The position numbers and the translations under genes were made by a program. Below, piece by piece: positions 1 to 64,000 of a stretch of DNA of 64,000 nucleotides. This stretch comes from Acidobacteriota bacterium (GTDB taxonomy: Bacteria; Acidobacteriota; Holophagae; Holophagales; Holophagaceae). The notes beneath the pieces were generated by a model. It was given only the letters and a program-made list of their open reading frames with translations. It was not told the DNA's origin and ran no database searches. How positions within the stretch are numbered: the stretch's first letter is position 1; each line of letters starts with the position of its first letter. The stretch spans positions 188,592 to 252,591 of the forward strand of contig JACPUT010000005.1 in the NCBI GenBank assembly GCA_016192145.1. Reading direction: 5' to 3'.

Positions 1-1
1 C

Positions 2-667
2 CTGCGCTCCATCGAGCTGAAGGTGGGCGCGCTGCCCAAGCACCCCCGGGGCAAGCTGGGCTACGCCTTCAACTGGAGCCCCGAGGGCGTCATCAACGAG
101 TACATCAACGATTGCGAAGTGATCCGCATGGGCAAGCGCGCCAACGTGCCCGCCCTCGAGGGCTACGAGATCGTCACCATCAACGGCGTGCAGCTGGAAG
201 CCGCCACCACGTCCGGCGGCCTGGGCACCATGTGCGAGACCTTCGACGGCAAGGTGCAGGAGCTGGCCTACAAGACCATGCGCTACCTGGGCCACTTCGA
301 GCAGATCAAGTTCCTCTTCCAGGAACTGCACATGCAGGACGACCGCGAGACCCTCGGCAAGATCCTCAAGAACGCCCTGCCCCCCGTGGCCGAGGACTAC
401 GTCTTCGTGCACGCGGCCGTGGAAGGCTGGAAAGACGGCGTCCTCTCCCGCGAGGAGTTCGTGCGCGCCTACCCCCAGATGCAGGTGGCCGGCGAGGAGT
501 GGCGCGCCATCAGCTGGACGACGGCCGCCAGCCTCTGCGCCGTGATCGAGATGGTGCGCGAAGGCGTGCTGCCCCAGCAGGGCTTTCTCAAGCAGGAGGA
601 GATCCCCCTGGACGCCTTCTTCAAGACCCAGAACGGCGCCTACTACCTGCAAGGCGAAGGCCGGTAG
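2..667 (+). CDS. Saccharopine dehydrogenase-family protein, C-terminal part (5' end lies outside the window)
   Basis: The frame is open from position 2 to the stop at 665-667. The sequence LGYAFNWSPEGVINEYIN...TTSGGLGT...YKTMRYLGH resembles the C-terminal domain of saccharopine/L-lysine dehydrogenase-like enzymes. Confidence 0.65.
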   Translation: MRSIELKVGALPKHPRGKLGYAFNWSPEGVINEYINDCEVIRMGKRANVPALEGYEIVTINGVQLEAATTSGGLGTMCETFDGKVQELAYKTMRYLGHFEQIKFLFQELHMQDDRETLGKILKNALPPVAEDYVFVHAAVEGWKDGVLSREEFVRAYPQMQVAGEEWRAISWTTAASLCAVIEMVREGVLPQQGFLKQEEIPLDAFFKTQNGAYYLQGEGR

Positions 668-683
668 CTCCGGCCGATCCCAG

Positions 684-720
684 CCGAACGGCCCGGGGCC
701 TCAAGCCTCGGGCCGTTCGG
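684..720. terminator. GC-rich hairpin between convergent genes (possible bidirectional terminator)
   Basis: ccgaacggcccg (684-695) pairs with cgggccgttcgg (709-720) around a 13-nt loop. There is no clear T-tract, and the right arm overlaps the last codons of the kinase gene. Confidence 0.4.
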
Positions 721-1810
721 CCGTGAGGACCTGGCGGAGGGTGAAATCGAAGGTGGTGCCCTTGCCCAGTTGGCTGCGGAAGCCGATGCTCCCGCCCATC
801 TTCTCCACCAGCGTCTTCGTGATGCTGAGCCCGAGCCCCGTCCCCCCCTTGCGCAGATTCGCGGGCGATTCCGCCTGGGAGAACTTCTCGAAGACCCGGC
901 CGATGAACTCCGCGGGCATTCCCGCCCCCTGATCCGCCACGGAGATCCGCACGAACTCCTCTTCGTCCGCCACGGCCACCTCCACCCGCCCTCCCTCCGG
1001 TGAGTGCTTCGCGGCATTGGACAGGAGGTTCGACATGATCTGGAAGAACCGGCCCCGGTCCACCTCCACCTCGATTTCCGGAGCTACGTCGCCCAGTCCG
1101 AAGGTCACCGCGTGGACTTCCGCATAGCCGCGGTTGTCCGCGAGCGACTGCTCCAGCAGGGGCCTCAGGGCATGGGGCTCCATCAAGAGGCTCATCTTCC
1201 CCGATTCCAGCTTCTCGCTATCCAGCAGATCGTTGATGAGGTTGGAGAGGCGCTCCCCGTTCCGGCTGGCGATGTCCAACACCTCCTTGGCCTCGGGTGA
1301 CAGGGCCCCCAGGGCCCCGCTGCCCAGGAGACCCAGGGAGCCCCGGAGGGAGGTCAGGGGCGTGCGCAGCTCATGGGTGACCATGGAGACGAACTCGTTC
1401 TTCATCCGATCCAGGACGAGCCGCTCGGTCACGTCCTGCACGAGGATGTAGACCCCCATGATGGCTCCCTCCTCCCGCACGGGCCCCATGGAGCAGCTCT
1501 GCTGCATGGTGGGATACCAGGCCGCTGAAGGGCCCCGCAGGGGGAAGGGGAAGAGGTACTGGTGCAGGCGCTGGCTGAAGAAGGCGTAGTTCCCGAAGGC
1601 CAGCACCGCGCGCCGGCTCCGGTGGAACTTGGGCGAATCCAGGGTCGGGAAATGGTCGAAGATCGTATGCCCCGAGATCGTTTCCGCGAGGATGCCGCTG
1701 TGGCGGGCCATCCAGGGGTTCCAATGGAGCACCCGCATGTTCCGGTCGAGGACCACGAGGCCCTCGTTGATGGAGTCGAAGATCTGGGACAGGTCAGGCA
1801 TAGCGACCAA
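701..1810 (-). CDS. PAS-domain sensor histidine kinase
   Basis: N-terminal PAS-like segment (INEGLVVLDRNMRVLHWNPW). H-box VTHELRTPLTSL, N-box LLSNAAKHSP, and G-boxes DQGAGMP and GTGLGLSI. Confidence 0.9.
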   Translation of the reverse strand: MVAMPDLSQIFDSINEGLVVLDRNMRVLHWNPWMARHSGILAETISGHTIFDHFPTLDSPKFHRSRRAVLAFGNYAFFSQRLHQYLFPFPLRGPSAAWYPTMQQSCSMGPVREEGAIMGVYILVQDVTERLVLDRMKNEFVSMVTHELRTPLTSLRGSLGLLGSGALGALSPEAKEVLDIASRNGERLSNLINDLLDSEKLESGKMSLLMEPHALRPLLEQSLADNRGYAEVHAVTFGLGDVAPEIEVEVDRGRFFQIMSNLLSNAAKHSPEGGRVEVAVADEEEFVRISVADQGAGMPAEFIGRVFEKFSQAESPANLRKGGTGLGLSITKTLVEKMGGSIGFRSQLGKGTTFDFTLRQVLTAERPEA

Positions 1811-2435
1811 GGAAACCCGCGAGCGCCTTGCGGAGCCACTGGAGGGAATCCTGATTGGTGACGAGGAAGAGCAGTCCGCTCACGTTCCGGCCGCTGAAGC
1901 GGAACAGGGTCTTGAGCACGATGGCCGTGGAGCCCGGCTCCCACAGATCCTGCATGTGGATCTCCCCGTGGGCATACTCCTGGGCCACGCGCGGCGGGGC
2001 GTAGCTCACGGTGTCCTCCAGGAGCTCCGCCAGCTTCCCCACGCAGGCGCCGATGAGGATGTTCCCCACCTCCAGGAGGGTCTCCATCTCCAGATCCTTG
2101 AGCGGAAGGCCCGGCGTGGCATCCAGATCGGCGTTGCCCAGCAGGGAGACCAGTTCCCGCGTGGCCCCGGAGGGCAGCAGGAGGTAGCCGTGGCCTTTGA
2201 ATTGCCCCCAGAAACCCTGCTCCACCAGGCTGATGCGGTCCTGGCCCGGCATGGCCTCCGCCAGAAAGGCCGGCAGCACCTCGGCCTGGATGAGCCGCAC
2301 TTCCGGGATGCTGAGCACCACGAAAATGTCCACCATCTCTGCCAGATCCGCCGCGGCCTGGCCGAAGGCGATGTTCATGATCTCCTGCAGGAGCTCCTGC
2401 TCCTCCGGCCGGAGGGTCGCCTCGGGCGCGCTCAT
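1794..2435 (-). CDS. CheC-family CheY-P phosphatase
   Basis: There are two copies of the CheC active-site pattern E-x2-N-x22-P (EIMN...x22...P and EVGN...x21/22...PP). It lies between a CheY-like gene and a kinase gene with overlapping stop/start codons. Confidence 0.8.
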   Translation of the reverse strand: MSAPEATLRPEEQELLQEIMNIAFGQAAADLAEMVDIFVVLSIPEVRLIQAEVLPAFLAEAMPGQDRISLVEQGFWGQFKGHGYLLLPSGATRELVSLLGNADLDATPGLPLKDLEMETLLEVGNILIGACVGKLAELLEDTVSYAPPRVAQEYAHGEIHMQDLWEPGSTAIVLKTLFRFSGRNVSGLLFLVTNQDSLQWLRKALAGFLGRYA

Positions 2436-2824
2436 GGAGCGCTCCCCGTGGAAGCCAGGTAGGTGTGATAGGCCTCGAGCACCTGGGCCTTGACCGGGGG
2501 CTTCTTCAGCACCGATTTGGCCCCCATGGACAGGACGCGCTCGATGGAGCGGGGCTGGATGTCCGCCGTGACCACCACCACGTAGACCGAAGGGTCCATT
2601 TCCCGGAGGAGGCCCAGGGCCGTCACCCCATCCATCACGGGCATGGTGAGGTCCAGGAAGATGAGGTCCGCCCGGGAGGATCTGTGGGCCTCCACGGCCT
2701 CCTCGCCGTTCACCGCCTCGCGTACCTCCACCCCCTCCTCACCGGCCAGATAGCCTCGGAGAAAGGCCCGGATCACGCTCGAATCGTCCACGACGAGAAC
2801 CGACTTTCCCATCTGGGACTCCAT
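2432..2824 (-). CDS. CheY-like single-domain response regulator
   Basis: Receiver motifs VLVVDDSS, DLIFLDLTMPVMDG, VVVVTAD and KKP. An ATGA overlap links it to the downstream CheC-like gene. Confidence 0.9.
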   Translation of the reverse strand: MESQMGKSVLVVDDSSVIRAFLRGYLAGEEGVEVREAVNGEEAVEAHRSSRADLIFLDLTMPVMDGVTALGLLREMDPSVYVVVVTADIQPRSIERVLSMGAKSVLKKPPVKAQVLEAYHTYLASTGSAP

Positions 2825-2884
2825 GCAGGCTTCACGCCTTCATCGGGCCGGGCCTGGCCAGCATTAATCGGGACCCGCCCTTCT

Positions 2885-2908
2885 GGATCGGCCCCCGAGG
2901 GCCGATCC
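2885..2908. promoter_or_regulatory. Perfect inverted repeat (10-bp arms, 4-bp spacer) in a divergent intergenic region
   Basis: ggatcggccc-ccga-gggccgatcc, read directly. It lies between the minus-strand CheY operon start (2824) and the plus-strand membrane protein gene. Confidence 0.35.
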
Positions 2909-3013
2909 GGCATGGCCGAACGCGTTCCCCCCGCCGGGATCGCCACATCGAGGTGGTGGATCCCAGGCCCGCCGGCGCTTCATTTTCACGGGCGGGCCAG
3001 GCGTGCCGATGTC

Positions 3014-3673
3014 ATGGGCGTGGAAATGGTGTACGCGAACCTGGGGACCCTTTCAGGGCTCTGCCTCCTCCTGTTGGCGACGGGGCTCACCCTCGGGCTG
3101 CGCCCCTTGCCGGCGTTGCCTTGGGTGCGACCTTGGCTGGCCAGTTTCTGGGTCGCCGCCCTCACCATCCTGGCCCTCTCCCTGCCCCTGGCCCTGCCCG
3201 TTTTGCACGTGTCCCCATTGAAGATCCGCACCTTCGCGGTGCTGAATTCCGGATTCTTCCTGGCCGCCGGCCTCCAAGCCCTCGGGTGGCTGCGGATCCG
3301 ATGGAGGAAGGCCCCCCTTGGGCTCGTGTTCATTCCCCAGGCGATCTACGTGTACCTCTTCTTCGCCGTCGGCGGCGAGCAGGATGCCCTCGCCCGGGTG
3401 ATCCTCTTCTCGGCCCTGGAGGCCCTGGTCCATGCCTTCACCGCCTACTGGGCCTATCAGGGCCTCCAGCGGATCTCTCCCCACCTGACCAAGGTGGCCA
3501 CCGGCATGATCGCCCTCCATGCCCTGTTCTACCTCGGCCGCACGGGCCTGGCACTCCTCCTCCCGGTGGAAGGGGACTACTCCATATCCGTGGCGGTCGC
3601 CGTCATGGAGGGGCTCATCTACAACATCGTGATCGCCTACCTCCAGTGGCTGATCCTCACCGAAGAGGGCTAG
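3014..3673 (+). CDS. Integral membrane protein of unknown function
   Basis: Only the last 219 aa of the 2465..3673 ORF look coding, with about 6 hydrophobic helices (LCLLLLATGLTL, FWVAALTILALSL, and others). The start at ATG 3014 is a choice; ATG 2912 is an alternative. Confidence 0.55.
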   Translation: MGVEMVYANLGTLSGLCLLLLATGLTLGLRPLPALPWVRPWLASFWVAALTILALSLPLALPVLHVSPLKIRTFAVLNSGFFLAAGLQALGWLRIRWRKAPLGLVFIPQAIYVYLFFAVGGEQDALARVILFSALEALVHAFTAYWAYQGLQRISPHLTKVATGMIALHALFYLGRTGLALLLPVEGDYSISVAVAVMEGLIYNIVIAYLQWLILTEEG

Positions 3674-3688
3674 TCCTGAAGCCGTGGC

Positions 3689-4198
3689 TCAGACCTCGGG
3701 CGCCGGGAATCCCATGGCCGCCCAATCCTCCTTCACCGGGCCATAGGCTCCGGGCACCTTCAGCCCCGCCTGCCGCATGAGCACGCTCATCTGGCCCCGG
3801 TGGTGGGTCTGGTGGCTCACGAGGATGTACAGGGCCAGGGCCCCGGTCCAGGTCTGGCCGTAAAAGGGATAGGTGGCCGCCAGGGCCATATCGTTGCGCG
3901 CCTTCACCTGGGCCACGAAGCTCCCGCTGAGGGCGGCATAGACGTCGCGAATGGCCTTCATGGATGCGGGAGGGGGTGTCCGCATGGGCTCGCCCGGAAA
4001 TCCCGCCACGGCGATCTCCATGTGGGCGGGCATCTCCACGATCGTTTCGCAGAGGTGCCAGGCCAAGGCCCGAAGATCCCGGTGCCCTTCCGCCACGGCG
4101 GCGCCCGCCGCCGAATCGGGAATGGCGTCGAGGAACTCCAGCGTCTTGGCCGCCTCGTCACGCCAGATGGAAAGGAAATCTTCAATGTGTCGATACAT
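3689..4198 (-). CDS. DinB-family (four-helix-bundle metal-binding) protein
   Basis: The histidines are spaced as in the DinB family (HRDLRALAWHL...; SHQTHHRGQ near the C terminus). Length is 169 aa. Confidence 0.75.
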   Translation of the reverse strand: MYRHIEDFLSIWRDEAAKTLEFLDAIPDSAAGAAVAEGHRDLRALAWHLCETIVEMPAHMEIAVAGFPGEPMRTPPPASMKAIRDVYAALSGSFVAQVKARNDMALAATYPFYGQTWTGALALYILVSHQTHHRGQMSVLMRQAGLKVPGAYGPVKEDWAAMGFPAPEV

Positions 4199-4299
4199 GG
4201 GCTCTCCGGGGTGCGGGCATCAGCATACCTCCTGACCCATCCGCCCGGCCCGCCCGATCTTCCCGGGTGCCCACCCCCATCCGCATCGAAGGAGAACCC

Positions 4300-5553
4300 G
4301 TGGATTCCCCGACCGAGGCCCGACCGATCCTCCTCATCGACGACGTTCCCGAGAACCTGGCTTTCATCTCCGAAGGCCTCAAGCTCCGGGGCTACCAGGT
4401 GCGGGTGGCCTCCAGCGGTCCGGAGGGGTTGGCCGCCGCCCAGGAGACCCCGCCCGGACTCATCCTGCTGGATATCACCATGCCCGGGATGGACGGGTTC
4501 GAGGTATGCGGGCTCCTGAAGGCGATCCCCAACCTCGCCGATGTGCCCGTGATCTTCATGAGTGGCCGGAATGAGGTGGTCGATAAGACCCAGGCCTTCG
4601 CCCTCGGTGGCGTGGACTACCTGCAGCGGCCCTTCCGGCTCGAGGAGCTGGCGCTCCGGGTCAAACACCAGTTCGGCCTGGCCGCCCTCCAAGCCCAGCT
4701 GCGGGACAAGAACCGCAGCCTGGGGTTGGCCTTGGAGGAAGCCAAGATCCTGAATCGCGAACTGGTCCGGATCAACGAGCGCTTAAGGATCTCCGAAGAC
4801 CTCCAAGGGCACTTCCTCGCCACGATGCGGGGCGTGATCAACAATCCGCTCACGGCGATCATCGGCCTCGCGGACAACATCCACCAGGGCGGAGGGTCCC
4901 TGGACCAGGCCCGGAGCCTTGCCTCCCTCATCAGCGGCGAAGCCTTCCACCTGGATTTCCAGATCCGCAACATCTTCGCGGCGGCGGATCTCGAAGCCGG
5001 CACCTGCACCCCCAAGGTAGCCCACGTCGACGTGGGTTCCATCCTCGCCGAAATCGCCGGGGCCTTCGCCCGGGCCGCCGATTCCAGATCCATCCGGCTG
5101 GTCCTGATGCAGGGCCCCGAGCACGGCGCCCTGACCTTCGGCACCGATGCCGAGATGATGAGGACCGTCCTGGCGAACCTCATCGCCAACGCCATCACCT
5201 TCAGCCCCGCCGGAGGCGAAGTCCGGATCGGCGCCACCCTTCGGGGAAGCGCCCTCGCCGTGGAGATCCAGGATGGGGGCATCGGCATCCGGGCGGAGGA
5301 CCAGGCCCTCATCTTCGATCGCTTCCGCACGGTGGAAACCGGGACCACGTCGGATCACCAAGGGCCCGGGCTCGGCCTCGCCATCACCCGGGCCCTCATG
5401 GATCTCCTCGGCGGGAAGATCGAGGTGGATTCCGTCCTGGGCCAAGGCGCCCGATTCACCTGCACCTTCCCGGAATTCAACGTGATGGACGAGACCAGCA
5501 CCTCCTCCTTCGCGGGAAACCTGTTCATCTTCGATTCGCCGAAGGAACTCTAG
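4300..5553 (+). CDS. Receiver-DHp-like-HATPase hybrid protein with an atypical H-box
   Basis: GTG 4300 follows the RBS aaggag. Receiver motifs ILLIDDVPEN and LILLDITMPGMDG. ATPase N and G boxes LANLIANAITFSP, DGGIGI and GPGLGLAI. The H-box position reads MRGVINNPLTAI instead of SHELRTPL. Confidence 0.85.
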   Translation: MDSPTEARPILLIDDVPENLAFISEGLKLRGYQVRVASSGPEGLAAAQETPPGLILLDITMPGMDGFEVCGLLKAIPNLADVPVIFMSGRNEVVDKTQAFALGGVDYLQRPFRLEELALRVKHQFGLAALQAQLRDKNRSLGLALEEAKILNRELVRINERLRISEDLQGHFLATMRGVINNPLTAIIGLADNIHQGGGSLDQARSLASLISGEAFHLDFQIRNIFAAADLEAGTCTPKVAHVDVGSILAEIAGAFARAADSRSIRLVLMQGPEHGALTFGTDAEMMRTVLANLIANAITFSPAGGEVRIGATLRGSALAVEIQDGGIGIRAEDQALIFDRFRTVETGTTSDHQGPGLGLAITRALMDLLGGKIEVDSVLGQGARFTCTFPEFNVMDETSTSSFAGNLFIFDSPKEL

Positions 5554-5555
5554 AG

Positions 5556-6071
5556 GTGGTTCCCCCGACGCCCAAGCTGCCGACCCACGTGCTCAACCCG
5601 GGCATGTTGTTCGCGCATCATGAGGAATACGTCATCAGCACCCTGCTGGGCTCCTGCATCGCCGTTTGCCTGTGGGATTCCCGCCTTCGAATCGGCGGCA
5701 TGAACCACTTCATGCTGCCCCTCTGGCAAGGCCGGGGCCTGCCCACGCCCCGGTACGGGAACATCGCCATCGAAAAGCTGATCGGAAACCTGGCGTCGAT
5801 GGGCAGCCGGAAGGAGGATCTGGTGGCCAAGGTCTTTGGAGGGGCCAACGTGGTGAATTACTCACCCGGCCTCTTCCCCGTGGGAACCCGCAACATCGCC
5901 CTCGCGGACGAGGCGCTGACGGCGCACGGCATCCCGATCCTGGCCAAGGAAGTGGGCGGGACGAGGGCCATGAAGATCGAATTCAACACGCGAACCGGCA
6001 CCGTGATCCTGCGCCTGGTGGCCAAGGGGCAAGGGGTCCCGGCTAGCCTTCCCGACGTGCGCCCACGTTGA
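5556..6071 (+). CDS. cheD: Chemoreceptor glutamine deamidase CheD
   Basis: STLLGSCIAVCLWD...IGGMNHFMLP matches the CheD catalytic Cys/His region. It starts 2 nt after the upstream stop codon. Confidence 0.85.
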   Translation: MVPPTPKLPTHVLNPGMLFAHHEEYVISTLLGSCIAVCLWDSRLRIGGMNHFMLPLWQGRGLPTPRYGNIAIEKLIGNLASMGSRKEDLVAKVFGGANVVNYSPGLFPVGTRNIALADEALTAHGIPILAKEVGGTRAMKIEFNTRTGTVILRLVAKGQGVPASLPDVRPR

Positions 6072-6203
6072 GCAAGGCCCGCTTGGGAAACCCATCCCCG
6101 GAATCATGATCGGGGACACAACCTCCGCCGTTTTCTTCAAGGCGGTCTGGCATCCGGGCGATGCGGGAATCGGGGAGGATCCACCTCCCCCCGTGAGGTT
6201 TGA

Positions 6204-6611
6204 ATGGATTTCGAGGAGGCCGTTTCCGCCCACCAGAAGTGGAAGTCCCACCTCCGGGTGCACATCAATGGCTCGAGCACGGAGATGTTCGAGACGGATC
6301 TCGTGGGCCAGGATGGCCTGTGCGAGCTTGGCAGGTGGATCCATGGCGAGGGCGAACGGACGATGAGCCATAAACCCGAATTCCAGGCCATGAAACGCAC
6401 CCATGCCCGTTTCCACACCATCGCGGCCGAGGTGCTGCGGAAATCCAAGGAAGGTGATCCCCATGGGGCCTGCCTCCTGCTGGATGGGCCCTTCTATGAA
6501 GCATCCATTGAAGTCATGGATGCCTTGGAGAAGTGCAAATCCGCATGCGCCGCGGACGGGGCTGGAGGGGCGCCGCCCCCACCTTCCCGGACAGAGACAT
6601 CAACCGGCTGA
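6204..6611 (+). CDS. Stand-alone CZB (chemoreceptor zinc-binding) domain protein
   Basis: The full 3His/1Cys CZB pattern is present: HQKW-x26-CELGRW-x21-HARFH. Confidence 0.8.
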   Translation: MDFEEAVSAHQKWKSHLRVHINGSSTEMFETDLVGQDGLCELGRWIHGEGERTMSHKPEFQAMKRTHARFHTIAAEVLRKSKEGDPHGACLLLDGPFYEASIEVMDALEKCKSACAADGAGGAPPPPSRTETSTG

Positions 6612-6717
6612 CCTGGAAGATTTGACCCGTCTCACAGCTCGCCCGGATTCCTCAAGGTGGGTCCTTTCGCTGGCGATACGGCCAAGGGGATTCCGCCCCC
6701 CGAGTGAAGGGGTTCGC

Positions 6718-7068
6718 ATGAACTTTGAAGAAGCCATCTCCGCCCACCAGAAGTGGAAGACCCGGCTCCGCGGCCAGATCGACGGCACCGGCAAGGAAAC
6801 CCTCGATCCCAGGATGGTCAGCAAGGACGACCAATGCGATCTCGGCAAGTGGATCCACGGGGAAGGTCAGACCCAGATGGGCGCCAAACCCGAGTTCCAG
6901 GAGGTGAAGGCCACCCACGCCCACTTCCATCGCACCGCCGGCGAGGTGGTCGCCAAGGCCAAGGCCGGGGATAAGGCTGGCGCTTCCGCCTCCCTGGATG
7001 GCCCCTTCTTCGAGGCCTCCAGCAAGTGCGTCCAAGCCATCATGAAGTGCAAGAAGGCCTGTCCTTAG
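6718..7068 (+). CDS. Stand-alone CZB domain protein (paralogue of 6204..6611)
   Basis: HQKW-x26-CDLGKW-x21-HAHFH. The N terminus MNFEEAISAHQKWK parallels MDFEEAVSAHQKWK in the neighbour. ATG 6718 lies inside the longer ORF 6403..7068. Confidence 0.8.
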   Translation: MNFEEAISAHQKWKTRLRGQIDGTGKETLDPRMVSKDDQCDLGKWIHGEGQTQMGAKPEFQEVKATHAHFHRTAGEVVAKAKAGDKAGASASLDGPFFEASSKCVQAIMKCKKACP

Positions 7069-7633
7069 GCTGTGCGAGCGCCTCCAGGATCTCCTCCAAC
7101 ACGGCCTCGGTGACCTCGAGACCACCCTCGAACACCGGATGCAGAGGCCGTTGGGCGCCCACTCGCTGGAGACCCTGAACCTGGGGCAGCAGATGCTGGG
7201 CGATGAAGGCCCTCAGGGCCTCCTCCCGATCCGGAATCGGGGCGAGCGGACTGAGTTTGCGGAGTCCCGCGGCCAGGATCTGAAGCCCCGAGGCCAGGTG
7301 ATCCGGGCACCTCCCCGGGGGGGGCTGCACGCCCATGCCCCGGTGGAGGCGATCCCGAGCCTGGAGGATGTCCTCGTCGCACAGGCTTCCGTCGCGATAG
7401 ACGGAAGCTTCCAGATGAAGCACCGGTTCCCAGGAGCTGTACAGGAAGTGGCCCGCATAAGCGACCGGAAGTTCCGCCGCGGGGGCCTCCACCAGCCGAC
7501 GCAACGCGGCGGAGAGCTTGGGACCGGGCCACGGGGAATCCGCCGCTGTGCGGATCGCCCGGCGCGGCAGGGCGCCGGGCGTGCCGAAGATCCGCGCCAG
7601 GGCCTCCAACAGCTCGGGGAGGGGGGCGCGCAT
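7040..7633 (-). CDS. TorD/DmsD-like redox-enzyme maturation chaperone
   Basis: It is the last gene of the molybdoenzyme operon, with its ATG overlapping the NrfD stop (ATGA at 7631-7635). AYAGHFLYSS...PDHLASGLQILAAGL resembles the TorD-family PDH motif. Confidence 0.6.
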   Translation of the reverse strand: MRAPLPELLEALARIFGTPGALPRRAIRTAADSPWPGPKLSAALRRLVEAPAAELPVAYAGHFLYSSWEPVLHLEASVYRDGSLCDEDILQARDRLHRGMGVQPPPGRCPDHLASGLQILAAGLRKLSPLAPIPDREEALRAFIAQHLLPQVQGLQRVGAQRPLHPVFEGGLEVTEAVLEEILEALAQPKDRPSCTS

Positions 7634-8610
7634 CAGAACCCCGTGGCCTGTCCGGCGAAGACGAAGACGTAGCGCAGGGTGTAACCGCCAATCAGCACGA
7701 GGGCGCCGGCCACCATCGCCCATCGCGGATTCACGTGGAAGGGCCCCCGACCCAGGAGGAAGGGCTTGAATTCCCAGAGCTCCACCGCGAGCGGCGCCAA
7801 GAGGCCCAGGCCCAGGAAGACGCCCCAGAAGGCGAAGGTGAAGGGACCGCCCATGACGAGCCCCAGGGCCTCCTTCACGGCCAGGGAGCTGAGGTTCCCG
7901 TGGATGAGGTAGGGCAGCACGATGAAGAGCTCGAGGCCCATCAGGATGATGTCCAGCCCGTAGAGGAAGCGCAGCTCTCGCAGACCGGGTCGATCTTTGC
8001 TCAGGAAGCGCAGCAGCACCAGGGTGGCGGCGCCGGAACTGAGGGCGCTGAAAAGGAACATCTGGGCCACCAGGTTCGTGTTCCAGAAGGGGCGGCTCTG
8101 CACGGCGCCAAGGAGGACCCCCGTGTAGATGCCCACGGCCACGGACATGGGGAGGCCCGCGAGGGCCAGAATGCGCCTCCGGGGCGCGCCATCCGCCTCC
8201 AGCCACGCGCGGAGGAAGGCGGGCAGCATCGCGTAGGCCCTTCGCGGCACTCGGCCGATCCACCGCCGCCGTTCCGCGTCGTCCAGCCAGGACCAGAGGT
8301 AGGCCAGGCTCAGGATCGTGAAGGCCACGAGCAGCCAGCTGCCGATGGACATGGGGCTGCGCCACCGCACGTGCATGAAGAGCTTCCAGAAGCGCAGGGG
8401 CTTGCCGAGGTCGAGGATGAGCAGGGCCGATCCCAGGCTCACGGGCCAGGGCGCCAGCAGGGCCCCCAAGCGCGCCAGGGCCGGGTAGGCGGGCTTGCAC
8501 TCACGATCCTGGATCCAGGTGGCCAGGCCCGACACGAAGTACAACCCCGCGGAGAGGCCCCCGAGGAAGAGGTAGTTGACGATGAGGAATTCCCAGACGG
8601 GTTCGCGCAT
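7633..8610 (-). CDS. NrfD/PsrC-type integral membrane quinol-interacting subunit
   Basis: The N terminus is typical of the NrfD family (WEFLIVNYLFLGGLSAGLYF). It is polytopic and about 325 aa long, and lies directly after the 4Fe-4S subunit gene. Confidence 0.85.
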   Translation of the reverse strand: MREPVWEFLIVNYLFLGGLSAGLYFVSGLATWIQDRECKPAYPALARLGALLAPWPVSLGSALLILDLGKPLRFWKLFMHVRWRSPMSIGSWLLVAFTILSLAYLWSWLDDAERRRWIGRVPRRAYAMLPAFLRAWLEADGAPRRRILALAGLPMSVAVGIYTGVLLGAVQSRPFWNTNLVAQMFLFSALSSGAATLVLLRFLSKDRPGLRELRFLYGLDIILMGLELFIVLPYLIHGNLSSLAVKEALGLVMGGPFTFAFWGVFLGLGLLAPLAVELWEFKPFLLGRGPFHVNPRWAMVAGALVLIGGYTLRYVFVFAGQATGF

Positions 8611-8619
8611 GGCCGTGTC

Positions 8620-9183
8620 CTACAAAAGGTAGTAGAGCTGGGGACCGTTGCCGGTCTGGGGGTTCTTCACTTCGTGGCGGCGCGTGGCCAGCAACTGGTG
8701 CAGCGGGCTCTTGGGATCGTTGAGATCTCCGAACACGCGCACCTTGCTGGGGCAGGTCTCCACGCAGGCGGGGAGATCCCCCTTGTCCACGCGGTGCACG
8801 CAGAAGGTGCACTTGTCCACGGTGTGGGTCTCGGGGTTGTGGTACCGGGCCTCGTAGGGGCAGGCGATGATGCAGTACTTGCAGCCGATGCAGGCGTCGT
8901 AGTCCACGAGGACGATGCCATCCTCCCGCTGCCAGGAGGCGCCCGTGGGGCACACCCGCACGCAGCTGGGCTCGTCGCAGTGGTGGCACTGCTCGGGCTC
9001 GAAGGTCATGCGGAGCTTGGGGTAGTCGCCGGAGCGCTCCACGCTGATCCAGTTGCGGAAGACGCCCTCGGGCACCTTGTTCTCCGCCTTGCAGGCCACG
9101 ACGCAGGCCTTGCAGTCGATGCACTTCTTGGAGTCGATCACCATCGCATAGCGCTTGGTCTTCGTCTTGGTTCCCATCGTCAT
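8620..9183 (-). CDS. 4Fe-4S ferredoxin-type electron-transfer subunit (PsrB/PhsB-like)
   Basis: There are four Cys clusters: CIDCKACVVAC, CHHCDEPSCVRVCP, CIGCKYCIIACP and CTFC...CVETCP. The start at 9183 forms an ATGA overlap with the catalytic subunit stop. Confidence 0.9.
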   Translation of the reverse strand: MTMGTKTKTKRYAMVIDSKKCIDCKACVVACKAENKVPEGVFRNWISVERSGDYPKLRMTFEPEQCHHCDEPSCVRVCPTGASWQREDGIVLVDYDACIGCKYCIIACPYEARYHNPETHTVDKCTFCVHRVDKGDLPACVETCPSKVRVFGDLNDPKSPLHQLLATRRHEVKNPQTGNGPQLYYLL

Positions 9184-11339
9184 GCCTTTCCGACTTTCAC
9201 GAAGGTCTCGTGCAGGGCCGCGTTGCCGCTCACCTTGTCCCAGGCGGTCTCCAGGAGGATCGAATCCGCGGCGCCGACGTTGTGGACGCGGCGGAGCCAG
9301 GCCGACTTCTTGCCGAAGCCGTGGAGCATGAACACGCAGTCCGGGCGGATCTCCGGGGTGACCCGGGCCTTGATCTTCACGGTGCCGGCGGTGCTGGAGA
9401 CCTCGAGCAGGTCGCCGGTCTGGATGTTGAGGCGGGCCGCGGGCTCCGGGTGGATCCAGAGGTCGTTCTCGCGGTTGTGCTCGTGGAGCCAGGGGAGGTT
9501 GGTGAGGGCCGCGTGGGTGATGGTGGCCTTGCGGCCGAGGATGAGGCGGAACTTGTTCGCGGGAGGCTGGGCCGGGGCCGTGTAGACCGGCAGGGGATCG
9601 TGGCCCGCCTCCTGGAGGCGCTCGGAGAAGAGCTCGATCTTGCCGCTCTTGGTGACGAAGCGGTGCACCGCGTTGCGGGTGGTGCCGTACTTGGGTTTCT
9701 CGAAGCCCACCACCCCGTGCTTCCTCATGTGCTCCATGCCATTGGGCACGGGCAGCTCCTTGGCCTCGGCCTCCACCCACTGCTCGATGGTGTAGTCGAA
9801 GTAGTCCGAGAGCCCCAGCCGCTTGGCGAGCCCCTGGGCGATGTCCAGCATGGGCTTGGTGTCGTGCAGGGGCTTCACGGCCTGCTGGCGGTACACGGCG
9901 GCGGGCCAGATGCCCGGCATCACCTCGATGGGATCCGTGCGCTCCAGGTAGTGGCTCTCGGGGAAGACCACGTCGGCGTACCAGGCGGTGTCGCTCATGG
10001 CGATGTCCACCACGCCCACGAAGTCCATCTGCTGGATCATCTCCAGGGTCTTCCCCTGGTCCGGCAGGGCGTGCATGGGATCCTGCTTGTAGATCATCCA
10101 GGCCTTCACGGGGTAGGGCGTGCCCTTGAGGACGTTCTCGCGCAGCGGCAGGTAGACGCCGTCCTTGGCGTTGGCCAGCGGGAAGGCCTTCTCCACCTCG
10201 TCCACCCGGGAGGCCTTGGGGTCATCCCAGGGCATGAAGGTGAACTCGCCCTTGGCCACCTTGCGGTTGGGCACCATGCCGCCTTCGCGGTCCCAGTTGC
10301 CGACGACGGCGTTGAGGATGGCCTGGGCCCGGCGCATCTGGAAGTCGTTGGTGTACCAGCTGGAGCGGCGCCCGGCGTAGAAGACGGCGCGCGGCGCGGC
10401 GTCGGCGAAGGCCCGGGCGATGCGGGTGATATCGGCCGCCGGGATCTCCGTTTCCTTCTCCGCCCAGGCGGGTGTGTAGGGTTTCACGTGCTCCAGCAGC
10501 TGTTCGAAGCCGAGGGTGTAGGTCTCCACGAAGGCCTTGTCGTGGCGCTCCTCCGTGAGGATCACGTTCAGCATGGCCAGGATGAAGGCCAGGTCGGTTC
10601 CGGGCTTGATGGGGTGCCACTCGTCGGCCTTGGAGGCCGTCACCGTGAAGCGCGGATCCAGGTAGATGAGCTTGGCCTTGCGCTCCATGGTGCCGCCGAT
10701 GAGGTCCATGGTGTCGGGCGTGATGATGCTCTCGAAGCGGTTGGCGCCCGCCATGATCACGTAGTCGGCGTTGAGCAGGTCGAAGCTGGGCACCGTGCCG
10801 AAGGTGGTGCTGTAGGCGAGCGTCATGGAAGCCAGGCAGAGGGTGGGGTGGCGCATGACGTTGGGGCTGCCGAAGGCCTGGCCCAGGTTCTTGAAGAACA
10901 CTTCCTGGAAGCCCTCGGTGCTGGACCAGAGACTGCCCTCGGGACCGTGCTTCTCCTTCACGGCCTTGAGCTTGTTCGCGGCGAAGTCGAAGGCCTCGTC
11001 CCAGGAGACGGGCCGCCACTTGCCCTCGCCCCGCTCGCCCGCCCGGATGAGGGGCTGTTTGAGGCGATCGGGATCGTAGACCTGCTGGATGGCCGCGTTG
11101 CCCCGGGCGCAAAGCATGGCCCGGGATTTGGGGTTCTCGGGATTGGGGTTCAACTTGGCGAGCCGGCCCTCCTTCACCACCGCCAGCAACGAGCACTTGT
11201 TGGGGCAGAGCTCGCAGGTGGTGGGGATGCCGTTGAGGTTCGTGGGCCCCGCGGCGATGGGCCCACGGAGCTTGCAGGCCAGGGGCGGCACCAGCAGCGT
11301 GCCGGCCCCCAGCAGTTCGATGAAGGTGCGTCGTTCCAT
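9180..11339 (-). CDS. Tat-exported molybdopterin (bis-MGD) oxidoreductase catalytic subunit, Psr/Phs-type
   Basis: Twin-arginine signal MERRTFIELLGAG. N-terminal FeS motif CELCPNKCSLLAV. Its 719-aa size and PsrABC-like gene order fit the family. The substrate cannot be assigned from sequence alone. Confidence 0.85.
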   Translation of the reverse strand: MERRTFIELLGAGTLLVPPLACKLRGPIAAGPTNLNGIPTTCELCPNKCSLLAVVKEGRLAKLNPNPENPKSRAMLCARGNAAIQQVYDPDRLKQPLIRAGERGEGKWRPVSWDEAFDFAANKLKAVKEKHGPEGSLWSSTEGFQEVFFKNLGQAFGSPNVMRHPTLCLASMTLAYSTTFGTVPSFDLLNADYVIMAGANRFESIITPDTMDLIGGTMERKAKLIYLDPRFTVTASKADEWHPIKPGTDLAFILAMLNVILTEERHDKAFVETYTLGFEQLLEHVKPYTPAWAEKETEIPAADITRIARAFADAAPRAVFYAGRRSSWYTNDFQMRRAQAILNAVVGNWDREGGMVPNRKVAKGEFTFMPWDDPKASRVDEVEKAFPLANAKDGVYLPLRENVLKGTPYPVKAWMIYKQDPMHALPDQGKTLEMIQQMDFVGVVDIAMSDTAWYADVVFPESHYLERTDPIEVMPGIWPAAVYRQQAVKPLHDTKPMLDIAQGLAKRLGLSDYFDYTIEQWVEAEAKELPVPNGMEHMRKHGVVGFEKPKYGTTRNAVHRFVTKSGKIELFSERLQEAGHDPLPVYTAPAQPPANKFRLILGRKATITHAALTNLPWLHEHNRENDLWIHPEPAARLNIQTGDLLEVSSTAGTVKIKARVTPEIRPDCVFMLHGFGKKSAWLRRVHNVGAADSILLETAWDKVSGNAALHETFVKVGKA

Positions 11340-11397
11340 GGTGCGCTCCTGGCCGGGGGCGGGGGTGGAGATAGAAAATTGGGCATGCGAGGGTATT

Positions 11398-11425
11398 GGC
11401 TCTAGGCTCTGGGCTCTGGGCTCTG
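11398..11425. repeat. Tandem heptamer repeat (GGCTCTR x4) in the leader of the molybdoenzyme gene
   Basis: ggctcta ggctctg ggctctg ggctctg, read directly. It lies 59-86 nt upstream of the start at 11339 on the coding strand. Confidence 0.8.
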
Positions 11426-11526
11426 GCTGGGTCCGACACATCCCCCGTGCCTAACGGAGGTGGCGGGATGGCATTCCAAACCCAGCTAGAGCCCATAGCC
11501 CAAAGCCGGGAGCCCTCGGCTTCCGA

Positions 11527-13188
11527 TCAGAACTTCACTTCCAGCGCCACGTAGGTGGTCTTGATGCCGGAGGGGAAGGCGTACTGCATCATCGGGTTCT
11601 GATCGAGGTTGAAATTCTCCAGGGGCATGGGCGCGATGTGCCACCCGCTGAAGGCCGTGGAGTACTTCGTGTCGATGTGCCCGATGCGCAGGGACGTGTT
11701 CTTGGCGAACTGCCACTGGAGGTAGCCCTCCCACACATCGCCGCGGGTGCCGAGCTTCTCCGTGGATTCACCAGTGGCGGGGCTGTAGGTGAACCAGTTG
11801 GGGGAGCCGTGGTTGAACTCCACGCCGAAGCCGAAGGTCTCGGTGGGATCCCAGCGCCAGCCCAGGTAGTAGGCGCTGCCGGTCTTGCTGTGGGTGGGAT
11901 CGCCGAGCAGGCCGCCAAAGCCCGTGAGCTGGGTGTTGGGGCCGCCGTAGGCCAGAGGCATGTCCCAGTAGGCGCCGTACTGGCTGACCTTCCCGTTGGG
12001 GTTGCTCTTGATGTGGCCGAAGCTCGCGAACCAGGTGAAGGTGTCGCCGATCTTGTGCTTGAAGGTGGCGGTCCACTGGTCCATGTCGCCCAGGTTGTTG
12101 GTGGCGGTCACGAACTGGCTGCCGGGCATCCCGCCCATGCCGGCCATGGCGGGCACGGGGAAGTTGTTGAGGTTGCCGTAGGGGATGTCCGTCATGTTCC
12201 CGAAGCGGTTGAAGCCCAGGTAGAAGTTGGCGGCGTGGACGGTGCCAAAACCCTCGAACATGAAGGGGATGTCCAGCATGGCGCCCAGCACGGTGCTGTC
12301 CTTGAGGGGCCCGATGCTGTTCACCTGCAGGTTGCCCGTGGAGAAATTCATCCCCACCACGGCGGAGTTGCTCTTCACCTGGCCGCCGCCGCCGAAGCCG
12401 CTTTCATAGCCCACCCCGTAGCAGATCCCCAGCAGGGAGTTCTCGGGCAGGCCCAAGCGATCCAGGTGGAACTTGAAGCCCAGGCCGTCCACGGTGGCGT
12501 TCACGGCCAGGGCCTGGGGCGTGGCCTGGCGCTCCGTGCCCTCGCGCACTTCGAAGGGAGGGCCGTCGGAGGTGTTTTGGCGGCCGATGGAGAGCACGCC
12601 GAGGTTCGTCCAGTCGTACACGAAACTGGCCCGCTCCACGTGGAGGATGTCGTTGGTGGGCACCTTGCCGCTGTTGAAGCTGTTGTTGACCGTGTTGGGC
12701 GAGCCGTTGAACACGGGCACGTCGGCGCCGCCATGCACCTTGTACATGGTGAGGCGGCCCATGATCTTGCCGTGCTCGGAGACGGGGATGTTCATGCGCA
12801 GGCGGAGGCGGGTGGACCACTGGGCGCTGTTCTTCCAATCCTGGGCGGGCACTGGCATGGCCACGGGCATGGGCATGCCCGTCATGGGTCCGGGGCCGGG
12901 GTTGGGCACGAAGCCCATGAACTGCTGGTAGGGCTTGAAGGTCCAGGTGCTGCTTTCGGCCTTGGTGCGGAGATCGCCGCCCCAGTTGATGCCGTTCTGG
13001 GCCACCTTCGTCTCCACCTTGGTGACGATGGTTTCCTGCTCCTTGGCCTTGGTCTCCAGGGCGGCGACCTGGGCTTTCAGTTCCTGCAGCTGCCGGGCGA
13101 GGTCATCGGCCTTGGGGGGCTCTTGGGCCATGAGCGCCAGGGGCGTCAGGCCGGCGAGGGTGAGACGGGCGATGCGGGTGAGGGACAT
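11527..13188 (-). CDS. Outer-membrane beta-barrel protein with N-terminal coiled coil (DUF3373-like)
   Basis: Start at 13188 follows an aggaga RBS. Signal peptide ends ...LALMAQE, followed by the coiled coil DDLARQLQELKAQVAALETKAKEQE. The rest is rich in Gly and aromatic residues in alternating pattern, ending in the terminal VALEVKF. Confidence 0.7.
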   Translation of the reverse strand: MSLTRIARLTLAGLTPLALMAQEPPKADDLARQLQELKAQVAALETKAKEQETIVTKVETKVAQNGINWGGDLRTKAESSTWTFKPYQQFMGFVPNPGPGPMTGMPMPVAMPVPAQDWKNSAQWSTRLRLRMNIPVSEHGKIMGRLTMYKVHGGADVPVFNGSPNTVNNSFNSGKVPTNDILHVERASFVYDWTNLGVLSIGRQNTSDGPPFEVREGTERQATPQALAVNATVDGLGFKFHLDRLGLPENSLLGICYGVGYESGFGGGGQVKSNSAVVGMNFSTGNLQVNSIGPLKDSTVLGAMLDIPFMFEGFGTVHAANFYLGFNRFGNMTDIPYGNLNNFPVPAMAGMGGMPGSQFVTATNNLGDMDQWTATFKHKIGDTFTWFASFGHIKSNPNGKVSQYGAYWDMPLAYGGPNTQLTGFGGLLGDPTHSKTGSAYYLGWRWDPTETFGFGVEFNHGSPNWFTYSPATGESTEKLGTRGDVWEGYLQWQFAKNTSLRIGHIDTKYSTAFSGWHIAPMPLENFNLDQNPMMQYAFPSGIKTTYVALEVKF

Positions 13189-13265
13189 GGTTTCTCCTGA
13201 AGGCGGGCAGGCCGCGGGCCGCCCCGCCGGGGGTGATCGAGGGATGGGCTCGGGATCCGCGCGGC

Positions 13266-13601
13266 TCAGCCGCCGCAAGTCTCGGGTTGGGGGGAATCGG
13301 AGGCGTGATTGATCAGGAAGGTCTTGATGTCGAGAAGCTGCGCCGGGGTGCCGAGCTTGGGGCTGAGCGCCTCCCCCTTGTGCTTGCCGGCATCGAAGAA
13401 CTTCCGCCACTGCGCCTGCGTCTTGGAGAGCGGGGTCAGGGCCTTGGCGGAGCCGCCATCCATGTGGCAGGCCTTGCAGGACTTCTTGAAGAAGAACTTG
13501 CCCTTGGTATCGCTTCCCTTGGCCTCCCCGGCCTGGACGGATGCCCCGAGCAGGAGGAGGAGGGCCCAGAGGCCCAGCGGAATGAGTCGGAGGCTTCGCA
13601 T
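13266..13601 (-). CDS. Small secreted monohaem c-type cytochrome
   Basis: Signal peptide MRSLRLIPLGLWALLLLLGASVQA and a single CxxCH motif (CKACH). It is the first gene of the minus-strand operon. Confidence 0.7.
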   Translation of the reverse strand: MRSLRLIPLGLWALLLLLGASVQAGEAKGSDTKGKFFFKKSCKACHMDGGSAKALTPLSKTQAQWRKFFDAGKHKGEALSPKLGTPAQLLDIKTFLINHASDSPQPETCGG

Positions 13602-13877
13602 GAGGTTCCTTTCAAGAGGATTCCTGGGCGCGGCATACCCCATCCGAACCCCTTTGAGGTCGAATTCCGCGCGTGTTGGGATGAGTGGGAGTGGCTGCAG
13701 CCCTTGGGCCTGCGAGGTTCAAGATGCGCGCTTCGCGGAGCTTCGTCCGTGATCAGGGTCATATGTTTGTATAACTAATTTGGAATTTAAATCCGTTCGC
13801 GTCCCTGGTCCCACGCGGGACATGCATCCAATTCCGGACTCCCGAAACGCATCCCGTCGGATTTCCTGGCGTGGGGC

Positions 13878-14294
13878 TCAGGGCTTCCGGCCCCGCCGGC
13901 TCCATGCCGGAATGCCCGCCTTGTCGCGAAGGGTGAGCGTCCTCCCTTTCAAGGTCAATTCCCGGGCGATGATGAGTTCGCCTTCACCGGCGCCGCCTTT
14001 CGCGCCCGTGAATTCGATCTCATCCCCCTTTGCGAAGGTCCACTTTTCCTCCGAGAGGAACCAGGATGGGCCCAGGTGCAGCGGCCATTCCTTCCCCTCC
14101 ACCTTCACTTGGAGATGCACGCCGCTGGCGCGGCCCATGGGGACGGAATTCACCTCCAGGACCCTCCCCTTGAGGGAGACTTCCCGGTCCACCTGGTAAA
14201 CGCGGGCCTGCCCCGCGGCCCGGGGGCGCCCTGCCTGGGCGAGCAGGGGCAATGCGAGGGAAAGGATGATGAGACCTGATGAGAGCTGACGCAT
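13878..14294 (-). CDS. Small secreted protein of unknown function (possible OB-fold or MamS/MamX-like)
   Basis: Start at 14294 (MRQLSSGLIILSLALPLLAQA signal peptide). It is 138 aa long and I recognise no catalytic motif. The family name is only a recollection. Confidence 0.5.
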   Translation of the reverse strand: MRQLSSGLIILSLALPLLAQAGRPRAAGQARVYQVDREVSLKGRVLEVNSVPMGRASGVHLQVKVEGKEWPLHLGPSWFLSEEKWTFAKGDEIEFTGAKGGAGEGELIIARELTLKGRTLTLRDKAGIPAWSRRGRKP

Positions 14295-14513
14295 ACGCGC
14301 CTCCATGATGTGAAGTTGAGACCAAGTCAAAACCTTCGAATCCGCGCCAGGTTCCGGAGGCTCCGCGGCGCACGGCCATGCCATGGCGCCGGGTCGCCCT
14401 CAGGGATAGGCCCCCCGCGCGACGGCACAAGGTCCGCGGGGCCGCCTGTGACCGAAAATCCGCGCTCGCGCCTTGACTTAACCAACCCGGAATATTACTG
14501 TTTGTGCAACTGG

Positions 14514-14852
14514 ATGGAACCCATGAAGCACGGCCTCAACGACACGATGATCGGCGAAGTCACCGGGCTCTTCGGGGCCCTTGGGGATCAGTCCCGCCTC
14601 CGGATCCTGAGGGCCCTCCTCGACGCCAAGAAGCCCCTCAGCCAGGGCGCCGTGGCCGAAAAGGCCGAACTCAGCCAGGCCAACGCGAGCAAGCACTTGG
14701 CCTGCCTCGTCCGGGTGGGCCTCGTCACCCGCGAGCAAGAGGGGAACACCGTGTATTTCAGCCCGATCCTCCCCCTCGTCTCCCAGCTTTGCGACCTCGT
14801 GTGCGGGCATGTCACCGACCGGGTCAAGGCGAGCTACAAGGCCCTGAAATAG
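14514..14852 (+). CDS. ArsR/SmtB-family transcriptional regulator (paralogue 1)
   Basis: ALGDQSRLRILRALL...ELSQANASKHLACLVRVGLV is a typical winged-HTH ArsR core. The C-terminal motif is CDLVC. Confidence 0.85.
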   Translation: MEPMKHGLNDTMIGEVTGLFGALGDQSRLRILRALLDAKKPLSQGAVAEKAELSQANASKHLACLVRVGLVTREQEGNTVYFSPILPLVSQLCDLVCGHVTDRVKASYKALK

Positions 14853-14866
14853 GGCCTGATTTTTTT
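14839..14866 (+). terminator. Rho-independent terminator at the end of ArsR paralogue 1
   Basis: aggccct-gaaat-agggcct is followed by ga and then a 7-nt T run. The stop codon lies inside the stem-loop. Confidence 0.7.
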
Positions 14867-14919
14867 GCTTGCCTATATTCGAAATTGGTTATTCAATTAT
14901 TCAAAGAGGTGTTCACCCG

Positions 14920-15285
14920 ATGTCCTCCGAATCCAAGCAGCTCTGCCTGACCTCCGGCCTTGAAGGCGCGGGGGATCCCCTGCTCCATCAGGCCGGAAGC
15001 CTCTTCAAGGCCCTCGGGGATCCCTCCCGCCTGCGCCTGCTGCAGGTGCTCCTGGCCGCCGGGGCCTCCATGTCCCAGGGCGACCTCGCCCGCCAGGCGG
15101 GCCTTTCCATTCCAAACGCCTCGAAGCACCTGGCCCTCCTCCAGCGGGAGGGCCTCGTGAAGCGCAATGCCCAGGGCAATCAAGCCCAGTTCGAAGCCAT
15201 CCAGCCCATGGTCGGCAGCGTCTGCGGCCTGGTCTGCTCGTTCATCCTCGACCGCGCCGAATCCCACTGGCGCGAGATCCGCTGA
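14920..15285 (+). CDS. ArsR/SmtB-family transcriptional regulator (paralogue 2)
   Basis: ALGDPSRLRLLQVLL...GLSIPNASKHLALLQREGLV, with the C-terminal motif CGLVC. It ends 16 nt before the TolC-like gene, so it is probably the first gene of the RND operon. Confidence 0.85.
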   Translation: MSSESKQLCLTSGLEGAGDPLLHQAGSLFKALGDPSRLRLLQVLLAAGASMSQGDLARQAGLSIPNASKHLALLQREGLVKRNAQGNQAQFEAIQPMVGSVCGLVCSFILDRAESHWREIR

Positions 15286-15301
15286 TTCCCTGGAGACCCT
15301 G

Positions 15302-16642
15302 ATGAACCATCGACTCCTCCCTTCCCTGGCTGCCCTGCCCCTGCTGGCGGCGCCCCTGGCTTCGCACCCGGGAACGCAGGCGTCCCCGGGTACCTATGGG
15401 CAGGACCTCTCCCTACCCGAGGCCCTGCGTTCCGCCTGGTCCAAACAGTCCGGCCTCCAAGCCGGCCAGGCCCTGGTGGATCGGGCCCGCCTGGATTCCG
15501 AAGCCGCTTCCGCGATGCTCCTGCCGACGCTACAGGCCCAAGCGGGCTGGATGCGCACCGATGAGCCCATGATGGCCTTCGGTATGAAGCTGAACCAGGC
15601 GCGCATCCAGGCCTCGGACTTCAACCCCGCCTCCCTCAACCACCCCGAGGCCGTGAGCGGGCTCGGCGGCAGCCTCACGCTGCAGCAGCCCCTCTACGCG
15701 GGCGGCCGCATCACGGCCGCCCGCAAGGCGACCAGCGCCCTGGCTTCGGCCGAAGCCGCCCAGCAGGCCCACCGCAAGCAGCAGGTGGCCCTCGCCGTGG
15801 TGCAGGCCTACTTCGGCGCCCAAGCTGCCGCTGCAGGCGTCACCTACGCCGAGGACACCCTCAAGACGGCCCAGGGCACCGAGGCCTTCGTCGCCGCCCG
15901 CGTGGAGCAGGGCCTCATGCTCAAGGCCGACCTGGCCCGCGTGAAGGCCTGGCGTGCCCAAGCCGAAGCGGGCCTCGCCGATGCCCGCCGCCAGGAGGCC
16001 AGCGCTCGTTCCGGCCTCGCCCTTCTCATGGGCGCCGCCGCGCCCGCCACGCTCAGCACCTCCCTGGAGGCCCCCGTCGGCACCGGCGCCGCCCCCAGCC
16101 AGCGGGCGGATTTGCGTGCCGCGAGCTTCCAGACCGATGCCGCCCGGGCCTACGCCCAGGCCGTGGGGGGCAGCCTCAAACCCGAAGTTGGGCTGAACCT
16201 TTCGGTGGGCACCGCCCGGGAAACCTTCGGCGCCACGGGTGGCACCTGGACCACCGCCTCCATCGGCGCCAAGTGGACCTTCGCCTTTGGCGACACCAAG
16301 AAGACCCAGGCCGCCCGCGCCGGAGCCCGCGCCGCCGAGCTGGCTCAGCGATGGCAGCAGGCCCAGGCCGCCCGCGATACCACCGAAGCTGAAGGCACCG
16401 TCACCACCGCCGAGGCCAAGGTGCACGCCGCCACCGAAGGCCTCGCCGCCGCGGAAGAAGCGCGAGAGCTGCGTCAGGCCCGCCACCGCGAAGGGCTCCT
16501 ACCCCTCACCGAGTTGTTGGATGCCGAGAGTGCCCTCGCCGGCGCCCGCGCTTTCCGTCTCGCCACCTTACTGGAATTGCGCACCGCCCATGCCCAGCGC
16601 GCCCTCGCCCTTGGAACGCCCATCGAAGGAGTGACCGAATGA
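15302..16642 (+). CDS. TolC-family outer-membrane efflux protein
   Basis: It has a signal peptide and an Ala/Gln-rich two-repeat alpha-helical architecture. An ATGA overlap links it to the downstream adaptor gene. Confidence 0.8.
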   Translation: MNHRLLPSLAALPLLAAPLASHPGTQASPGTYGQDLSLPEALRSAWSKQSGLQAGQALVDRARLDSEAASAMLLPTLQAQAGWMRTDEPMMAFGMKLNQARIQASDFNPASLNHPEAVSGLGGSLTLQQPLYAGGRITAARKATSALASAEAAQQAHRKQQVALAVVQAYFGAQAAAAGVTYAEDTLKTAQGTEAFVAARVEQGLMLKADLARVKAWRAQAEAGLADARRQEASARSGLALLMGAAAPATLSTSLEAPVGTGAAPSQRADLRAASFQTDAARAYAQAVGGSLKPEVGLNLSVGTARETFGATGGTWTTASIGAKWTFAFGDTKKTQAARAGARAAELAQRWQQAQAARDTTEAEGTVTTAEAKVHAATEGLAAAEEARELRQARHREGLLPLTELLDAESALAGARAFRLATLLELRTAHAQRALALGTPIEGVTE

Positions 16643-17649
16643 ACGCCCAGACCTTGATCCCCACCACGGCCCTTCTCCTCGGCGCCTTGGCCTGCAGCAA
16701 GGCCGAGCCCAAGCAGGCCCCCGTACTACCCACCGCCGCCGTGCGCCTCGTGGCCGCCACCGGCTCCAGCCAGGATGGCTGGGTGCCCGCCAGCCTGAAC
16801 AAGGCCGATCAGGCCACCCTCAGCACCCGCCTCGCGGGAACCGTGAAGCAGGTCCACGTCTCCGAGGGGGCCCGCGTGTCCGCTGGCCAGCTCCTTCTGG
16901 AGCTGGAGGCCGGGGATCTCCTGGGCCAGCTCAAGGCCGCCGAGAGCGCCCGCGATGCCGCCAGCGCCCACTACATGCGCATCCAGAACCTCCAGGCCAA
17001 GGGCGCCTCCACCCCCAGCGAACTGGAGATGGCCGCCGCCAACAAGGCCGCCGCCGAAGGCGCCGTGGCGGGCGTAAAGGGGCAGCTAGCCTTCGCTCAG
17101 ATCCGCGCCCCCTTCGCCGGCACCGTGCAGCGCCGTGATGTCCAGCTTGGCGCCTTCGTGGGTCCCGGCCAGCCCCTGATCACGTTGGAAGGCACGGGCG
17201 CCGCAGAACTCACTGCCAGCCTCTCCGAAGGCGAAGCCAACCAGCTCAAGGTGGGCCGCAAGGTGCCCTTCGAGGTGGACGGCCGCAAGGGCGAAGCCCA
17301 GATCACGGCCTTGGCCGTGGGCGGCGATCCCCTCACCCACCGCCGTGCCCTGCGTGCCAAGGTGCTGAGCCCCGCGGGTCTCGCCGGCGGCGCCTTCGCC
17401 CGCATTCAGGTGCCGGGTGCGAAGGGTTCCAACCCTGTTTCCGTCCCCCTCTCCGCGCTGTGCCAGCGCGGAGAATTGAATGGCGTGTTCGTGGCCGAAG
17501 GGGGGAAGGCCCACCTGCGTTGGCTCTCTCTTGGAGAGCGGATGGGTTCGGCCGTGGAGGTCCGCGCCGGCCTCAATCCCGGCGAGTCCGTCATCGCCGA
17601 TCCCACGAATCTCAAGGACGGCCAGCCCATCGTCGTCCAGCCCAAATGA
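16639..17649 (+). CDS. RND efflux periplasmic adaptor (membrane fusion protein)
   Basis: Lipoprotein-like N terminus (LGALACS), a lipoyl/barrel-sandwich hairpin pattern, and a location between the TolC-like and RND genes. Confidence 0.85.
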   Translation: MNAQTLIPTTALLLGALACSKAEPKQAPVLPTAAVRLVAATGSSQDGWVPASLNKADQATLSTRLAGTVKQVHVSEGARVSAGQLLLELEAGDLLGQLKAAESARDAASAHYMRIQNLQAKGASTPSELEMAAANKAAAEGAVAGVKGQLAFAQIRAPFAGTVQRRDVQLGAFVGPGQPLITLEGTGAAELTASLSEGEANQLKVGRKVPFEVDGRKGEAQITALAVGGDPLTHRRALRAKVLSPAGLAGGAFARIQVPGAKGSNPVSVPLSALCQRGELNGVFVAEGGKAHLRWLSLGERMGSAVEVRAGLNPGESVIADPTNLKDGQPIVVQPK

Positions 17650-17673
17650 TCCCGACCCCAGTTCTGTTCACAG

Positions 17674-17704
17674 CTCATTTCCGGCGCGCAGCGCCGGAAA
17701 TGAG
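17674..17704 (+). other. Perfect 13-14-bp intercistronic stem-loop between the adaptor and RND genes
   Basis: ctcatttccggcg-cgcag-cgccggaaatgag, read directly. No T-tract follows, and it lies 16 nt upstream of the RND start codon. Confidence 0.7.
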
Positions 17705-17719
17705 GGATGACGAGGTGCA

Positions 17720-20700
17720 ATGATGGAACCCAATCTCAAACTCGCGGGCCGGCTCGCCAAGGGCTTCCTGCGCAGCAAGCTCACGCCCCTCCTCGTCTTC
17801 GCCAGCATCCTGCTGGGCGTGCTCGCCGTGGTGCTCACGCCCCGCGAAGAGGAGCCCCAGATCGTCGTGCCCATGGTGGACCTCTACGTCCCCTTCCCCG
17901 GCGCCTCGCCCAAGGAAGTGGAGAGCCAGGTCACGACGCCCCTGGAAAAGCGCCTCTGGGGGATCCCCGGCGTGGAGTACCTCTACAGCGTCTCCCGCCC
18001 CGGCCTCTCCCTCATCACCGTTCGCTTCAAGGTGAATGAACCCCAGGAGGAGAGCCTGGTGAAGGTGCACCAGGAGCTCATGGCCAACGCCGACCTCCTG
18101 CCTTCGGGTGCCATGAAGCCCGTGGCCAAGCTCCTCACCATCGACGACGTGCCCTTCCTCACCCTCACGCTCCACGGCGAGAAGGACACGCCCGGCCAGC
18201 TCCGCACGCTGGGCGAGGCCCTCAGCCGCGAGCTCGCCACCGTGCCCGACACGGCCCAGGTGAAGGTGGTGGGCGGTGCCAAGCGCCAGGTCCGCATCGA
18301 GCCCGATCCCGCCAAGCTGCGGTCCCTGGGCATGTCCCTGGGCGAGCTGATGCCCGCCCTCCAGAGCGCCGAGGCTCAACTGCCCTCCGGAAACTTGGTG
18401 GCAAATAATCGGAGCACCACGGTGGAAGCCAGCGGCTTCCTGGCGGAAGCCACTGAGTTGAAAAGGTTGGTGGTCGGCGTCCGCAACGGCCGCCCCATCT
18501 ACCTCGCCGATGTGGCGCGGATCAGCGACGCCCCCGAATCCGAACCCACCTTGTCCTTCTACGGTGAAAACGGCACGTTTTCACCGAGCGTGACGGTCAC
18601 CTTGTCGAAGCGCAAGGGGACGAACGCCACGCACCTCTCCGAGGTCGTGCTGGCCAAAGTGGAGGCCCTCAAGGGCTCCCTCATCCCCGGCGACGTGCAG
18701 CTCACGGTCACCCGCAACTACGGCGAGACCGCCGGCGAGAAGAGCAACGAGCTCATCGAACACCTGCTCATCGCCACCCTCAGCGTCATCGCCCTCATCG
18801 GGCTGGCCATGGGCTGGCGCTCGGCGGCCGTGGTGGGCATCGCCGTGCCCGTGACGCTCGCCCTCACGCTGCTGCTTACCTACCTTTTCGGTTACACCCT
18901 CAATCGGGTTACGCTCTTCGCGCTCATCTTCTCCATCGGCATCCTGGTGGATGACGCCATCGTCGTGGTGGAGAACATCCACCGCCACCTCCACCTGCCC
19001 GGCCCCCGCAAGCCCTTCGCCCAGCTGGTGGTGGAGGCCGTGGACGAGGTGGGCAACCCCACCATCCTCGCGACGTTTGCCGTCATCGCCGCCATCCTGC
19101 CCATGGCCTTCGTGCGCGGCCTCATGGGCCCCTACATGCGGCCCATCCCCGTGGGCGCCAGCCTGGCCATGATCTTCAGCCTGGTCATCGCCTTCGTGAT
19201 CTCCCCCTGGGCCTCCCTCATCATCTTCAAGAAGGAAGCGAACCTGCCCGAGGTGGATGAGAGCGGCCTGCACCCTGCCACCACGCGCACGGCCATCCCC
19301 CAGGCCCCGGATCACACGGAAGCCGACGAGCCTGAGAGCTGGTCTACCCGCGTGTACCGCAAGGTCATGCACGCCCTGCTCACCCAGGCCAAGGTGCGAT
19401 GGGGCTTCTTCGTGGGCGTCGTCATCCTCCTGGGCGCCTCCATGTCCCTGGTGGGCATCGGCGCCGTGAAGGTGAAGATGCTGCCCTTCGACAACAAGTC
19501 CGAGTTCATGGTGCAGTTGGACCTCCCCGCGGGCACGCCCCGGGAGGCCAGCCTCGCCCTGGGCCAGTCCGTGGCCCGGCGCCTCATGCAGGAGGCCGTG
19601 GTTAAGGATGTGCAGGTGTACGCTGGCGAGGCCGCGCCCTTCACCTTCGTGGGCATGGTGCGCCACTCCTTCCTGCGCGCCGAAACCGAAATGGTGGACG
19701 TGCAGGTGAACCTGGTGCCCAAGGGCGATCGCAAGGAGCAGAGCCACGCCATCGCCACGCGGCTGCGGCCCGAGCTGCTCAAGCTCACCGCCAACACGGG
19801 CGCCCGATTTAAGATCGTGGAGATCCCCCCCGGGCCTCCCGTCATGGACACGCTGGTCGCCGAAGTCTACGGCCCTACCGAGGAAGCCCGCCGCGCCACC
19901 GCCGAGCAGGTACGCAAAGCCTTCAATGAGGTGGAGGGCGTGGTGGACGTGGACAGCACCCTGAACCCCACGAATCCCAAGGTCGGCCTGAAGCTGGACC
20001 GGGAGAAGGCCGCCCTCCACGGCGTCGCCCCCGCCCACGTGATGCAGACGCTTTTCGCGGCGGGTCAGGGCATGCCCCTGGGCACCTTCCACGTGGATCG
20101 CGGCGCCACCCAGGTGCCCGTGATCCTCCAGCTCCCCAAGGAGCAGCGCAGCCGCCTCAATCAGCTCCTGCAGCTCACGGTCCCCGGCCAGCGTGGCGCC
20201 GTGCCCCTCTCGGAACTGGTGACGGTGGTGGACGGCCTCGAGGCCCCCACCCTCCACCACAAGAACCTCATGCCCGTGTCCTACGTGTTCGGTGACCTGG
20301 CCGGCACCATCGAGAGCCCCGTCTACGCGCTCTCGGCCCTCAACACGAAGCTGGATGCCCTCAAGAACCCCGATGGCACCGTGGTGCCCCGGCTGGGCCT
20401 CTCGCACCCCGACAACACCGAAGCGCTGGCCCTGAAGTGGGATGGCGAGTGGCACATCACCCTCGAGGTGTTCCGGGATCTGGGCCTCGCCTTCGCGGCC
20501 GTGCTCGTGCTGATCTACGTCCTCGTGGTGGGCTGGTTCGAGAGCTTCACGGTGCCCCTCGTGATCCTCGTGCCCATCCCCCTCTCCCTGATCGGCATTC
20601 TGCCCGCCCACGGCCTGCTGGGCTCCTTCTTCACGGCCACGAGCATGATCGGCTTCATCGCCGGGGCCGGCATCATCGTGCGCAACAGCATCATCCTCGT

Positions 20701-21001
20701 GGACTTCATCGAGCTGAAGCTCGCCGAAGGCATGGCGCTCGAAGCCGCCGTGGAGGAGGCCGGCGTGGTGCGCTTCCGCCCCATGCTGCTTACCGCCGCC
20801 GCCGTGCTGGTGGGTTCCTCCGTGATGTTGGCGGATCCCATTTTCCAGGGCCTCGCCATCAGCCTCATGGCCGGCGAAGTGGCCGCCACGCTGCTCTCCC
20901 GTCTCGCCGTACCCGTCCTCTACTACCTGCTCGCCCGCCGGGGCCGCGCCGCGGATCTCCAGCGCCGCGCCCTCACCTCCTCCACCCTCACCCAGGAGTA
21001 A
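17720..21001 (+). CDS. RND efflux transporter permease (AcrB-like, HAE-type TM4 motif)
   Basis: It is 1093 aa with the 12-TM, two-large-loop layout. The TM4 motif SIGILVDDAIVVVEN carries the Asp-Asp pair seen in AcrB-type pumps rather than CzcA or CusA types. Confidence 0.95.
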   Translation: MMEPNLKLAGRLAKGFLRSKLTPLLVFASILLGVLAVVLTPREEEPQIVVPMVDLYVPFPGASPKEVESQVTTPLEKRLWGIPGVEYLYSVSRPGLSLITVRFKVNEPQEESLVKVHQELMANADLLPSGAMKPVAKLLTIDDVPFLTLTLHGEKDTPGQLRTLGEALSRELATVPDTAQVKVVGGAKRQVRIEPDPAKLRSLGMSLGELMPALQSAEAQLPSGNLVANNRSTTVEASGFLAEATELKRLVVGVRNGRPIYLADVARISDAPESEPTLSFYGENGTFSPSVTVTLSKRKGTNATHLSEVVLAKVEALKGSLIPGDVQLTVTRNYGETAGEKSNELIEHLLIATLSVIALIGLAMGWRSAAVVGIAVPVTLALTLLLTYLFGYTLNRVTLFALIFSIGILVDDAIVVVENIHRHLHLPGPRKPFAQLVVEAVDEVGNPTILATFAVIAAILPMAFVRGLMGPYMRPIPVGASLAMIFSLVIAFVISPWASLIIFKKEANLPEVDESGLHPATTRTAIPQAPDHTEADEPESWSTRVYRKVMHALLTQAKVRWGFFVGVVILLGASMSLVGIGAVKVKMLPFDNKSEFMVQLDLPAGTPREASLALGQSVARRLMQEAVVKDVQVYAGEAAPFTFVGMVRHSFLRAETEMVDVQVNLVPKGDRKEQSHAIATRLRPELLKLTANTGARFKIVEIPPGPPVMDTLVAEVYGPTEEARRATAEQVRKAFNEVEGVVDVDSTLNPTNPKVGLKLDREKAALHGVAPAHVMQTLFAAGQGMPLGTFHVDRGATQVPVILQLPKEQRSRLNQLLQLTVPGQRGAVPLSELVTVVDGLEAPTLHHKNLMPVSYVFGDLAGTIESPVYALSALNTKLDALKNPDGTVVPRLGLSHPDNTEALALKWDGEWHITLEVFRDLGLAFAAVLVLIYVLVVGWFESFTVPLVILVPIPLSLIGILPAHGLLGSFFTATSMIGFIAGAGIIVRNSIILVDFIELKLAEGMALEAAVEEAGVVRFRPMLLTAAAVLVGSSVMLADPIFQGLAISLMAGEVAATLLSRLAVPVLYYLLARRGRAADLQRRALTSSTLTQE

Positions 21002-21004
21002 TCC

Positions 21005-21214
21005 ATGTCCATCGACCGCATCGTCCACTCCGCCGCCGGCACCATGATCCTCGCCAGCCTCGCCCTCACCCGCTGGGTGCATCCCAACTTCGTGTGGCTC
21101 ACGGTCTTCGTGGGCGCCAACCTCCTCCAGAGCGGCATCACCAATTGGTGCCTGCTGAGCCGCATCCTGCGCAAACTCGGCGTGGAAGACACCGGCGCCA
21201 CCTGCGGGCTCTGA
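21005..21214 (+). CDS. DUF2892 (YgaP-like two-TM) membrane protein
   Basis: It is 69 aa (RIVHSAAGTMILASLALT...FVGANLLQSGITNWC) and resembles the membrane domain found at the C terminus of rhodanese YgaP. It starts 3 nt after the RND stop. Confidence 0.7.
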   Translation: MSIDRIVHSAAGTMILASLALTRWVHPNFVWLTVFVGANLLQSGITNWCLLSRILRKLGVEDTGATCGL

Positions 21215-21222
21215 GGCACCCC

Positions 21223-21756
21223 ATGCGCACCCGCCCCTTCCTCCTCCTGCTGGCCTCCACCCTCGGGGCCCAGACTCCCGACCCCGCCCTCGTGGCCCGG
21301 GCGGAGGCCGCCCGGGGCGACCTGTTCGCCCGGCTCTCCGGCCGCCTGCAGGAAGTGATGAAGGCGAAGGGCCCGGCGGCGGCCGTGGAGGTCTGCCACG
21401 GCGAGGCCCCCGGCCTGGCGCAGGCTGTCGCCACCCAGCATGGCCTGCGCATCGGGCGCACTTCCTGGAAGCTCCGCAATCCCGGCAACACGGCCCCTGC
21501 CTGGGCCCGCGAAGCGGTGGCCGCGAAGCAGCCCAACGCTTCCTTCCACACCGCCCCGGATGGGGGCCTCCGGGCCCTCATGCCCATCCGCCTCGCCGAG
21601 GGCTGCCTCCGTTGCCATGGGGAGGAGTCCTCGCTGGATCCGGAGGTCCGCAAGGTCCTCCAGGACCGCTACCCCACCGATGAGGCCACCGGCTTCAAGG
21701 CCGGCGACCTGCGCGGCTGGTTCTGGGTGGAGATCCCGGGCGGAGCCAAGCCATGA
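21223..21756 (+). CDS. Secreted DUF3365/Tll0287-like c-type haem protein
   Basis: Start at 21223, with a signal peptide MRTRPFLLLLASTLGAQ and a single CxxCH motif (CLRCHG) near the C terminus, as in DUF3365 proteins. Confidence 0.65.
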   Translation: MRTRPFLLLLASTLGAQTPDPALVARAEAARGDLFARLSGRLQEVMKAKGPAAAVEVCHGEAPGLAQAVATQHGLRIGRTSWKLRNPGNTAPAWAREAVAAKQPNASFHTAPDGGLRALMPIRLAEGCLRCHGEESSLDPEVRKVLQDRYPTDEATGFKAGDLRGWFWVEIPGGAKP

Positions 21757-21932
21757 GCCCCTTCCTGCGCACCGCCCTGGGCATAGCCGCCGGCGCGGCC
21801 CTGGGTTATGGCTGGTACCGCCTTGTGGGCTGCCGCACCGGCACCTGTCCCCTCACGGCCACGCCCCTGCGTTCCCTGCTTTACGGGGCCTTCATGGGCC
21901 TGGTGGCCACCTGGCCGACCTCACCGAAGTAA
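21753..21932 (+). CDS. 59-aa two-TM protein with GCxxGxC motif (DUF6132-like); absent from the supplied ORF track
   Basis: I translated it by hand: MSPFLRTALGIAAGAALGYGWYRLVGCRTGTCPLTATPLRSLLYGAFMGLVATWPTSPK. Its ATG overlaps the upstream stop (ATGA), which suggests translational coupling. Confidence 0.55.
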   Translation: MSPFLRTALGIAAGAALGYGWYRLVGCRTGTCPLTATPLRSLLYGAFMGLVATWPTSPK

Positions 21933-21957
21933 GGGGGGATCGAGCGAAGTTTCCTGG

Positions 21958-21985
21958 TTGACAATTTAATCAACTAAATTACTAT
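21958..21985 (+). promoter_or_regulatory. Sigma-70-type promoter of the thioredoxin-rhodanese operon
   Basis: TTGACA (21958-21963), a 16-nt spacer, then TACTAT (21980-21985). It lies in an AT-rich patch 45 nt upstream of the trx ATG. Confidence 0.55.
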
Positions 21986-22029
21986 TTGGTTATTCAGCGT
22001 AGATCGCTGGTTCCCCCGGGGACTCCACC

Positions 22030-22353
22030 ATGTCGAACGTGATCCACCTCTCCACCGCGGCCTTCCCCAAGGTGAAGGCCCTCGGCCAGCCTGTGCTCAT
22101 CGACTTCTGGGCCCCTTGGTGCGGGCCCTGCCGCCAGCAATCCCCCATCCTCGACCAGGTGGCCTCCCACCTCGGAGAGCGGGCCATCGTCGCCAAGGTC
22201 AACGTGGATGAGGAACCGGAATTGGCCGCCGCCTTCGGCGTCCAGAGCATCCCCACCCTCGTCGTCCTGAAGGGGGAAACCCTCGTCCAGCGCATGGTGG
22301 GTGTCCAGCAGGCCACCACCCTGGTGCGCGCCCTCGAAGCCGTGGAGTCCTGA
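22030..22353 (+). CDS. trxA: Thioredoxin
   Basis: WAPWCGPC active site in a 107-aa protein. Confidence 0.9.
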
Positions 22354-22590
22354 ATGCAGATCATCGACGTACGCACCCCCAGCGAGTTCCAAGGTGGCCA
22401 CGCCCCCGGGAGCCGGAACATCCCCCTGGACCAGCTCGAAGCCCGGATCTCCGAACTGGACAGGAGCCGCCCCGTGATCCTCTGCTGCGCCACGGGCTCC
22501 CGCAGCGGCATGGCCACGCGCTGGCTGCGGTCCCTCGGCTACGACGCCACCAACGCCGGTTCCTGGGCGTCGGTGGTCATCGCCTCCTGA
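22354..22590 (+). CDS. Single-domain rhodanese-like sulfurtransferase
   Basis: IIDVRTPSEFQGGHAPGSRNIPL plus the active-site loop CCATGSRS. The ATG immediately follows the trx stop codon. Confidence 0.85.
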   Translation: MQIIDVRTPSEFQGGHAPGSRNIPLDQLEARISELDRSRPVILCCATGSRSGMATRWLRSLGYDATNAGSWASVVIAS

Positions 22591-22609
22591 ACCCCCTGGA
22601 ACCCCGACC

Positions 22610-22951
22610 ATGAATGACCTCCTCTGGCTCCTTCCGCTCGCCCTGTTCGGCTTCCTCTGGTGGCGCGGCCGGGGGGCCTCTCCCGACCAGCTCAAGGCCC
22701 TGATGGCCCGCGATGCCCAGCGCGTCGACGTGCGCACGGCGGGTGAGTTCGCCGCCGGCCACGCCAGCGGCACCGTGAACATCCCCCTCGATCAGCTGGC
22801 CCGGCGCACCGCCGAACTGGACAAGGCCCGCCCCGTGCTCCTCTGCTGCGCCAGCGGCTCCCGCAGCGCCATGGCCGCGAATCTCCTCAAGGCCCAGGGC
22901 TTCGAAGCCGTGAATGCGGGGCCCTGGGGCAAATTGCTGAACTTGGCCTGA
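22610..22951 (+). CDS. Membrane-anchored rhodanese-like sulfurtransferase
   Basis: An N-terminal TM helix (LLWLLPLALFGFLWW) followed by RVDVRTAGEFAAGHASGTVNIPL and the loop CCASGSRS. Confidence 0.85.
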   Translation: MNDLLWLLPLALFGFLWWRGRGASPDQLKALMARDAQRVDVRTAGEFAAGHASGTVNIPLDQLARRTAELDKARPVLLCCASGSRSAMAANLLKAQGFEAVNAGPWGKLLNLA

Positions 22952-22974
22952 GCCTTCCGCCCTTTCCGTTCCCT

Positions 22975-25458
22975 TCAAGCCCCATTCCCAGGGGGAAGCC
23001 GCGGCTTGCGGAAGTGGAGGATGACCCCGGCGAGCAGAGCCGTTCCCACCCCTCCCAGCAGCGCGGGGACTGCGACGGGTCCCAGCTTGAGCAGGTTCCG
23101 GATCGGCCCCAGCATCAGCAGCGCCCCCGCCAGAAGCACGCCACCACTCAGGACGGCGATGAGGCGATTGGGGCGCCCGCCCCCGCTCCTGGCCATGAGA
23201 ACGAGGAAGTAGCAGCTGAGGATGAGGGCCGGGAAGGTAGCGCCCCGGACCCCCTCCTCGGACCACCCGAGGCTCCCGCCCAGGCCGGCGAAGGCGAGCA
23301 GGGGAATCGCCACGAACAGGCCCTGCCGCAAGCCCATCCAAAGGGCCGTCGCGCCGAAGGGATTGTCATCCCGGGGTCGCGGGGGGCGATCCATGAGCCC
23401 CGGGCCAGCTTCCTCCGCCTCCAACACGAGCGAGCAGGCGGGATCGATGAGGAGCTCCAGCAGCACGATGTGCGGCGGCAGCAGGAGGGGTGGCCATCGG
23501 AATAGCAGGGGGGCGAGCGTCAGCAGCAAAACCGGCACATGGACGGCGTAGATGAACCGCGCCGACCGCACGAGGTTATCGTAGACGCGCCGCCCCATGC
23601 GCACACCCTCCACGAGGCTGCCGAAGCTGTCGTCCAGGAGCACGAGGTCCGCCGTCTCCCGGGCCACGTCCGTGCCCCGGGCCCCCATGGCCACGCCCAC
23701 CTGGGCCGCCTTCAAGGAGGGGGCATCGTTGACGCCGTCGCCGGTCATGCCCACCACCTCGCCAAGGGCCTGGAGGGTGGTCACGAGCCGCAGCTTCTGT
23801 TCCGGCCTCAGCCGCGCGCAGACCGTGGCCGAGGCCAACCGGGCCCGGAGGGTCGCATCGTCCAAGGAGGCCACCTCCTCACCCATGAGGGGGGCCAGGG
23901 TGGCGTCGAGTCCCGCCTTGCGCGCGATGGCCAGGGCCGTCTCCGGGTGGTCCCCCGTCATCATGAGCACGCGGATGCCGGCGCTCCGGCAGGCGGCGAT
24001 GGCCTCCGGAACCTCCGGCCGAAGCGGATCCTCCAGTGCCACGAAGCCCAGGAACTCGAAGGCGAAGTCGTGCTGGCTCCCGGGCAGGTCGGGGCCCGGG
24101 TGGCGACCCGCCGCCACGCCCAGCACGCGCAGGCCCCGGCCCGCCATCTCCGCGGCCACGGCCTGGAGCCCTGCGTGGAGCCCGGGATCCAGGTGGCAGA
24201 GATCGAGGATGGCCTCCGGCGCTCCCTTGGTGGCGAGCAAGTGGCCGCCCCCTTCGGCGTACACGAGGGTCATGGCGAGGATGTCCGCCGTGAGCTCGTA
24301 GGCCCGGGTGGGCTTCCAGCCATCGTGCAGATGTTCCGTGCCATCCAAGGTGCGAAGGGCGAAAGCCCGCAGGGCCACTTCCATGGGATCGAAGGGATCC
24401 GCCGGCGTGGCCAGTACGCTGATCTCCACGAGGCGGTGCGCCTCCTCGGGCAATCCGGTCGCTTCCGCCACTTCCAGTCTCAAGCCTTGAGTCCATAGTT
24501 CGGCCACTTCCATCCGGTTCTGGGTGAGGGTGCCCGTCTTGTCCACGGCCAGCAGGGTGATGGAACCCAGGGCCTCCAGGGCCGGGATGCGGCGCGTGAG
24601 CACTCCCCGGGCGCTCATGCGCCAGGCCCCCATGGCGGTGAACACCGAGAGCACCACGGGGATTTCCTCGGGCAGGAGGGCCATGGCCAGGGCGAGGCCC
24701 GAGAGAAGGCTCGGCAGCAGGGCCCGGTCGGCCCACTTCCAGGAGATCAGCACCGCGCCCATCGCCACCAGGAATCCCACGCTGGCCCACACGCGCACCA
24801 GACGCCGGGAGGCCGCCTGCAGGGGCGAGGGTGGCGTCCGCGCCTCGGCGAGGGTGCGCCCGATGCGTCCCATGCGCGTTCGTTCGCCCGTGGCCATCAC
24901 TTCGGCCTGCGCCGTCCCCTTGGCCACGAGGGTGCCTGCGTGAACCTCGCCTGTATCCCCCTCATCGCCGGCCCGTTTGAGCACCAACCCCGACTCCCCG
25001 GTGAGCAGGCTCGCGTCGACCTGCAGGAGTCCCTCCAAGACCCGCGCATCCGCCGCGACCCGATCCCCTTCGGCGAGCAGGAGGAGATCGCCACGCACCA
25101 CTTCCTGACCAGGAATGCGGAAGGCCTCCCCACCCCGCACCACCCGGGCCCGGGGCGCCGAGAGATCCCGCAGCTTCTCCAGGGCCCGCTGGGTGCGGCG
25201 GGACTGGAAGAAGGTGATCCCGATGATGAGCCAGACGAAGACGAGCATGATCGCGGCTTCGGCGGGATCCCCCAGCAGGAGGTAGATGCCGCCCGCGCCC
25301 ACGAGGAGCAGGAGCATGGGCTCCGACACCACCTCCCAGAAGAGGTTCAGGGCCGTGCGCGGCCGGGCCGAAGGCATGAGGTTCGGGCCATCCGCCTGCA
25401 GCCGGGCTGAGGCCTCGGCCTGCGTGAGTCCCCCTCGCGGTTCCGTGGACGACGGCAC
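22975..25458 (-). CDS. Cation-transporting P-type ATPase (P2-like, not the heavy-metal P1B type)
   Basis: DKTGTLT, MTGDH and GDGVNDAPSLK motifs. TM4 carries LPEEIP, with no CPC motif. I chose the start at GTG 25458, after the RBS aaggag; the ORF stays open upstream to 25608. Confidence 0.85.
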   Translation of the reverse strand: MPSSTEPRGGLTQAEASARLQADGPNLMPSARPRTALNLFWEVVSEPMLLLLVGAGGIYLLLGDPAEAAIMLVFVWLIIGITFFQSRRTQRALEKLRDLSAPRARVVRGGEAFRIPGQEVVRGDLLLLAEGDRVAADARVLEGLLQVDASLLTGESGLVLKRAGDEGDTGEVHAGTLVAKGTAQAEVMATGERTRMGRIGRTLAEARTPPSPLQAASRRLVRVWASVGFLVAMGAVLISWKWADRALLPSLLSGLALAMALLPEEIPVVLSVFTAMGAWRMSARGVLTRRIPALEALGSITLLAVDKTGTLTQNRMEVAELWTQGLRLEVAEATGLPEEAHRLVEISVLATPADPFDPMEVALRAFALRTLDGTEHLHDGWKPTRAYELTADILAMTLVYAEGGGHLLATKGAPEAILDLCHLDPGLHAGLQAVAAEMAGRGLRVLGVAAGRHPGPDLPGSQHDFAFEFLGFVALEDPLRPEVPEAIAACRSAGIRVLMMTGDHPETALAIARKAGLDATLAPLMGEEVASLDDATLRARLASATVCARLRPEQKLRLVTTLQALGEVVGMTGDGVNDAPSLKAAQVGVAMGARGTDVARETADLVLLDDSFGSLVEGVRMGRRVYDNLVRSARFIYAVHVPVLLLTLAPLLFRWPPLLLPPHIVLLELLIDPACSLVLEAEEAGPGLMDRPPRPRDDNPFGATALWMGLRQGLFVAIPLLAFAGLGGSLGWSEEGVRGATFPALILSCYFLVLMARSGGGRPNRLIAVLSGGVLLAGALLMLGPIRNLLKLGPVAVPALLGGVGTALLAGVILHFRKPRLPPGNGA

Positions 25459-25622
25459 AGGTACCCTCTCCTTCAATGTGGGCCTCTTCCCGGTGACGGA
25501 GCCCACAGAATCATCATGGAGTCCCGAATTTGGGATGCCCGTCCCAGGACTGGGACGCCATCGCAGGCCACGCCTCCGCTTGAACGGCGCCCATTCGTTG
25601 AAATCCATGGTGGTTTGCCCTT

Positions 25623-25637
25623 TGGCATGGGGTTCGC
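25623..25637 (+). promoter_or_regulatory. Candidate sigma-54 (-24/-12) promoter upstream of the MacA/ADOP cluster
   Basis: TGGCATggggtTCGC compared with the consensus TGGCACG-N4-TTGC. The GG-to-GC spacing is exact, and two flanking positions deviate. It lies 34 nt upstream of the adaptor ATG (25671). Confidence 0.5.
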
Positions 25638-25670
25638 TCCAGGTAAGCCGGCCCTGCGCCGGAGATCTTC

Positions 25671-26915
25671 ATGGACATCCCCCTCGACCGCCCCACCTCA
25701 CGGCGCAAACCCCTCCTCATCGGAGGCGCGGCCCTGGGCTTGCTCGCCCTAATGGCGGGCGTTTCCCGACTCAAACCCGCCGCGCCGGTGGCGGAACGAC
25801 AATCCCTGCTCCTGGACGTGGTGAAGCAGGGTCCCATGGTCTTCCAGGTGCGCGGCACAGGCACCCTCGTGCCCCTCCACGTGCGATGGCTCACGGCCGC
25901 CACGCCGGGACGGGTGGAGCGCCTCCACATCCTGCCCGGCGCCGCCGTGAAGGCCGGCGACGTGATCCTGGAGCTGAGCAACCCCGAGGTGCAGCAGGGC
26001 GCCCAGGACAGCGAATGGGCCCAGCGAAGCGCCGAGGCGGACCTGCTGGGAGCCAAGGCCCGCCTGGAAACGAGCCTGCTCGACGTGCGCGCCTCCCTCG
26101 CCTCCGCCAAGGCCAGCCACAGCAACGCCCGCATGTCTCTCGAAGCCAATGAAAAATTGGCCCTGGCCGGCCTCGTGAGCGGGCAAGATCTCGCCCGGTC
26201 CCGATCCCAGAGCGAGGAGCTCAGCACCCGCTTCGACATCGAGCAAAGGCGCCTCCAAATCAGCTCCGATTCCCTCAAGGCCCAGCTGGCCACCTACCAG
26301 GCCAAGGTGGAGCAGGCCCGCGCCCTCCACACCCTCAAACGCAGCCTCCTGGAGGGGCTGAAGGTGCGGGCCGGCATGGATGGCGTCCTGCAGCAGCTCC
26401 CCGTGCAGGTGGGCCAGCAGTTGAACCCCGGCATCACGCTGGCCAAGGTCGCCCAACCCACCCAGTTGAAGGCTGAGTTGAAGATCAGTGAGACCCAGGC
26501 CAAGGACCTCGCCCTCAACCTGCCCGTGAGCATCGACACCCGGAACGGGATCGTCCCCGGCCACGTGCTGCGCATCGATCCCGCCGTGCAGAACGGCACC
26601 GTCACCGTGGACATCGCCCTCGATGGCCCCCTGCCCAAGGGCGCCCGCCCCGACCTCTCCGTGGAAGGCGTCATCGAGATCGATAAGGCCGCCAACGCCC
26701 TCTTCGTGGGCCGCCCCGTGCAGGCCCAGCCTCACGGCCAGGCGACGCTCTTCAAGCTGAGCCCCGACGGCTCCGAGGCCTCGCGGGTGAAGGCGCGCCT
26801 GGGCCGCGGATCCGTGAACGCCATCGAGATCCTCGAAGGCCTTCGGCCCGGCGACAAGGTGATCCTCAGCGACACCTCCGCTTGGGATGGCGCCGACCGC
26901 ATCCGCATCCAATAA
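25671..26915 (+). CDS. HlyD/MacA-family periplasmic adaptor protein
   Basis: An N-terminal TM anchor (LLIGGAALGLLALMAGV), a lipoyl-like segment, long coiled-coil heptads and a C-terminal beta-barrel. It lies directly upstream of the MacB-type permeases. Confidence 0.85.
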   Translation: MDIPLDRPTSRRKPLLIGGAALGLLALMAGVSRLKPAAPVAERQSLLLDVVKQGPMVFQVRGTGTLVPLHVRWLTAATPGRVERLHILPGAAVKAGDVILELSNPEVQQGAQDSEWAQRSAEADLLGAKARLETSLLDVRASLASAKASHSNARMSLEANEKLALAGLVSGQDLARSRSQSEELSTRFDIEQRRLQISSDSLKAQLATYQAKVEQARALHTLKRSLLEGLKVRAGMDGVLQQLPVQVGQQLNPGITLAKVAQPTQLKAELKISETQAKDLALNLPVSIDTRNGIVPGHVLRIDPAVQNGTVTVDIALDGPLPKGARPDLSVEGVIEIDKAANALFVGRPVQAQPHGQATLFKLSPDGSEASRVKARLGRGSVNAIEILEGLRPGDKVILSDTSAWDGADRIRIQ

Positions 26916-26959
26916 CCCGAGCCCCCGCCCTTCCCGTTTCCCCTTCACCCAGGAGCTCC

Positions 26960-29374
26960 ATGTCCTCCTTCACGCTAGATCTTAAACACGCGCTGCGGGG
27001 CCTTTCGCGCACGCCCGGGTTCACCTTCCTGGCCGTGCTCTCACTGGCTCTGGGCATCGGAGTGAACAGCGCCGTCTTCACGATCCTCAACAGCGTGTTG
27101 CTGCGCCCCCTGCCCGTGCGGGAGCCCTCGCGCCTGGTGCGCGTCTACGCGGGTTCCCGGGAAAGCTTTTCGGTCCCCGCGTTCCGGACCCTGGCCCGCG
27201 AACAAGCCTCGGTGGATCTGGCCGCGGAGAGCCTCAAGCCCCTGAACTGGACCCGCGGAGAGCAGAGCCAGCGGGTCACGGGATCCATCGTCAGCGGCGG
27301 CTACTTCCCCGTGCTCGGCGTTCAGCCCTTCATGGGCCGCCTTCTGGGGCCCGAGGATGATCGCGTGCCCGGCGGCCACCCGGTGGCCGTGCTGAGCCAC
27401 CGCTTTTGGACGCGGAAGCTGGAGGCGGATCCCTCGATCCTTGGCCGAGCGCTCACGCTGAACGGCCACACCTTCACGGTGGTGGGCGTGGCCGCCCCCA
27501 CCTTCCACGGGGATTTCCTGGGCATGGTGCCCGAGATCTGGGTGCCCCTCTCCATGCAGGCCCAGGCCTTCCCCCAGGAGAAGCGGGATCTGTTGGAGTC
27601 CCACGCCACGTCCTGGCTCGAGGTGTTGGGGCGCCTCCACCCCGGTGTCGGGCGGGCCCAGGCCCAGCAGACCCTCCAGGCCCTGGAAGCGGGCGTCTTT
27701 CAGCGGAAGCTCGACCCGGACGAAGGCCACATCGAGGTGGAGGCCATGGGCGGCCTGCCCCGGGCGATTCAAAGCGGCATGGGCGTCATCCTTCCCGCCT
27801 TGCAGGCGGTGGTGCTCCTCGTCCTGCTCATCGCCTGCTCCAACGTGGCGAACCTCCAGTTGGCCCGGGCCATGGCCCGCCGCCAGGAGGTGGCCGTGCG
27901 CATCGCCCTGGGGGGAAGCCGAGCTCAACTGGTCCGCCAGTTCCTCACGGAAAGCGCCGTGCTCGCCCTCCTCGGCGCGGGCGCAGGGCTGGCCCTGGGG
28001 GCCCTGGCCCTTCGGGCCGTGCCCTCCCTCATCCCGCCCGTGGGGCCCGACCTCTTCTTCGACCTGGGCATGGATGGGCGCGTGGTCTCCTTCGCGGTGC
28101 TGCTCTCCCTCGCCACGGGGCTTCTGTTCGGACTGGCCCCCGCCCTGCAATCCACCCGGCCCGACGTGATGAAGACCCTGAAGGAGGAATCCGCGGGAGC
28201 CACTTCCCGCAGGGGTCTCACCCGGCGCCTCTTCGTGGTGGCCCAAGTGGCCCTGAGCATGGTGCTTCTCGTCGCCTCGGGACTCTTCCTGCGCAGCTTG
28301 GCCAAGGCGAAAGACATCGACCCCGGATTCGAGCGCTCGAACATGGTCCTCTTCAACGTGGATCCCGGGACCATGGGCTACGGCCGGGATCGCAACGCGG
28401 CCCTCTTCGAAGCCATTCGCCACCGCGCCGCCTCCCTGCCCGGGGTCCGCAGCGTCGCGCTGGCCCAGATGGTCCCCTTGGAAGGGGGCCGCATGGAGAC
28501 CACGTACCAGATCCAAGGCCAAGAAGTTCCCAAGGGCACGCAAGAGCCCGAGACTGGCCTCAACAAAGTGGGCCTCGCCTATTTCCAAACTCTGGGCATC
28601 CCCCTGCTTTCGGGGCGTGAATTCGCGGAGGGGGACCAGCCCGGCGCCCCCAGGGTGGCCGTGGTCAACGCCACCTTCGCCCAAAAGGTGCTGGGGGGCG
28701 AGGCTCTGGGACGGCGGCTGGTCCTCGACAAGGAGGTCGTCGAAATCGTGGGCGTCGCGCGGGATGTGAAGTCCGGTTCCCTCGGCGAACCCGCGGCCCC
28801 GATGCTGTTCCGTCCCTTGGCGCAGGTTCCCGCCACCAGCCTCACCGTCCACGTGGCCACCACGGGGGATCCGACCCCCTTCCTCGCCCTCATGCGCGGC
28901 ATCGTTCGAGACGTGGACCCCTACCTTCCCGTGAACGAATTGCGCACCATGAAGCAGCATTTCCGCCTGGCCCTCTTCCCCGCCCGGACCGGCGCGCTCC
29001 TGCTTGGGATATTTGGATTTCTCGCGCTGACCCTCGCCACCACCGGGATCTACGGCGTCATGGCCTTCGATTCGACCCAGCGGCGCCGTGAGATCGGCAT
29101 CCGCATGGCCCTGGGCGCCCAGATCCGCGAAGTGGTGGGCCTCATCGTGGCCCAGGGCATGCGCGTGGTCTGCCTCGGTCTGGCCATCGGCTTGGCCTTG
29201 GCCTGGGGCCTGGCCCGCCTGCTTTCCAGCCTGCTCTATGGCATCGCCGCCACCGACGCCTTCACCTTCGCCGCCATCACCGCCCTGCTGGGAGGCGTGG
29301 CCCTCCTCGCCTGCCTCATCCCCGCCCTGCGGGCCGCCCAATCCGAACCCATGCTCGCCCTTCGTAGCGAATAG
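26960..29374 (+). CDS. ADOP-type duplicated FtsX/MacB-like ABC permease (copy 1)
   Basis: N terminus LDLKHALRGLSRTPGFTFLAVLSLALGIG. There are two internal FtsX signatures (RQEVAVRIALGG and RREIGIRMALGA) and the C terminus ends ...ALRSE. Length is 804 aa. An aggag RBS precedes ATG 26960. Confidence 0.9.
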   Translation: MSSFTLDLKHALRGLSRTPGFTFLAVLSLALGIGVNSAVFTILNSVLLRPLPVREPSRLVRVYAGSRESFSVPAFRTLAREQASVDLAAESLKPLNWTRGEQSQRVTGSIVSGGYFPVLGVQPFMGRLLGPEDDRVPGGHPVAVLSHRFWTRKLEADPSILGRALTLNGHTFTVVGVAAPTFHGDFLGMVPEIWVPLSMQAQAFPQEKRDLLESHATSWLEVLGRLHPGVGRAQAQQTLQALEAGVFQRKLDPDEGHIEVEAMGGLPRAIQSGMGVILPALQAVVLLVLLIACSNVANLQLARAMARRQEVAVRIALGGSRAQLVRQFLTESAVLALLGAGAGLALGALALRAVPSLIPPVGPDLFFDLGMDGRVVSFAVLLSLATGLLFGLAPALQSTRPDVMKTLKEESAGATSRRGLTRRLFVVAQVALSMVLLVASGLFLRSLAKAKDIDPGFERSNMVLFNVDPGTMGYGRDRNAALFEAIRHRAASLPGVRSVALAQMVPLEGGRMETTYQIQGQEVPKGTQEPETGLNKVGLAYFQTLGIPLLSGREFAEGDQPGAPRVAVVNATFAQKVLGGEALGRRLVLDKEVVEIVGVARDVKSGSLGEPAAPMLFRPLAQVPATSLTVHVATTGDPTPFLALMRGIVRDVDPYLPVNELRTMKQHFRLALFPARTGALLLGIFGFLALTLATTGIYGVMAFDSTQRRREIGIRMALGAQIREVVGLIVAQGMRVVCLGLAIGLALAWGLARLLSSLLYGIAATDAFTFAAITALLGGVALLACLIPALRAAQSEPMLALRSE

Positions 29375-29382
29375 GAGCCCCC

Positions 29383-30081
<699 letters not shown>

Positions 30082-30145
30082 AGATCACCCCTCAGCTGGC
30101 TCCTAGTCTGACTTCCGCGACGCCCTGCGCATCTTTGGACGGCTT

Positions 30146-32578
30146 ATGCATCCCTTCCTTCAAGACCTCAAGCAGGCCCTGCGCGGGCTCCTCAAGGCGC
30201 CGGCCTTCACGCTCACGGCCCTGCTCACGCTCGCCCTCGGCATCGGCGCGAACACGGCCATGTTCAGCGCCATCCGGGGGCTCCTGATCAAGCCCCTCCC
30301 CTTCCGGGAGGCCGATCGGCTGGTGGCCCTGTGGGAATCCCGTCCCCTCAAGAAGGAGGCCACCTCCCCGCTGTCGGCGCCCAACTTTTTTGATTGGAAG
30401 GACCGCGCCACCCGAGGCTTCGAAGGCATCAGCGTCGTTGAACCCGTCCCCTTCGACTTGGCCGGAGGCGGGCCGCCGCAGCGGATTTCGGCGCTTAGGG
30501 TCAGTTCGAATTTCTTCGACCTCCTCGGCATCCAGCCCCGCCTGGGCCACGGTTTCCGACCCGACATGGAGCGGCCTGGGAATGAGCGGGTCGTCTTGCT
30601 CAGCCATGGGCTTTGGAAGCGCCGCTTCGGCGCGGACCCAGCCTTGATCGGCCACACCCTCACCTTGAGCGGGGTGGCCCACACCGTGCTGGGCGTCATG
30701 CCTGAGGGATTTCTCTATCCGGTGGGCGCCGCCCAGGATCTCTACCTGCCCTTCCCGCGAAAGGTGAATCTAGGCAGCCGCAACGGGCACCGGCTGATGG
30801 CCATCGCCCGACTTCGGCCTGGGGTCACCCACGCGGCCGCCCAAAGCGAGCTTGCCGCCATCGCCGCCGACCTCGCCCGCACTTACCCTGACACCAATGA
30901 GGGCAATGGTGCCGTGGTGCGCGACCTGCACGACGACCTCCTGGGGGAAAGCTCCAAGCCCCTGCTTCTGCTCCTGGGAGCGGTGAGCCTCCTGCTCCTC
31001 ATCGCGTGCACCAACGTGGCCAACCTCTTTCTCCTCCGGGCGATCTCCCGGGAGCGGGAGGTCGCCATCCGCGCCGCCCTCGGTGCCACCCGCGGGCAGT
31101 TGCTATCCCGCTTCTTCTCCGAGGGCCTGCTCCTGGGGTTCATGGCGGCCTTGGTGGGCCTTGGGGTCGCATCCGCGACGCTCCGCCTGCTCCCCGCCCT
31201 CCTACCCAACACGGGGGACCTGAACCAAGTCCAGCGCCTCGGCATCGATCCATGGACCTTGGCCTACACGCTCGGCCTCTCCCTCCTCACCAGCTTCGCC
31301 TTCGCCTTGGTTCCCGCTTGGCAGCTGCGGGAAGCCCACCTGAGCCAGGGTGCGCGCATGGGGGCCAAGGGCAGCTCCGCTTCGGGGCGCCTCCGGTCCA
31401 GCCTGGTGGTGACGGAGGTGGCCCTCGCCATGCTGCTGCTCATGACCACGGGCTTGCTCCTGCGCAGCTTCTTCAAGGCGCTGGCCACCCACCCCGGGTT
31501 CGAGAGCAAAGGCGTCATCGCCTTCGAGGTGGACCTGGCCTCCCATCGCTATCCCAAGGATGCCCAGCAAGGCGCCTTCCAAGCGGAGCTGGAGCGGCGC
31601 CTCGGCCAAATCCCAGGCATCGCTTCCGTGGGTTCGGCCCTCTTCGCGCCCATGTCCGGAAGCAGCTGGACCACCTCCCTCCACATCGGCCCCACCGCGA
31701 CCCCTTCGTCCCGATGGCCCCACCGGGCGGACGTGAACACCGTCAGCCCGGGATTCTTCGAAACCCTCAACGTACCTCTGCGGGCGGGCCGAACCCTCCA
31801 AGCCGCGGACACGGCCGCCAGCGGTCGGGTGGTGGTCGTGAACGAGAGCTTTGCTCGGATGCTCGCCCCGACGGGGCAGGCAGTGGGCCTTAAACTCCTC
31901 GGGGGCATGTCAGGAACCGAGACTTCGCCGGAAGGCACGCTTTGGGAAGTCGTCGGAGTCGTGGGGGATATCCGGCAGCGCAGCCTCGAAACGGCCGCCC
32001 CTCCCATGGTGTTCGTGCCCCTGGCCCAGAGCCCCATGGGCACGCTGGCCTTCTTCGTGAAGAGCCCAGCCTCCTTCGCGGCCCTGAGCGGCGCCATTCG
32101 AGCCGCGGTCCACGGTCTCGATGCCGAGATGGCCTTGGATCGTTTCGAGCCCTTCGAGAATCAGGTCCGCCGCAGCCTGGGGGATCGACGGCAAACCTTG
32201 GTGCTGCTCACGGCCTTCGCTAGCCTGGCCCTCCTCCTTGCCGGTGTGGGCATCTACGGGGTGATCGCCTATGGCGTCAGCCAGCGCACCCGGGAGATCG
32301 GCATTCGGATGGCCCTGGGAGCCCAGATCCGGGCCGTGCTCCGACTCGTGATGGGCCAAGGGCTCAGACTCACCCTTCTGGGAATCGGAATCGGCCTCCT
32401 GGGCTCCGTGTTCACCGGCCGCCTGCTCTCGAACCAGCTCGTGGGTCTGGGCCCCATGGATCCCCTCACCAGCCTGGCGGTGGCGTCCTTGCTCTGCTCC
32501 GTGGCGATCCTCGCCTGCCTCGCCCCCGCCCTTCGCGCCGCACGGGTCGATCCCGCCATCGCCCTCCGATCGGAGTGA
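30146..32578 (+). CDS. ADOP-type duplicated FtsX/MacB-like ABC permease (copy 2)
   Basis: N terminus FLQDLKQALRGLLKAPAFTLTALLTLALGIG. Signatures REREVAIRAALGA and TREIGIRMALGA. C terminus RVDPAIALRSE. Length is 810 aa. Confidence 0.9.
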   Translation: MHPFLQDLKQALRGLLKAPAFTLTALLTLALGIGANTAMFSAIRGLLIKPLPFREADRLVALWESRPLKKEATSPLSAPNFFDWKDRATRGFEGISVVEPVPFDLAGGGPPQRISALRVSSNFFDLLGIQPRLGHGFRPDMERPGNERVVLLSHGLWKRRFGADPALIGHTLTLSGVAHTVLGVMPEGFLYPVGAAQDLYLPFPRKVNLGSRNGHRLMAIARLRPGVTHAAAQSELAAIAADLARTYPDTNEGNGAVVRDLHDDLLGESSKPLLLLLGAVSLLLLIACTNVANLFLLRAISREREVAIRAALGATRGQLLSRFFSEGLLLGFMAALVGLGVASATLRLLPALLPNTGDLNQVQRLGIDPWTLAYTLGLSLLTSFAFALVPAWQLREAHLSQGARMGAKGSSASGRLRSSLVVTEVALAMLLLMTTGLLLRSFFKALATHPGFESKGVIAFEVDLASHRYPKDAQQGAFQAELERRLGQIPGIASVGSALFAPMSGSSWTTSLHIGPTATPSSRWPHRADVNTVSPGFFETLNVPLRAGRTLQAADTAASGRVVVVNESFARMLAPTGQAVGLKLLGGMSGTETSPEGTLWEVVGVVGDIRQRSLETAAPPMVFVPLAQSPMGTLAFFVKSPASFAALSGAIRAAVHGLDAEMALDRFEPFENQVRRSLGDRRQTLVLLTAFASLALLLAGVGIYGVIAYGVSQRTREIGIRMALGAQIRAVLRLVMGQGLRLTLLGIGIGLLGSVFTGRLLSNQLVGLGPMDPLTSLAVASLLCSVAILACLAPALRAARVDPAIALRSE

Positions 32579-32580
32579 CC

Positions 32581-34980
32581 ATGCCCACCTTCCCGCTAGA
32601 CATCAAACAGGCCCTTCGCTCCCTCTCGAAGGCGCCCGGCTTCACCTTGGCCGTGCTGCTCACGCTCGCGTTGGGGATCGGGGCGAACGCCTCGGTGTTC
32701 TCCCTGTTGGATCAGGCGCTATGGAAACCCCTGCCCTTCAAGGATCCGGATGCCCTCGTCATCCCCCACGAATCCATCCTGAAACAGCCCGGAAGCATCA
32801 CTCAGTTCTCCGCCCCGAATTTCTTGGACTTCCGCCGGCAGACCACCGCGTTTTCTGGCATGGCGGGATTCAAGCGGTGGAATGTGAACTTGAGTGGAGA
32901 GGGCCTGCCCGAGGTGCTGCGCGGGGGCATGGTTTCCGCGAACTTCTTCGAGGTGCTCGGGGTTGATCCCGTGCTGGGGCGCACGTTCAGGGCCGGGGAA
33001 GACGTTGAGGGCGCCTCCCGGGTGGTGGTGCTCAGCCACGAGCTCTGGCAACGCCGCTTCGGCGGAGCCGCTTCCGTCCTGGGGCGCAGCCTCCGACTAG
33101 ACGGCGAGGATTGGCAGGTCTTGGGCGTCCTGCCCACGGGCTTCCGCTTCCCCTACCGACTGGGCGATCTGGATCTCTATTTCCCCTTGGCCTTCGAGGC
33201 GCGGAGCATGGCCCCCGAGGCCCGCGGCGATCATTTCTTCTCCGCCGTGGCGCGCCTCAAACGCGGAGCCACCCCCGAGCAGGGCGCGCAGGACATGGCC
33301 CGAGTCATGGCGGGCCTCGCCCAAGCTTTTCCGGATAGCTGCACCGGGTACGGCGCCGGCGCGAAGCCGTTGCGGCAGGTGGCCCTGCCGGCCGCGCGCA
33401 AAAACCAGATGCTGATGCTCCAAGGGGTGGCGGGCCTCGTGCTCCTCATCGCCTGCGTGAACGTGGCCAACCTCCTACTGGCCCGCGGTCTCTCCCGACG
33501 CCAGGAATGGGCCATCCGAGCCTCCCTGGGCGCGGCACGGAGCCGGCTGGTCGGCCCGTTGATGGCGGAAAGCCTGCTTCTGGCCGTGGGCGGAGGGATC
33601 CTGGGCCTGCTCGTCTCCACCTGGATCACCCAGGGACTTTTGTCGGTGGTGGGTCTTCCCCTGGGCCTTCGCCCCGAAGTGAGCGGGTCGACCCTCCCCT
33701 TCATGGGCGGCCTCACGCTCCTCACCTGTCTGCTTTGCGGCGCCCTGCCGGCCTGGCAGGCCACGCGGGGTGATCTCACCCATGCCCTGCATGAGGGATC
33801 CAAAGGCACTTCGACCCAAGGGACCCATCGCCTGCGCAGCGCCTTGGTGGTGGGGGAGCTGGCCCTGGCTACCGCCCTCCTCGTGACCACGGGCCTCATG
33901 CTCCGAAGCCTCTGGCGCCTTCAAAACCTCCCCCTGGGCTTCCAGCCCCGCCAGGTGATGACGGGCACCCTCTACCCCCCGGACACCACCCACGATGGCC
34001 TGCGCAACCAAGTCTTCTCCCGCACCCTGGTGCAGCGCTTGAACGAGTCCCCGAGCGTGGTCTCCTCCGCCGTCACCGACACGTTGCCCCTCGGAGATAA
34101 CACCGACGTCAACGGTTACGGCGTGGAAGGAGAACCTCCCCTTCCACCGGGCCAGTTCCAGTCCGCCTACATTCACCGCATCACGCCCGGCTTCCTGGAA
34201 ACCCTCGAGGTTCCGCTCCTCGCCGGGCGCGATTTCACGTGGTCCGATGGCCCTGCCACCTGCCTCATCAGCGAACCCCTCGCCCGGGCCCATTTCCCCG
34301 GCGGGAGCCCGTTGGGCCGCCGACTGCGCATCGGGGACGGGCCCTGGATGGAAATCGTGGGATTGGTGGCCACCACCGAACAGGGGATTCAAGACAAGCG
34401 CCGGCTGCCTCACATCTACCAGCCCCTCAAAGCCTTCACCGGGCCCCTTCAAGTGGTGGCCCGCGCCCGGCGGGAGGCCCTGAGCCTGAAGGACCTGCTT
34501 CCCTCGACGGCCCGGGCGCTGGACGCCGATCTGCCCATGACCCGGATCCTGCCGATGGAAGGTCTGATCCACAAGGCCTTGGAAAACGATCGCTCCCAGG
34601 GCGCCCTCATGGCCGCCTTTGGCGCCGTGGCCCTGGCCCTCGCCCTCGTCGGGATCTACGGCCTCATGGCCTTCCTCGCCCGGTCCCGTACCCGCGAACT
34701 GGGGATCCGCGCCGCCTTGGGCGCCACCCTCTCGGACCTCCTTGCCCTCGTGCTCGGCCAGGGTCTCCGACTGGTGGCCCTGGGCCTCGGGCTCGGCCTG
34801 CTCTCCGCCGCCCTCGTGGGCCGCGGCCTGGCCTCCCAGTTCCAGGGCGTCTCGGGCCTCGATGTGGGCACCTATGCGGCCGTCACGGGCCTCTTGGGCT
34901 GCTCGGCCCTCCTCGCCTGCCTCCTCCCCGCCCTGCACGCCGCCCGAGTGGATCCGGCGGTGGCCCTTCGCAATGAATAG
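32581..34980 (+). CDS. ADOP-type duplicated FtsX/MacB-like ABC permease (copy 3)
   Basis: N terminus MPTFPLDIKQALRSLSKAPGFTL. Signatures RQEWAIRASLGA and TRELGIRAALGA. C terminus RVDPAVALRNE. ATG 32581 is preferred by analogy with the paralogues; GTG 32575 is also possible. Confidence 0.9.
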   Translation: MPTFPLDIKQALRSLSKAPGFTLAVLLTLALGIGANASVFSLLDQALWKPLPFKDPDALVIPHESILKQPGSITQFSAPNFLDFRRQTTAFSGMAGFKRWNVNLSGEGLPEVLRGGMVSANFFEVLGVDPVLGRTFRAGEDVEGASRVVVLSHELWQRRFGGAASVLGRSLRLDGEDWQVLGVLPTGFRFPYRLGDLDLYFPLAFEARSMAPEARGDHFFSAVARLKRGATPEQGAQDMARVMAGLAQAFPDSCTGYGAGAKPLRQVALPAARKNQMLMLQGVAGLVLLIACVNVANLLLARGLSRRQEWAIRASLGAARSRLVGPLMAESLLLAVGGGILGLLVSTWITQGLLSVVGLPLGLRPEVSGSTLPFMGGLTLLTCLLCGALPAWQATRGDLTHALHEGSKGTSTQGTHRLRSALVVGELALATALLVTTGLMLRSLWRLQNLPLGFQPRQVMTGTLYPPDTTHDGLRNQVFSRTLVQRLNESPSVVSSAVTDTLPLGDNTDVNGYGVEGEPPLPPGQFQSAYIHRITPGFLETLEVPLLAGRDFTWSDGPATCLISEPLARAHFPGGSPLGRRLRIGDGPWMEIVGLVATTEQGIQDKRRLPHIYQPLKAFTGPLQVVARARREALSLKDLLPSTARALDADLPMTRILPMEGLIHKALENDRSQGALMAAFGAVALALALVGIYGLMAFLARSRTRELGIRAALGATLSDLLALVLGQGLRLVALGLGLGLLSAALVGRGLASQFQGVSGLDVGTYAAVTGLLGCSALLACLLPALHAARVDPAVALRNE

Positions 34981-34989
34981 GAACACCCC

Positions 34990-37440
34990 ATGACCTCCTT
35001 CCTCCAAGACCTCCGCCTGGCCTTTCGCACCCTGCTCAAGGTCCCGGGCTTCACCCTCACGGCCCTGCTGACGCTGGCGTTGGGCATCGGCGCCAACAGC
35101 GCCATGTTCAGCGCGCTCCGGGGCTACCTGCTGCGGCCCCTGCCCTTTCATCAATCCGAGCGGCTGGTGGCCTTGGATACCGTCTGGGCCGAGAATCCCA
35201 AGGATTTCGCGGGCCTGAGCGGGCCGGGATTCTTTGATTGGCGGAGAAGCACCCAGACCTTTTCGGGGATGGCCCTTTACCGGGCGGCCACCTTCGATTT
35301 GGCCGGGGGTTCCGGCTCCCAAGAGCAGGCTCCCGAGAACATCGAGGGCGCCCTCGTGAGCGTGGATTTCTTTCGGGTGCTGGGCGTGAATCCCATCCTC
35401 GGCCGGACCTTTGAATCCCAGGATGAGGTCAAGGGGGGGGATCCCGCGGTCCTCCTCAGCCACGCCCTGTGGACCCGGCGCTTTGGGGGCGATCCCGCCA
35501 TCCTGGGCCGCACCGTGTACGTGCAGGGCGCCCCCTCCCAGGTGGTCGGCGTGCTGCCCAGGGGCTTCCACTTTCCCATGGGCCAAGGTCAGGACCTCTA
35601 CAAGCCCATCCAAGCTACGGCGGATCCCATGGGCCATGGGTCCTATGAATGGTCGGCCCTGGCCCGCTTGAAGGAGGGTCTGAGCCTGGAGGCGGCCCAG
35701 GCCGAGGCGGATCGCCACCAGCAGGGCGAGCGCCAAGCCTATCCAGACGTCGTGGAGGCCACCGCGAAACTGCAGCTGCGCCCCCTGCGGCAGGCCCTCT
35801 TCGAGGGGGAAGAAAAACCCTTGATGCTCCTCATGGGGGCCGTGGCCCTGATCCTTCTCATCGCCTGCATCAACGTGGCCAACCTCTTCCTGGCCCGGGG
35901 CATCGACCGCAGCCAGGAGGCCGCCGTTCGCGCTTCCCTTGGCGCCAACCTGGCGCAGCTCTTCCGGCACTACTTGGCGGAGGGCCTGTGGGTGAGCCTC
36001 GGAGGCGGCCTTCTGGGACTTTGGATGGCCCACCTCACCCTGGCGGCCCTGCCCGCCCTGCTCCCCGTGGCAGCCCTCAACGCGGGCCCAATGGCCCTAA
36101 GCCTGGATAGGCCCGTGCTCCTGTTCAGCCTCGGGCTGACCCTCGCGGTGAGTCTCGTCTTCGCCGTGGCTCCCGTGCTGCAAACGCGCCGATTGGATCT
36201 CACCCGTGTCTTGAAGGAGGGGGGGCGAAGCCATGCCATGGCTAGGGGAGCGAAGGTGCGCCGCACCCTGCTCGTGAGCCAGGTGGCTCTCGCGGTGATC
36301 CTGCTGGTGGGCGCCGGGCTGCTGACTCGCTCCTTCCAGCGCTTGGTGTCCACCCCCCTCGGGTTCGAGCCGAAGGGCGTCACCACCTTCACCCTGAGCC
36401 TCCACTCGGAGCGTTACCCTTCCATAGCTCAGCAACTGAACTTCCACGCCTCGCTGCAGGAACGCCTGCGGGCCCTGCCTGGCGTCGAGTCCGTGACCTA
36501 TGGCTCCAACCTCCCGGCCCTGGGGGGAGCCACACGGGTGCACACCCACGTAGGGGCGACGGACTTGGATATGCGGAAATGGGCTCACGAGACCGGCCTC
36601 CTCCGGGTGGGCCCCGGCTACCTGGAAACCCTCCGCATCCCCCTGCGGCAGGGCCGGGCCATCGCCTCGACGGACGACGCGAGGAGCCCCCGGGTGGTGG
36701 TGGTCAACGAAGCATACGTGCGTCAGATGTTCCCGGATCGCCAGGCCCTTGGAAGGCGGATCCGGCTGACCACGGGATCCGACCTTTCAGGCGTCGAAAC
36801 CCTCTGGGAAATCGTCGGCGTCGCGGGGGATTTCCGGTCCGAATCCATGGAAAAGGAACCCGGCCCCATGGTGTTCGTACCCGCCCACCAGATCGGGTGG
36901 AGGCGGATGGGTTACGCCCTGCGTTCCTCCCTTTCGGCCAAGGAGCTGGCCCCGGCCGTCCAGGAGGTGGTGCGCGCCGCGGATCCCATGCAGGCCCTCA
37001 TCAAGTACGGGAACCACGAGGATCAGATCCGCCTGCGGCTGCGGGATCGCCGCCAACTCCTCCTCCTGATCGGGTGCTTCGCCGGGCTAGCCCTGACCCT
37101 GGCCACCGTGGGGCTCTACGGCGCCATCAACTATTTCGTGACTTCGCGGACGCGGGAGATCGGCCTCCGGATGGCGCTGGGGGCCCAGGTATCCCAGGTG
37201 GTCCGGCTGGTCCTGCGCCAGGGCCTCACCTTGGTAGGAATGGGCCTTGCCTTGGGCCTTCTGGCCTCCCTCGGAGGTCACAAAACCCTCCAAGGCCACC
37301 TCTACGGCACCGCCGGCCTAGATCCCCTGGCCCTGACTGGGGTCGCGCTGATCCTGGGTGCCACGGGCACACTGGCCTCCCTCATTCCCGCCCTCCGTGC
37401 CGCCCGCGTCGATCCCGCCGTGGCGCTGCGTTCCGAATGA
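34990..37440 (+). CDS. ADOP-type duplicated FtsX/MacB-like ABC permease (copy 4)
   Basis: N terminus FLQDLRLAFRTLLKVPGFTLTALLTLALGIG. Signatures SQEAAVRASLGA and TREIGLRMALGA. C terminus RVDPAVALRSE. Length is 816 aa. Confidence 0.9.
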   Translation: MTSFLQDLRLAFRTLLKVPGFTLTALLTLALGIGANSAMFSALRGYLLRPLPFHQSERLVALDTVWAENPKDFAGLSGPGFFDWRRSTQTFSGMALYRAATFDLAGGSGSQEQAPENIEGALVSVDFFRVLGVNPILGRTFESQDEVKGGDPAVLLSHALWTRRFGGDPAILGRTVYVQGAPSQVVGVLPRGFHFPMGQGQDLYKPIQATADPMGHGSYEWSALARLKEGLSLEAAQAEADRHQQGERQAYPDVVEATAKLQLRPLRQALFEGEEKPLMLLMGAVALILLIACINVANLFLARGIDRSQEAAVRASLGANLAQLFRHYLAEGLWVSLGGGLLGLWMAHLTLAALPALLPVAALNAGPMALSLDRPVLLFSLGLTLAVSLVFAVAPVLQTRRLDLTRVLKEGGRSHAMARGAKVRRTLLVSQVALAVILLVGAGLLTRSFQRLVSTPLGFEPKGVTTFTLSLHSERYPSIAQQLNFHASLQERLRALPGVESVTYGSNLPALGGATRVHTHVGATDLDMRKWAHETGLLRVGPGYLETLRIPLRQGRAIASTDDARSPRVVVVNEAYVRQMFPDRQALGRRIRLTTGSDLSGVETLWEIVGVAGDFRSESMEKEPGPMVFVPAHQIGWRRMGYALRSSLSAKELAPAVQEVVRAADPMQALIKYGNHEDQIRLRLRDRRQLLLLIGCFAGLALTLATVGLYGAINYFVTSRTREIGLRMALGAQVSQVVRLVLRQGLTLVGMGLALGLLASLGGHKTLQGHLYGTAGLDPLALTGVALILGATGTLASLIPALRAARVDPAVALRSE

Positions 37441-37513
37441 GGCAGGCACTACGCAGGTTCAATCCAACCCCTTAGCTCACGGCCCATCGCCCTCCCTTCT
37501 GCGAAGGAACCTC

Positions 37514-39964
37514 ATGCCCACGCTCCGGCAAGACCTGCGCTTCGCCCTGCGTACCCTGGGCCGAACTCCCGGTTTCACAGCGGTGGCCTTGTTCACCCTG
37601 GCCATTTGCTTTGGCGCGAACCTCACCATCTTCGCCGTGATGGACGCGATCCTGCTTCGTCCTTTGCCGTTCAAGGAACCGAATCGGTTGGTCGCCCTCT
37701 ACAATTCCTACCCCAAGGCGAGCGTGGAAAACGATGGCGCCTCGATCCCCAATTATTACGAACGCAGGGGCGCTCTGCCCGCCTTCAGCGGGCTCGCCAT
37801 CTTCCGGCACGAGGCGGCCCTCGTGGGCGAGGTGGGTGCGACCCAACACGAGGAAGTCACTCGCGTTTCGCCGGACTTTTTCTCCACGCTTGGGACCGCC
37901 CCCGCCCTCGGCCGCGCGTTTCTGGAAGCGGAGACGCTTGGATCCGCCGATGATGTCGCGATCCTCTCCCACACCTATTGGCGTCGGCACTTCAACGCCG
38001 ATCCCACGATCCTCGGGCGAACGGTCCGAGTGGGGGGCGTGCCCAAGACGGTCGTGGGCGTACTCCCATCCGGATTCCGGTTTCTATCGTCCGAAGCAGG
38101 CCTTTTCCTGCCCTTCTCCTCAGAGGCCTCAGCCCGCCAATCCAGCCAGCGACACTCCGGTGGCGGGGCGATCCGCATGATCGCCCGCCTCGGCTCGGGG
38201 GTCTCCCTCGCCGAGGCCCAATCCCAAATCGATGCCCACAACGCACAGCTCGAAAAAGACAATCCCCAGGCTCAGATGATCGCGGACGCAGGCTTCCGGA
38301 CAAGGGTGGTGCCCCTCCACGCCGACCATGTGAAGGCCATTCGCCCCACCTTGATCTTGATGCAAGTGGGCGTCTTGTTCCTGCTCCTCATCGGCAGCGT
38401 CAACCTCATGAACCTGCTCCTCATCCGGGCCAGCCACCGCGTGAAGGAATTCGCGGTACGCAAGGTCATGGGCGCGAGCTGGGGTCAGGTGGTCCGCTTG
38501 GCCCTGGTTGAAAACACGCTGCTCACGGTCGTGGGGGGCTGTCTCGGTCTTGGGGTCGGGGCTTTGGGGATCGGTTTCCTGAGCTTGTTCGGCGTGGAGC
38601 GGCTTCCCTTGGGGATGCACATCGGCCTAGATGGGCGTCTGATCGTGGTCGCGGTATCCGGATCCTTGGTGACGGGCCTCCTTCTCTCCATTCCCATCGC
38701 CTGGTTCAACCTCCGGGGCGACTTGACCCAGTCCCTACAATCGGAATCCCGCAGCGGTACGGCAGGGCCCGCCGTCCAACGCCTCCGACACGGCTTCATC
38801 GTGGCCCAGATCGCTTTGGCATTCACCCTGTTGGCCGGGGCCGGCCTCCTGGGATTGAGCCTCAAACGAACCCTGGCGGTGGCCCCGGGCTTTCAGCCGG
38901 ATCACCTCCTCACCGGCCGCATCTCCCTCCCCCCGAACACCTATCGAAGCGGAACGGCCATCCTGGCCTTCCATGAGCGGCTCCTGGAGGCCGTGGGGCA
39001 ACAGCCAGGCGTGGTGGCCGCCGGCATGATCAACAACATTCCGTTCAGCGGGACCAGTGGATTGAGTGCCATCACCGTTCAGGGCCATGCCTTGAACCCC
39101 GGGGAATCCCGACGGGGTCATTACGCCTATGACGTGTCCGGAGACTACTTCAAGGCCCTCGGCATCCCGCTCCGAAGGGGGCGCTTCCTGGAGCCGAGCG
39201 ATTCCCACCTCCCGGGAAGGGTCTGCGTCGTCGATGAGGCCTTCGCGCGTGACTATTGGCCGCGCGGGGATGGCCTCGGGCAGCGGCTGTTCCGAGATTC
39301 CCGGGAAGGCGGCCCTGAATCGGCCTTCACCGTCGTGGGGGTCGTGGGCGCCGTGAAACAGAAGGGGCTCACCGACGAGCCAAGCCAAGGGGCCGTCTAC
39401 TTCCCCTATGGCTACAACGCCGATTCCCAGGCATTCATCGCCATCCGAACGAATCGGTCGCCGGAGGCTTTCGGCGCGGCGCTATTAAAGGCCATCCGCG
39501 GCATCGATCTCGAATTGACCGCCGCCGATGTGCGATCCATGGACGCGCGCATCGCGGATAGCCTCGTGGCCCGCCGCTCCCCCGCGCTGCTCATGGGAAT
39601 CTTCGCCGGCGTGGCCTTGATGCTCGCCGCCATCGGAACTTACGGAGTCCTGAGTTACGCGGCGTTGCAGCGCCGCCGGGAGATCGGCATCCGCATGGCC
39701 CTCGGCGCGCTGCCTCAGCAGGTCTTTTCCCAGTTCTTGAGCCTGGGGGGGAAATTGCTTTTGGGGGGCCTCACCTTGGGCGCCTTGGGCGCCTGGGCGG
39801 CCAGCCGCGCCATGGAGGCCGCCCTCTTGGGCGTCGAATCGATCCATTGGGGAACCTTTACGGGGACGGCAGGGCTCCTCATGATCGTGGTGCTCGTGGC
39901 CTCCCTATTGCCCGCGATCCGGGCCGCGCGGGTGGATCCGGCGGAAGCCCTTCGCTCGGAGTAA
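37514..39964 (+). CDS. ADOP-type duplicated FtsX/MacB-like ABC permease (copy 5)
   Basis: N terminus MPTLRQDLRFALRTLGRTPGFTAVALFTLAICFG. Signatures VKEFAVRKVMGA and RREIGIRMALGA. C terminus RVDPAEALRSE. Length is 816 aa. Confidence 0.9.
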   Translation: MPTLRQDLRFALRTLGRTPGFTAVALFTLAICFGANLTIFAVMDAILLRPLPFKEPNRLVALYNSYPKASVENDGASIPNYYERRGALPAFSGLAIFRHEAALVGEVGATQHEEVTRVSPDFFSTLGTAPALGRAFLEAETLGSADDVAILSHTYWRRHFNADPTILGRTVRVGGVPKTVVGVLPSGFRFLSSEAGLFLPFSSEASARQSSQRHSGGGAIRMIARLGSGVSLAEAQSQIDAHNAQLEKDNPQAQMIADAGFRTRVVPLHADHVKAIRPTLILMQVGVLFLLLIGSVNLMNLLLIRASHRVKEFAVRKVMGASWGQVVRLALVENTLLTVVGGCLGLGVGALGIGFLSLFGVERLPLGMHIGLDGRLIVVAVSGSLVTGLLLSIPIAWFNLRGDLTQSLQSESRSGTAGPAVQRLRHGFIVAQIALAFTLLAGAGLLGLSLKRTLAVAPGFQPDHLLTGRISLPPNTYRSGTAILAFHERLLEAVGQQPGVVAAGMINNIPFSGTSGLSAITVQGHALNPGESRRGHYAYDVSGDYFKALGIPLRRGRFLEPSDSHLPGRVCVVDEAFARDYWPRGDGLGQRLFRDSREGGPESAFTVVGVVGAVKQKGLTDEPSQGAVYFPYGYNADSQAFIAIRTNRSPEAFGAALLKAIRGIDLELTAADVRSMDARIADSLVARRSPALLMGIFAGVALMLAAIGTYGVLSYAALQRRREIGIRMALGALPQQVFSQFLSLGGKLLLGGLTLGALGAWAASRAMEAALLGVESIHWGTFTGTAGLLMIVVLVASLLPAIRAARVDPAEALRSE

Positions 39965-39995
39965 CCTAGAAGCGTCTCCAAAATTCCGAGCCTCC

Positions 39996-41348
39996 ATGCC
40001 GCGCATCCTCATCGCCGACGATCAGCCCGACATCCGGGAGGCACTGCGCCTCCTTCTGAAGGGCGAGGGATTCGCCGTCCAGACGGCCGATAGCCCCGCC
40101 ACCGTGCGCCAAGAACTGGCGACGCGACCCCCATCTCTCCTGCTCATGGACTTGAACTACCGCCGCGACACCACCTCGGGCACCGAGGGTCTCGCCTTGC
40201 TCCAGGAAGCGCTGGCCCAGGATCCGCTGCTCCCCGTCGTGGTGATGACGGGCTACGCCACCATCGAGCTGGCCGTGGAGGCCATGCGCCTCGGCGCGAG
40301 GGATTTCATCCAAAAACCCTGGGATAACGCGCGTCTGCTTTCCATCCTTCGGACCCAGCTGGAACTGGCCATGGCCCTGCGCGCCTCCAAGCGCCTGGAG
40401 GCCGAAAACGCGCTGTTGCGCGGGGAACGGGCGCCCGCCCTCGTCGCCCGGAGCCGCGGCATGGTGTCGCTCCTGGAATTGGCCGCGAAGGTGGCGCCCT
40501 CGGACGCCCCCCTCCTCATCACCGGCGAGAATGGAACGGGGAAGAGCCTGCTCGCGGAAGTGATCCATCGGGCTTCCCGCCGCGCCGCGGGCCCCTTCCT
40601 CACCCTCAACGCCGGGGGCCTCAGCGAGGGCGTGCTGGAGAGCGAACTCTTCGGACACGTGAAGGGTGCCTTCACCGATGCCCGTCAGGATCGTGCGGGC
40701 CGCTTCGAGCTGGCCGAAGGCGGGACCCTCTTCTTGGACGAGGTGGGCAACGCCCCCTCCAGCCTGCAGAGCCGTCTGCTCCGCGTGCTGGAGACGGGCG
40801 CGTTCGAGCGGGTGGGCTCCAGCCGCACCCTGAAGGCCGACGTGCGCCTGATCTCCGCCACCAACGCGGATCTGGAAGCGGAGGTCGCCTCCGGGCGCTT
40901 TCGGCAGGATCTCCGCTTCCGCCTCAATACCGTGGAACTGCACCTTCCGCCCCTTCGCGAACGGCTGGAGGATATCCCGCTCCTGGCGAACCATTTCTTG
41001 GCCCTGCACGCCGCCAAGTACCACCGCAGCATCCATGGCTTCGAGCCGGAGGCGCTGCAGGCCCTCGCCCGCCACACGTGGCCCGGCAACGTCCGCGAAT
41101 TGAGCCATGCCGTGGAGCGCTCCGTCTTGGTGGCGGCCGGTCCCGGCCTGCGGGCCGAGGACCTGCTTCTGCAGGCGCCCCGACCGGGAACCTCCCTGGA
41201 GGACATGGGCCTCGAAGACATGGAAGCCCTGCTCATCCGCAAGGCCCTCCACCGGCACGGCAACGCCACGGCCGCGGCAGAGGCGCTCGGCCTTTCCCGC
41301 AGCGCCTTCTATCGCCGCCTCCAAAAGCTCGGGATCCAGACCGGATGA
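39996..41348 (+). CDS. Sigma-54-dependent response regulator (NtrC/NtrX-like enhancer-binding protein)
   Basis: Receiver motifs (ILIADDQPD, LLLMDLNY) and an AAA+ core (GENGTGKS, ESELFGHVKGAFTDA, GGTLFLDEVG, RFRLNTVELHLPPLRER). A C-terminal Fis-type HTH is present (AAEALGLSRSAFYRRL). The GAFTGA loop reads GAFTDA. Confidence 0.9.
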   Translation: MPRILIADDQPDIREALRLLLKGEGFAVQTADSPATVRQELATRPPSLLLMDLNYRRDTTSGTEGLALLQEALAQDPLLPVVVMTGYATIELAVEAMRLGARDFIQKPWDNARLLSILRTQLELAMALRASKRLEAENALLRGERAPALVARSRGMVSLLELAAKVAPSDAPLLITGENGTGKSLLAEVIHRASRRAAGPFLTLNAGGLSEGVLESELFGHVKGAFTDARQDRAGRFELAEGGTLFLDEVGNAPSSLQSRLLRVLETGAFERVGSSRTLKADVRLISATNADLEAEVASGRFRQDLRFRLNTVELHLPPLRERLEDIPLLANHFLALHAAKYHRSIHGFEPEALQALARHTWPGNVRELSHAVERSVLVAAGPGLRAEDLLLQAPRPGTSLEDMGLEDMEALLIRKALHRHGNATAAAEALGLSRSAFYRRLQKLGIQTG

Positions 41349-42664
41349 ACGCCGCGCCCTCGAACCATGAACGCCAGGTTCAAGTCTGGGCCCTGATGGG
41401 ATCGGTTCCCGCGTTGGTCCTGGCCGCGTTCTTGGCCGCGCGGAAGCCCGAGGCCCGTGGTTGGGCTTGGGCGGGCCTCGCCGCCACCGTCGCCGCGGCG
41501 CTCGGTAGTTCCCTCCAGGTACGCCGCCGCGTGCGGCACCCCCTTCAAACCCTCTCGAACCTCCTCGCCGCCCTGCGCGAGGGCGACTACTCCTTCCGGG
41601 GGCGGGAGGGGAGCGATGATGCCCTGGGCGTGGCCTTCCATGAACTCAACACCCTCGCGGAGCTGCTTCAGCAGCAACGGATCGGCGCCATGGAAGCCAC
41701 CGCCCTCCTCCGCACGGTCATCGAGGAGATCGACGTGGCCATCTTCGCCTTCGACGCGGAGGATCGGCTCCGCCTCGTCAACCGGGCTGGGGAGGCCCTC
41801 CTGGGCCAACCCAAGGAACGCGCCTTGGAATGCTCCGCCGCGGAACTCTCCCTCGACGAGGCCCTCGGCGGACCCAGTTCCATCCTGGATGCCGCCTTTC
41901 CCGGAGGCGCGGGGCGCTTCGAGCTGCGCCGGAGCACCTTTCGGCAGGGCGGCCGCCCCCATCGCCTCCTCGTGATGTCCGATCTCACGCGACCCCTCAG
42001 GGAGCAGGAACGGCAGGCCTGGCAGCGGCTCACGCGCGTGCTCAGCCACGAAATCAACAACAGCCTCGCGCCCATCCAGTCCCTCGCCGGCAGCCTCGCC
42101 TCCCTGACGCGCCGCGCCCTCCCCGAGGGGGAATCCGCCGAGGATCTGCAGCAGGGGCTCGCCGTCATCGAGCGGCGCAGCGCCGGCCTCCAACGATTCC
42201 TGTCCGCCTACGCCCGCCTCGCGAAGCTGCCGGCCCCCGAGCGCCGCGCCCTCGCCTTGGAGGCCCTCGTGCCTCGGGTGGCTCGATTGGAGACACGGCG
42301 CCCCATCACGGTGAACCCAGGCCCTGAACTGACGGTCTCCGCCGATGAGGACCAGCTGGAGCAGGCCCTCATCAACCTCCTGAAGAATGCGGCCGAAGCC
42401 ACCGAAATCACGAATGGCGGCGTGTGGGTGACCTGGCGTCGAGAGGGGCGCTGGGCCCGCGTCGACGTGTGCGACGAAGGTCCCGGCCTGCCTCCGACGG
42501 CGAACCTCTTCGTGCCCTTCTTCACGACGAAGGTGGGCGGTTCGGGCATTGGCCTCGCCCTGGCCCGGCAGATCGCCGAGGCCCACGGCGGCAGCCTCGC
42601 CCTGGAAAACCGGGAAGCGGGCCCGGGCGCACGCGCGGTGCTGCGCCTGCCCCTCCCGGGCTAA
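41345..42664 (+). CDS. Membrane sensor histidine kinase (NtrY-like: 2 TM, HAMP, PAS, HisKA, HATPase)
   Basis: ATG 41345 overlaps the regulator stop (ATGA). There are two TM helices, then the H-box LSHEINNSLAPI, N-box LINLLKNAAEA, and G-boxes DEGPGLP and GSGIGLALA. Confidence 0.85.
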   Translation: MNAAPSNHERQVQVWALMGSVPALVLAAFLAARKPEARGWAWAGLAATVAAALGSSLQVRRRVRHPLQTLSNLLAALREGDYSFRGREGSDDALGVAFHELNTLAELLQQQRIGAMEATALLRTVIEEIDVAIFAFDAEDRLRLVNRAGEALLGQPKERALECSAAELSLDEALGGPSSILDAAFPGGAGRFELRRSTFRQGGRPHRLLVMSDLTRPLREQERQAWQRLTRVLSHEINNSLAPIQSLAGSLASLTRRALPEGESAEDLQQGLAVIERRSAGLQRFLSAYARLAKLPAPERRALALEALVPRVARLETRRPITVNPGPELTVSADEDQLEQALINLLKNAAEATEITNGGVWVTWRREGRWARVDVCDEGPGLPPTANLFVPFFTTKVGGSGIGLALARQIAEAHGGSLALENREAGPGARAVLRLPLPG

Positions 42665-42709
42665 TTCCACCGGTGGCGCATCACCGCGATTCATTTTTTT
42701 GGAGATCTC

Positions 42710-43207
42710 ATGCTGCTCCCCATCCTCCCCGCTCTCGTCGCCCAGCAGGCCCAGGCCCCTGCCCTCCCGGGCGCCGTGGAGGTGCGCCCTGGCCTTTTCG
42801 TCGTGCTCGGCACGCCGGGACCGGCGACCTTCGCGGGACTGAAGGCCTCAGGCATCACCCACGTGCTCAACCTCCGCCATGAGGCCGAAGCTGATGCCAA
42901 CGCCGACCTCGCCGCCACCCGGGCCGCCGGCGCGGCCTACGATCGCTGCCCCATGGATCGCGAGCCGTCGGCCGCTGCCCTGGATGCCTTCCGGGCCAAG
43001 CTGCGGGCCCTGCCCAAGGGTGCTCGGGCCCTCATCCACTGCGCCTCGGGCAACCGCGTGGCGGGAGCCCTCTTTACCTTCTGGGTGCTGGATGGGGGCA
43101 TGGCGGAAGAAGACGCGCTGAGCCTGGCGAAGCGGGCGGGGTTGAAGAGCCCCGTCACGGAAGCCGCGGCGAAGGCCTATGTCGCGGCCAAGCGGGCTGC
43201 CAAGTAG
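42710..43207 (+). CDS. Secreted DUF442/dual-specificity-phosphatase-like protein
   Basis: A signal peptide and a P-loop HCASGNRV of the HCxxGxR type. Length is 165 aa. Confidence 0.6.
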   Translation: MLLPILPALVAQQAQAPALPGAVEVRPGLFVVLGTPGPATFAGLKASGITHVLNLRHEAEADANADLAATRAAGAAYDRCPMDREPSAAALDAFRAKLRALPKGARALIHCASGNRVAGALFTFWVLDGGMAEEDALSLAKRAGLKSPVTEAAAKAYVAAKRAAK

Positions 43208-43213
43208 CCTCCC

Positions 43214-44341
43214 TCAGCCCTTGCGATCCATCCGCTGGGGCACCGGGGCATAGACCCGGCGAAGGGTTTCCGGGGCCTTCGCCCAAGCCTTCAGCGCTTC
43301 ACCGCGGGTGGCATACCACCCCCAGCAGGCCTGCCACGCCCGAACGCCATCGCGCCGGGGCCAGGGCAGCACGGTGATCCGATCCGCCCGGCGGCCCGCC
43401 TGGGTGGCGAGGTGGGGAAGGCCCGTGTCGGTGACGGCCACGAGCATCCGGAGCGTCCAGGGTCGGGCGGGATTTCCCACCCGCGTGGCGCCCACGCGGA
43501 GGCAGGCCTCCAGATTCCCCTGCCGCATCGCGGTGAGGGGATCCGGCAGCGATTCCGGAGCGGGTATCACCCGGATCTCCAGGCTGCGGCTGAGCCCCCC
43601 GGCGAGGTTGCTCACGCTGAGGGTGTAGACCGTGGTGCGGTCAGGCACCACCGTGACCTTTTCGCGCCCCGTGAGCTCCAGGCCCCCGGGCTCCAGGCGC
43701 ACCTTGGCTTCGCCCTGGCACTCCCACATCAGCTCCACGGGCTGGCCGGGCGCCACTTCGAGCCGGTTGGCGGCAAAGCTGCAGATGCGCGCCGGTGCCT
43801 GATCCCGGGGTGTGGGCATCACCGCTACGTCGAGGCTGCGGGTCTGGCCCCCGGCGTCGTTGGTCACCAGGAGCGTGTAGCGGGTGTTCTCCTGGGGGGT
43901 CACCACCACGAAGCTGCGGCCATCCAGCTCCAGGCCGCCCGGCTCCAGGCGTACCTTGGCGGCTCCCGTGCACTCCCAGCTCAGCACCACGGGATCGCCG
44001 GGCAGCACCTTCGCCGAGCTCGCATCGAAGCTGCATACCCGCGCGGGCTCCCCGAGGGGAAGGCCCGGTTCCACCTTCACCAAGGCGCGGGCCAGTTCGC
44101 GCCCATCGTCGGCGCGGCGCAACACGTAGGTGGTGGTGGCGGAGGGGCGCAGGGTGAGCTGTCCCGCTTCGCCCAGGCGGATATCCCCAGGCTCGAGGCG
44201 CACCACCCCCGTGCCCGGGGCGGACCACCGCAGCAGCAAGGTCTGACCGGGTCGGATCGATGGCTCCGAAACTTCCAGCAGAGGCGGAGCCTGGGCGCAC
44301 AGGATAGGCGCGGCCACCAGGGGTGTCAGGAAGGGGCGCAT
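43214..44341 (-). CDS. Secreted protein with three ~84-aa Ig-like repeats and a distinct C-terminal domain
   Basis: Start at 44341 (signal MRPFLTPLVAAPILCAQA). Repeat units have the form ...RVCSF..V.PG.PV.L.WEC.GAAKVRLEPGGLEL.G...V.V.P...T.YTL.V.N.AGG..RSL...V.P. The DNA period is about 250 bp. Confidence 0.65.
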   Translation of the reverse strand: MRPFLTPLVAAPILCAQAPPLLEVSEPSIRPGQTLLLRWSAPGTGVVRLEPGDIRLGEAGQLTLRPSATTTYVLRRADDGRELARALVKVEPGLPLGEPARVCSFDASSAKVLPGDPVVLSWECTGAAKVRLEPGGLELDGRSFVVVTPQENTRYTLLVTNDAGGQTRSLDVAVMPTPRDQAPARICSFAANRLEVAPGQPVELMWECQGEAKVRLEPGGLELTGREKVTVVPDRTTVYTLSVSNLAGGLSRSLEIRVIPAPESLPDPLTAMRQGNLEACLRVGATRVGNPARPWTLRMLVAVTDTGLPHLATQAGRRADRITVLPWPRRDGVRAWQACWGWYATRGEALKAWAKAPETLRRVYAPVPQRMDRKG

Positions 44342-44443
44342 GCTCCAACTATCGCACCCTCCGCTCCCCTGCGCTGGGGTCCGACACCCGCGGGGCCTGA
44401 GCCTGGAACTCAAGGGCAGCGCCCCTGGCGCCGACTCAACGGC

Positions 44444-46453
44444 GTGTCTCGAACCTTCCGACCTACGGGAATCCTGATCAGTTCCCTAGCGGCCGCCCTG
44501 GCGGCCCAGGAGACCGACGAAAGCGCGGCCCAACGGCGTGAAGCCCTGCTCCGGCTCATGCAGACCCCCGTGGAGGCCAGTTCGCGTTACGCCCAGGGCC
44601 TCCTGGAGAGCCCTCAGGCCACCTCGGTGCTCACCCGGGACGACCTGGATCGGCTGGGCCCCCTGCCCCTCGTGGAGCTGCTCCGTGGTCTCCCCGGCGT
44701 GGATGCCCACGAGCTGGGTTCCCTGGGCGATTTCGTGGGCCTCCGGGGCAGCCTGATCCAAGGGAACCCCACCACCGTCCAGATCCTCGTGGATGGGGCG
44801 CCCTTCCACAATCCCATCGCTGGTGTGGCCACCCTCTCCGGCCTGCCCGTGCCCTGGGAGCTCATCGATCGCATCGAGGTGACGCGGGGCCCCAGCTCCA
44901 CGCTGCATGGGGCCAACGCGGTAACGGGCGTGATCTCCATTCGGACGCGGCGGGCCGACACCGGCCAGTCGGGCGAATTCCGGGCCGAGGGGCTTCACCC
45001 CCGGGGCTTCCGAGGGGGCGGCGCCCTCCGCGTGGGAGGGGAGAAGTGGGGTTTCGTCGCCGGGGCGGAGGGGCTGAGCGTCGATGACTCCGGGCACTCC
45101 TACCAGGTGCTCGGGAATCCTCCCCCCTCCCTCCGGCCCACGCCCGGCCAATTGGAGGCCACGAGCCATGATGCCCAGCGGAAACGGCGGGCCTTCCTTC
45201 GCGGGGATGCGCAGTTCGGCGCCCACCAGTTTTGGTTTTCCGGCGGCGGCAGCCAGATTTTTTCTGGCGCCAGTTTCGTGGGAGCCATCTACACCTTCCC
45301 CTATTCCACGTCGGATACGACGATGCTGCAGACGGGCTGGTCCTGGCGGGCCACGCCGGCCCTGCGCTGGGAGGCCCAGCTCAACCGCCTGGGGTTCCGA
45401 CAGGGCATCGGGCCCGTGCCCGCCTTGGCCACCGTGGACCCCGCGACCCTCGGCGAGTCCTACCCCTACGAGTACCACCGGGAACAGGGCTCCCTCCTCA
45501 TGGATTGGCGGGCGACCTCCGTGGTGCGCATCGTGGGAGGCCTCGACGGGGCCCGGCTCACGGGGCGGCCGAGTCCCCTCATCGGCCTGATGGAGCCGAC
45601 GCACGAACGCTCCGCGGGGATCTTCGCCTCGGCGGACTTCAACCTGCCCGGCGAGTGGGGCCTTTCCCTGGGGGCCCGGGCGGAGCGGGAGACCCTCGGC
45701 GGCTCCCGCGTCTCCCCCCGCCTCATCCTCATGTGGAAGCCCTCGGGGCAGAGCCACCTCCGGGCCGGGTGGTTCACGTCCACGCGCAGCCCCCAGGTCT
45801 TCGAAAGCCGCGTGAACAGCAGCCTGGGCCCCATTTCCAACCGCCCCAACCCGGACCTCCGCCCCGAATCCGCCGACACCTTCGAGGTGGGATACCGGTG
45901 GAGCGATGGGGTTTGGAGCCTGGACGCCACGGCCTTCTCGGGAAGGCTGCGCCACGAGATCCTTCGCCTCCCCCTCGCCGGCGCCCCTCCGGGCACCAAC
46001 CAGTTCCAGAATGGCCCCTCCTACCCCAGCCGCGGCCTGGAAGGGGAGTTGACCTGGTGGCCGCGGCCGGGGTGGGTGCTGGGTTTGAACGCGACGTGGC
46101 TCCACGTGGAGGATCCCCAGACCGGGGAGCTGGCGGATTACGCCGGTCCCTTCCGGGCGAACCTCTGGACCCGGTTCAGCCGCGGCCCCTGGCTCGGCAG
46201 CCTCACGCTCCACCACACGGCCCGGACCCGCGTGGGCGCCTACCAGGGCGCCACGACGGGAGAGGATCGGGCGGCCTTCACCCGCTTGAACGGCCACCTC
46301 GCTTGGAACCTTCCCCAGGGGCTCCGCCTCTTCGCCACCGCCACCCTGCTCGGCGCGCCCTTCACACCCCAGGGCTCGGGGTTCACCACCAAGCCCTTCG
46401 TCATGTATGGGGGGCAGGAACGGTGGGGCTTGGGTCTGGGCTGGACCTTCTAG
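44444..46453 (+). CDS. TonB-dependent receptor
   Basis: Plug motifs ATSVLTRDDLDRL, LVELLRGLPGV and IEVTRGPSSTLHGANAVTGVISI. The barrel ends in the terminal LGLGWTF. The GTG 44444 start is tentative. Confidence 0.8.
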   Translation: MSRTFRPTGILISSLAAALAAQETDESAAQRREALLRLMQTPVEASSRYAQGLLESPQATSVLTRDDLDRLGPLPLVELLRGLPGVDAHELGSLGDFVGLRGSLIQGNPTTVQILVDGAPFHNPIAGVATLSGLPVPWELIDRIEVTRGPSSTLHGANAVTGVISIRTRRADTGQSGEFRAEGLHPRGFRGGGALRVGGEKWGFVAGAEGLSVDDSGHSYQVLGNPPPSLRPTPGQLEATSHDAQRKRRAFLRGDAQFGAHQFWFSGGGSQIFSGASFVGAIYTFPYSTSDTTMLQTGWSWRATPALRWEAQLNRLGFRQGIGPVPALATVDPATLGESYPYEYHREQGSLLMDWRATSVVRIVGGLDGARLTGRPSPLIGLMEPTHERSAGIFASADFNLPGEWGLSLGARAERETLGGSRVSPRLILMWKPSGQSHLRAGWFTSTRSPQVFESRVNSSLGPISNRPNPDLRPESADTFEVGYRWSDGVWSLDATAFSGRLRHEILRLPLAGAPPGTNQFQNGPSYPSRGLEGELTWWPRPGWVLGLNATWLHVEDPQTGELADYAGPFRANLWTRFSRGPWLGSLTLHHTARTRVGAYQGATTGEDRAAFTRLNGHLAWNLPQGLRLFATATLLGAPFTPQGSGFTTKPFVMYGGQERWGLGLGWTF

Positions 46454-46472
46454 GCCTGCTCTCCTCACGGGG

Positions 46473-46496
46473 AGGGGCACCCCCCTGAGTGCCCCT
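46473..46496. terminator. Hairpin between the convergent TonB-dependent receptor genes
   Basis: aggggcac-ccccctga-gtgcccct (8-bp stem), read directly. There is no T-tract. Confidence 0.4.
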
Positions 46497-46522
46497 GCCT
46501 TGCCGCTTGAACCTCGGCCCCC

Positions 46523-48625
46523 TCAGAACCGGTAGGAAGCCTGCAGCCCGATCTCGCGGCGGACATTGCGGATGATGAGCTGGTTGGCCAAGCCGCCATT
46601 GGAGACGGGGGCATCCTTCTTGTTGGCGTTCTGCCCATAGACCGAGACGGAGATGCCGTTGAAGAACTCCATTCCCGAGTTGAAGTGGAGGAGGGTCTGA
46701 GCGTCGATGTCCTGGCGCGCGATGGCGTTGCCGAACGGGGTGGCGAGGGTGTAACCGCCGATGTGCTGCACGGCACCGTAGAAGAAGAACTGCCCCCACT
46801 GATACTTGCCCCAGAGGTTGGCCAGCTGCTTCGGGCTGTAATCCGCCTGATTCCCCGTGTCGTAGAGGGGATCCTTGAAGCTGGCCGTGGAGAGGTTGAC
46901 GCCCATGGTCAGGCCCGGGGAGATTTCGCCCGTGAGGCTGAGCTCCACACCCGTGTCCTCATAGGAATCCGGTCCGTTCCGGAACTGGACTTCCGGCTTG
47001 GGCCCAACGAAATTCCCGGTGCGGTATTGGGAAATGAGCTTCTTCACCGTCGCTTTGAAGACGGTCACATCGAGGATGGCCCGGGACCACTTGTGGCGGT
47101 AGCCCAGCTCAAGGGTGCTCACGTCCTCCGGGTCGAGACCGGGATTGGGGATGAGCACCTGGGCCACCACGGCATTGTTCACGCCCGCGAACTTCTCCTG
47201 CACCTGGGGGCTGCGCTGGGACGTGAACCAGCCCGCGCGCAGGGCGGAGCTGGAATCCACCTTCCAGACCACGGAAGCCCGGGGGCTCGTGCTGCTCCCG
47301 CCCAAGGATTCATTGGCGGCCCGGGCCCCGGCGGAGAAGATGAAGGCCCCCATTTCCCAATCGGCGGAAATGAAGCCACCGGAGGCGCTCAGATCCTGCG
47401 CCTGGACTCCCACCGTGGGATTGGGGTCCGTCTTGATGCTATGGGAGTCCACCCCCACCACGAAGTGAAGGGAGGCCATGGGATCCCAATTAGCCTGGAT
47501 CGCCCCACCCCGGATGGTCTCGGAGAAGAAGTCGTATCCCTTCACCAGGCCTGGATCCGAGCCGAGACCCGCGTTCCAAACGACGGTGGAGAAGGCGCTT
47601 CCGGGGATGGATGCGACGGGTCCCACGTGCCAGATGAACTTCTTCTGATCCGCCCGCGCTTCCAGGCGGAAGGCGGTTCCGAAGGCCTGGGACCAGCCCA
47701 CCTGGGCGATCTCCCGTCGGATCCACTCATCCGTGAAGTTGAGCACCGGCTGGTAACCCGGCGGGAAGGGCGCACCCGGGGGAGGGGCCGCGATCCCGAT
47801 CTCGCTGAAGTGCCCCGCTTCACCGCGGCCGTAGGCCGCCCAGATCCTGGCGTCCTTCCCGAGGCTGAGCTCCGGCCTCAGGTAGAGCTGGCTGGTGTGC
47901 GTGGCGTTGGGCTGGGAGAAGGTCAGGGAGGGATTCGCGATCATCGGCAGCTTCTGATCGGTGTCCCCGTTGGATCCGCCACCCATGGCGGCCGTGAGCT
48001 GGAAGGCATCGGAGTTGTAGGCGAGATAGGCTTGGCCCCGGCCCGAGTGGTGGTCTGCCCCTGCGGCCCGCAAGCTGCCGGATACGCCGCCATTCGCGAT
48101 TCCCCGTTTGGTGCTGATGGCGATGACGCCCATCTGGGCATTGGCCCCGTAGAGGCTGGAGCTGGGGCCCCGCACGATCTCCACGCGATCGATGGCGTCG
48201 ATGGGCACGGGGATGCCGTTCCAGTCCACGCCCAGGTTGATGATGTTGTAGAGGGCCACGCCATCCACGAGCACCTGGATGGAGCGGGCGCTGTTCGCGG
48301 GGTTGATCCCCCGGATGGTCACGTTGATCTTGTTCGGGTCGTTGTCCCATACCTGCACGCTGGTGGCGAGTTTGAGGACATCCGTGAGCTTGAAGGCGCC
48401 GGACATGCGGATCTGCTCGGAGGTGATCACTTCCACGGCCTGGGGGCTCTCGATGGGATCCTGCACGCGCTTGGAGGCGCTGGAGATGGGCGTGTTCAAC
48501 AGGGTGATCAGCGCCATCTCGTCATCCTTCTCCTTGGCAGGGGCGGGCTGCTGGGCCAACAGGGGAAGGCAGCAGACTCCGCCGCCGACGATCAGGTACG
48601 GAATGGATTTGCGATGAGCGGCCAT
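46523..48625 (-). CDS. TonB-dependent receptor
   Basis: Start at 48625, after a ggagga RBS. Plug motifs QAVEVITSEQIRMSG and VEIVRGPSSSLYGANAQMGVIAI. The barrel ends in the terminal LQASYRF. Confidence 0.85.
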   Translation of the reverse strand: MAAHRKSIPYLIVGGGVCCLPLLAQQPAPAKEKDDEMALITLLNTPISSASKRVQDPIESPQAVEVITSEQIRMSGAFKLTDVLKLATSVQVWDNDPNKINVTIRGINPANSARSIQVLVDGVALYNIINLGVDWNGIPVPIDAIDRVEIVRGPSSSLYGANAQMGVIAISTKRGIANGGVSGSLRAAGADHHSGRGQAYLAYNSDAFQLTAAMGGGSNGDTDQKLPMIANPSLTFSQPNATHTSQLYLRPELSLGKDARIWAAYGRGEAGHFSEIGIAAPPPGAPFPPGYQPVLNFTDEWIRREIAQVGWSQAFGTAFRLEARADQKKFIWHVGPVASIPGSAFSTVVWNAGLGSDPGLVKGYDFFSETIRGGAIQANWDPMASLHFVVGVDSHSIKTDPNPTVGVQAQDLSASGGFISADWEMGAFIFSAGARAANESLGGSSTSPRASVVWKVDSSSALRAGWFTSQRSPQVQEKFAGVNNAVVAQVLIPNPGLDPEDVSTLELGYRHKWSRAILDVTVFKATVKKLISQYRTGNFVGPKPEVQFRNGPDSYEDTGVELSLTGEISPGLTMGVNLSTASFKDPLYDTGNQADYSPKQLANLWGKYQWGQFFFYGAVQHIGGYTLATPFGNAIARQDIDAQTLLHFNSGMEFFNGISVSVYGQNANKKDAPVSNGGLANQLIIRNVRREIGLQASYRF

Positions 48626-48852
48626 GCCTTCCTCCGTGGTATTCAAGGCCTCGTCCCTGCCGGGGGGGCCCTTCGGTTGGTCCGTTGGCAATGAGGACGA
48701 GGTGCAAGCTGCCCTTCGGCTGGGATAGGGGTGTCTTGAATTTCCACCTCAGGTGCAGAGGTTCCTGCCTCCCAGGGCAATCCATGCCGGATTTCCCTTC
48801 AACCTTTGATCGGGAGCAGGGTCCATTCGGATTCAGGAGCCCAGGAACTCCC

Positions 48853-49995
48853 ATGCCCCCACGGAATCCCGCCCCCGCTTACTCCGAAAGCCGCCGGCGC
48901 CTGCTCGCCACCCTGGGCGGCGCCCTCGCCCTCACCGCCTGTGGCGGGGGCTCGGGAAGCAGTTCCGCGCCCGAGCCCCCCGCGGGCGGGACTCCGCCGC
49001 GCCTCCGCATCGTCGGCCCGGACCTGCTCGCGCCCGATGGCTCCCCCCTGAAGCTCCGGGGCTGGAACTGGGGCCGCTGGGGCCTCGCCCAGCCCACGGA
49101 CGCCGCCGACAACGCGGCCCAGGGCGCCACCTGCGTGCGCATCCCCCTGCGCTGGTGGGGCTACTACGAAGGGCCGGGCATCGACAGCCGCGACGACAGC
49201 CAAACGACGACGGCGGGCATCGACGCGGACCACCTGGCCATCCTGGACGCCATGGTGGCCCAGGCCTCCGCGGCCCAGCTCTGGATCATCCTCTTCATCG
49301 ACTCCGACTGCGGCCAGAACGGCACCCAGGATGCCCACGAGGTGGCCTACTGCGACCCCAAGGGGCAGTACCCCAACGGCCACAACTTCTGGACCGATCC
49401 CGGCGTGCGAGCGAAATTCATCAAGGCCTGGAAGTTCATCGCCGCCCGCTACCGGAACACTCCCTACCTCGGCCTCTTCGAGCCCCTCCCCGAGCCCAAT
49501 CCCACGTCGGGCACCGACGCCGACATCGCCGCCTTCTATGATGAAGTGATGGCGGCCATCCGCACCGGGGCCCCCGGGGTGCCCTTCCTCCTGGGCCCCC
49601 GCGTCTATGGCATGAAGTCCGTGGGCGACGCTTACAACGCCAAGTGGAAGGACGTCGTCTACACCGGAAACCTCTTCCTCCGCACGGGGGGCACTCCCGA
49701 GGAGAACATCGCCGAGCTGGGCCTGCGCCTCCAGCACCTGCTGGACCTCCAGACCGCCCATCAGGTGCCGATCTTCGTGCAGCAGTGCGGGGTCATGTCC
49801 GGCGACGACCCCGACCTCAGCTACCTCAACGCCATGCTGTCCCTGCTGAACGGCAAGGGTGTCGGGTACACCTACTGGGAATACCGCGACTCCCTCAACC
49901 CAGATGCCTACGGGGTGATCTACCAGGATGGGCACGGCAGATGGATCACCAAGCAGGGATTCCTGGATGCGATCTCCGGGTACTTCAAGGCCTAA
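48853..49995 (+). CDS. Glycoside hydrolase family 5-like lipoprotein
   Basis: Arg-rich signal with a lipobox (SRRRLLATLGGALALTAC). KLRGWNWG, VRIPLRW, LGLFEPLPEP and GYTYWEY resemble GH5 strands carrying the two catalytic Glu residues. Confidence 0.65.
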   Translation: MPPRNPAPAYSESRRRLLATLGGALALTACGGGSGSSSAPEPPAGGTPPRLRIVGPDLLAPDGSPLKLRGWNWGRWGLAQPTDAADNAAQGATCVRIPLRWWGYYEGPGIDSRDDSQTTTAGIDADHLAILDAMVAQASAAQLWIILFIDSDCGQNGTQDAHEVAYCDPKGQYPNGHNFWTDPGVRAKFIKAWKFIAARYRNTPYLGLFEPLPEPNPTSGTDADIAAFYDEVMAAIRTGAPGVPFLLGPRVYGMKSVGDAYNAKWKDVVYTGNLFLRTGGTPEENIAELGLRLQHLLDLQTAHQVPIFVQQCGVMSGDDPDLSYLNAMLSLLNGKGVGYTYWEYRDSLNPDAYGVIYQDGHGRWITKQGFLDAISGYFKA

Positions 49996-50017
49996 GAATC
50001 AATGAAAAGGCATGACG

Positions 50018-50325
50018 CAGAGGCGCGGAGGCGCGGAGGCGCGGAGGCTCAGAGAAGGACAACGAAGGTTCGAGGTATCCGCTTCCTTTGTTTGGGTTCA
50101 TCGCGGATTTCCGGGGAACCTCTCCCACTGGAACGAGAAGGGAGCGGTCGGGCCATGACGGATCGCTTCGCGTTTCGAATCGAAAAGGTGGAACGCAGAG
50201 GACACCGAGGGCCCTGTGGGCCTTCGCAGAGGCCGCAGAGACCCGCCGCGCGCCGTGCCCATGGCTTGAGGGGATCCATGGGGCGTGTACCTCCGCTGGG
50301 TCGCGCCGCCTCCGCGCCTCCGCGT
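50018..50325. repeat. Non-coding element bounded by inverted GGAGGCGC-repeat arms
   Basis: Left arm: an 8-mer tandem run cagaggcgcggaggcgcggaggcgcggaggc (50018-50049). Right arm: gcgccgcctccgcgcctccgcg (50303-50324), which contains an 18-nt reverse complement of the left arm. Internal GCAGAGG-like copies and the palindrome tttcgaatcgaaa are also present. Confidence 0.5.
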
Positions 50326-50349
50326 TGAGCTTTCGGGCGCCGGCCAGTA

Positions 50350-51873
50350 TCAGACCGGCGTGACGCTCCGGCGCTTCACGGGCCAGGCCTCGCGTCGCTT
50401 GGCACGGGCAAGGCGAGTGGCCAGCTCCCGGCGCAGGTCGCCGGGCTGGATGATGGCGTCCACGTGGAGGTCGGCGGCGAGCTTCACGAGATTGATGTCC
50501 TCGTTGTACTCATCGCGGAGCTGCTGCACGTAGGCGCGGCGCTCCTCCTCGGGCTTCTCGGCGATCTTGTTGGCGAAGACGGCGTTCACGGCGGCCTCGG
50601 CGCCCATCACGGCGATGCTGGCCGTGGGCAACGCGATCGTCGCGTCGGGATCGAAGCCGGGGCCGCTCATGGCGTAGAGGCCGGCGCCGTAGGCCTTGCG
50701 CACCACCACGCAGAAGCGGGGCGTGGAGCAGCTGGCCATGGCGCTGATCATCTTGGCGCCGTGGCGGATGATGCCCTGCTTCTCCACGGCGCTGCCGATC
50801 ATGAAACCGGGCACGTCGCTGAGGAAGAGAAGGGGGATGCCGAAGGCGTCGCAGAGGGTCATGAAGCGGGTGGCCTTGTCGGCGCTGTCGACAAACAGCA
50901 CGCCGCCCTTCACCCGCGGCTGGTTGGCCACGATGCCCACGGGGCGGCCCTCGATACGGGCGAGGCCCGTGATGAGCTCGCCGGCGAAGAGCTTCTTGAT
51001 CTCCAGGAAGGTGCCCTCGTCCACCAGAGCCTCGATGAAATCCTTCATCTGGAAGGGGCTGTTGATGTCCTTGGGCACCAGCGTCGAGATGTCCTTGGCC
51101 TTGGCGGCCACGGCCCGGGGTTCCGCCATGGGCAGCGCGTCTTCGCCGTGTTGGGGGAAGTAGGCCAGGTACTGGCGGCAGAGGGCGATGGCCTCCTGCT
51201 CCGTCTTGCACAGGAAGTCGCCGCAGCCCGAGACCGAGCAGTGCATCTTGGCGCCCCCCAGATCCTCCAGGCTGATCTGCTCGCCGATGACCATCTCCGC
51301 CATGCGGGGGGAGCCCAGGTACATGGAGGCGTTGCCCTCCACCATCATCACCACGTCGCAAAAGGCCGGAATGTAGGCGCCACCCGCGGCCGAGGGGCCG
51401 AAGAGGAGGCAGATCTGGGGCACCAGTCCGCTCAGCGCGACTTCGTTGTGGAAGATGGTGCCGGCGTGGCGGCGGCCGGGGAACATGTCGATCTGATCCG
51501 TGATGCGCGCCCCGGCGCTGTCCACGAGGTAGAGCATGGGCACCTTCATCCGCATGGCCACTTCCTGGATGCGGATGATCTTTTCCACGGTGCGGGCGCC
51601 CCAAGAGCCGGCCTTCACCGTGCTGTCGTTGGCCATGAGGGCCACGGGACGGCCGTTCACGAGGGCCGTGCCCGTCACCACGCCATCGGCCGGGAGGCTG
51701 CCCTGGAGGGCGTTGGCGAAGAGGCCATCCTCCACGAAGGAGCCCTCGTCCACGAGGAGGCGGATGCGCTCCCGGGCGAAGAGCTTGCCCGACTTCGCAT
51801 TCTTTTCGTGATCCTTGGCCGCGCCGCCCCTGTGGATGCGCTCGATCTCGGTTGTCAGGTGCTCGGGCTGCAT
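50350..51873 (-). CDS. Acyl-CoA carboxylase carboxyltransferase (beta) subunit family protein
   Basis: Start at 51873. GKLFARERIRLLVDEGSF, ANDSTVKAGSWG, LVDSAGARI and GPSAAGGAYIPAFCD are typical of propionyl-, methylcrotonyl- or glutaconyl-CoA carboxyltransferases. Confidence 0.85.
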   Translation of the reverse strand: MQPEHLTTEIERIHRGGAAKDHEKNAKSGKLFARERIRLLVDEGSFVEDGLFANALQGSLPADGVVTGTALVNGRPVALMANDSTVKAGSWGARTVEKIIRIQEVAMRMKVPMLYLVDSAGARITDQIDMFPGRRHAGTIFHNEVALSGLVPQICLLFGPSAAGGAYIPAFCDVVMMVEGNASMYLGSPRMAEMVIGEQISLEDLGGAKMHCSVSGCGDFLCKTEQEAIALCRQYLAYFPQHGEDALPMAEPRAVAAKAKDISTLVPKDINSPFQMKDFIEALVDEGTFLEIKKLFAGELITGLARIEGRPVGIVANQPRVKGGVLFVDSADKATRFMTLCDAFGIPLLFLSDVPGFMIGSAVEKQGIIRHGAKMISAMASCSTPRFCVVVRKAYGAGLYAMSGPGFDPDATIALPTASIAVMGAEAAVNAVFANKIAEKPEEERRAYVQQLRDEYNEDINLVKLAADLHVDAIIQPGDLRRELATRLARAKRREAWPVKRRSVTPV

Positions 51874-51972
51874 GGGGTCCTCAGGGCAAGAGAACCATTC
51901 TAGGGGTGAATGGGTCCATAACCCAGGCTGGATGATCCGGAGTCTGCGCCGATACTGGGCGGGGAGGATCCC

Positions 51973-52575
51973 ATGACCCAGGTCACGCCGTGGACGGGGC
52001 CGGAGACCGAGGCGCTGGCCCGGAGCCTCACCGCGCTGGCCGAGGCGATCCGCCACCGGGATGAAGGCACCCAATCCCATGACGAGGAGGTGGGATCTCT
52101 GGGGGTGGAGATGGCCCGGCGCATGGATCTGGACATCGCCCTCCAGGAGCGCGTGTACCTCGCGGGCATCGTGCACGATCTGGGAAAGATCGGGGTGCGG
52201 GACGACGTGCTCCTCAAGGATGGCCCCCTGAGCCCCGAGGACCGGGAGCGGATGGAACGCCATCCGAGGCTGGGCGCGGATATCCTCCGGCCCCTGCCCG
52301 GCGCCGCGCCCCTCGCGGAGATCATCCTCTCCCACCATGAGTGCCCCGATGGCTCGGGGTACCCCAGGGGGTTGGCGGGAGATGCGATCTCCCTGGAGGC
52401 GCGGATCCTCCAGGTGGCCGACGTCTTCTGCGCGCTCAGCGAGACGCGCCCCTACAAGGGGCCGATGAACCCCTTCATGGCGCTGGAGTGGATGCGCGGC
52501 CAGGGCCCGGGCCGCTTCGACCGCCGCTGCCTCCGCGCCCTGGGATCCGTGTTGGCGGATTCACACCATCACTGA
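51973..52575 (+). CDS. Stand-alone HD-GYP domain protein (c-di-GMP phosphodiesterase family)
   Basis: Canonical motifs are present: VHDLGKIGV, RHPRLGADIL, HHECPDGSGYPRGL and ADVFCALSETRPYK. Confidence 0.85.
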   Translation: MTQVTPWTGPETEALARSLTALAEAIRHRDEGTQSHDEEVGSLGVEMARRMDLDIALQERVYLAGIVHDLGKIGVRDDVLLKDGPLSPEDRERMERHPRLGADILRPLPGAAPLAEIILSHHECPDGSGYPRGLAGDAISLEARILQVADVFCALSETRPYKGPMNPFMALEWMRGQGPGRFDRRCLRALGSVLADSHHH

Positions 52576-52586
52576 AGGCCGGCACC

Positions 52587-53363
52587 TCAGAATTTAACCA
52601 CCACCCCGAATCCGACGCCCTTGCGATCCAGCTTCAGCAGGAGATCGTCCTGGAGGCTCCCCTGGGGCACATCGAAGGTCTCCGTTTCATAGAAGGCCCG
52701 GAGGCCCACGAAGGGGAAGGGAAAGTAGCGGGCATCGAGACCACCCCGGGTGTACTTGGCTCCCTTGGCCCCGAGGTAGTGGTAATACCCCTTGATCTCA
52801 AAGATCCCTCCCGGCACGCGGCTGCCCGCGCTGAGCCCCACCTGGGGAATGGGGGCGGTCACGGAGGTCGACGCGCTCTGGGTGCCCGGCACCGGGGAGA
52901 TGGCCGTACCCGTGGCATCCACCTCCAGCTTCCAGCTCTCCACCCCGAGGTCCACGCCCACCCAGAACACGGAGAGGGGAATGAAGCGAATGGTCCAGAT
53001 GCCTTCGAGGGTCTTGAGGTTGACGTGGCTTCTGACGCGGGTGAGGGCCGCGTAGGTGGTGCCATCGATGGTGATGTTGCGGTTGAGGGTCTTGTCACCC
53101 ACGTAGTCCGTGCCGCCCGTCTGGGCCATGAACCCGAAGCGCGGGCCCTGGTAATCGAAGAGGAAGCCCACCTTCGCCTTGTCCTTGGCGAGGCCCAGAT
53201 CCGAGTCCAGATCCACGGAGATGGGCTGGCCATCCTGCATGCCCTCCATCTTCCCGGTGAACGTGGGGCCGAAGGAGGAGAGGCCCATGGTCACGCTGCG
53301 GGTGGGCCCCATCTGGGCGAAGGCGGCCGTGGCCGCGAGGAGGGGAAGGAGCGCCTGACGCAT
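52587..53363 (-). CDS. Outer-membrane beta-barrel protein of unknown function
   Basis: Signal peptide MRQALLPLLAATAAFAQ, alternating beta-strand pattern, and the terminal GFGVVVKF. Confidence 0.6.
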   Translation of the reverse strand: MRQALLPLLAATAAFAQMGPTRSVTMGLSSFGPTFTGKMEGMQDGQPISVDLDSDLGLAKDKAKVGFLFDYQGPRFGFMAQTGGTDYVGDKTLNRNITIDGTTYAALTRVRSHVNLKTLEGIWTIRFIPLSVFWVGVDLGVESWKLEVDATGTAISPVPGTQSASTSVTAPIPQVGLSAGSRVPGGIFEIKGYYHYLGAKGAKYTRGGLDARYFPFPFVGLRAFYETETFDVPQGSLQDDLLLKLDRKGVGFGVVVKF

Positions 53364-53397
53364 GGGACCTCCAAAGTTGCTCCCCTATCGGCCCTTT

Positions 53398-54099
53398 TCA
53401 GGGATCCTGCAATTTCCACCGGATGAGCCGCGCCTCCGCCCGGGCCAGCGCCACCCGCTGCGCCAGGAGGGAGAGGGGTTCCAGCCAGCCCAGTACGCCC
53501 CGGAGGTGGTTCCGCGCCGCCTCGCGCAGGTCCCGGAACGGGGCCTCCAAGAGCGCGCCGCCGAGCCTGCCTGTGGGTTCCAGGTCCGCCAAGGCCAGGA
53601 GGGCCGTCCCCGCCCCCTGGCTGGAGGCCACGAGGATCATGCGGTTCCGGGCCACGCCCACCCCCTCCGCGAAGTGCACCACGGCGGCCACATCCCCCCG
53701 CTCATGGGCTCCGAGGGTGCTGGGGATCTCCGGATGGCGATCCCGCCCCCGGAAGGTGAAGACGGCGACATCCCACTCCGGGAGACTCCGAGCCAGGGGC
53801 GCCATGCCCCACGCATCATCCCCGAACCCATGGAGCAGCAGGGCCAGGCCCCTGGGGCGGGGGCGGTGAAGCCACCACAGCTCCAGCTCCGCACCCTGGG
53901 CTCCCGGGAGCCTGTGGTGGGTCCAGGTTTCCCCCGCGCCCTGAAGCTGGCCCCGGAGCTCGAGCCGCTGTCCGTCGGTCCTGGGAGGCAGGGGCGCCCG
54001 CACCAGCTGCCCCGTCAGGAGCCAGCCGGCCACGAGCGAAGCCAGCACCCAAAAGGCCAGGGTGGCCAACAGGAGGGATACCAGCCGACGGGGTCGCAT
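53398..54099 (-). CDS. Membrane-anchored alpha/beta-fold hydrolase
   Basis: Start at 54099 (TM helix LVSLLLATLAFWVLASLVAGWLL). LLLHGFGDD and the nucleophile elbow-like VASSQGAG are present. Confidence 0.6.
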   Translation of the reverse strand: MRPRRLVSLLLATLAFWVLASLVAGWLLTGQLVRAPLPPRTDGQRLELRGQLQGAGETWTHHRLPGAQGAELELWWLHRPRPRGLALLLHGFGDDAWGMAPLARSLPEWDVAVFTFRGRDRHPEIPSTLGAHERGDVAAVVHFAEGVGVARNRMILVASSQGAGTALLALADLEPTGRLGGALLEAPFRDLREAARNHLRGVLGWLEPLSLLAQRVALARAEARLIRWKLQDP

Positions 54100-54209
54100 G
54101 GGGGGGCTACGGCGCCCCGCGCCCCCGGTTGATGGGCCCCTTCCCAACCTTGCCGGGCAAAGAATCACCTCCCGGGGCCCAGCGCCCGATACGGGGCCAG
54201 GAGGTCCTT

Positions 54210-54581
54210 TTGGCTCATGTGGTGGTGATGGACGACAGCCGGCTCATGCGGACCGTGCTCACCAAGTTTCTGGAGGTGGGCGGGCACACGCCCGAGCAGT
54301 GGGAGCCCATGAGCGCCGGGGAAGTCATGGAGAAGGTGGCCGCCACCGACATGGATCTGCTCGTCTGCGACTTCCAGATGCCCGGGTGCAATGGCGCCAC
54401 CGTGGCCAAGATGGCCCACAAGGCCAAGCCGGACCTCCCCGTGCTCGTCCTCACCTCCCTCCGCGATCCGGAGACGATGGAGTTGCTGCGGAAGTGCCAG
54501 GTGCGGGCCATCATCCACAAGCCCATCGACGACACGGCCTTCCTGGCGGCAGTGACCGAAGCGCTGGCGCCCAAGGCGTAA
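54210..54581 (+). CDS. CheY-like single-domain response regulator
   Basis: The RBS ggagg is followed by TTG 54210; GTG 54219 and ATG 54228 are alternatives. Receiver motifs VVVMDDSR, LLVCDFQMPGCNG, LVLTS and HKP. Confidence 0.8.
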   Translation: MAHVVVMDDSRLMRTVLTKFLEVGGHTPEQWEPMSAGEVMEKVAATDMDLLVCDFQMPGCNGATVAKMAHKAKPDLPVLVLTSLRDPETMELLRKCQVRAIIHKPIDDTAFLAAVTEALAPKA

Positions 54582-54589
54582 AGATCGTG

Positions 54590-54680
54590 GAACCGCGAAT
54601 GAAGCGAATATTCGCGAATAAAAGCCAGTGATTTGGGATCCCGGTTTTTAATTCGCGACCATTCGCGTCATTCGCGGTTC
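54590..54680. repeat. 91-nt imperfect palindrome built from TTCGCGAAT-like units (long hairpin, REP/MITE-like or terminator)
   Basis: The left arm gaaccgcgaatgaagcgaatattcgcgaataaaag matches the reverse complement of the right arm (gaaccgcgaatgacgcgaatggtcgcgaattaaaa). The outer 13 nt are perfect. It lies between convergent genes. Confidence 0.8.
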
Positions 54681-54689
54681 AAAAGCCCT

Positions 54690-56810
54690 TCAGACCTTCA
54701 TGAGCTTGCGGTAGGCCTCGAGGAAGTGCGCGGGCTGGGGCAGGATCTCGTCTTCGATGGCCGGCTGGTAGGCGACCCAGGTGTCCTTGGCGGCGACGCG
54801 GCGGACGGGGGCGTCCAGGTGGAAGAAGAGCTCGTCGGCGATGCGGGCGGCGAGCTCGGCGCCGTAGCCCCAGGACTGGGTGTCCTCGTGGGCGACGATG
54901 ACGCGGTGGGTCTTCTTCACGGTGGCTTCGATGGCGGCCCAGTCGTAGGGGTTCAGGGTGCGGAGGTCGATGATCTCGACGCTGATCCCTTCCTTTTCGG
55001 CCTCGCGGGCGGCCTGCAGGGCCCGCTGCACGGTGCAGCCGTAGGTGATCACGGAGAGGTCGCTGCCTTCGCGCACGGTGCGGGCCTTGCCGAAGGGGAT
55101 CATGAAGTCCTCCGGCACCTCGGGCCCCTTGTTGTGGGTCTGCCGGTAGAGGTGCTTGGGCTCCAGGAAGAGCACGGGATCGTCGCAACGGATGGCCGTG
55201 CGCAGGAGGCCCGCGGCATCCAGGGCGTTGCTGGGGTAGACCACGCGCAGGCCGGGGCAGTGGGTGAAGATGCTTTCGCCGCACTGGGAGTGGTAGGTGG
55301 CGCCGCCCATGAGGTAGCCGGCGATGGGCACGCGCACCACCATGGGGCTCTTGAAGGCGCCGTTGCTTCTCCAGCGGAGCGTCGCCAGCTCGTCGCGAAG
55401 CTGCTGCATGGCGGGCCAGATGTAGTCGAAGAACTGGATCTCGACGACGGGTTTGAAGCCGCGGGAGGCGAGGCCGACGGCCCGGCCGATGATGGTGGCC
55501 TCCGCCAGGGGCGCGTTGTAGACGCGGTGCGCGCCGTAGGCCTTCTGCAGGCCGTGGGTGCCCTTGAAGACGCCGCCCTTGCCCTTGCACTCGTCCAGGA
55601 TCTCCGCGCGGGTGGCATCCGCCACGTCCTCGCCGAAGACGAGGATGTCGGGATTGATCGCCATCTCCTGCTTCAGCACCTGATTGATGGCGTCGATCAT
55701 GGTCTTGCCGCCCTCGCGGCTCGTCACGGTGGCTTCCGTGTCGAAGGCGGCGGACGTGGGATCCACCGTCTCGCTGTAGAGGTGCTCGTAGTAGCTGCCG
55801 CTCTCGGGAAGCTGGCCGAGGCAGGCCTCGTCCCAGGCCGCGTCCACTTCCTGCTGCACGCCCATCTTCAGCGCCTCCAGCTGGATTTCCGTGAGGTCGC
55901 CCCACGCCACGAGCTGCTTGGCGAAGGTAACGACGGGATCCCGCAGCGCCTCCTCCTCGCGCTGGGACTTGGGCTTGTAGAGCTGCTCGTCGTCGCTCAG
56001 GGAGTGGCTGTAGGGGCGGATCACCTTGGCGCGCACGAGGGCGGGGCCGTTCCCGGCGCGGCAGTGGTCCACGGCCGCCTTCATGGCGTCGTAGCTGGCC
56101 AGGGGATCGCAGCCGTCCACCTCGTCCACGATGAGGAGGCCATGGGGTTCGTAGCCCTTGAGCAGGGCCGCCACGTTGCCGCCGGGGTACTGGACTTCGG
56201 AGGGCGTGCTGATGGCGTAGCCGTTGTCCTGCACGAGGAAGACCACGGGCAGCTTGAGATTCACGGCGTTGGAGATGGCCTCCCAAAACTCCCCTTCGGA
56301 GCAGGTGCCATCCCCCGTGGTGGTGAGGACGACCTCATCCTCGCGGAAGCCGAACTCGGCCATGCGGCCCGCCTGCTTGGCACGGAGCACGGCCTCGGCG
56401 GCGCCCACGGCGTGGAGGAACTGGCTCCCCGTGGGGCTGGAGGTGGAGAAGATGTTCAGCTTCTCGTGGCCCCAGTGGCTGGGCATCTGGCGGCCGCCGC
56501 TGGCGGGATCCTCCACGGAGCCCACGGAGCCCAGGAACATCTCCTTGGCCGTGTAGCCCAGGCCGTAGCAGAGGGCGCGGTCGCGGTAGTAGAAGAAGAA
56601 CCAGTCGTAGGCGGGTTTGAACACCAGGGCCGCGGCGGCCTGCACGGCCTCGTGGCCCACGCCGTTGATCTGGAAGTACACCTTGTTCTGGCGCTTGCCC
56701 GTGATCTCCTTATCGTCGATGCGCCGGGCGGCGTAGATGGTGCGGTACAGCGCGATGCGCTGCTCCCGGGGGAGGGTGGTGACGGGCTGGCTTGAGGTCA
56801 CCGTGGTCAT
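54690..56810 (-). CDS. Fused E1 alpha/beta subunit of a TPP-dependent 2-oxoacid dehydrogenase
   Basis: This 706-aa protein has an N-terminal E1-alpha region ([17 protein letters not shown] motif). The C-terminal half is E1-beta/transketolase-like (FGEDVAD...GGVFKGT...[10 protein letters not shown]). Confidence 0.9.
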
Positions 56811-56991
56811 GTTGGCTCCAAACGCAGGGGGCGGCCCGAAAGGATGAAATTACCATCGGGCAAGGGAATAATCCCATTCTTGTTTGCCAAGCTGGACCAA
56901 ACTCGCAGACCATAGCCGACCATACCGAAATTCGGCCCTTTCCCCGGGTAGGCCGGATACCGGGATGCGCCAGACCTAGTGGTGCCCGCTT

Positions 56992-58140
56992 TCAGGTCGG
57001 AAGCGGCTCCATCACCTGGATCGGGTGGGAATCATCGACCAGGATGCCCAATTCCCGGATCATCTCGATTCGCGTTTGATCCAGGATCAACCCCGCTGGA
57101 AGGAGCACCCGCCCTGAGAGGGTACGGATGGAATCCAAAAGAAGGTGGCCCGATCGCAGGCCGGCGACGTTCACCGCTCGCACCTGTCGATGGGCTTCAG
57201 AGAAGGCCAAGTCACGACTCAAGACCACCCCGAGGGCCTCGCCCACGGAAGGATGGAATTCCTTCAGCTCGCCTTGAATGCTATCCAAAGCCTGCAGGCC
57301 CACGGGAACCCGGTCCATCGCGTCCACGAGGGCCATCGTCGCTCGGAGGACTTGAATGGTTATGGGCTGGAAATCCTTGGAGGTCCCATCGGGAGGTTCC
57401 ATCGAGGGGGCCACTCGGCGAAGGATTTCACAGACGGGCTCCAGCCTCGGCACATTCTCGAGGACTTCCGCCATCGCCTCGTAGGCCTGCGCCACCATCC
57501 GGGTTTCTTCAGGCAGAAACCGAAGGCCCCGCCTCTGGCGATCCAGGAGATTCGTGGGCAGGGACAGGAGGGCCAGCTGCGTCATGGGAGCGGCCACCGT
57601 CAGGGGCCAGAGGTCGATGAGGTTCAATTCGCAGGCGGCGCGTCGAACCAGGATGGTGATCTGCTGGGCTTTGCGAAATGCCGCGGTGTCAAGATTTTCC
57701 AGGAGCCGGATCATCGCCTCGATGCTGCCCGTCAAGGTCTGCTCCAACAGAACCCGCTCCGACTGGAGCAGCTGGAACTGGCGCGCTCCGGAATTGATCG
57801 CCATTTCCATCACCGCAAGGTCGCAGGGCTTAGCGAGGAAGCGGAATATCTCCCCTTGGTTCACGGCTCGGATGGCGATATCAAGGCCCGAATTACCCGT
57901 CAGCAGGATGCGGGAGGATTCCGGAGCCAGCTCCCTCACCCGGGTCAGGAAGTCGATGCCATTCATCCCGGGCATCTGGTAGTCGGACATCACGACGGCG
58001 AAGGGACCTCCGGATGAGACCAACTCCAGGGCCTTTCGCGGATCCTCCGCCAGTTCCACCTCATAGCATCGCCTCAGATGCCGTGCCACCCCCCCCAGGA
58101 GCCTCGCATCGTCATCCACGACCAAAATTCGAACCGCCAT
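56992..58140 (-). CDS. Response regulator with a strongly degenerate HD-GYP-like output domain
   Basis: RpfG-type receiver (ILVVDDD, VVMSDYQMPGMNG, ILLTGN, IFRFLAKPC). The output region aligns to the neighbouring paralogue but has no HD, HHE or GYP residues. Confidence 0.85.
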   Translation of the reverse strand: MAVRILVVDDDARLLGGVARHLRRCYEVELAEDPRKALELVSSGGPFAVVMSDYQMPGMNGIDFLTRVRELAPESSRILLTGNSGLDIAIRAVNQGEIFRFLAKPCDLAVMEMAINSGARQFQLLQSERVLLEQTLTGSIEAMIRLLENLDTAAFRKAQQITILVRRAACELNLIDLWPLTVAAPMTQLALLSLPTNLLDRQRRGLRFLPEETRMVAQAYEAMAEVLENVPRLEPVCEILRRVAPSMEPPDGTSKDFQPITIQVLRATMALVDAMDRVPVGLQALDSIQGELKEFHPSVGEALGVVLSRDLAFSEAHRQVRAVNVAGLRSGHLLLDSIRTLSGRVLLPAGLILDQTRIEMIRELGILVDDSHPIQVMEPLPT

Positions 58141-58153
58141 GGCCTCTCCGTGA

Positions 58154-59311
58154 TCAGGGTCGCGTTGGATACAAGACGAGCAGCGGTTCCTTAACTCCCC
58201 GCAATTCCGCGAAATTCTGCAGCTTCTCCAGATGGCTTGGCCCGAGCCGGGCCCCTTGGGCGAAGAGGAGCATTCCGTCGAGGGTCACGGCGTCCTCCAC
58301 CAGCACCATCCCGGGCGTCAGCTCATGAAGGGAGACGGGTTTCGGCTGGGAAGGGGCATCCTTGCCCTCCGCGGGCAGCACCAGGAGTTCCAGGGCATCG
58401 ATGACCTTGGGATCGAAGCGCCCCTTGGCCAGTTTCAGTTCCTCCAGCACCACCCTCGGGTTCTTCCGGCGGGCTTCCATTTCCACGAAGGCGGCCACGC
58501 ACCCGATGATGCGTGAGGCCAAGGGGATCGCCTCTCCTTTTATCTCGTCGAAAGGCAGGCCCTTGCCATCGTATCCCTTGTCTTGGTACTGGATGGCCTT
58601 GGCCACCTCTTCCAGCCGCGGCACGTGGGCCAGCAGCTTGGCGCCCATCTCGGGAACCCGCTGCAGGATGGCCCGCTCTTCCACGGTCAGCTGGGTGCTG
58701 GTCTTGGCCTTCTCGAGCACCTGCATGGGGACGGCCATCCGACCCACCTGGGCCAACAGGGCCGAGATCCGGAGGCTCCAAGCGTCCGTGGCGCCGAGCA
58801 TCTTGCCCAGGGTGGTGGAGAACTCCGCCACCTCCTGCGCCCGCCCGAACCCCGCTGGATCCGCGAGGGATAAGAGTTCCGTCAGCACGTCAATCGCCCC
58901 AGACAGGGTTTTCTCGAGGAGTTCCTGCTCGGCCGTGATGAGCCGGTGCTGTTCCAAGCCTGACTCCAGGGCCCGGGAGAGCTCGGGGACAGCACAGGGT
59001 TTATTGAGGAAGCGGAAGATTTGACCTTGATTGACGGCATCCACGGCGGTCGCCTGATCCGCATTCCCCGTCAGCATGATGCGAACCGTCTCCGGGTTCA
59101 GCTCGGCCACGCGTTTCAATAGATCCACGCCATTCATTCCCGGCATCTGCATGTCGGCAACGATCACGGCGTAGGGGCCATGCTCGACCACCGCTTGGAT
59201 CGCCGGGACAGCCCCCAAGGCCACATCGAGTTCGAATTGGGCGTGCATGGATCGGTGATAGGCGCGAAGCACGCGCTCGTCGTCATCCACCATCAGAACC
59301 CGACGGTTCAT
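58154..59311 (-). CDS. Response regulator with a degenerate HD-GYP-like output domain
   Basis: Receiver motifs VLMVDDD, VIVADMQMPGMNG, IMLTGN and IFRFLNKPC. The output positions read LAQVGR (in place of LHDIGK), YQD (in place of HHE) and KGLP (in place of GYP). Confidence 0.85.
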   Translation of the reverse strand: MNRRVLMVDDDERVLRAYHRSMHAQFELDVALGAVPAIQAVVEHGPYAVIVADMQMPGMNGVDLLKRVAELNPETVRIMLTGNADQATAVDAVNQGQIFRFLNKPCAVPELSRALESGLEQHRLITAEQELLEKTLSGAIDVLTELLSLADPAGFGRAQEVAEFSTTLGKMLGATDAWSLRISALLAQVGRMAVPMQVLEKAKTSTQLTVEERAILQRVPEMGAKLLAHVPRLEEVAKAIQYQDKGYDGKGLPFDEIKGEAIPLASRIIGCVAAFVEMEARRKNPRVVLEELKLAKGRFDPKVIDALELLVLPAEGKDAPSQPKPVSLHELTPGMVLVEDAVTLDGMLLFAQGARLGPSHLEKLQNFAELRGVKEPLLVLYPTRP

Positions 59312-60498
59312 TGATCACCCCCCTGCTCTGCCTCGAAATGCCCCCAGTGATCAAGGGGCGTTCGAAGCGGAATGGCCTTGAAGTGCTCGTGGTCCGCATC
59401 CATTCGCCAAAGGGGGGATCGGCCCTTCCCCTGGATGATGCTCGCCCCATGGAGAATCGATCCCACGTGGAGGGCTGGAGGGCCCTCGGAGGGCTTCAAG
59501 TGGGTTCTCACCCCTTCCACCACGGTGGCCGGGAGGGCCCAGACCCCGAGCAGGTAGGCGCCGGCCTGGGCGTGATCCACTCCCAGCGTTTCCCGTTCCA
59601 GGGATTGAAGGGTGGCTTCACCAAATTCCAGGCGGGTGATGATGTCCTCGTAGGCCTTGGGCTGGGCCCGTGCGGCCACCAGGAGCCCGGACATGCTCAA
59701 GAGCCCCGCCGTGAAGGCGGGTTCCACGAAGGCAGGGGCCTCCCGATAAGCGATGCGCTTCGCCATCCGGCCCACGTCCAGGCTCCCTTGCGCCACCAAT
59801 TCCAAGTCGAGGCCCCGTGGGAGGCCTGCTCGCACCTGGTTCAGGAACCCATCCATGAGGATCAGCGATTTGATGGTGTCCACACCCAGCACCTGGATGG
59901 CCTCCCGGGTGGAAGCCACGGAACGGCGGAGGCCGAAAAAGGCGCTGTTCGTGAGTTTGAGGATCTTGGCCGTCATGGCGATATCCCGCTCCACGACCTC
60001 GGCGACCTGATCCACGCTGGCCTCCGGATCCTCCAGCCGAAGCTGGAGCTCGCGGAACAGGTGGGGCAGGACGGGCAGGTCCTCGCCTCCTGCCAGCAAC
60101 CCCCTCACCTGCTCCAGTTCAACCTCAGGGCGGGATTGGAAGGCCCTGGCGATGGCATCCCTGAGAACCTCCGGCTCACAGGGTTTGCTCAAGTATTGGT
60201 GGGCCGCCCCCACGCATTGGAGGATGAGGTCGCGGTCAGCGTGCCCGGAGAGGATGATCCGGGCGGAATGGGGATGGCGGACCATCACCTCGTTCAGGAA
60301 TTCGGCGCCATTCATGACGGGCATGCGCATATCGGAAACAACGACGTCGAACCCCTCCCGATCCAGGGATTCCAAGCCCAGTGCCGCGCTTTCCTGGAAG
60401 GACATCTCCCATTGATCCCGCATTCCGTGCAAGCTCCGTTGGAGCCCCTTGAGCACGAGGGCTTCGTCATCCACAAACAGGATCCTTGGCTTGCTCAC
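59308..60498 (-). CDS. Response regulator with an HDOD output domain
   Basis: Receiver motifs ILFVDDE, VVVSDMRMPVMNG, IILSGH and YLSKPC. The HDOD signature is LPVLPHLFRELQ...DIAMTAKILKLTNSAFFGLRRSV...AIQVLG. Confidence 0.9.
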   Translation of the reverse strand: MSKPRILFVDDEALVLKGLQRSLHGMRDQWEMSFQESAALGLESLDREGFDVVVSDMRMPVMNGAEFLNEVMVRHPHSARIILSGHADRDLILQCVGAAHQYLSKPCEPEVLRDAIARAFQSRPEVELEQVRGLLAGGEDLPVLPHLFRELQLRLEDPEASVDQVAEVVERDIAMTAKILKLTNSAFFGLRRSVASTREAIQVLGVDTIKSLILMDGFLNQVRAGLPRGLDLELVAQGSLDVGRMAKRIAYREAPAFVEPAFTAGLLSMSGLLVAARAQPKAYEDIITRLEFGEATLQSLERETLGVDHAQAGAYLLGVWALPATVVEGVRTHLKPSEGPPALHVGSILHGASIIQGKGRSPLWRMDADHEHFKAIPLRTPLDHWGHFEAEQGGDQ

Positions 60499-62525
60499 GG
60501 GGCCTCCTTTACGGCCGCTTCCTTGCGTACCCTAGGCAGCCAAAGGGTGAAGGTCGTGCCCACTCCGACCTCGCTCTCGAAGGTGATGCGCCCTTGGTGC
60601 TTTTCCACGACCGAATGGACGATGGAAAGCCCCTGCCCCGTTCCCCGCCCCACTCCCTTGGTGGTGAAGAAGGGATCAAACACCCTGGACTTGATCGATT
60701 CCGGGATTCCCTTCCCGTTGTCTTCGAAGGTGATGAGAACCCCGTCCTCCGCCTTTCGGGTCCTGATCTTGAGCAGGCCCTTATCCACGCCGCGCTCCGC
60801 CAGCACATCCTGGATGGCGTGCACCGCGTTGACGGTCATGTTCAGCACCACCTGATTGAACTCGCCCGGGAATCCGGGCACGAGCGGAAGGTCGGGATCC
60901 AGATCGAGATCGATGTCGGCGTGATACTTCCACTCGTTCCGCGCCACGGTGATCGTGCTTTCCACACCCTTGTTCACATCCATGACCACGGGATCTTCGC
61001 CCATCGGATAGCTGAACTCCTTCAGGGCCTTGATGATCTTGGCCACCCGGTCCACGCCTTCCAAGGTCTCCTCGGCGGCCTTGGGGATTTCCTCCGAGAG
61101 GTATTCGAAGTCCTGATCAAGGAACAGCTTCGGGATCGCCCTCATCATGTCGGGAGGCATGGATTCCAGGTTCATTTCGGCGAACACGGCGCGCTGCTTG
61201 GCGATGATGCGGAGGAGCTGGCCGAACGAGTCGGAAAGGAACCGCGTGTTGTCTCCGATGTATTGAATGGGAGTGTTAATCTCGTGCGCGATGCCCGCGG
61301 CGAGCTGCCCGATGGATTCCAGTTTGTGAGCGTTCAAGAGCTGGCCCTGGAGCCGATCCCGCTCCCGCTCGGCCCCCTTGCGGTCCGACACGTCGCGTGC
61401 GCTGAATAGGGCGCCCTCGCTCACCCCGTCGGGGCCCAGGACCGGTGCCGATTGGGATTCGAAATGCCGGTAGCCATCCTCCTTCGTCCGCATCCGGTAT
61501 TCGATGCGCGTTCCCTTCCCGAATTCGAAAATGCGCTGGAGGGCCCCCTTGATGTTCTCGAGATCCTCGGGGTGGACGAGGGCCAGGGGATCCATGCCGT
61601 TCAGCTCCTCCCGACTCCATCCCAGGGTCGTGGTGTAGCTCGGGCTTTCATAGAGCCGCTTCCCATCCCGATCCACGATGGCCACGAGGTCCTGGATGTG
61701 TTCACTGAGGATCCGGAAGAGATGCTGGTTCCGCCTCAATTCCTGGGAGGTTTCCATCGCCCGGGTGATGTCGTTGAAGGCCACCAGGGTGTGGATCCGT
61801 TCTTCCAGTTTGAATCCCGAGGCCGTAAGGCCGTACCACCGCGTCCGCCCTTCGATGGTCCAGGGGAACTCCAACTTGAAGGTGGGCAAATGCCCCATGG
61901 AAACGGCCAGGATGCCGACGGCGGCGGCGGCCTGCGCCACTTCTTTCATGGTGGCCAGCGATTCAAGGGTGGGGCGATAGGGGTCGCCCTCTCTGATGCC
62001 CGCCACGTAGGGCAGCGCGTCGGCATGCCGCTTCCAGGCGGCATTGCAGGCCACAATGCGCCCTTCCTCGTCGATCAGCGCCACGTTCGCCTGGAGGCTA
62101 TCCAGCGCGGACGAGAGGACGAGCCGGGTATTCAATAGTTCGCGTTCGATCCGTTTTCGTTCCAGCGCGTGGCGGACGGCCCGGCGAAGGGAATCCCCGG
62201 AGAGTCCCCCCTTCAACAAGTACTCCTGGGCGCCCAGGCCCAGGGCCCTCAGCGCGATGTCCTCTTCAGTACGCCCCGTCACCACCACCAGGGCGGCATT
62301 GGGTTGCAGCGTTCTCAAGGCCCTCAGGAGGGGTTCCGCGGAGATATCGGGAAGGGAGAGATCCGAAACCACGAGGTCCCACGCTTCCCCTTGAAGCGGC
62401 TCCATTCCGTCCGTGAGGGAGCCCACGCCCATGACTTCCCAGCCGTCCCCCCCTAACGCCAGATGCCGGGTGAGAATCTCCCTGAAGGTCTCATCATCTT
62501 CGAGGACGAATACTTTCCGCTTCAT
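60495..62525 (-). CDS. Hybrid sensor kinase: receiver, two PAS domains, HisKA and HATPase
   Basis: Start at 62525 (MKRKVFVLEDDE). The receiver Asp lies in LVVSDLSLPD. Two PAS-like blocks are present, then the H-box GIAHEINTPIQYI, the N-box QVVLNMTVNAVHA, and G-boxes DNGKGIP and GTGQGLSI. Confidence 0.9.
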   Translation of the reverse strand: MKRKVFVLEDDETFREILTRHLALGGDGWEVMGVGSLTDGMEPLQGEAWDLVVSDLSLPDISAEPLLRALRTLQPNAALVVVTGRTEEDIALRALGLGAQEYLLKGGLSGDSLRRAVRHALERKRIERELLNTRLVLSSALDSLQANVALIDEEGRIVACNAAWKRHADALPYVAGIREGDPYRPTLESLATMKEVAQAAAAVGILAVSMGHLPTFKLEFPWTIEGRTRWYGLTASGFKLEERIHTLVAFNDITRAMETSQELRRNQHLFRILSEHIQDLVAIVDRDGKRLYESPSYTTTLGWSREELNGMDPLALVHPEDLENIKGALQRIFEFGKGTRIEYRMRTKEDGYRHFESQSAPVLGPDGVSEGALFSARDVSDRKGAERERDRLQGQLLNAHKLESIGQLAAGIAHEINTPIQYIGDNTRFLSDSFGQLLRIIAKQRAVFAEMNLESMPPDMMRAIPKLFLDQDFEYLSEEIPKAAEETLEGVDRVAKIIKALKEFSYPMGEDPVVMDVNKGVESTITVARNEWKYHADIDLDLDPDLPLVPGFPGEFNQVVLNMTVNAVHAIQDVLAERGVDKGLLKIRTRKAEDGVLITFEDNGKGIPESIKSRVFDPFFTTKGVGRGTGQGLSIVHSVVEKHQGRITFESEVGVGTTFTLWLPRVRKEAAVKEAP

Positions 62526-62767
62526 GGCCCAACCAGGGGGTTCGTTCCGGTGGGAACCTGGATCCTGCCCGTAAAAACGCTCTTGGCGGCCCTGAGCGCG
62601 TTTGTCAGGTAGAAACTCACCTTGATCCCCCCAATTCCCTCTCAACGGCCCTGCGGGCAGGAAATGAAATTTTGATGATCATTTTTTTATTTTTGAAATT
62701 ACTTGTTTTACTTAATGAAATGGAAACTCGGAATTAATTAACGCGAATCCACCAAGCTGTCGATCAC

Positions 62768-64000
62768 ATGGCCATGTCCAGTCATTTTGGATCTGGCGCC
62801 ACTCCCTTCGACCCCGCGACCAACCCCACCGTTCTCCCACCCTGGGTCCTTCCAGGGTCGGGCGAATCATGCCCCTTCTACACCTCTCCCATTCCTCGCT
62901 TGGGGTTCTCATCTGAGGAGGTTGAACGCTTCGGGTTCTGGGAAAGCCGGCTTCATCCGGAGGATCGGGATCGAATACGAACCGCACTCGGCTCCGAACC
63001 CCAGCCTTCCGAGGTCCTCACCCTTGAGTACCGGATCCTCGCGGCCGATGGCACGTGGCGCTGGCTCCGAGACCGGACGCCCAGGCCCGGGTCCGGGGAA
63101 GGCCTCAGGCTTCCCGGGTGCATCACCGATATCAGTGAGGAAAGGGAGGCCCTGGCAAGGCTGGAGCTGTACCACCGGATCACCAGCATCCTCGAAGGCG
63201 CAACGGAGCTTTTCGATGCCGCCCCCGGCATCCTGGAGGCCCTCGCGCGGGCCGGAGATTGGGATTGGGCCGGGCTATGGACGGTGGATGAAGCCAACGA
63301 GCACATCGCCTTCAGGGACGCGTGGATGCGCTCCGGCCAAGGCCTTTCAGCCTTCAAGGAAAAATCCAAAGGCCTCACTTTCCGGCGGGGGGAGGATCTT
63401 CTGGGAACCCTATGGGCCCAGGGGCGTGTTCAGTGGTTGGAACGATTGCCGGATCCGGCCGGCTACCCCAGGGGGCCCGAAGCCGTGGCCTGCGGGTTCG
63501 AAAAGGCCTGTTGCTTCCCCGTCAAGGTCGGAGGCAACGTCATGGGGATCTTTGAATTTTTCGGATCGCAACCCCGCGCGCCCCAGGGTTCATTCACCGA
63601 GGTGCTCCGGGTGTTGGAGATCCAAATCGGGTACTTCACGGAACGATCCGCCAACGTCGAATCCCTCCGCAGGAGCGAAGCCCAGTTCCGGGCCCTCTTC
63701 GACCAGGCCCCGGAAGGGGTGTTCCTCGTGGACCTCGATTCCAAGGCTGTCCTGGAAGGCAATTGCGCCTTGCAATCCCTCCTGGGTTACACCGCGGTCG
63801 AGCTTCGGCACCTGAAGCTCTATGACCTCGTCGCGGCGGACGCCCAATCCATCGATCTCAATGCAACGCGGGCCCTTCAACAGGAGCACCTCTCCCTCGG
63901 CGAGCGCGACTATCGGCGGAAGGATGGGACCACGCTCCCCTTGGACGTCACCATCCGGCTCATCGATGCGGCGACGGGCAGCCTGGCCTGCGTCATCGTG
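62768..64000 (+). CDS. PAS-GAF-PAS sensor protein, 5' part (continues beyond the window)
   Basis: I translated this frame by hand; it is open from ATG 62768 to the window end. It contains WESRLHPEDRDRI...EYRILAADGTWRWLRDR (PAS), a GAF-like block (WDWAGLWTVDE...FPVKVGGNVMGIFEFF) and a second PAS (AQFRALFDQAPEGVFLVD). The ORF-track entry 62787..63815 is in another frame. Confidence 0.8.
   Translation, partial: MAMSSHFGSGATPFDPATNPTVLPPWVLPGSGESCPFYTSPIPRLGFSSEEVERFGFWESRLHPEDRDRIRTALGSEPQPSEVLTLEYRILAADGTWRWLRDRTPRPGSGEGLRLPGCITDISEEREALARLELYHRITSILEGATELFDAAPGILEALARAGDWDWAGLWTVDEANEHIAFRDAWMRSGQGLSAFKEKSKGLTFRRGEDLLGTLWAQGRVQWLERLPDPAGYPRGPEAVACGFEKACCFPVKVGGNVMGIFEFFGSQPRAPQGSFTEVLRVLEIQIGYFTERSANVESLRRSEAQFRALFDQAPEGVFLVDLDSKAVLEGNCALQSLLGYTAVELRHLKLYDLVAADAQSIDLNATRALQQEHLSLGERDYRRKDGTTLPLDVTIRLIDAATGSLACVIV

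Follow-up and report, generated by a model that had tools for sequence, protein, structure and literature searches.

A probable sigma-54-dependent operon combining one MacB-type ABC ATPase and one adaptor with five ADOP permeases in a soil acidobacterium

In fused permeases of the MacB type, the nucleotide-binding domain (NBD) is always encoded by a separate gene (PMC5985334). In YbbAP, two ATPases serve one fused permease through two coupling helices (PMC12646458; PDB 9GE6-9GE8). Clusters of ADOP permeases accompanied by ATP-binding genes are also already known, as genomic island 43 of Psychroflexus torquis carries about ten ADOP paralogues and transporter genes with ATP-binding regions, highly translated (PMC3914696). 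This 42-kb island differs from the cassette described here in that it belongs to Bacteroidota and contains transposases and a thioesterase, while its description mentions neither an adaptor nor a sigma-54 pair and proposes no mechanism (PMC3914696).

The cassette occupies positions 25671-42664 of the window, the whole 64-kb stretch of soil acidobacterial DNA analyzed, and spans about 17 kb with all genes on the + strand. It begins with a HlyD/RND_mfp-type adaptor (MFP; 25671-26915, 414 aa) that has an N-terminal TM anchor at residues 14-32. ADOP P1 (26960-29374, 804 aa, 868 bits against TIGR03434) sits between the adaptor and the MacB/LolD/DarD-type ABC ATPase NBD1 (29383-30081, 232 aa), which is followed by P2 (30146-32578, 810 aa, 862 bits), P3 (32581-34980, 799 aa, 807 bits), P4 (34990-37440, 816 aa, 831 bits), and the most divergent copy, P5 (37514-39964, 816 aa, 750 bits). 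The last two genes encode an NtrC-family sigma-54 activator (RR; 39996-41348) with REC, AAA+ sigma-54 interaction, and HTH_8 domains and a sensor kinase (HK; 41345-42664) with PAS, HisKA, and HATPase domains, the RR stop and HK start sharing ATGA. Gene calls and profiles confirm this gene content, ATGA included, as first given in the preliminary description, and independent gene calls on a Logan contig match P2 through the kinase. The five tandem ORFs of about 800 aa had been taken for ADOPs, and all pass the TIGR03434 cut-off of 622 (750-868 bits), each with two MacB_PCD and two FtsX domains. Successive genes are separated by 44, 8, 64, 2, 9, 73, and 31 nt, followed by the 4-nt overlap; the 3-73 nt reported earlier is correct at its upper end, whereas the smallest gap, P2-P3, is 2 nt.

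The motifs by which these ORFs had been recognized are not specific to ADOPs; they are the N-terminal amphipathic, major coupling, and C-terminal minor coupling helices of the MacB family. The C-terminal RVDPAxALRSE ascribed to all five fails for P1, which ends in ...SEPMLALRSE, and the first of the two FtsX signatures in each ORF, located in the N-half, is more degenerate, e.g., REREVAIRAALGA or RVKEFAVRKVMGA. With pairwise identities of 32-46% (32-35% between P5 and the other four), the five copies are old paralogues rather than recent duplicates, a distinction that had been left to an identity matrix. According to a confident AlphaFold (AF2) model of P2 (pLDDT 89.8, pTM 0.84), an ADOP is a covalent MacB-type dimer. 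The model has eight TM helices and two periplasmic domains. Predicted coupling helices connect TM2 with TM3 (303-311) and TM6 with TM7 (715-723), and TM4 and TM8 are each followed by a minor helix. Its best PDB fold match is E. coli YbbP (9ge6_A, E 5e-19, full length), followed by MacB, Spr0695, LolC/E, and BceB.

NBD1 has all catalytic motifs intact, is the sole MacB-type ABC ATPase detected within the window, and is 70-94% identical to its counterparts in 80 related loci selected by ATPase similarity. Many of the related cassettes include a second ATPase paralogue (NBD2), of which the window has none; therefore, an ATPase homodimer, as assumed here, may be derived rather than ancestral. The adaptor passes TIGR01730 (110 bits, cut-off 94.9), contains the Pfam domains HlyD_3, HlyD_D23, and Biotin_lipoyl_2, and scores 22 bits against the MacA equivalog (cut-off 342).

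Two elements upstream of the adaptor gene, a sigma-54 promoter and a conserved dyad, support the enhancer-dependent control suggested previously. The sigma-54 (-24/-12) promoter-like element TGGCATGGGGTTCGCT (25623-25638, + strand) ends 32 nt before the adaptor ATG and is the single match to TGGCAY-N5-TYGCW on both strands of the 64-kb window, where 0.27 are expected. Sigma-54-like sites precede the adaptor gene in 25 of 68 related loci, compared with 10% of controls, and mostly lie 23-52 nt before the predicted start; the full consensus at ≤2 mismatches occurs in 9/68 versus 1.2%. Most of the 68 loci thus have no recognizable site within the stretch searched. Farther upstream, two dyad sites 20 bp apart (25521-25556), GTCCCGAATTTGGGAT and the exact palindrome GTCCCAGGACTGGGAC, form a candidate enhancer (UAS) for the NtrC-type activator. 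Among 86 fetched loci, the exact GTCCCA-N4-TGGGAC is found only upstream of the adaptor gene (L001, L035, L067, and L081), and at ≤2 mismatches it is present in six of 68 upstream regions as opposed to 1.6% of controls. In the close relative L001, the dyad is kept though the intergenic region has otherwise diverged, and the GG and GC elements of the sigma-54 site are conserved with a variable spacer. Internal ADOP genes show no enrichment of sigma-54-like sites in front of them (7/52), and a consensus scan found no sigma-70-like promoter inside the cluster. The same type of scan places a weak terminator-like hairpin with a T-rich tail directly 3' of the kinase stop (42671-42696, + strand), in a region where the number of terminator-like matches is not above shuffle expectation. 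The RR carries a GAFTDA loop variant that is shared by 30/30 cassette-linked orthologues, and the H-box of the HK reads SHEINNSL.

Since the related loci were sampled by their ATPase, they demonstrate an association of this ATPase clade with ADOPs but not the converse, a general association of ADOPs with the clade. For 74 loci, the available sequence extends far enough upstream, and in 67 of these the adaptor gene immediately precedes the ATPase gene. Where at least 8 kb is available on both sides (38 loci), 27 loci contain at least one same-strand ADOP (0-7 full-length copies), 21 the sigma-54 RR, and 19 the HK. These loci belong mainly to Acidobacteriota, Gemmatimonadota, and Verrucomicrobiota, with single Planctomycetota-labelled MAGs, and no further gene family is conserved in them. 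The synteny of adaptor, ATPase, and multiple ADOPs for which a survey had been proposed thus recurs across phyla, and the adjacency of ATPase and adaptor is strongly conserved rather than incidental. Because the cassette recurs across several soil phyla, it is a concrete candidate for the motor of the so-called orphan ADOP permeases. The original family note is said to describe ADOPs as lacking neighboring ATPases. The stronger statement of the preliminary description, that they are essentially never beside an ATPase, is not supported, as clusters are common among the scanned loci and a ten-paralogue cluster has been published (PMC3914696).

Conservation within the cassette is hub-like, with median pairwise identities of 79% for NBD1, 68% for the RR, 58% for the HK, and 49% for the adaptor. 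The median best match of an ADOP is 42% inside a locus and 48% between loci, and no locus contains recent tandem ADOP duplicates (maximum 54%). L001 is syntenic with the window, its flanks, adaptor, ATPase, and RR being 80-91% identical at the nucleotide level, and the two ADOP sets are non-orthologous (≤43% aa identity); in L002, a P1 orthologue (69% identical) is positioned after the ATPase. Such variable ADOP content, non-orthologous even between close relatives, fits the earlier description of the permeases as interchangeable. The L001 cassette also contains a secreted S41 peptidase gene. In Pyrinomonadaceae, a REC-SpoIIE regulator replaces the two-component pair while ATPase, adaptor, and ADOPs are kept, and some Terriglobia cassettes have no permease at all. 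When contexts were sampled through the permease instead, three of six were solitary ADOPs, one of these with PadR, and another was an array of at least nine ADOPs with no ATPase within 10 kb. Both NBD-coupling helix motifs are retained in clustered and solitary ADOPs alike, which, together with the permease-less cassettes, fits ATPase sharing in trans.

The locus is probably a single ~17-kb sigma-54-dependent operon encoding a modular Type VII (MacB-superfamily) ABC envelope transporter, and the modular reading is well supported genomically. The HK, almost without a periplasmic loop, would phosphorylate the NtrC-type activator, which, once bound to the two GTCCCA-N4-TGGGAC dyads, would activate the sigma-54 promoter at 25623. 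One transcript would then cover adaptor, P1, ATPase, P2-P5, activator, and kinase, resulting in positive autoregulation. Since an ADOP would be a covalently fused permease dimer with two major and two minor coupling helices, one ADOP and two copies of the single ATPase would make a complete transporter, 2:1 as in YbbA2-YbbP. The five ADOPs may thereby act as alternative membrane modules that compete for a common ATPase dimer and adaptor. Because the periplasmic domains are the most diverged parts of the five paralogues (27-33% identical, versus 39-54% for the membrane and cytoplasmic parts), each ADOP complex is proposed to act on its own periplasmic or outer-leaflet substrate through mechanotransmission as in MacB. 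Outer-membrane export would require an outer-membrane factor encoded elsewhere, for which the OEP gene at 15167-16642 in a neighboring RND operon is a candidate. As the related loci scanned have no outer-membrane factor in common within the cassette, the term "tripartite" used initially is an assumption and overstates the case.

That same absence would suit a different role, in which the ATPase powers the ADOPs as extractors or mechanotransducers (LolCDE, YbbAP-TesA, or FtsEX-like) instead of adaptor/TolC efflux, lipids, lipoproteins, or hydrophobic compounds are handed to periplasmic partners, and the adaptor serves at most one ADOP. The closest solved fold, YbbP, is adaptor-free and extracts hydrophobic compounds for TesA, the S41 peptidase of L001 is secreted, and the published Psychroflexus cluster includes a TesA-like thioesterase gene. 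However, the adaptor gene is the most constant neighbor of the ATPase (67/74) and is retained even in cassettes without an ADOP, which argues that the adaptor is integral to the machine, and ADOPs do not have the two linker TM helices of YbbP. This role is considered rather unlikely.

A main role in sensing, as in BceAB-BceRS, appears improbable. Here, the ADOPs would inform the loop-less kinase of transport activity, so that the array would sense envelope-active compounds through multiple inputs and detoxify them only secondarily. The two N-terminal hydrophobic helices of the HK are separated by only about seven residues with no periplasmic domain (the second helix, below the 1.6 hydropathy threshold, was read from the sequence), kinase and activator accompany the cassette across phyla, and solved BceAB-S complexes of fused FtsX permease and kinase (8g3a and 8s5g) are among the fold matches of the P2 model. 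Yet the cytoplasmic PAS domain could sense alone, the regulator is of the NtrC rather than the OmpR type, and lineages with REC-SpoIIE in place of the two-component system keep ATPase, adaptor, and ADOPs. Moreover, sensing is compatible with the modular transporter.

It is highly doubtful that the cassette is devoted to exporting a bacteriocin or peptide natural product, or to self-resistance against one, similar to DarBCD, with redundant extra ADOPs. The three parts are the same, namely fused permease, adaptor, and separate ATPase (PMC8442675), and DarD is the top NCBIfam match of NBD1, but all scores fall far below the equivalog cut-offs (254 bits versus 375 for DarD, and weak matches of 68 versus 450 for the adaptor against DarC and 22 versus 700 for the ADOPs against DarB). 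No precursor, radical-SAM, or other biosynthetic gene adjoins the cluster, none is conserved in the 80 loci, and the ADOPs are deeply diverged, not redundant. Finally, that ADOPs work without an ATPase and the ATPase/adaptor pair belongs to another system is barely credible and largely refuted: solitary ADOPs are common and the original family note is said to describe them without neighboring ATPases, but the linkage is kept across phyla, both coupling helix motifs persist in clustered and solitary ADOPs, ADOPs have the fold of a Type VII permease that depends on an NBD, and the ATPase clade has no alternative permease beside it, the only other being a single-unit FtsX ORF on the opposite strand in L059.

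Compared with known systems, the modular transporter is structurally closest to E. coli YbbAP(-TesA), a Type VII system. Its permease, YbbP, likewise joins two MacB-type units in a single polypeptide, has two periplasmic domains, and binds the separately encoded ATPase, YbbA, via two coupling helices (two YbbA per YbbP). YbbP contains two additional linker TM helices, whereas ADOPs are direct 4+4 fusions with 8 TM, and at 17% identity no sequence-level match was found. In addition, YbbAP has one permease gene, no adaptor, no sigma-54 regulator, and TesA as partner. DarBCD, the darobactin exporter, combines an adaptor, a separate ATPase, and a permease profile of fused length (777 positions, NCBIfam; PMC8442675), and differs from the cassette in having one permease, in the RiPP biosynthetic genes that are not found near the cassette, and in the sub-cut-off scores of all three proteins. 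In the tripartite efflux pump MacAB-TolC, the permease follows the order of an ADOP unit (TM1, Porter/Sabre periplasmic domain, TM2, coupling helix, TM3, TM4, and C-terminal minor helix), the ATPase belongs to the same subfamily, and a HlyD-type adaptor adjoins; E. coli tolC is located elsewhere, just as the cassette has no outer-membrane factor gene. MacB, however, is a homodimer with the ATPase fused to the permease, whereas an ADOP joins both permease halves in one chain and the ATPase is encoded as a protein of its own, and the cassette is distinguished by five alternative permeases per ATPase, sigma-54 control, and an adaptor that is not a MacA equivalog. BceAB-BceRS, a module that senses and detoxifies antimicrobial peptides, shares the fused FtsX-type permease, separate ATPase, and adjacent two-component system with a kinase that has no extracellular sensor domain; unlike the cassette, it is found in Firmicutes with an OmpR-type, sigma-70-dependent regulator and no adaptor, and BceB comprises 10 TM helices with a single extracellular domain. 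To our knowledge, and in the literature searched, there is no description of a shared ATPase for any Type VII/MacB-type system. In group II ECF transporters (EcfAA'T with scattered S-components) and with shared importer ATPases such as MsiK/MsmX, one ATPase module serves many substrate-specific membrane components, part of which are encoded elsewhere in the genome, and the cassette would follow the same sharing logic with unrelated folds and transport direction.

Nine genes read in one direction on the + strand make up the cluster, as seen from the ORF listing and translation. The gene for an adaptor of the HlyD/RND_mfp type (25671-26915), which passes the TIGR01730 cut-off, is followed by a first ADOP permease, P1 (26960-29374), the ABC ATPase, NBD1 (29383-30081), and four more ADOPs, P2 (30146-32578), P3 (32581-34980), P4 (34990-37440), and P5 (37514-39964). 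A response regulator with REC, sigma-54-interaction AAA+, and HTH_8 domains (39996-41348) and a kinase with PAS, HisKA, and HATPase domains (41345-42664) complete the series. Successive genes are 44, 8, 64, 2, 9, 73, and 31 nt apart, and the last two overlap by ATGA. The starts from P2 to the kinase match independent calls on a public contig with an identical P2. ORFs and HMMs thus confirm the array of five permeases with one ATPase, one adaptor, and a sigma-54 pair reported in the preliminary description. Directly 3′ of the kinase and 5′ of a TonB-dependent receptor gene (43412-46453), an ORF with high third-position GC (42710-43207, +) gives a sub-threshold match to a PTP-SAK phosphatase alone. 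ORFs at 20923-21618 (-) and 21990-22517 (-) also have high third-position GC and matched no Pfam family.

By HMM, P1-P5 are members of the ADOP family, as had been proposed from their sequences. TIGR03434 aligns with them end to end at 868, 862, 807, 831, and 750 bits, respectively, all above its curated cut-off of 622.3 bits, and Pfam places two PF12704 (MacB_PCD) and two PF02687 (FtsX) domains in each. The five are only 32-46% identical to one another and are therefore old paralogues. Recent tandem duplication was rejected on these values and on those of all loci together, in which the nearest paralogue within a locus has a median identity of 42% and never exceeds 54%. The ATPase (MacB/LolD/DarD type, 232 aa, unfused) has Walker A, signature, Walker B, and H-loop sequences that are all intact, and it matches DarD, MacB, LolD, FtsE, YbbA, and Spr0694 in NCBIfam and the PDB. 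To our knowledge, the original note on the ADOP family used 'orphan' to mean that no ABC ATPase gene is adjacent. Carried over to this locus, the description fails, as the ATPase gene sits within the array and relatives share this arrangement. It holds for many ADOP relatives and is descriptive, lying outside the HMM definition, so the membership of P1-P5 stands.

Both hydropathy and an AlphaFold2 model of P2 (pLDDT 89.8, pTM 0.84, 104 sequences used) make the permease a direct 4+4 fusion with eight TM helices. In the model, there are two periplasmic domains of ~200-230 residues each, coupling helices between TM2/3 and TM6/7 (residues 303-311 and 715-723), and minor helices, one short after TM4 and another after TM8. 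The REIGIRMALGA-like motifs correspond to the two major coupling helices, the N-terminal motif to an amphipathic helix ahead of TM1, and RVDPAxALRSE to the C-terminal minor coupling helix. These motifs, which the preliminary description had singled out, are real; they are features of the MacB family (PMC5985334), and the C-terminus of P1 deviates. In a Type VII unit of four TM helices, TM1 and TM2 flank a large periplasmic domain, a major coupling helix links TM2 to TM3, and the C-terminus forms a minor coupling helix (PMC5985334); the P2 model contains this set of elements twice. Foldseek comparison of the model with the PDB returned E. coli YbbP as the top match (9ge6_A; E 5e-19, full length, 17% identity), followed by MacB, Spr0695, LolC/E, BceB, and HrtB. 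PDB sequence searches with an ADOP got no further than the FtsX part of MacB, and phmmer did not return YbbP; sequence search was insufficient and fold comparison was needed to link ADOP to YbbP. YbbAP is a 2:1 ATPase:permease complex assembled via two coupling helices (PMC12646458), and the ATPase of fused MacB-superfamily permeases is always encoded separately (PMC5985334). By model and analogy, an ADOP would therefore supply the whole membrane half of a Type VII ABC transporter and would need two ATPase subunits. Among P1-P5, identity is 27-33% in the periplasmic domains and 39-54% in the parts that lie in the membrane or face the cytoplasm.

A scan for the ATPase over 185,579 species genomes gave at least 598 relatives, of which the best 80 (L001-L080; 70-94% identical) were taken with flanks of up to 10 kb and mapped with HMMs made from the proteins of the window. 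These loci belong mostly to Holophagaceae, Blastocatellia, Vicinamibacterales, Pyrinomonadaceae, Terriglobia, Bryobacteraceae, Gemmatimonadota, and Verrucomicrobiota, with single MAGs labelled Planctomycetota. The possibility that ATPase and adaptor are neighbors by accident, without conservation in relatives, was rejected, as 67 of the 74 loci with sufficient upstream sequence have the adaptor gene immediately 5′ of the ATPase gene. Where at least 8 kb was present on both sides (38 loci), at least one same-strand ADOP was found in 27, with 0-7 full-length copies, the orthologous sigma-54 regulator in 21, the kinase in 19, and a second ATPase paralogue, NBD2, in 24. Relatives reached via P2 have arrays that are larger still: the adaptor, two ADOPs, the ATPase, and then at least seven ADOPs in L081, and one ADOP, the ATPase, and then 5-6 ADOPs in L082. 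The array of L081 (1785-22418) is very long, with a single ATPase among at least 10 ADOPs. All-vs-all comparison of unassigned ORFs gave no further cassette family, whether OMF, precursor peptide, or enzyme, in more than 10 of the 80 loci, and the largest cluster of such ORFs is an unrelated kinase type. Two cassettes are labelled 'uncultured Bifidobacterium sp.' (L035) and 'uncultured Clostridia bacterium' (L059), labels that are implausible for a diderm system with an adaptor; mis-binning or mislabelling of MAGs is the probable cause.

The closest relative of the window is L001, a Holophagaceae MAG with 80-91% nucleotide identity, and the two are syntenic over an RND operon, a P-type ATPase, the adaptor, the ABC ATPase, and the regulator. 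Between ATPase and regulator, L001 encodes three ADOPs, none of which exceeds 43% identity to any of P1-P5. A secreted S41-family peptidase (17919-19565, +) is encoded there between the last ADOP and the regulator, the position at which the window has additional ADOPs. An orthologue of P1 (69% identical) is found in L002, placed after the ATPase. Median pairwise identity over the loci is 79% for NBD1, through which they had been selected; NBD2, the regulator, the kinase, and the adaptor reach 71, 68, 58, and 49%, respectively. Such a pattern, together with the lower identity of the periplasmic domains among P1-P5, would be expected if one slow-evolving motor serves exchangeable, specificity-bearing modules.

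Upstream of the adaptor gene, TGGCATGGGGTTCGCT at 25623-25638 is the sole match to TGGCAY-N5-TYGCW on both strands of the window (0.27 expected), and 32 nt separate its end from the adaptor ATG. Aligned with L001, the site keeps its GG and GC elements, whereas its spacer and the surrounding intergenic DNA have diverged. With a relaxed pattern, sigma-54-like sites precede the adaptor gene in 25 of 68 related loci, as opposed to 10% of control windows, mostly 23-52 nt before the predicted adaptor start. The full consensus with at most two mismatches recovered only 9 of the 68 upstream regions (1.2% of controls), so that the relaxed pattern was needed for the larger count. Two dyads 20 bp apart, one of them the exact palindrome GTCCCAGGACTGGGAC, lie ~70-100 bp upstream of the sigma-54-like promoter. 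Among 86 loci, exact GTCCCA-N4-TGGGAC occurs only 5′ of the adaptor gene (L001, L035, L067, and L081), and with at most two mismatches it is present in 6/68 upstream regions vs 1.6% of controls. The sigma-54-contacting L1 loop of the activator reads GAFTDA, not the canonical GAFTGA, in the window (39996-41348) and in all 30 cassette-linked sigma-54 activators, which therefore form one orthologous group. A scan of 25300-43500 returned no sigma-70-like promoter, and just downstream of the kinase stop codon there is a weak hairpin. Own sigma-54 promoters for the internal ADOP genes were rejected, as such sites are not enriched there (7/52). The simplest reading is that the genes would form a single, positively autoregulated sigma-54 operon.

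By sequence, the regulator and kinase domains together with the -24/-12-like site place the pair among NtrC-family sigma-54 two-component systems. Enhancer-dependent control, as first put forward in the preliminary description, is well supported by this unique site, the dyads, and the NtrC-type domains. That description also had one ATPase and one adaptor common to interchangeable permeases, a reading that is supported in part. Together with enhancer-dependent control, the genomic linkage and, from sequence comparison, the apparent modularity of the cassette are well supported by the related loci; we infer ATPase sharing, substrate specificity, a tripartite channel, and co-transcription. At its N-terminus, the kinase carries two hydrophobic helices ~7 residues apart, and it has no periplasmic sensor domain. 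BceS kinases sense via their FtsX-type transporter, and by analogy the loop-less kinase might read transporter activity in the same way. The Pyrinomonadaceae cassettes L014 and L027 have no sigma-54 regulator pair within their flanks and encode, after NBD2, a response regulator with REC and SpoIIE (PP2C phosphatase) domains (10200-11417 and 11416-12606, respectively; both +). The regulatory module therefore differs between lineages. In two loci from related genomes reached via the permease, L084 (9955-9969) and L086 (3008-3022), the -24/-12-like sequence TGGCCCCGCGCCTGC lies ~45 nt before two orthologous solitary ADOPs, which hints that some orphan ADOPs may also be sigma-54-dependent. On the opposite side of the intergenic region, a divergent P-type ATPase ORF (22975-25608, -; 877 aa) has its Cation_ATPase_N domain beginning at residue 55. 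Its true start is probably further in, because the first ~55 codons overlap the dyads and are poorly conserved with L001; the intergenic region would then measure ~150-230 nt instead of 62 nt.

Six loci (L025, L034, L036, L045, L069, and L070) from Terriglobia, Gemmatimonadaceae, and Blastocatellia carry the adaptor, NBD1, NBD2, regulator, and kinase as intact, full-length ORFs, with no FtsX-type gene within ~10 kb on either side. The flanks of three of these cassettes are unrelated, encoding a CDF transporter, lipoyl synthase, an AI-2E transporter, NrfD, and a molybdopterin oxidoreductase. L055 and L057 have the permease-free gene order too, with shorter flanks. In L080, one ADOP lies between NBD1 and NBD2, and at the same position L063 has an in-frame 'mini-ADOP' of 130 aa (10885-11277, +), in which the N-terminal helix and TM1 run straight into the last coupling helix and TM7-8. 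This ORF looks like a deletion remnant. Contexts sampled via the permease included three solitary ADOPs, one of them with PadR, and the very long array of L085 (1-22409), with at least nine consecutive ADOPs and no ATPase within 10 kb, nor anywhere in the 22 kb seen. All three solitary ADOPs and one array member keep both coupling-helix and both minor-helix motifs.

An ATPase and adaptor that act in trans on ADOPs encoded elsewhere would fit these loci. It is a tentative proposal, which we hold to be possible more than probable, that the adaptor/NBD1 cassette, with or without NBD2, could be the energising module for the whole ADOP family, solitary orphans included, because permease-free cassettes exist in Terriglobia, L063 keeps an apparent ADOP remnant, and the orphans retain both coupling helices. 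The solitary ADOPs concerned are those of Acidobacteriota, Gemmatimonadota, and Verrucomicrobiota genomes, in which a slow ATPase hub may serve a permease repertoire of fast turnover. ECF and MsiK-style systems share one energising module, and a Type VII ABC counterpart is proposed here. Should the shared-motor reading fail, the locus remains a MacB-type efflux operon of the ordinary kind, though unusually rich.

NBD2 (~221 aa, ~46% identical to NBD1) often lies just 5′ of the regulator, as in L025 (10966-11631), L080 (13415-14080), and L007 (16848-17675), and is absent from the window and other Holophagaceae loci. Its catalytic motifs are intact, and the D-loop reads GNLHS in place of GNLDS, which suggests that an asymmetric NBD1/NBD2 heterodimer may sit beneath the pseudo-symmetric ADOP. 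Terriglobia-type cassettes also have, directly after NBD1, a conserved small ORF of ~55-80 aa with an N-terminal TM helix and the motif (K/R)(H/N)(V/I)D(L/V)(V/I)A(V/I)xLLL; this ORF has no Pfam match, and the window lacks it. A six-frame search of ~1.3 Mb returned 10 matches to the motif, every one at this position, in ORFs (+) that start at 10703 (L025), 10699 (L034, L045, L063, and L070), 10737 (L047), 3391 (L051), 6144 (L055), 3591 (L057), and 10769 (L080).

ADOPs rank among the largest paralogous families still unexplained in soil Acidobacteriota and neighboring groups, with at least 7,700 clusters at 90% identity among the matches listed in our search. A shared motor, if true, would explain how the permease family expanded without its ATPase and would mean that modularity is possible in Type VII ABC systems. 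The cassette offers one ATPase to tag or delete and one activator and promoter to induce, and hence a route to the substrates that abundant soil bacteria pump or extract. The permease-free cassettes especially turn the question of the partner of orphan ADOPs into direct experiments. Literature searches on ADOP and 'duplicated orphan permease' found mentions only for Psychroflexus and Dyadobacter, and no paper describing the adaptor/ATPase/ADOP/sigma-54 cassette was found in the literature searched. Dyadobacter genomes have 28-33 ADOP copies each, and in Psychroflexus torquis a cluster of ADOP paralogues occurs with ATP-binding transporter genes, with no mechanistic interpretation (PMC3914696).

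No TolC-like OMF was found in the operon, nor is one conserved across the 80 loci, and phmmer gave no homologue of the window OEP in the loci, a search of limited sensitivity given the divergence of TolC-like proteins. The tolC gene of E. coli is also unlinked, and absence of an OMF from the cassette is therefore not decisive. The nearest candidate outer-membrane partner is the OEP of the RND operon, 9 kb upstream of the cassette, and the adjacency of operon and cassette is common to the window and L001. This RND efflux operon (15167-21001, +) is complete, with OEP, adaptor, and AcrB-type pump, and is preceded by an ArsR/MarR-type regulator gene (14310-14852).

The cluster is not an orthologue of MacAB, DarBCD, YbbAP, or BceAB, because its equivalog scores fall far short of the cut-offs and the defining architectures differ. 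In adaptor logic, MacAB-TolC is closest. However, MacB has its ATPase fused N-terminally to a homodimerising 4-TM permease, whereas in the window the permease halves are fused and the ATPase is separate; MacB equivalog scores are 66-101 bits vs a cut-off of 966, and the adaptor reaches 22.5 bits against 342 for MacA. DarBCD is closest in parts list, with scores of 22 vs 700 (DarB), 68 vs 450 (DarC), and 254 vs 375 (DarD); the DarB fusion is inferred solely from a 777-position NCBIfam profile, and no radical-SAM or precursor gene of the darA/darE type flanks the cluster. BceAB-RS is closest in its tie to a two-component system, and YbbAP in permease fold and stoichiometry. YbbP and BceB, however, have two linker TM helices that the 8-TM ADOP lacks, and YbbAP has tesA as a partner and no adaptor, unlike the window cluster. 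The cluster would work like a Type VII ABC system, one that has multiple permeases and is separately energised.
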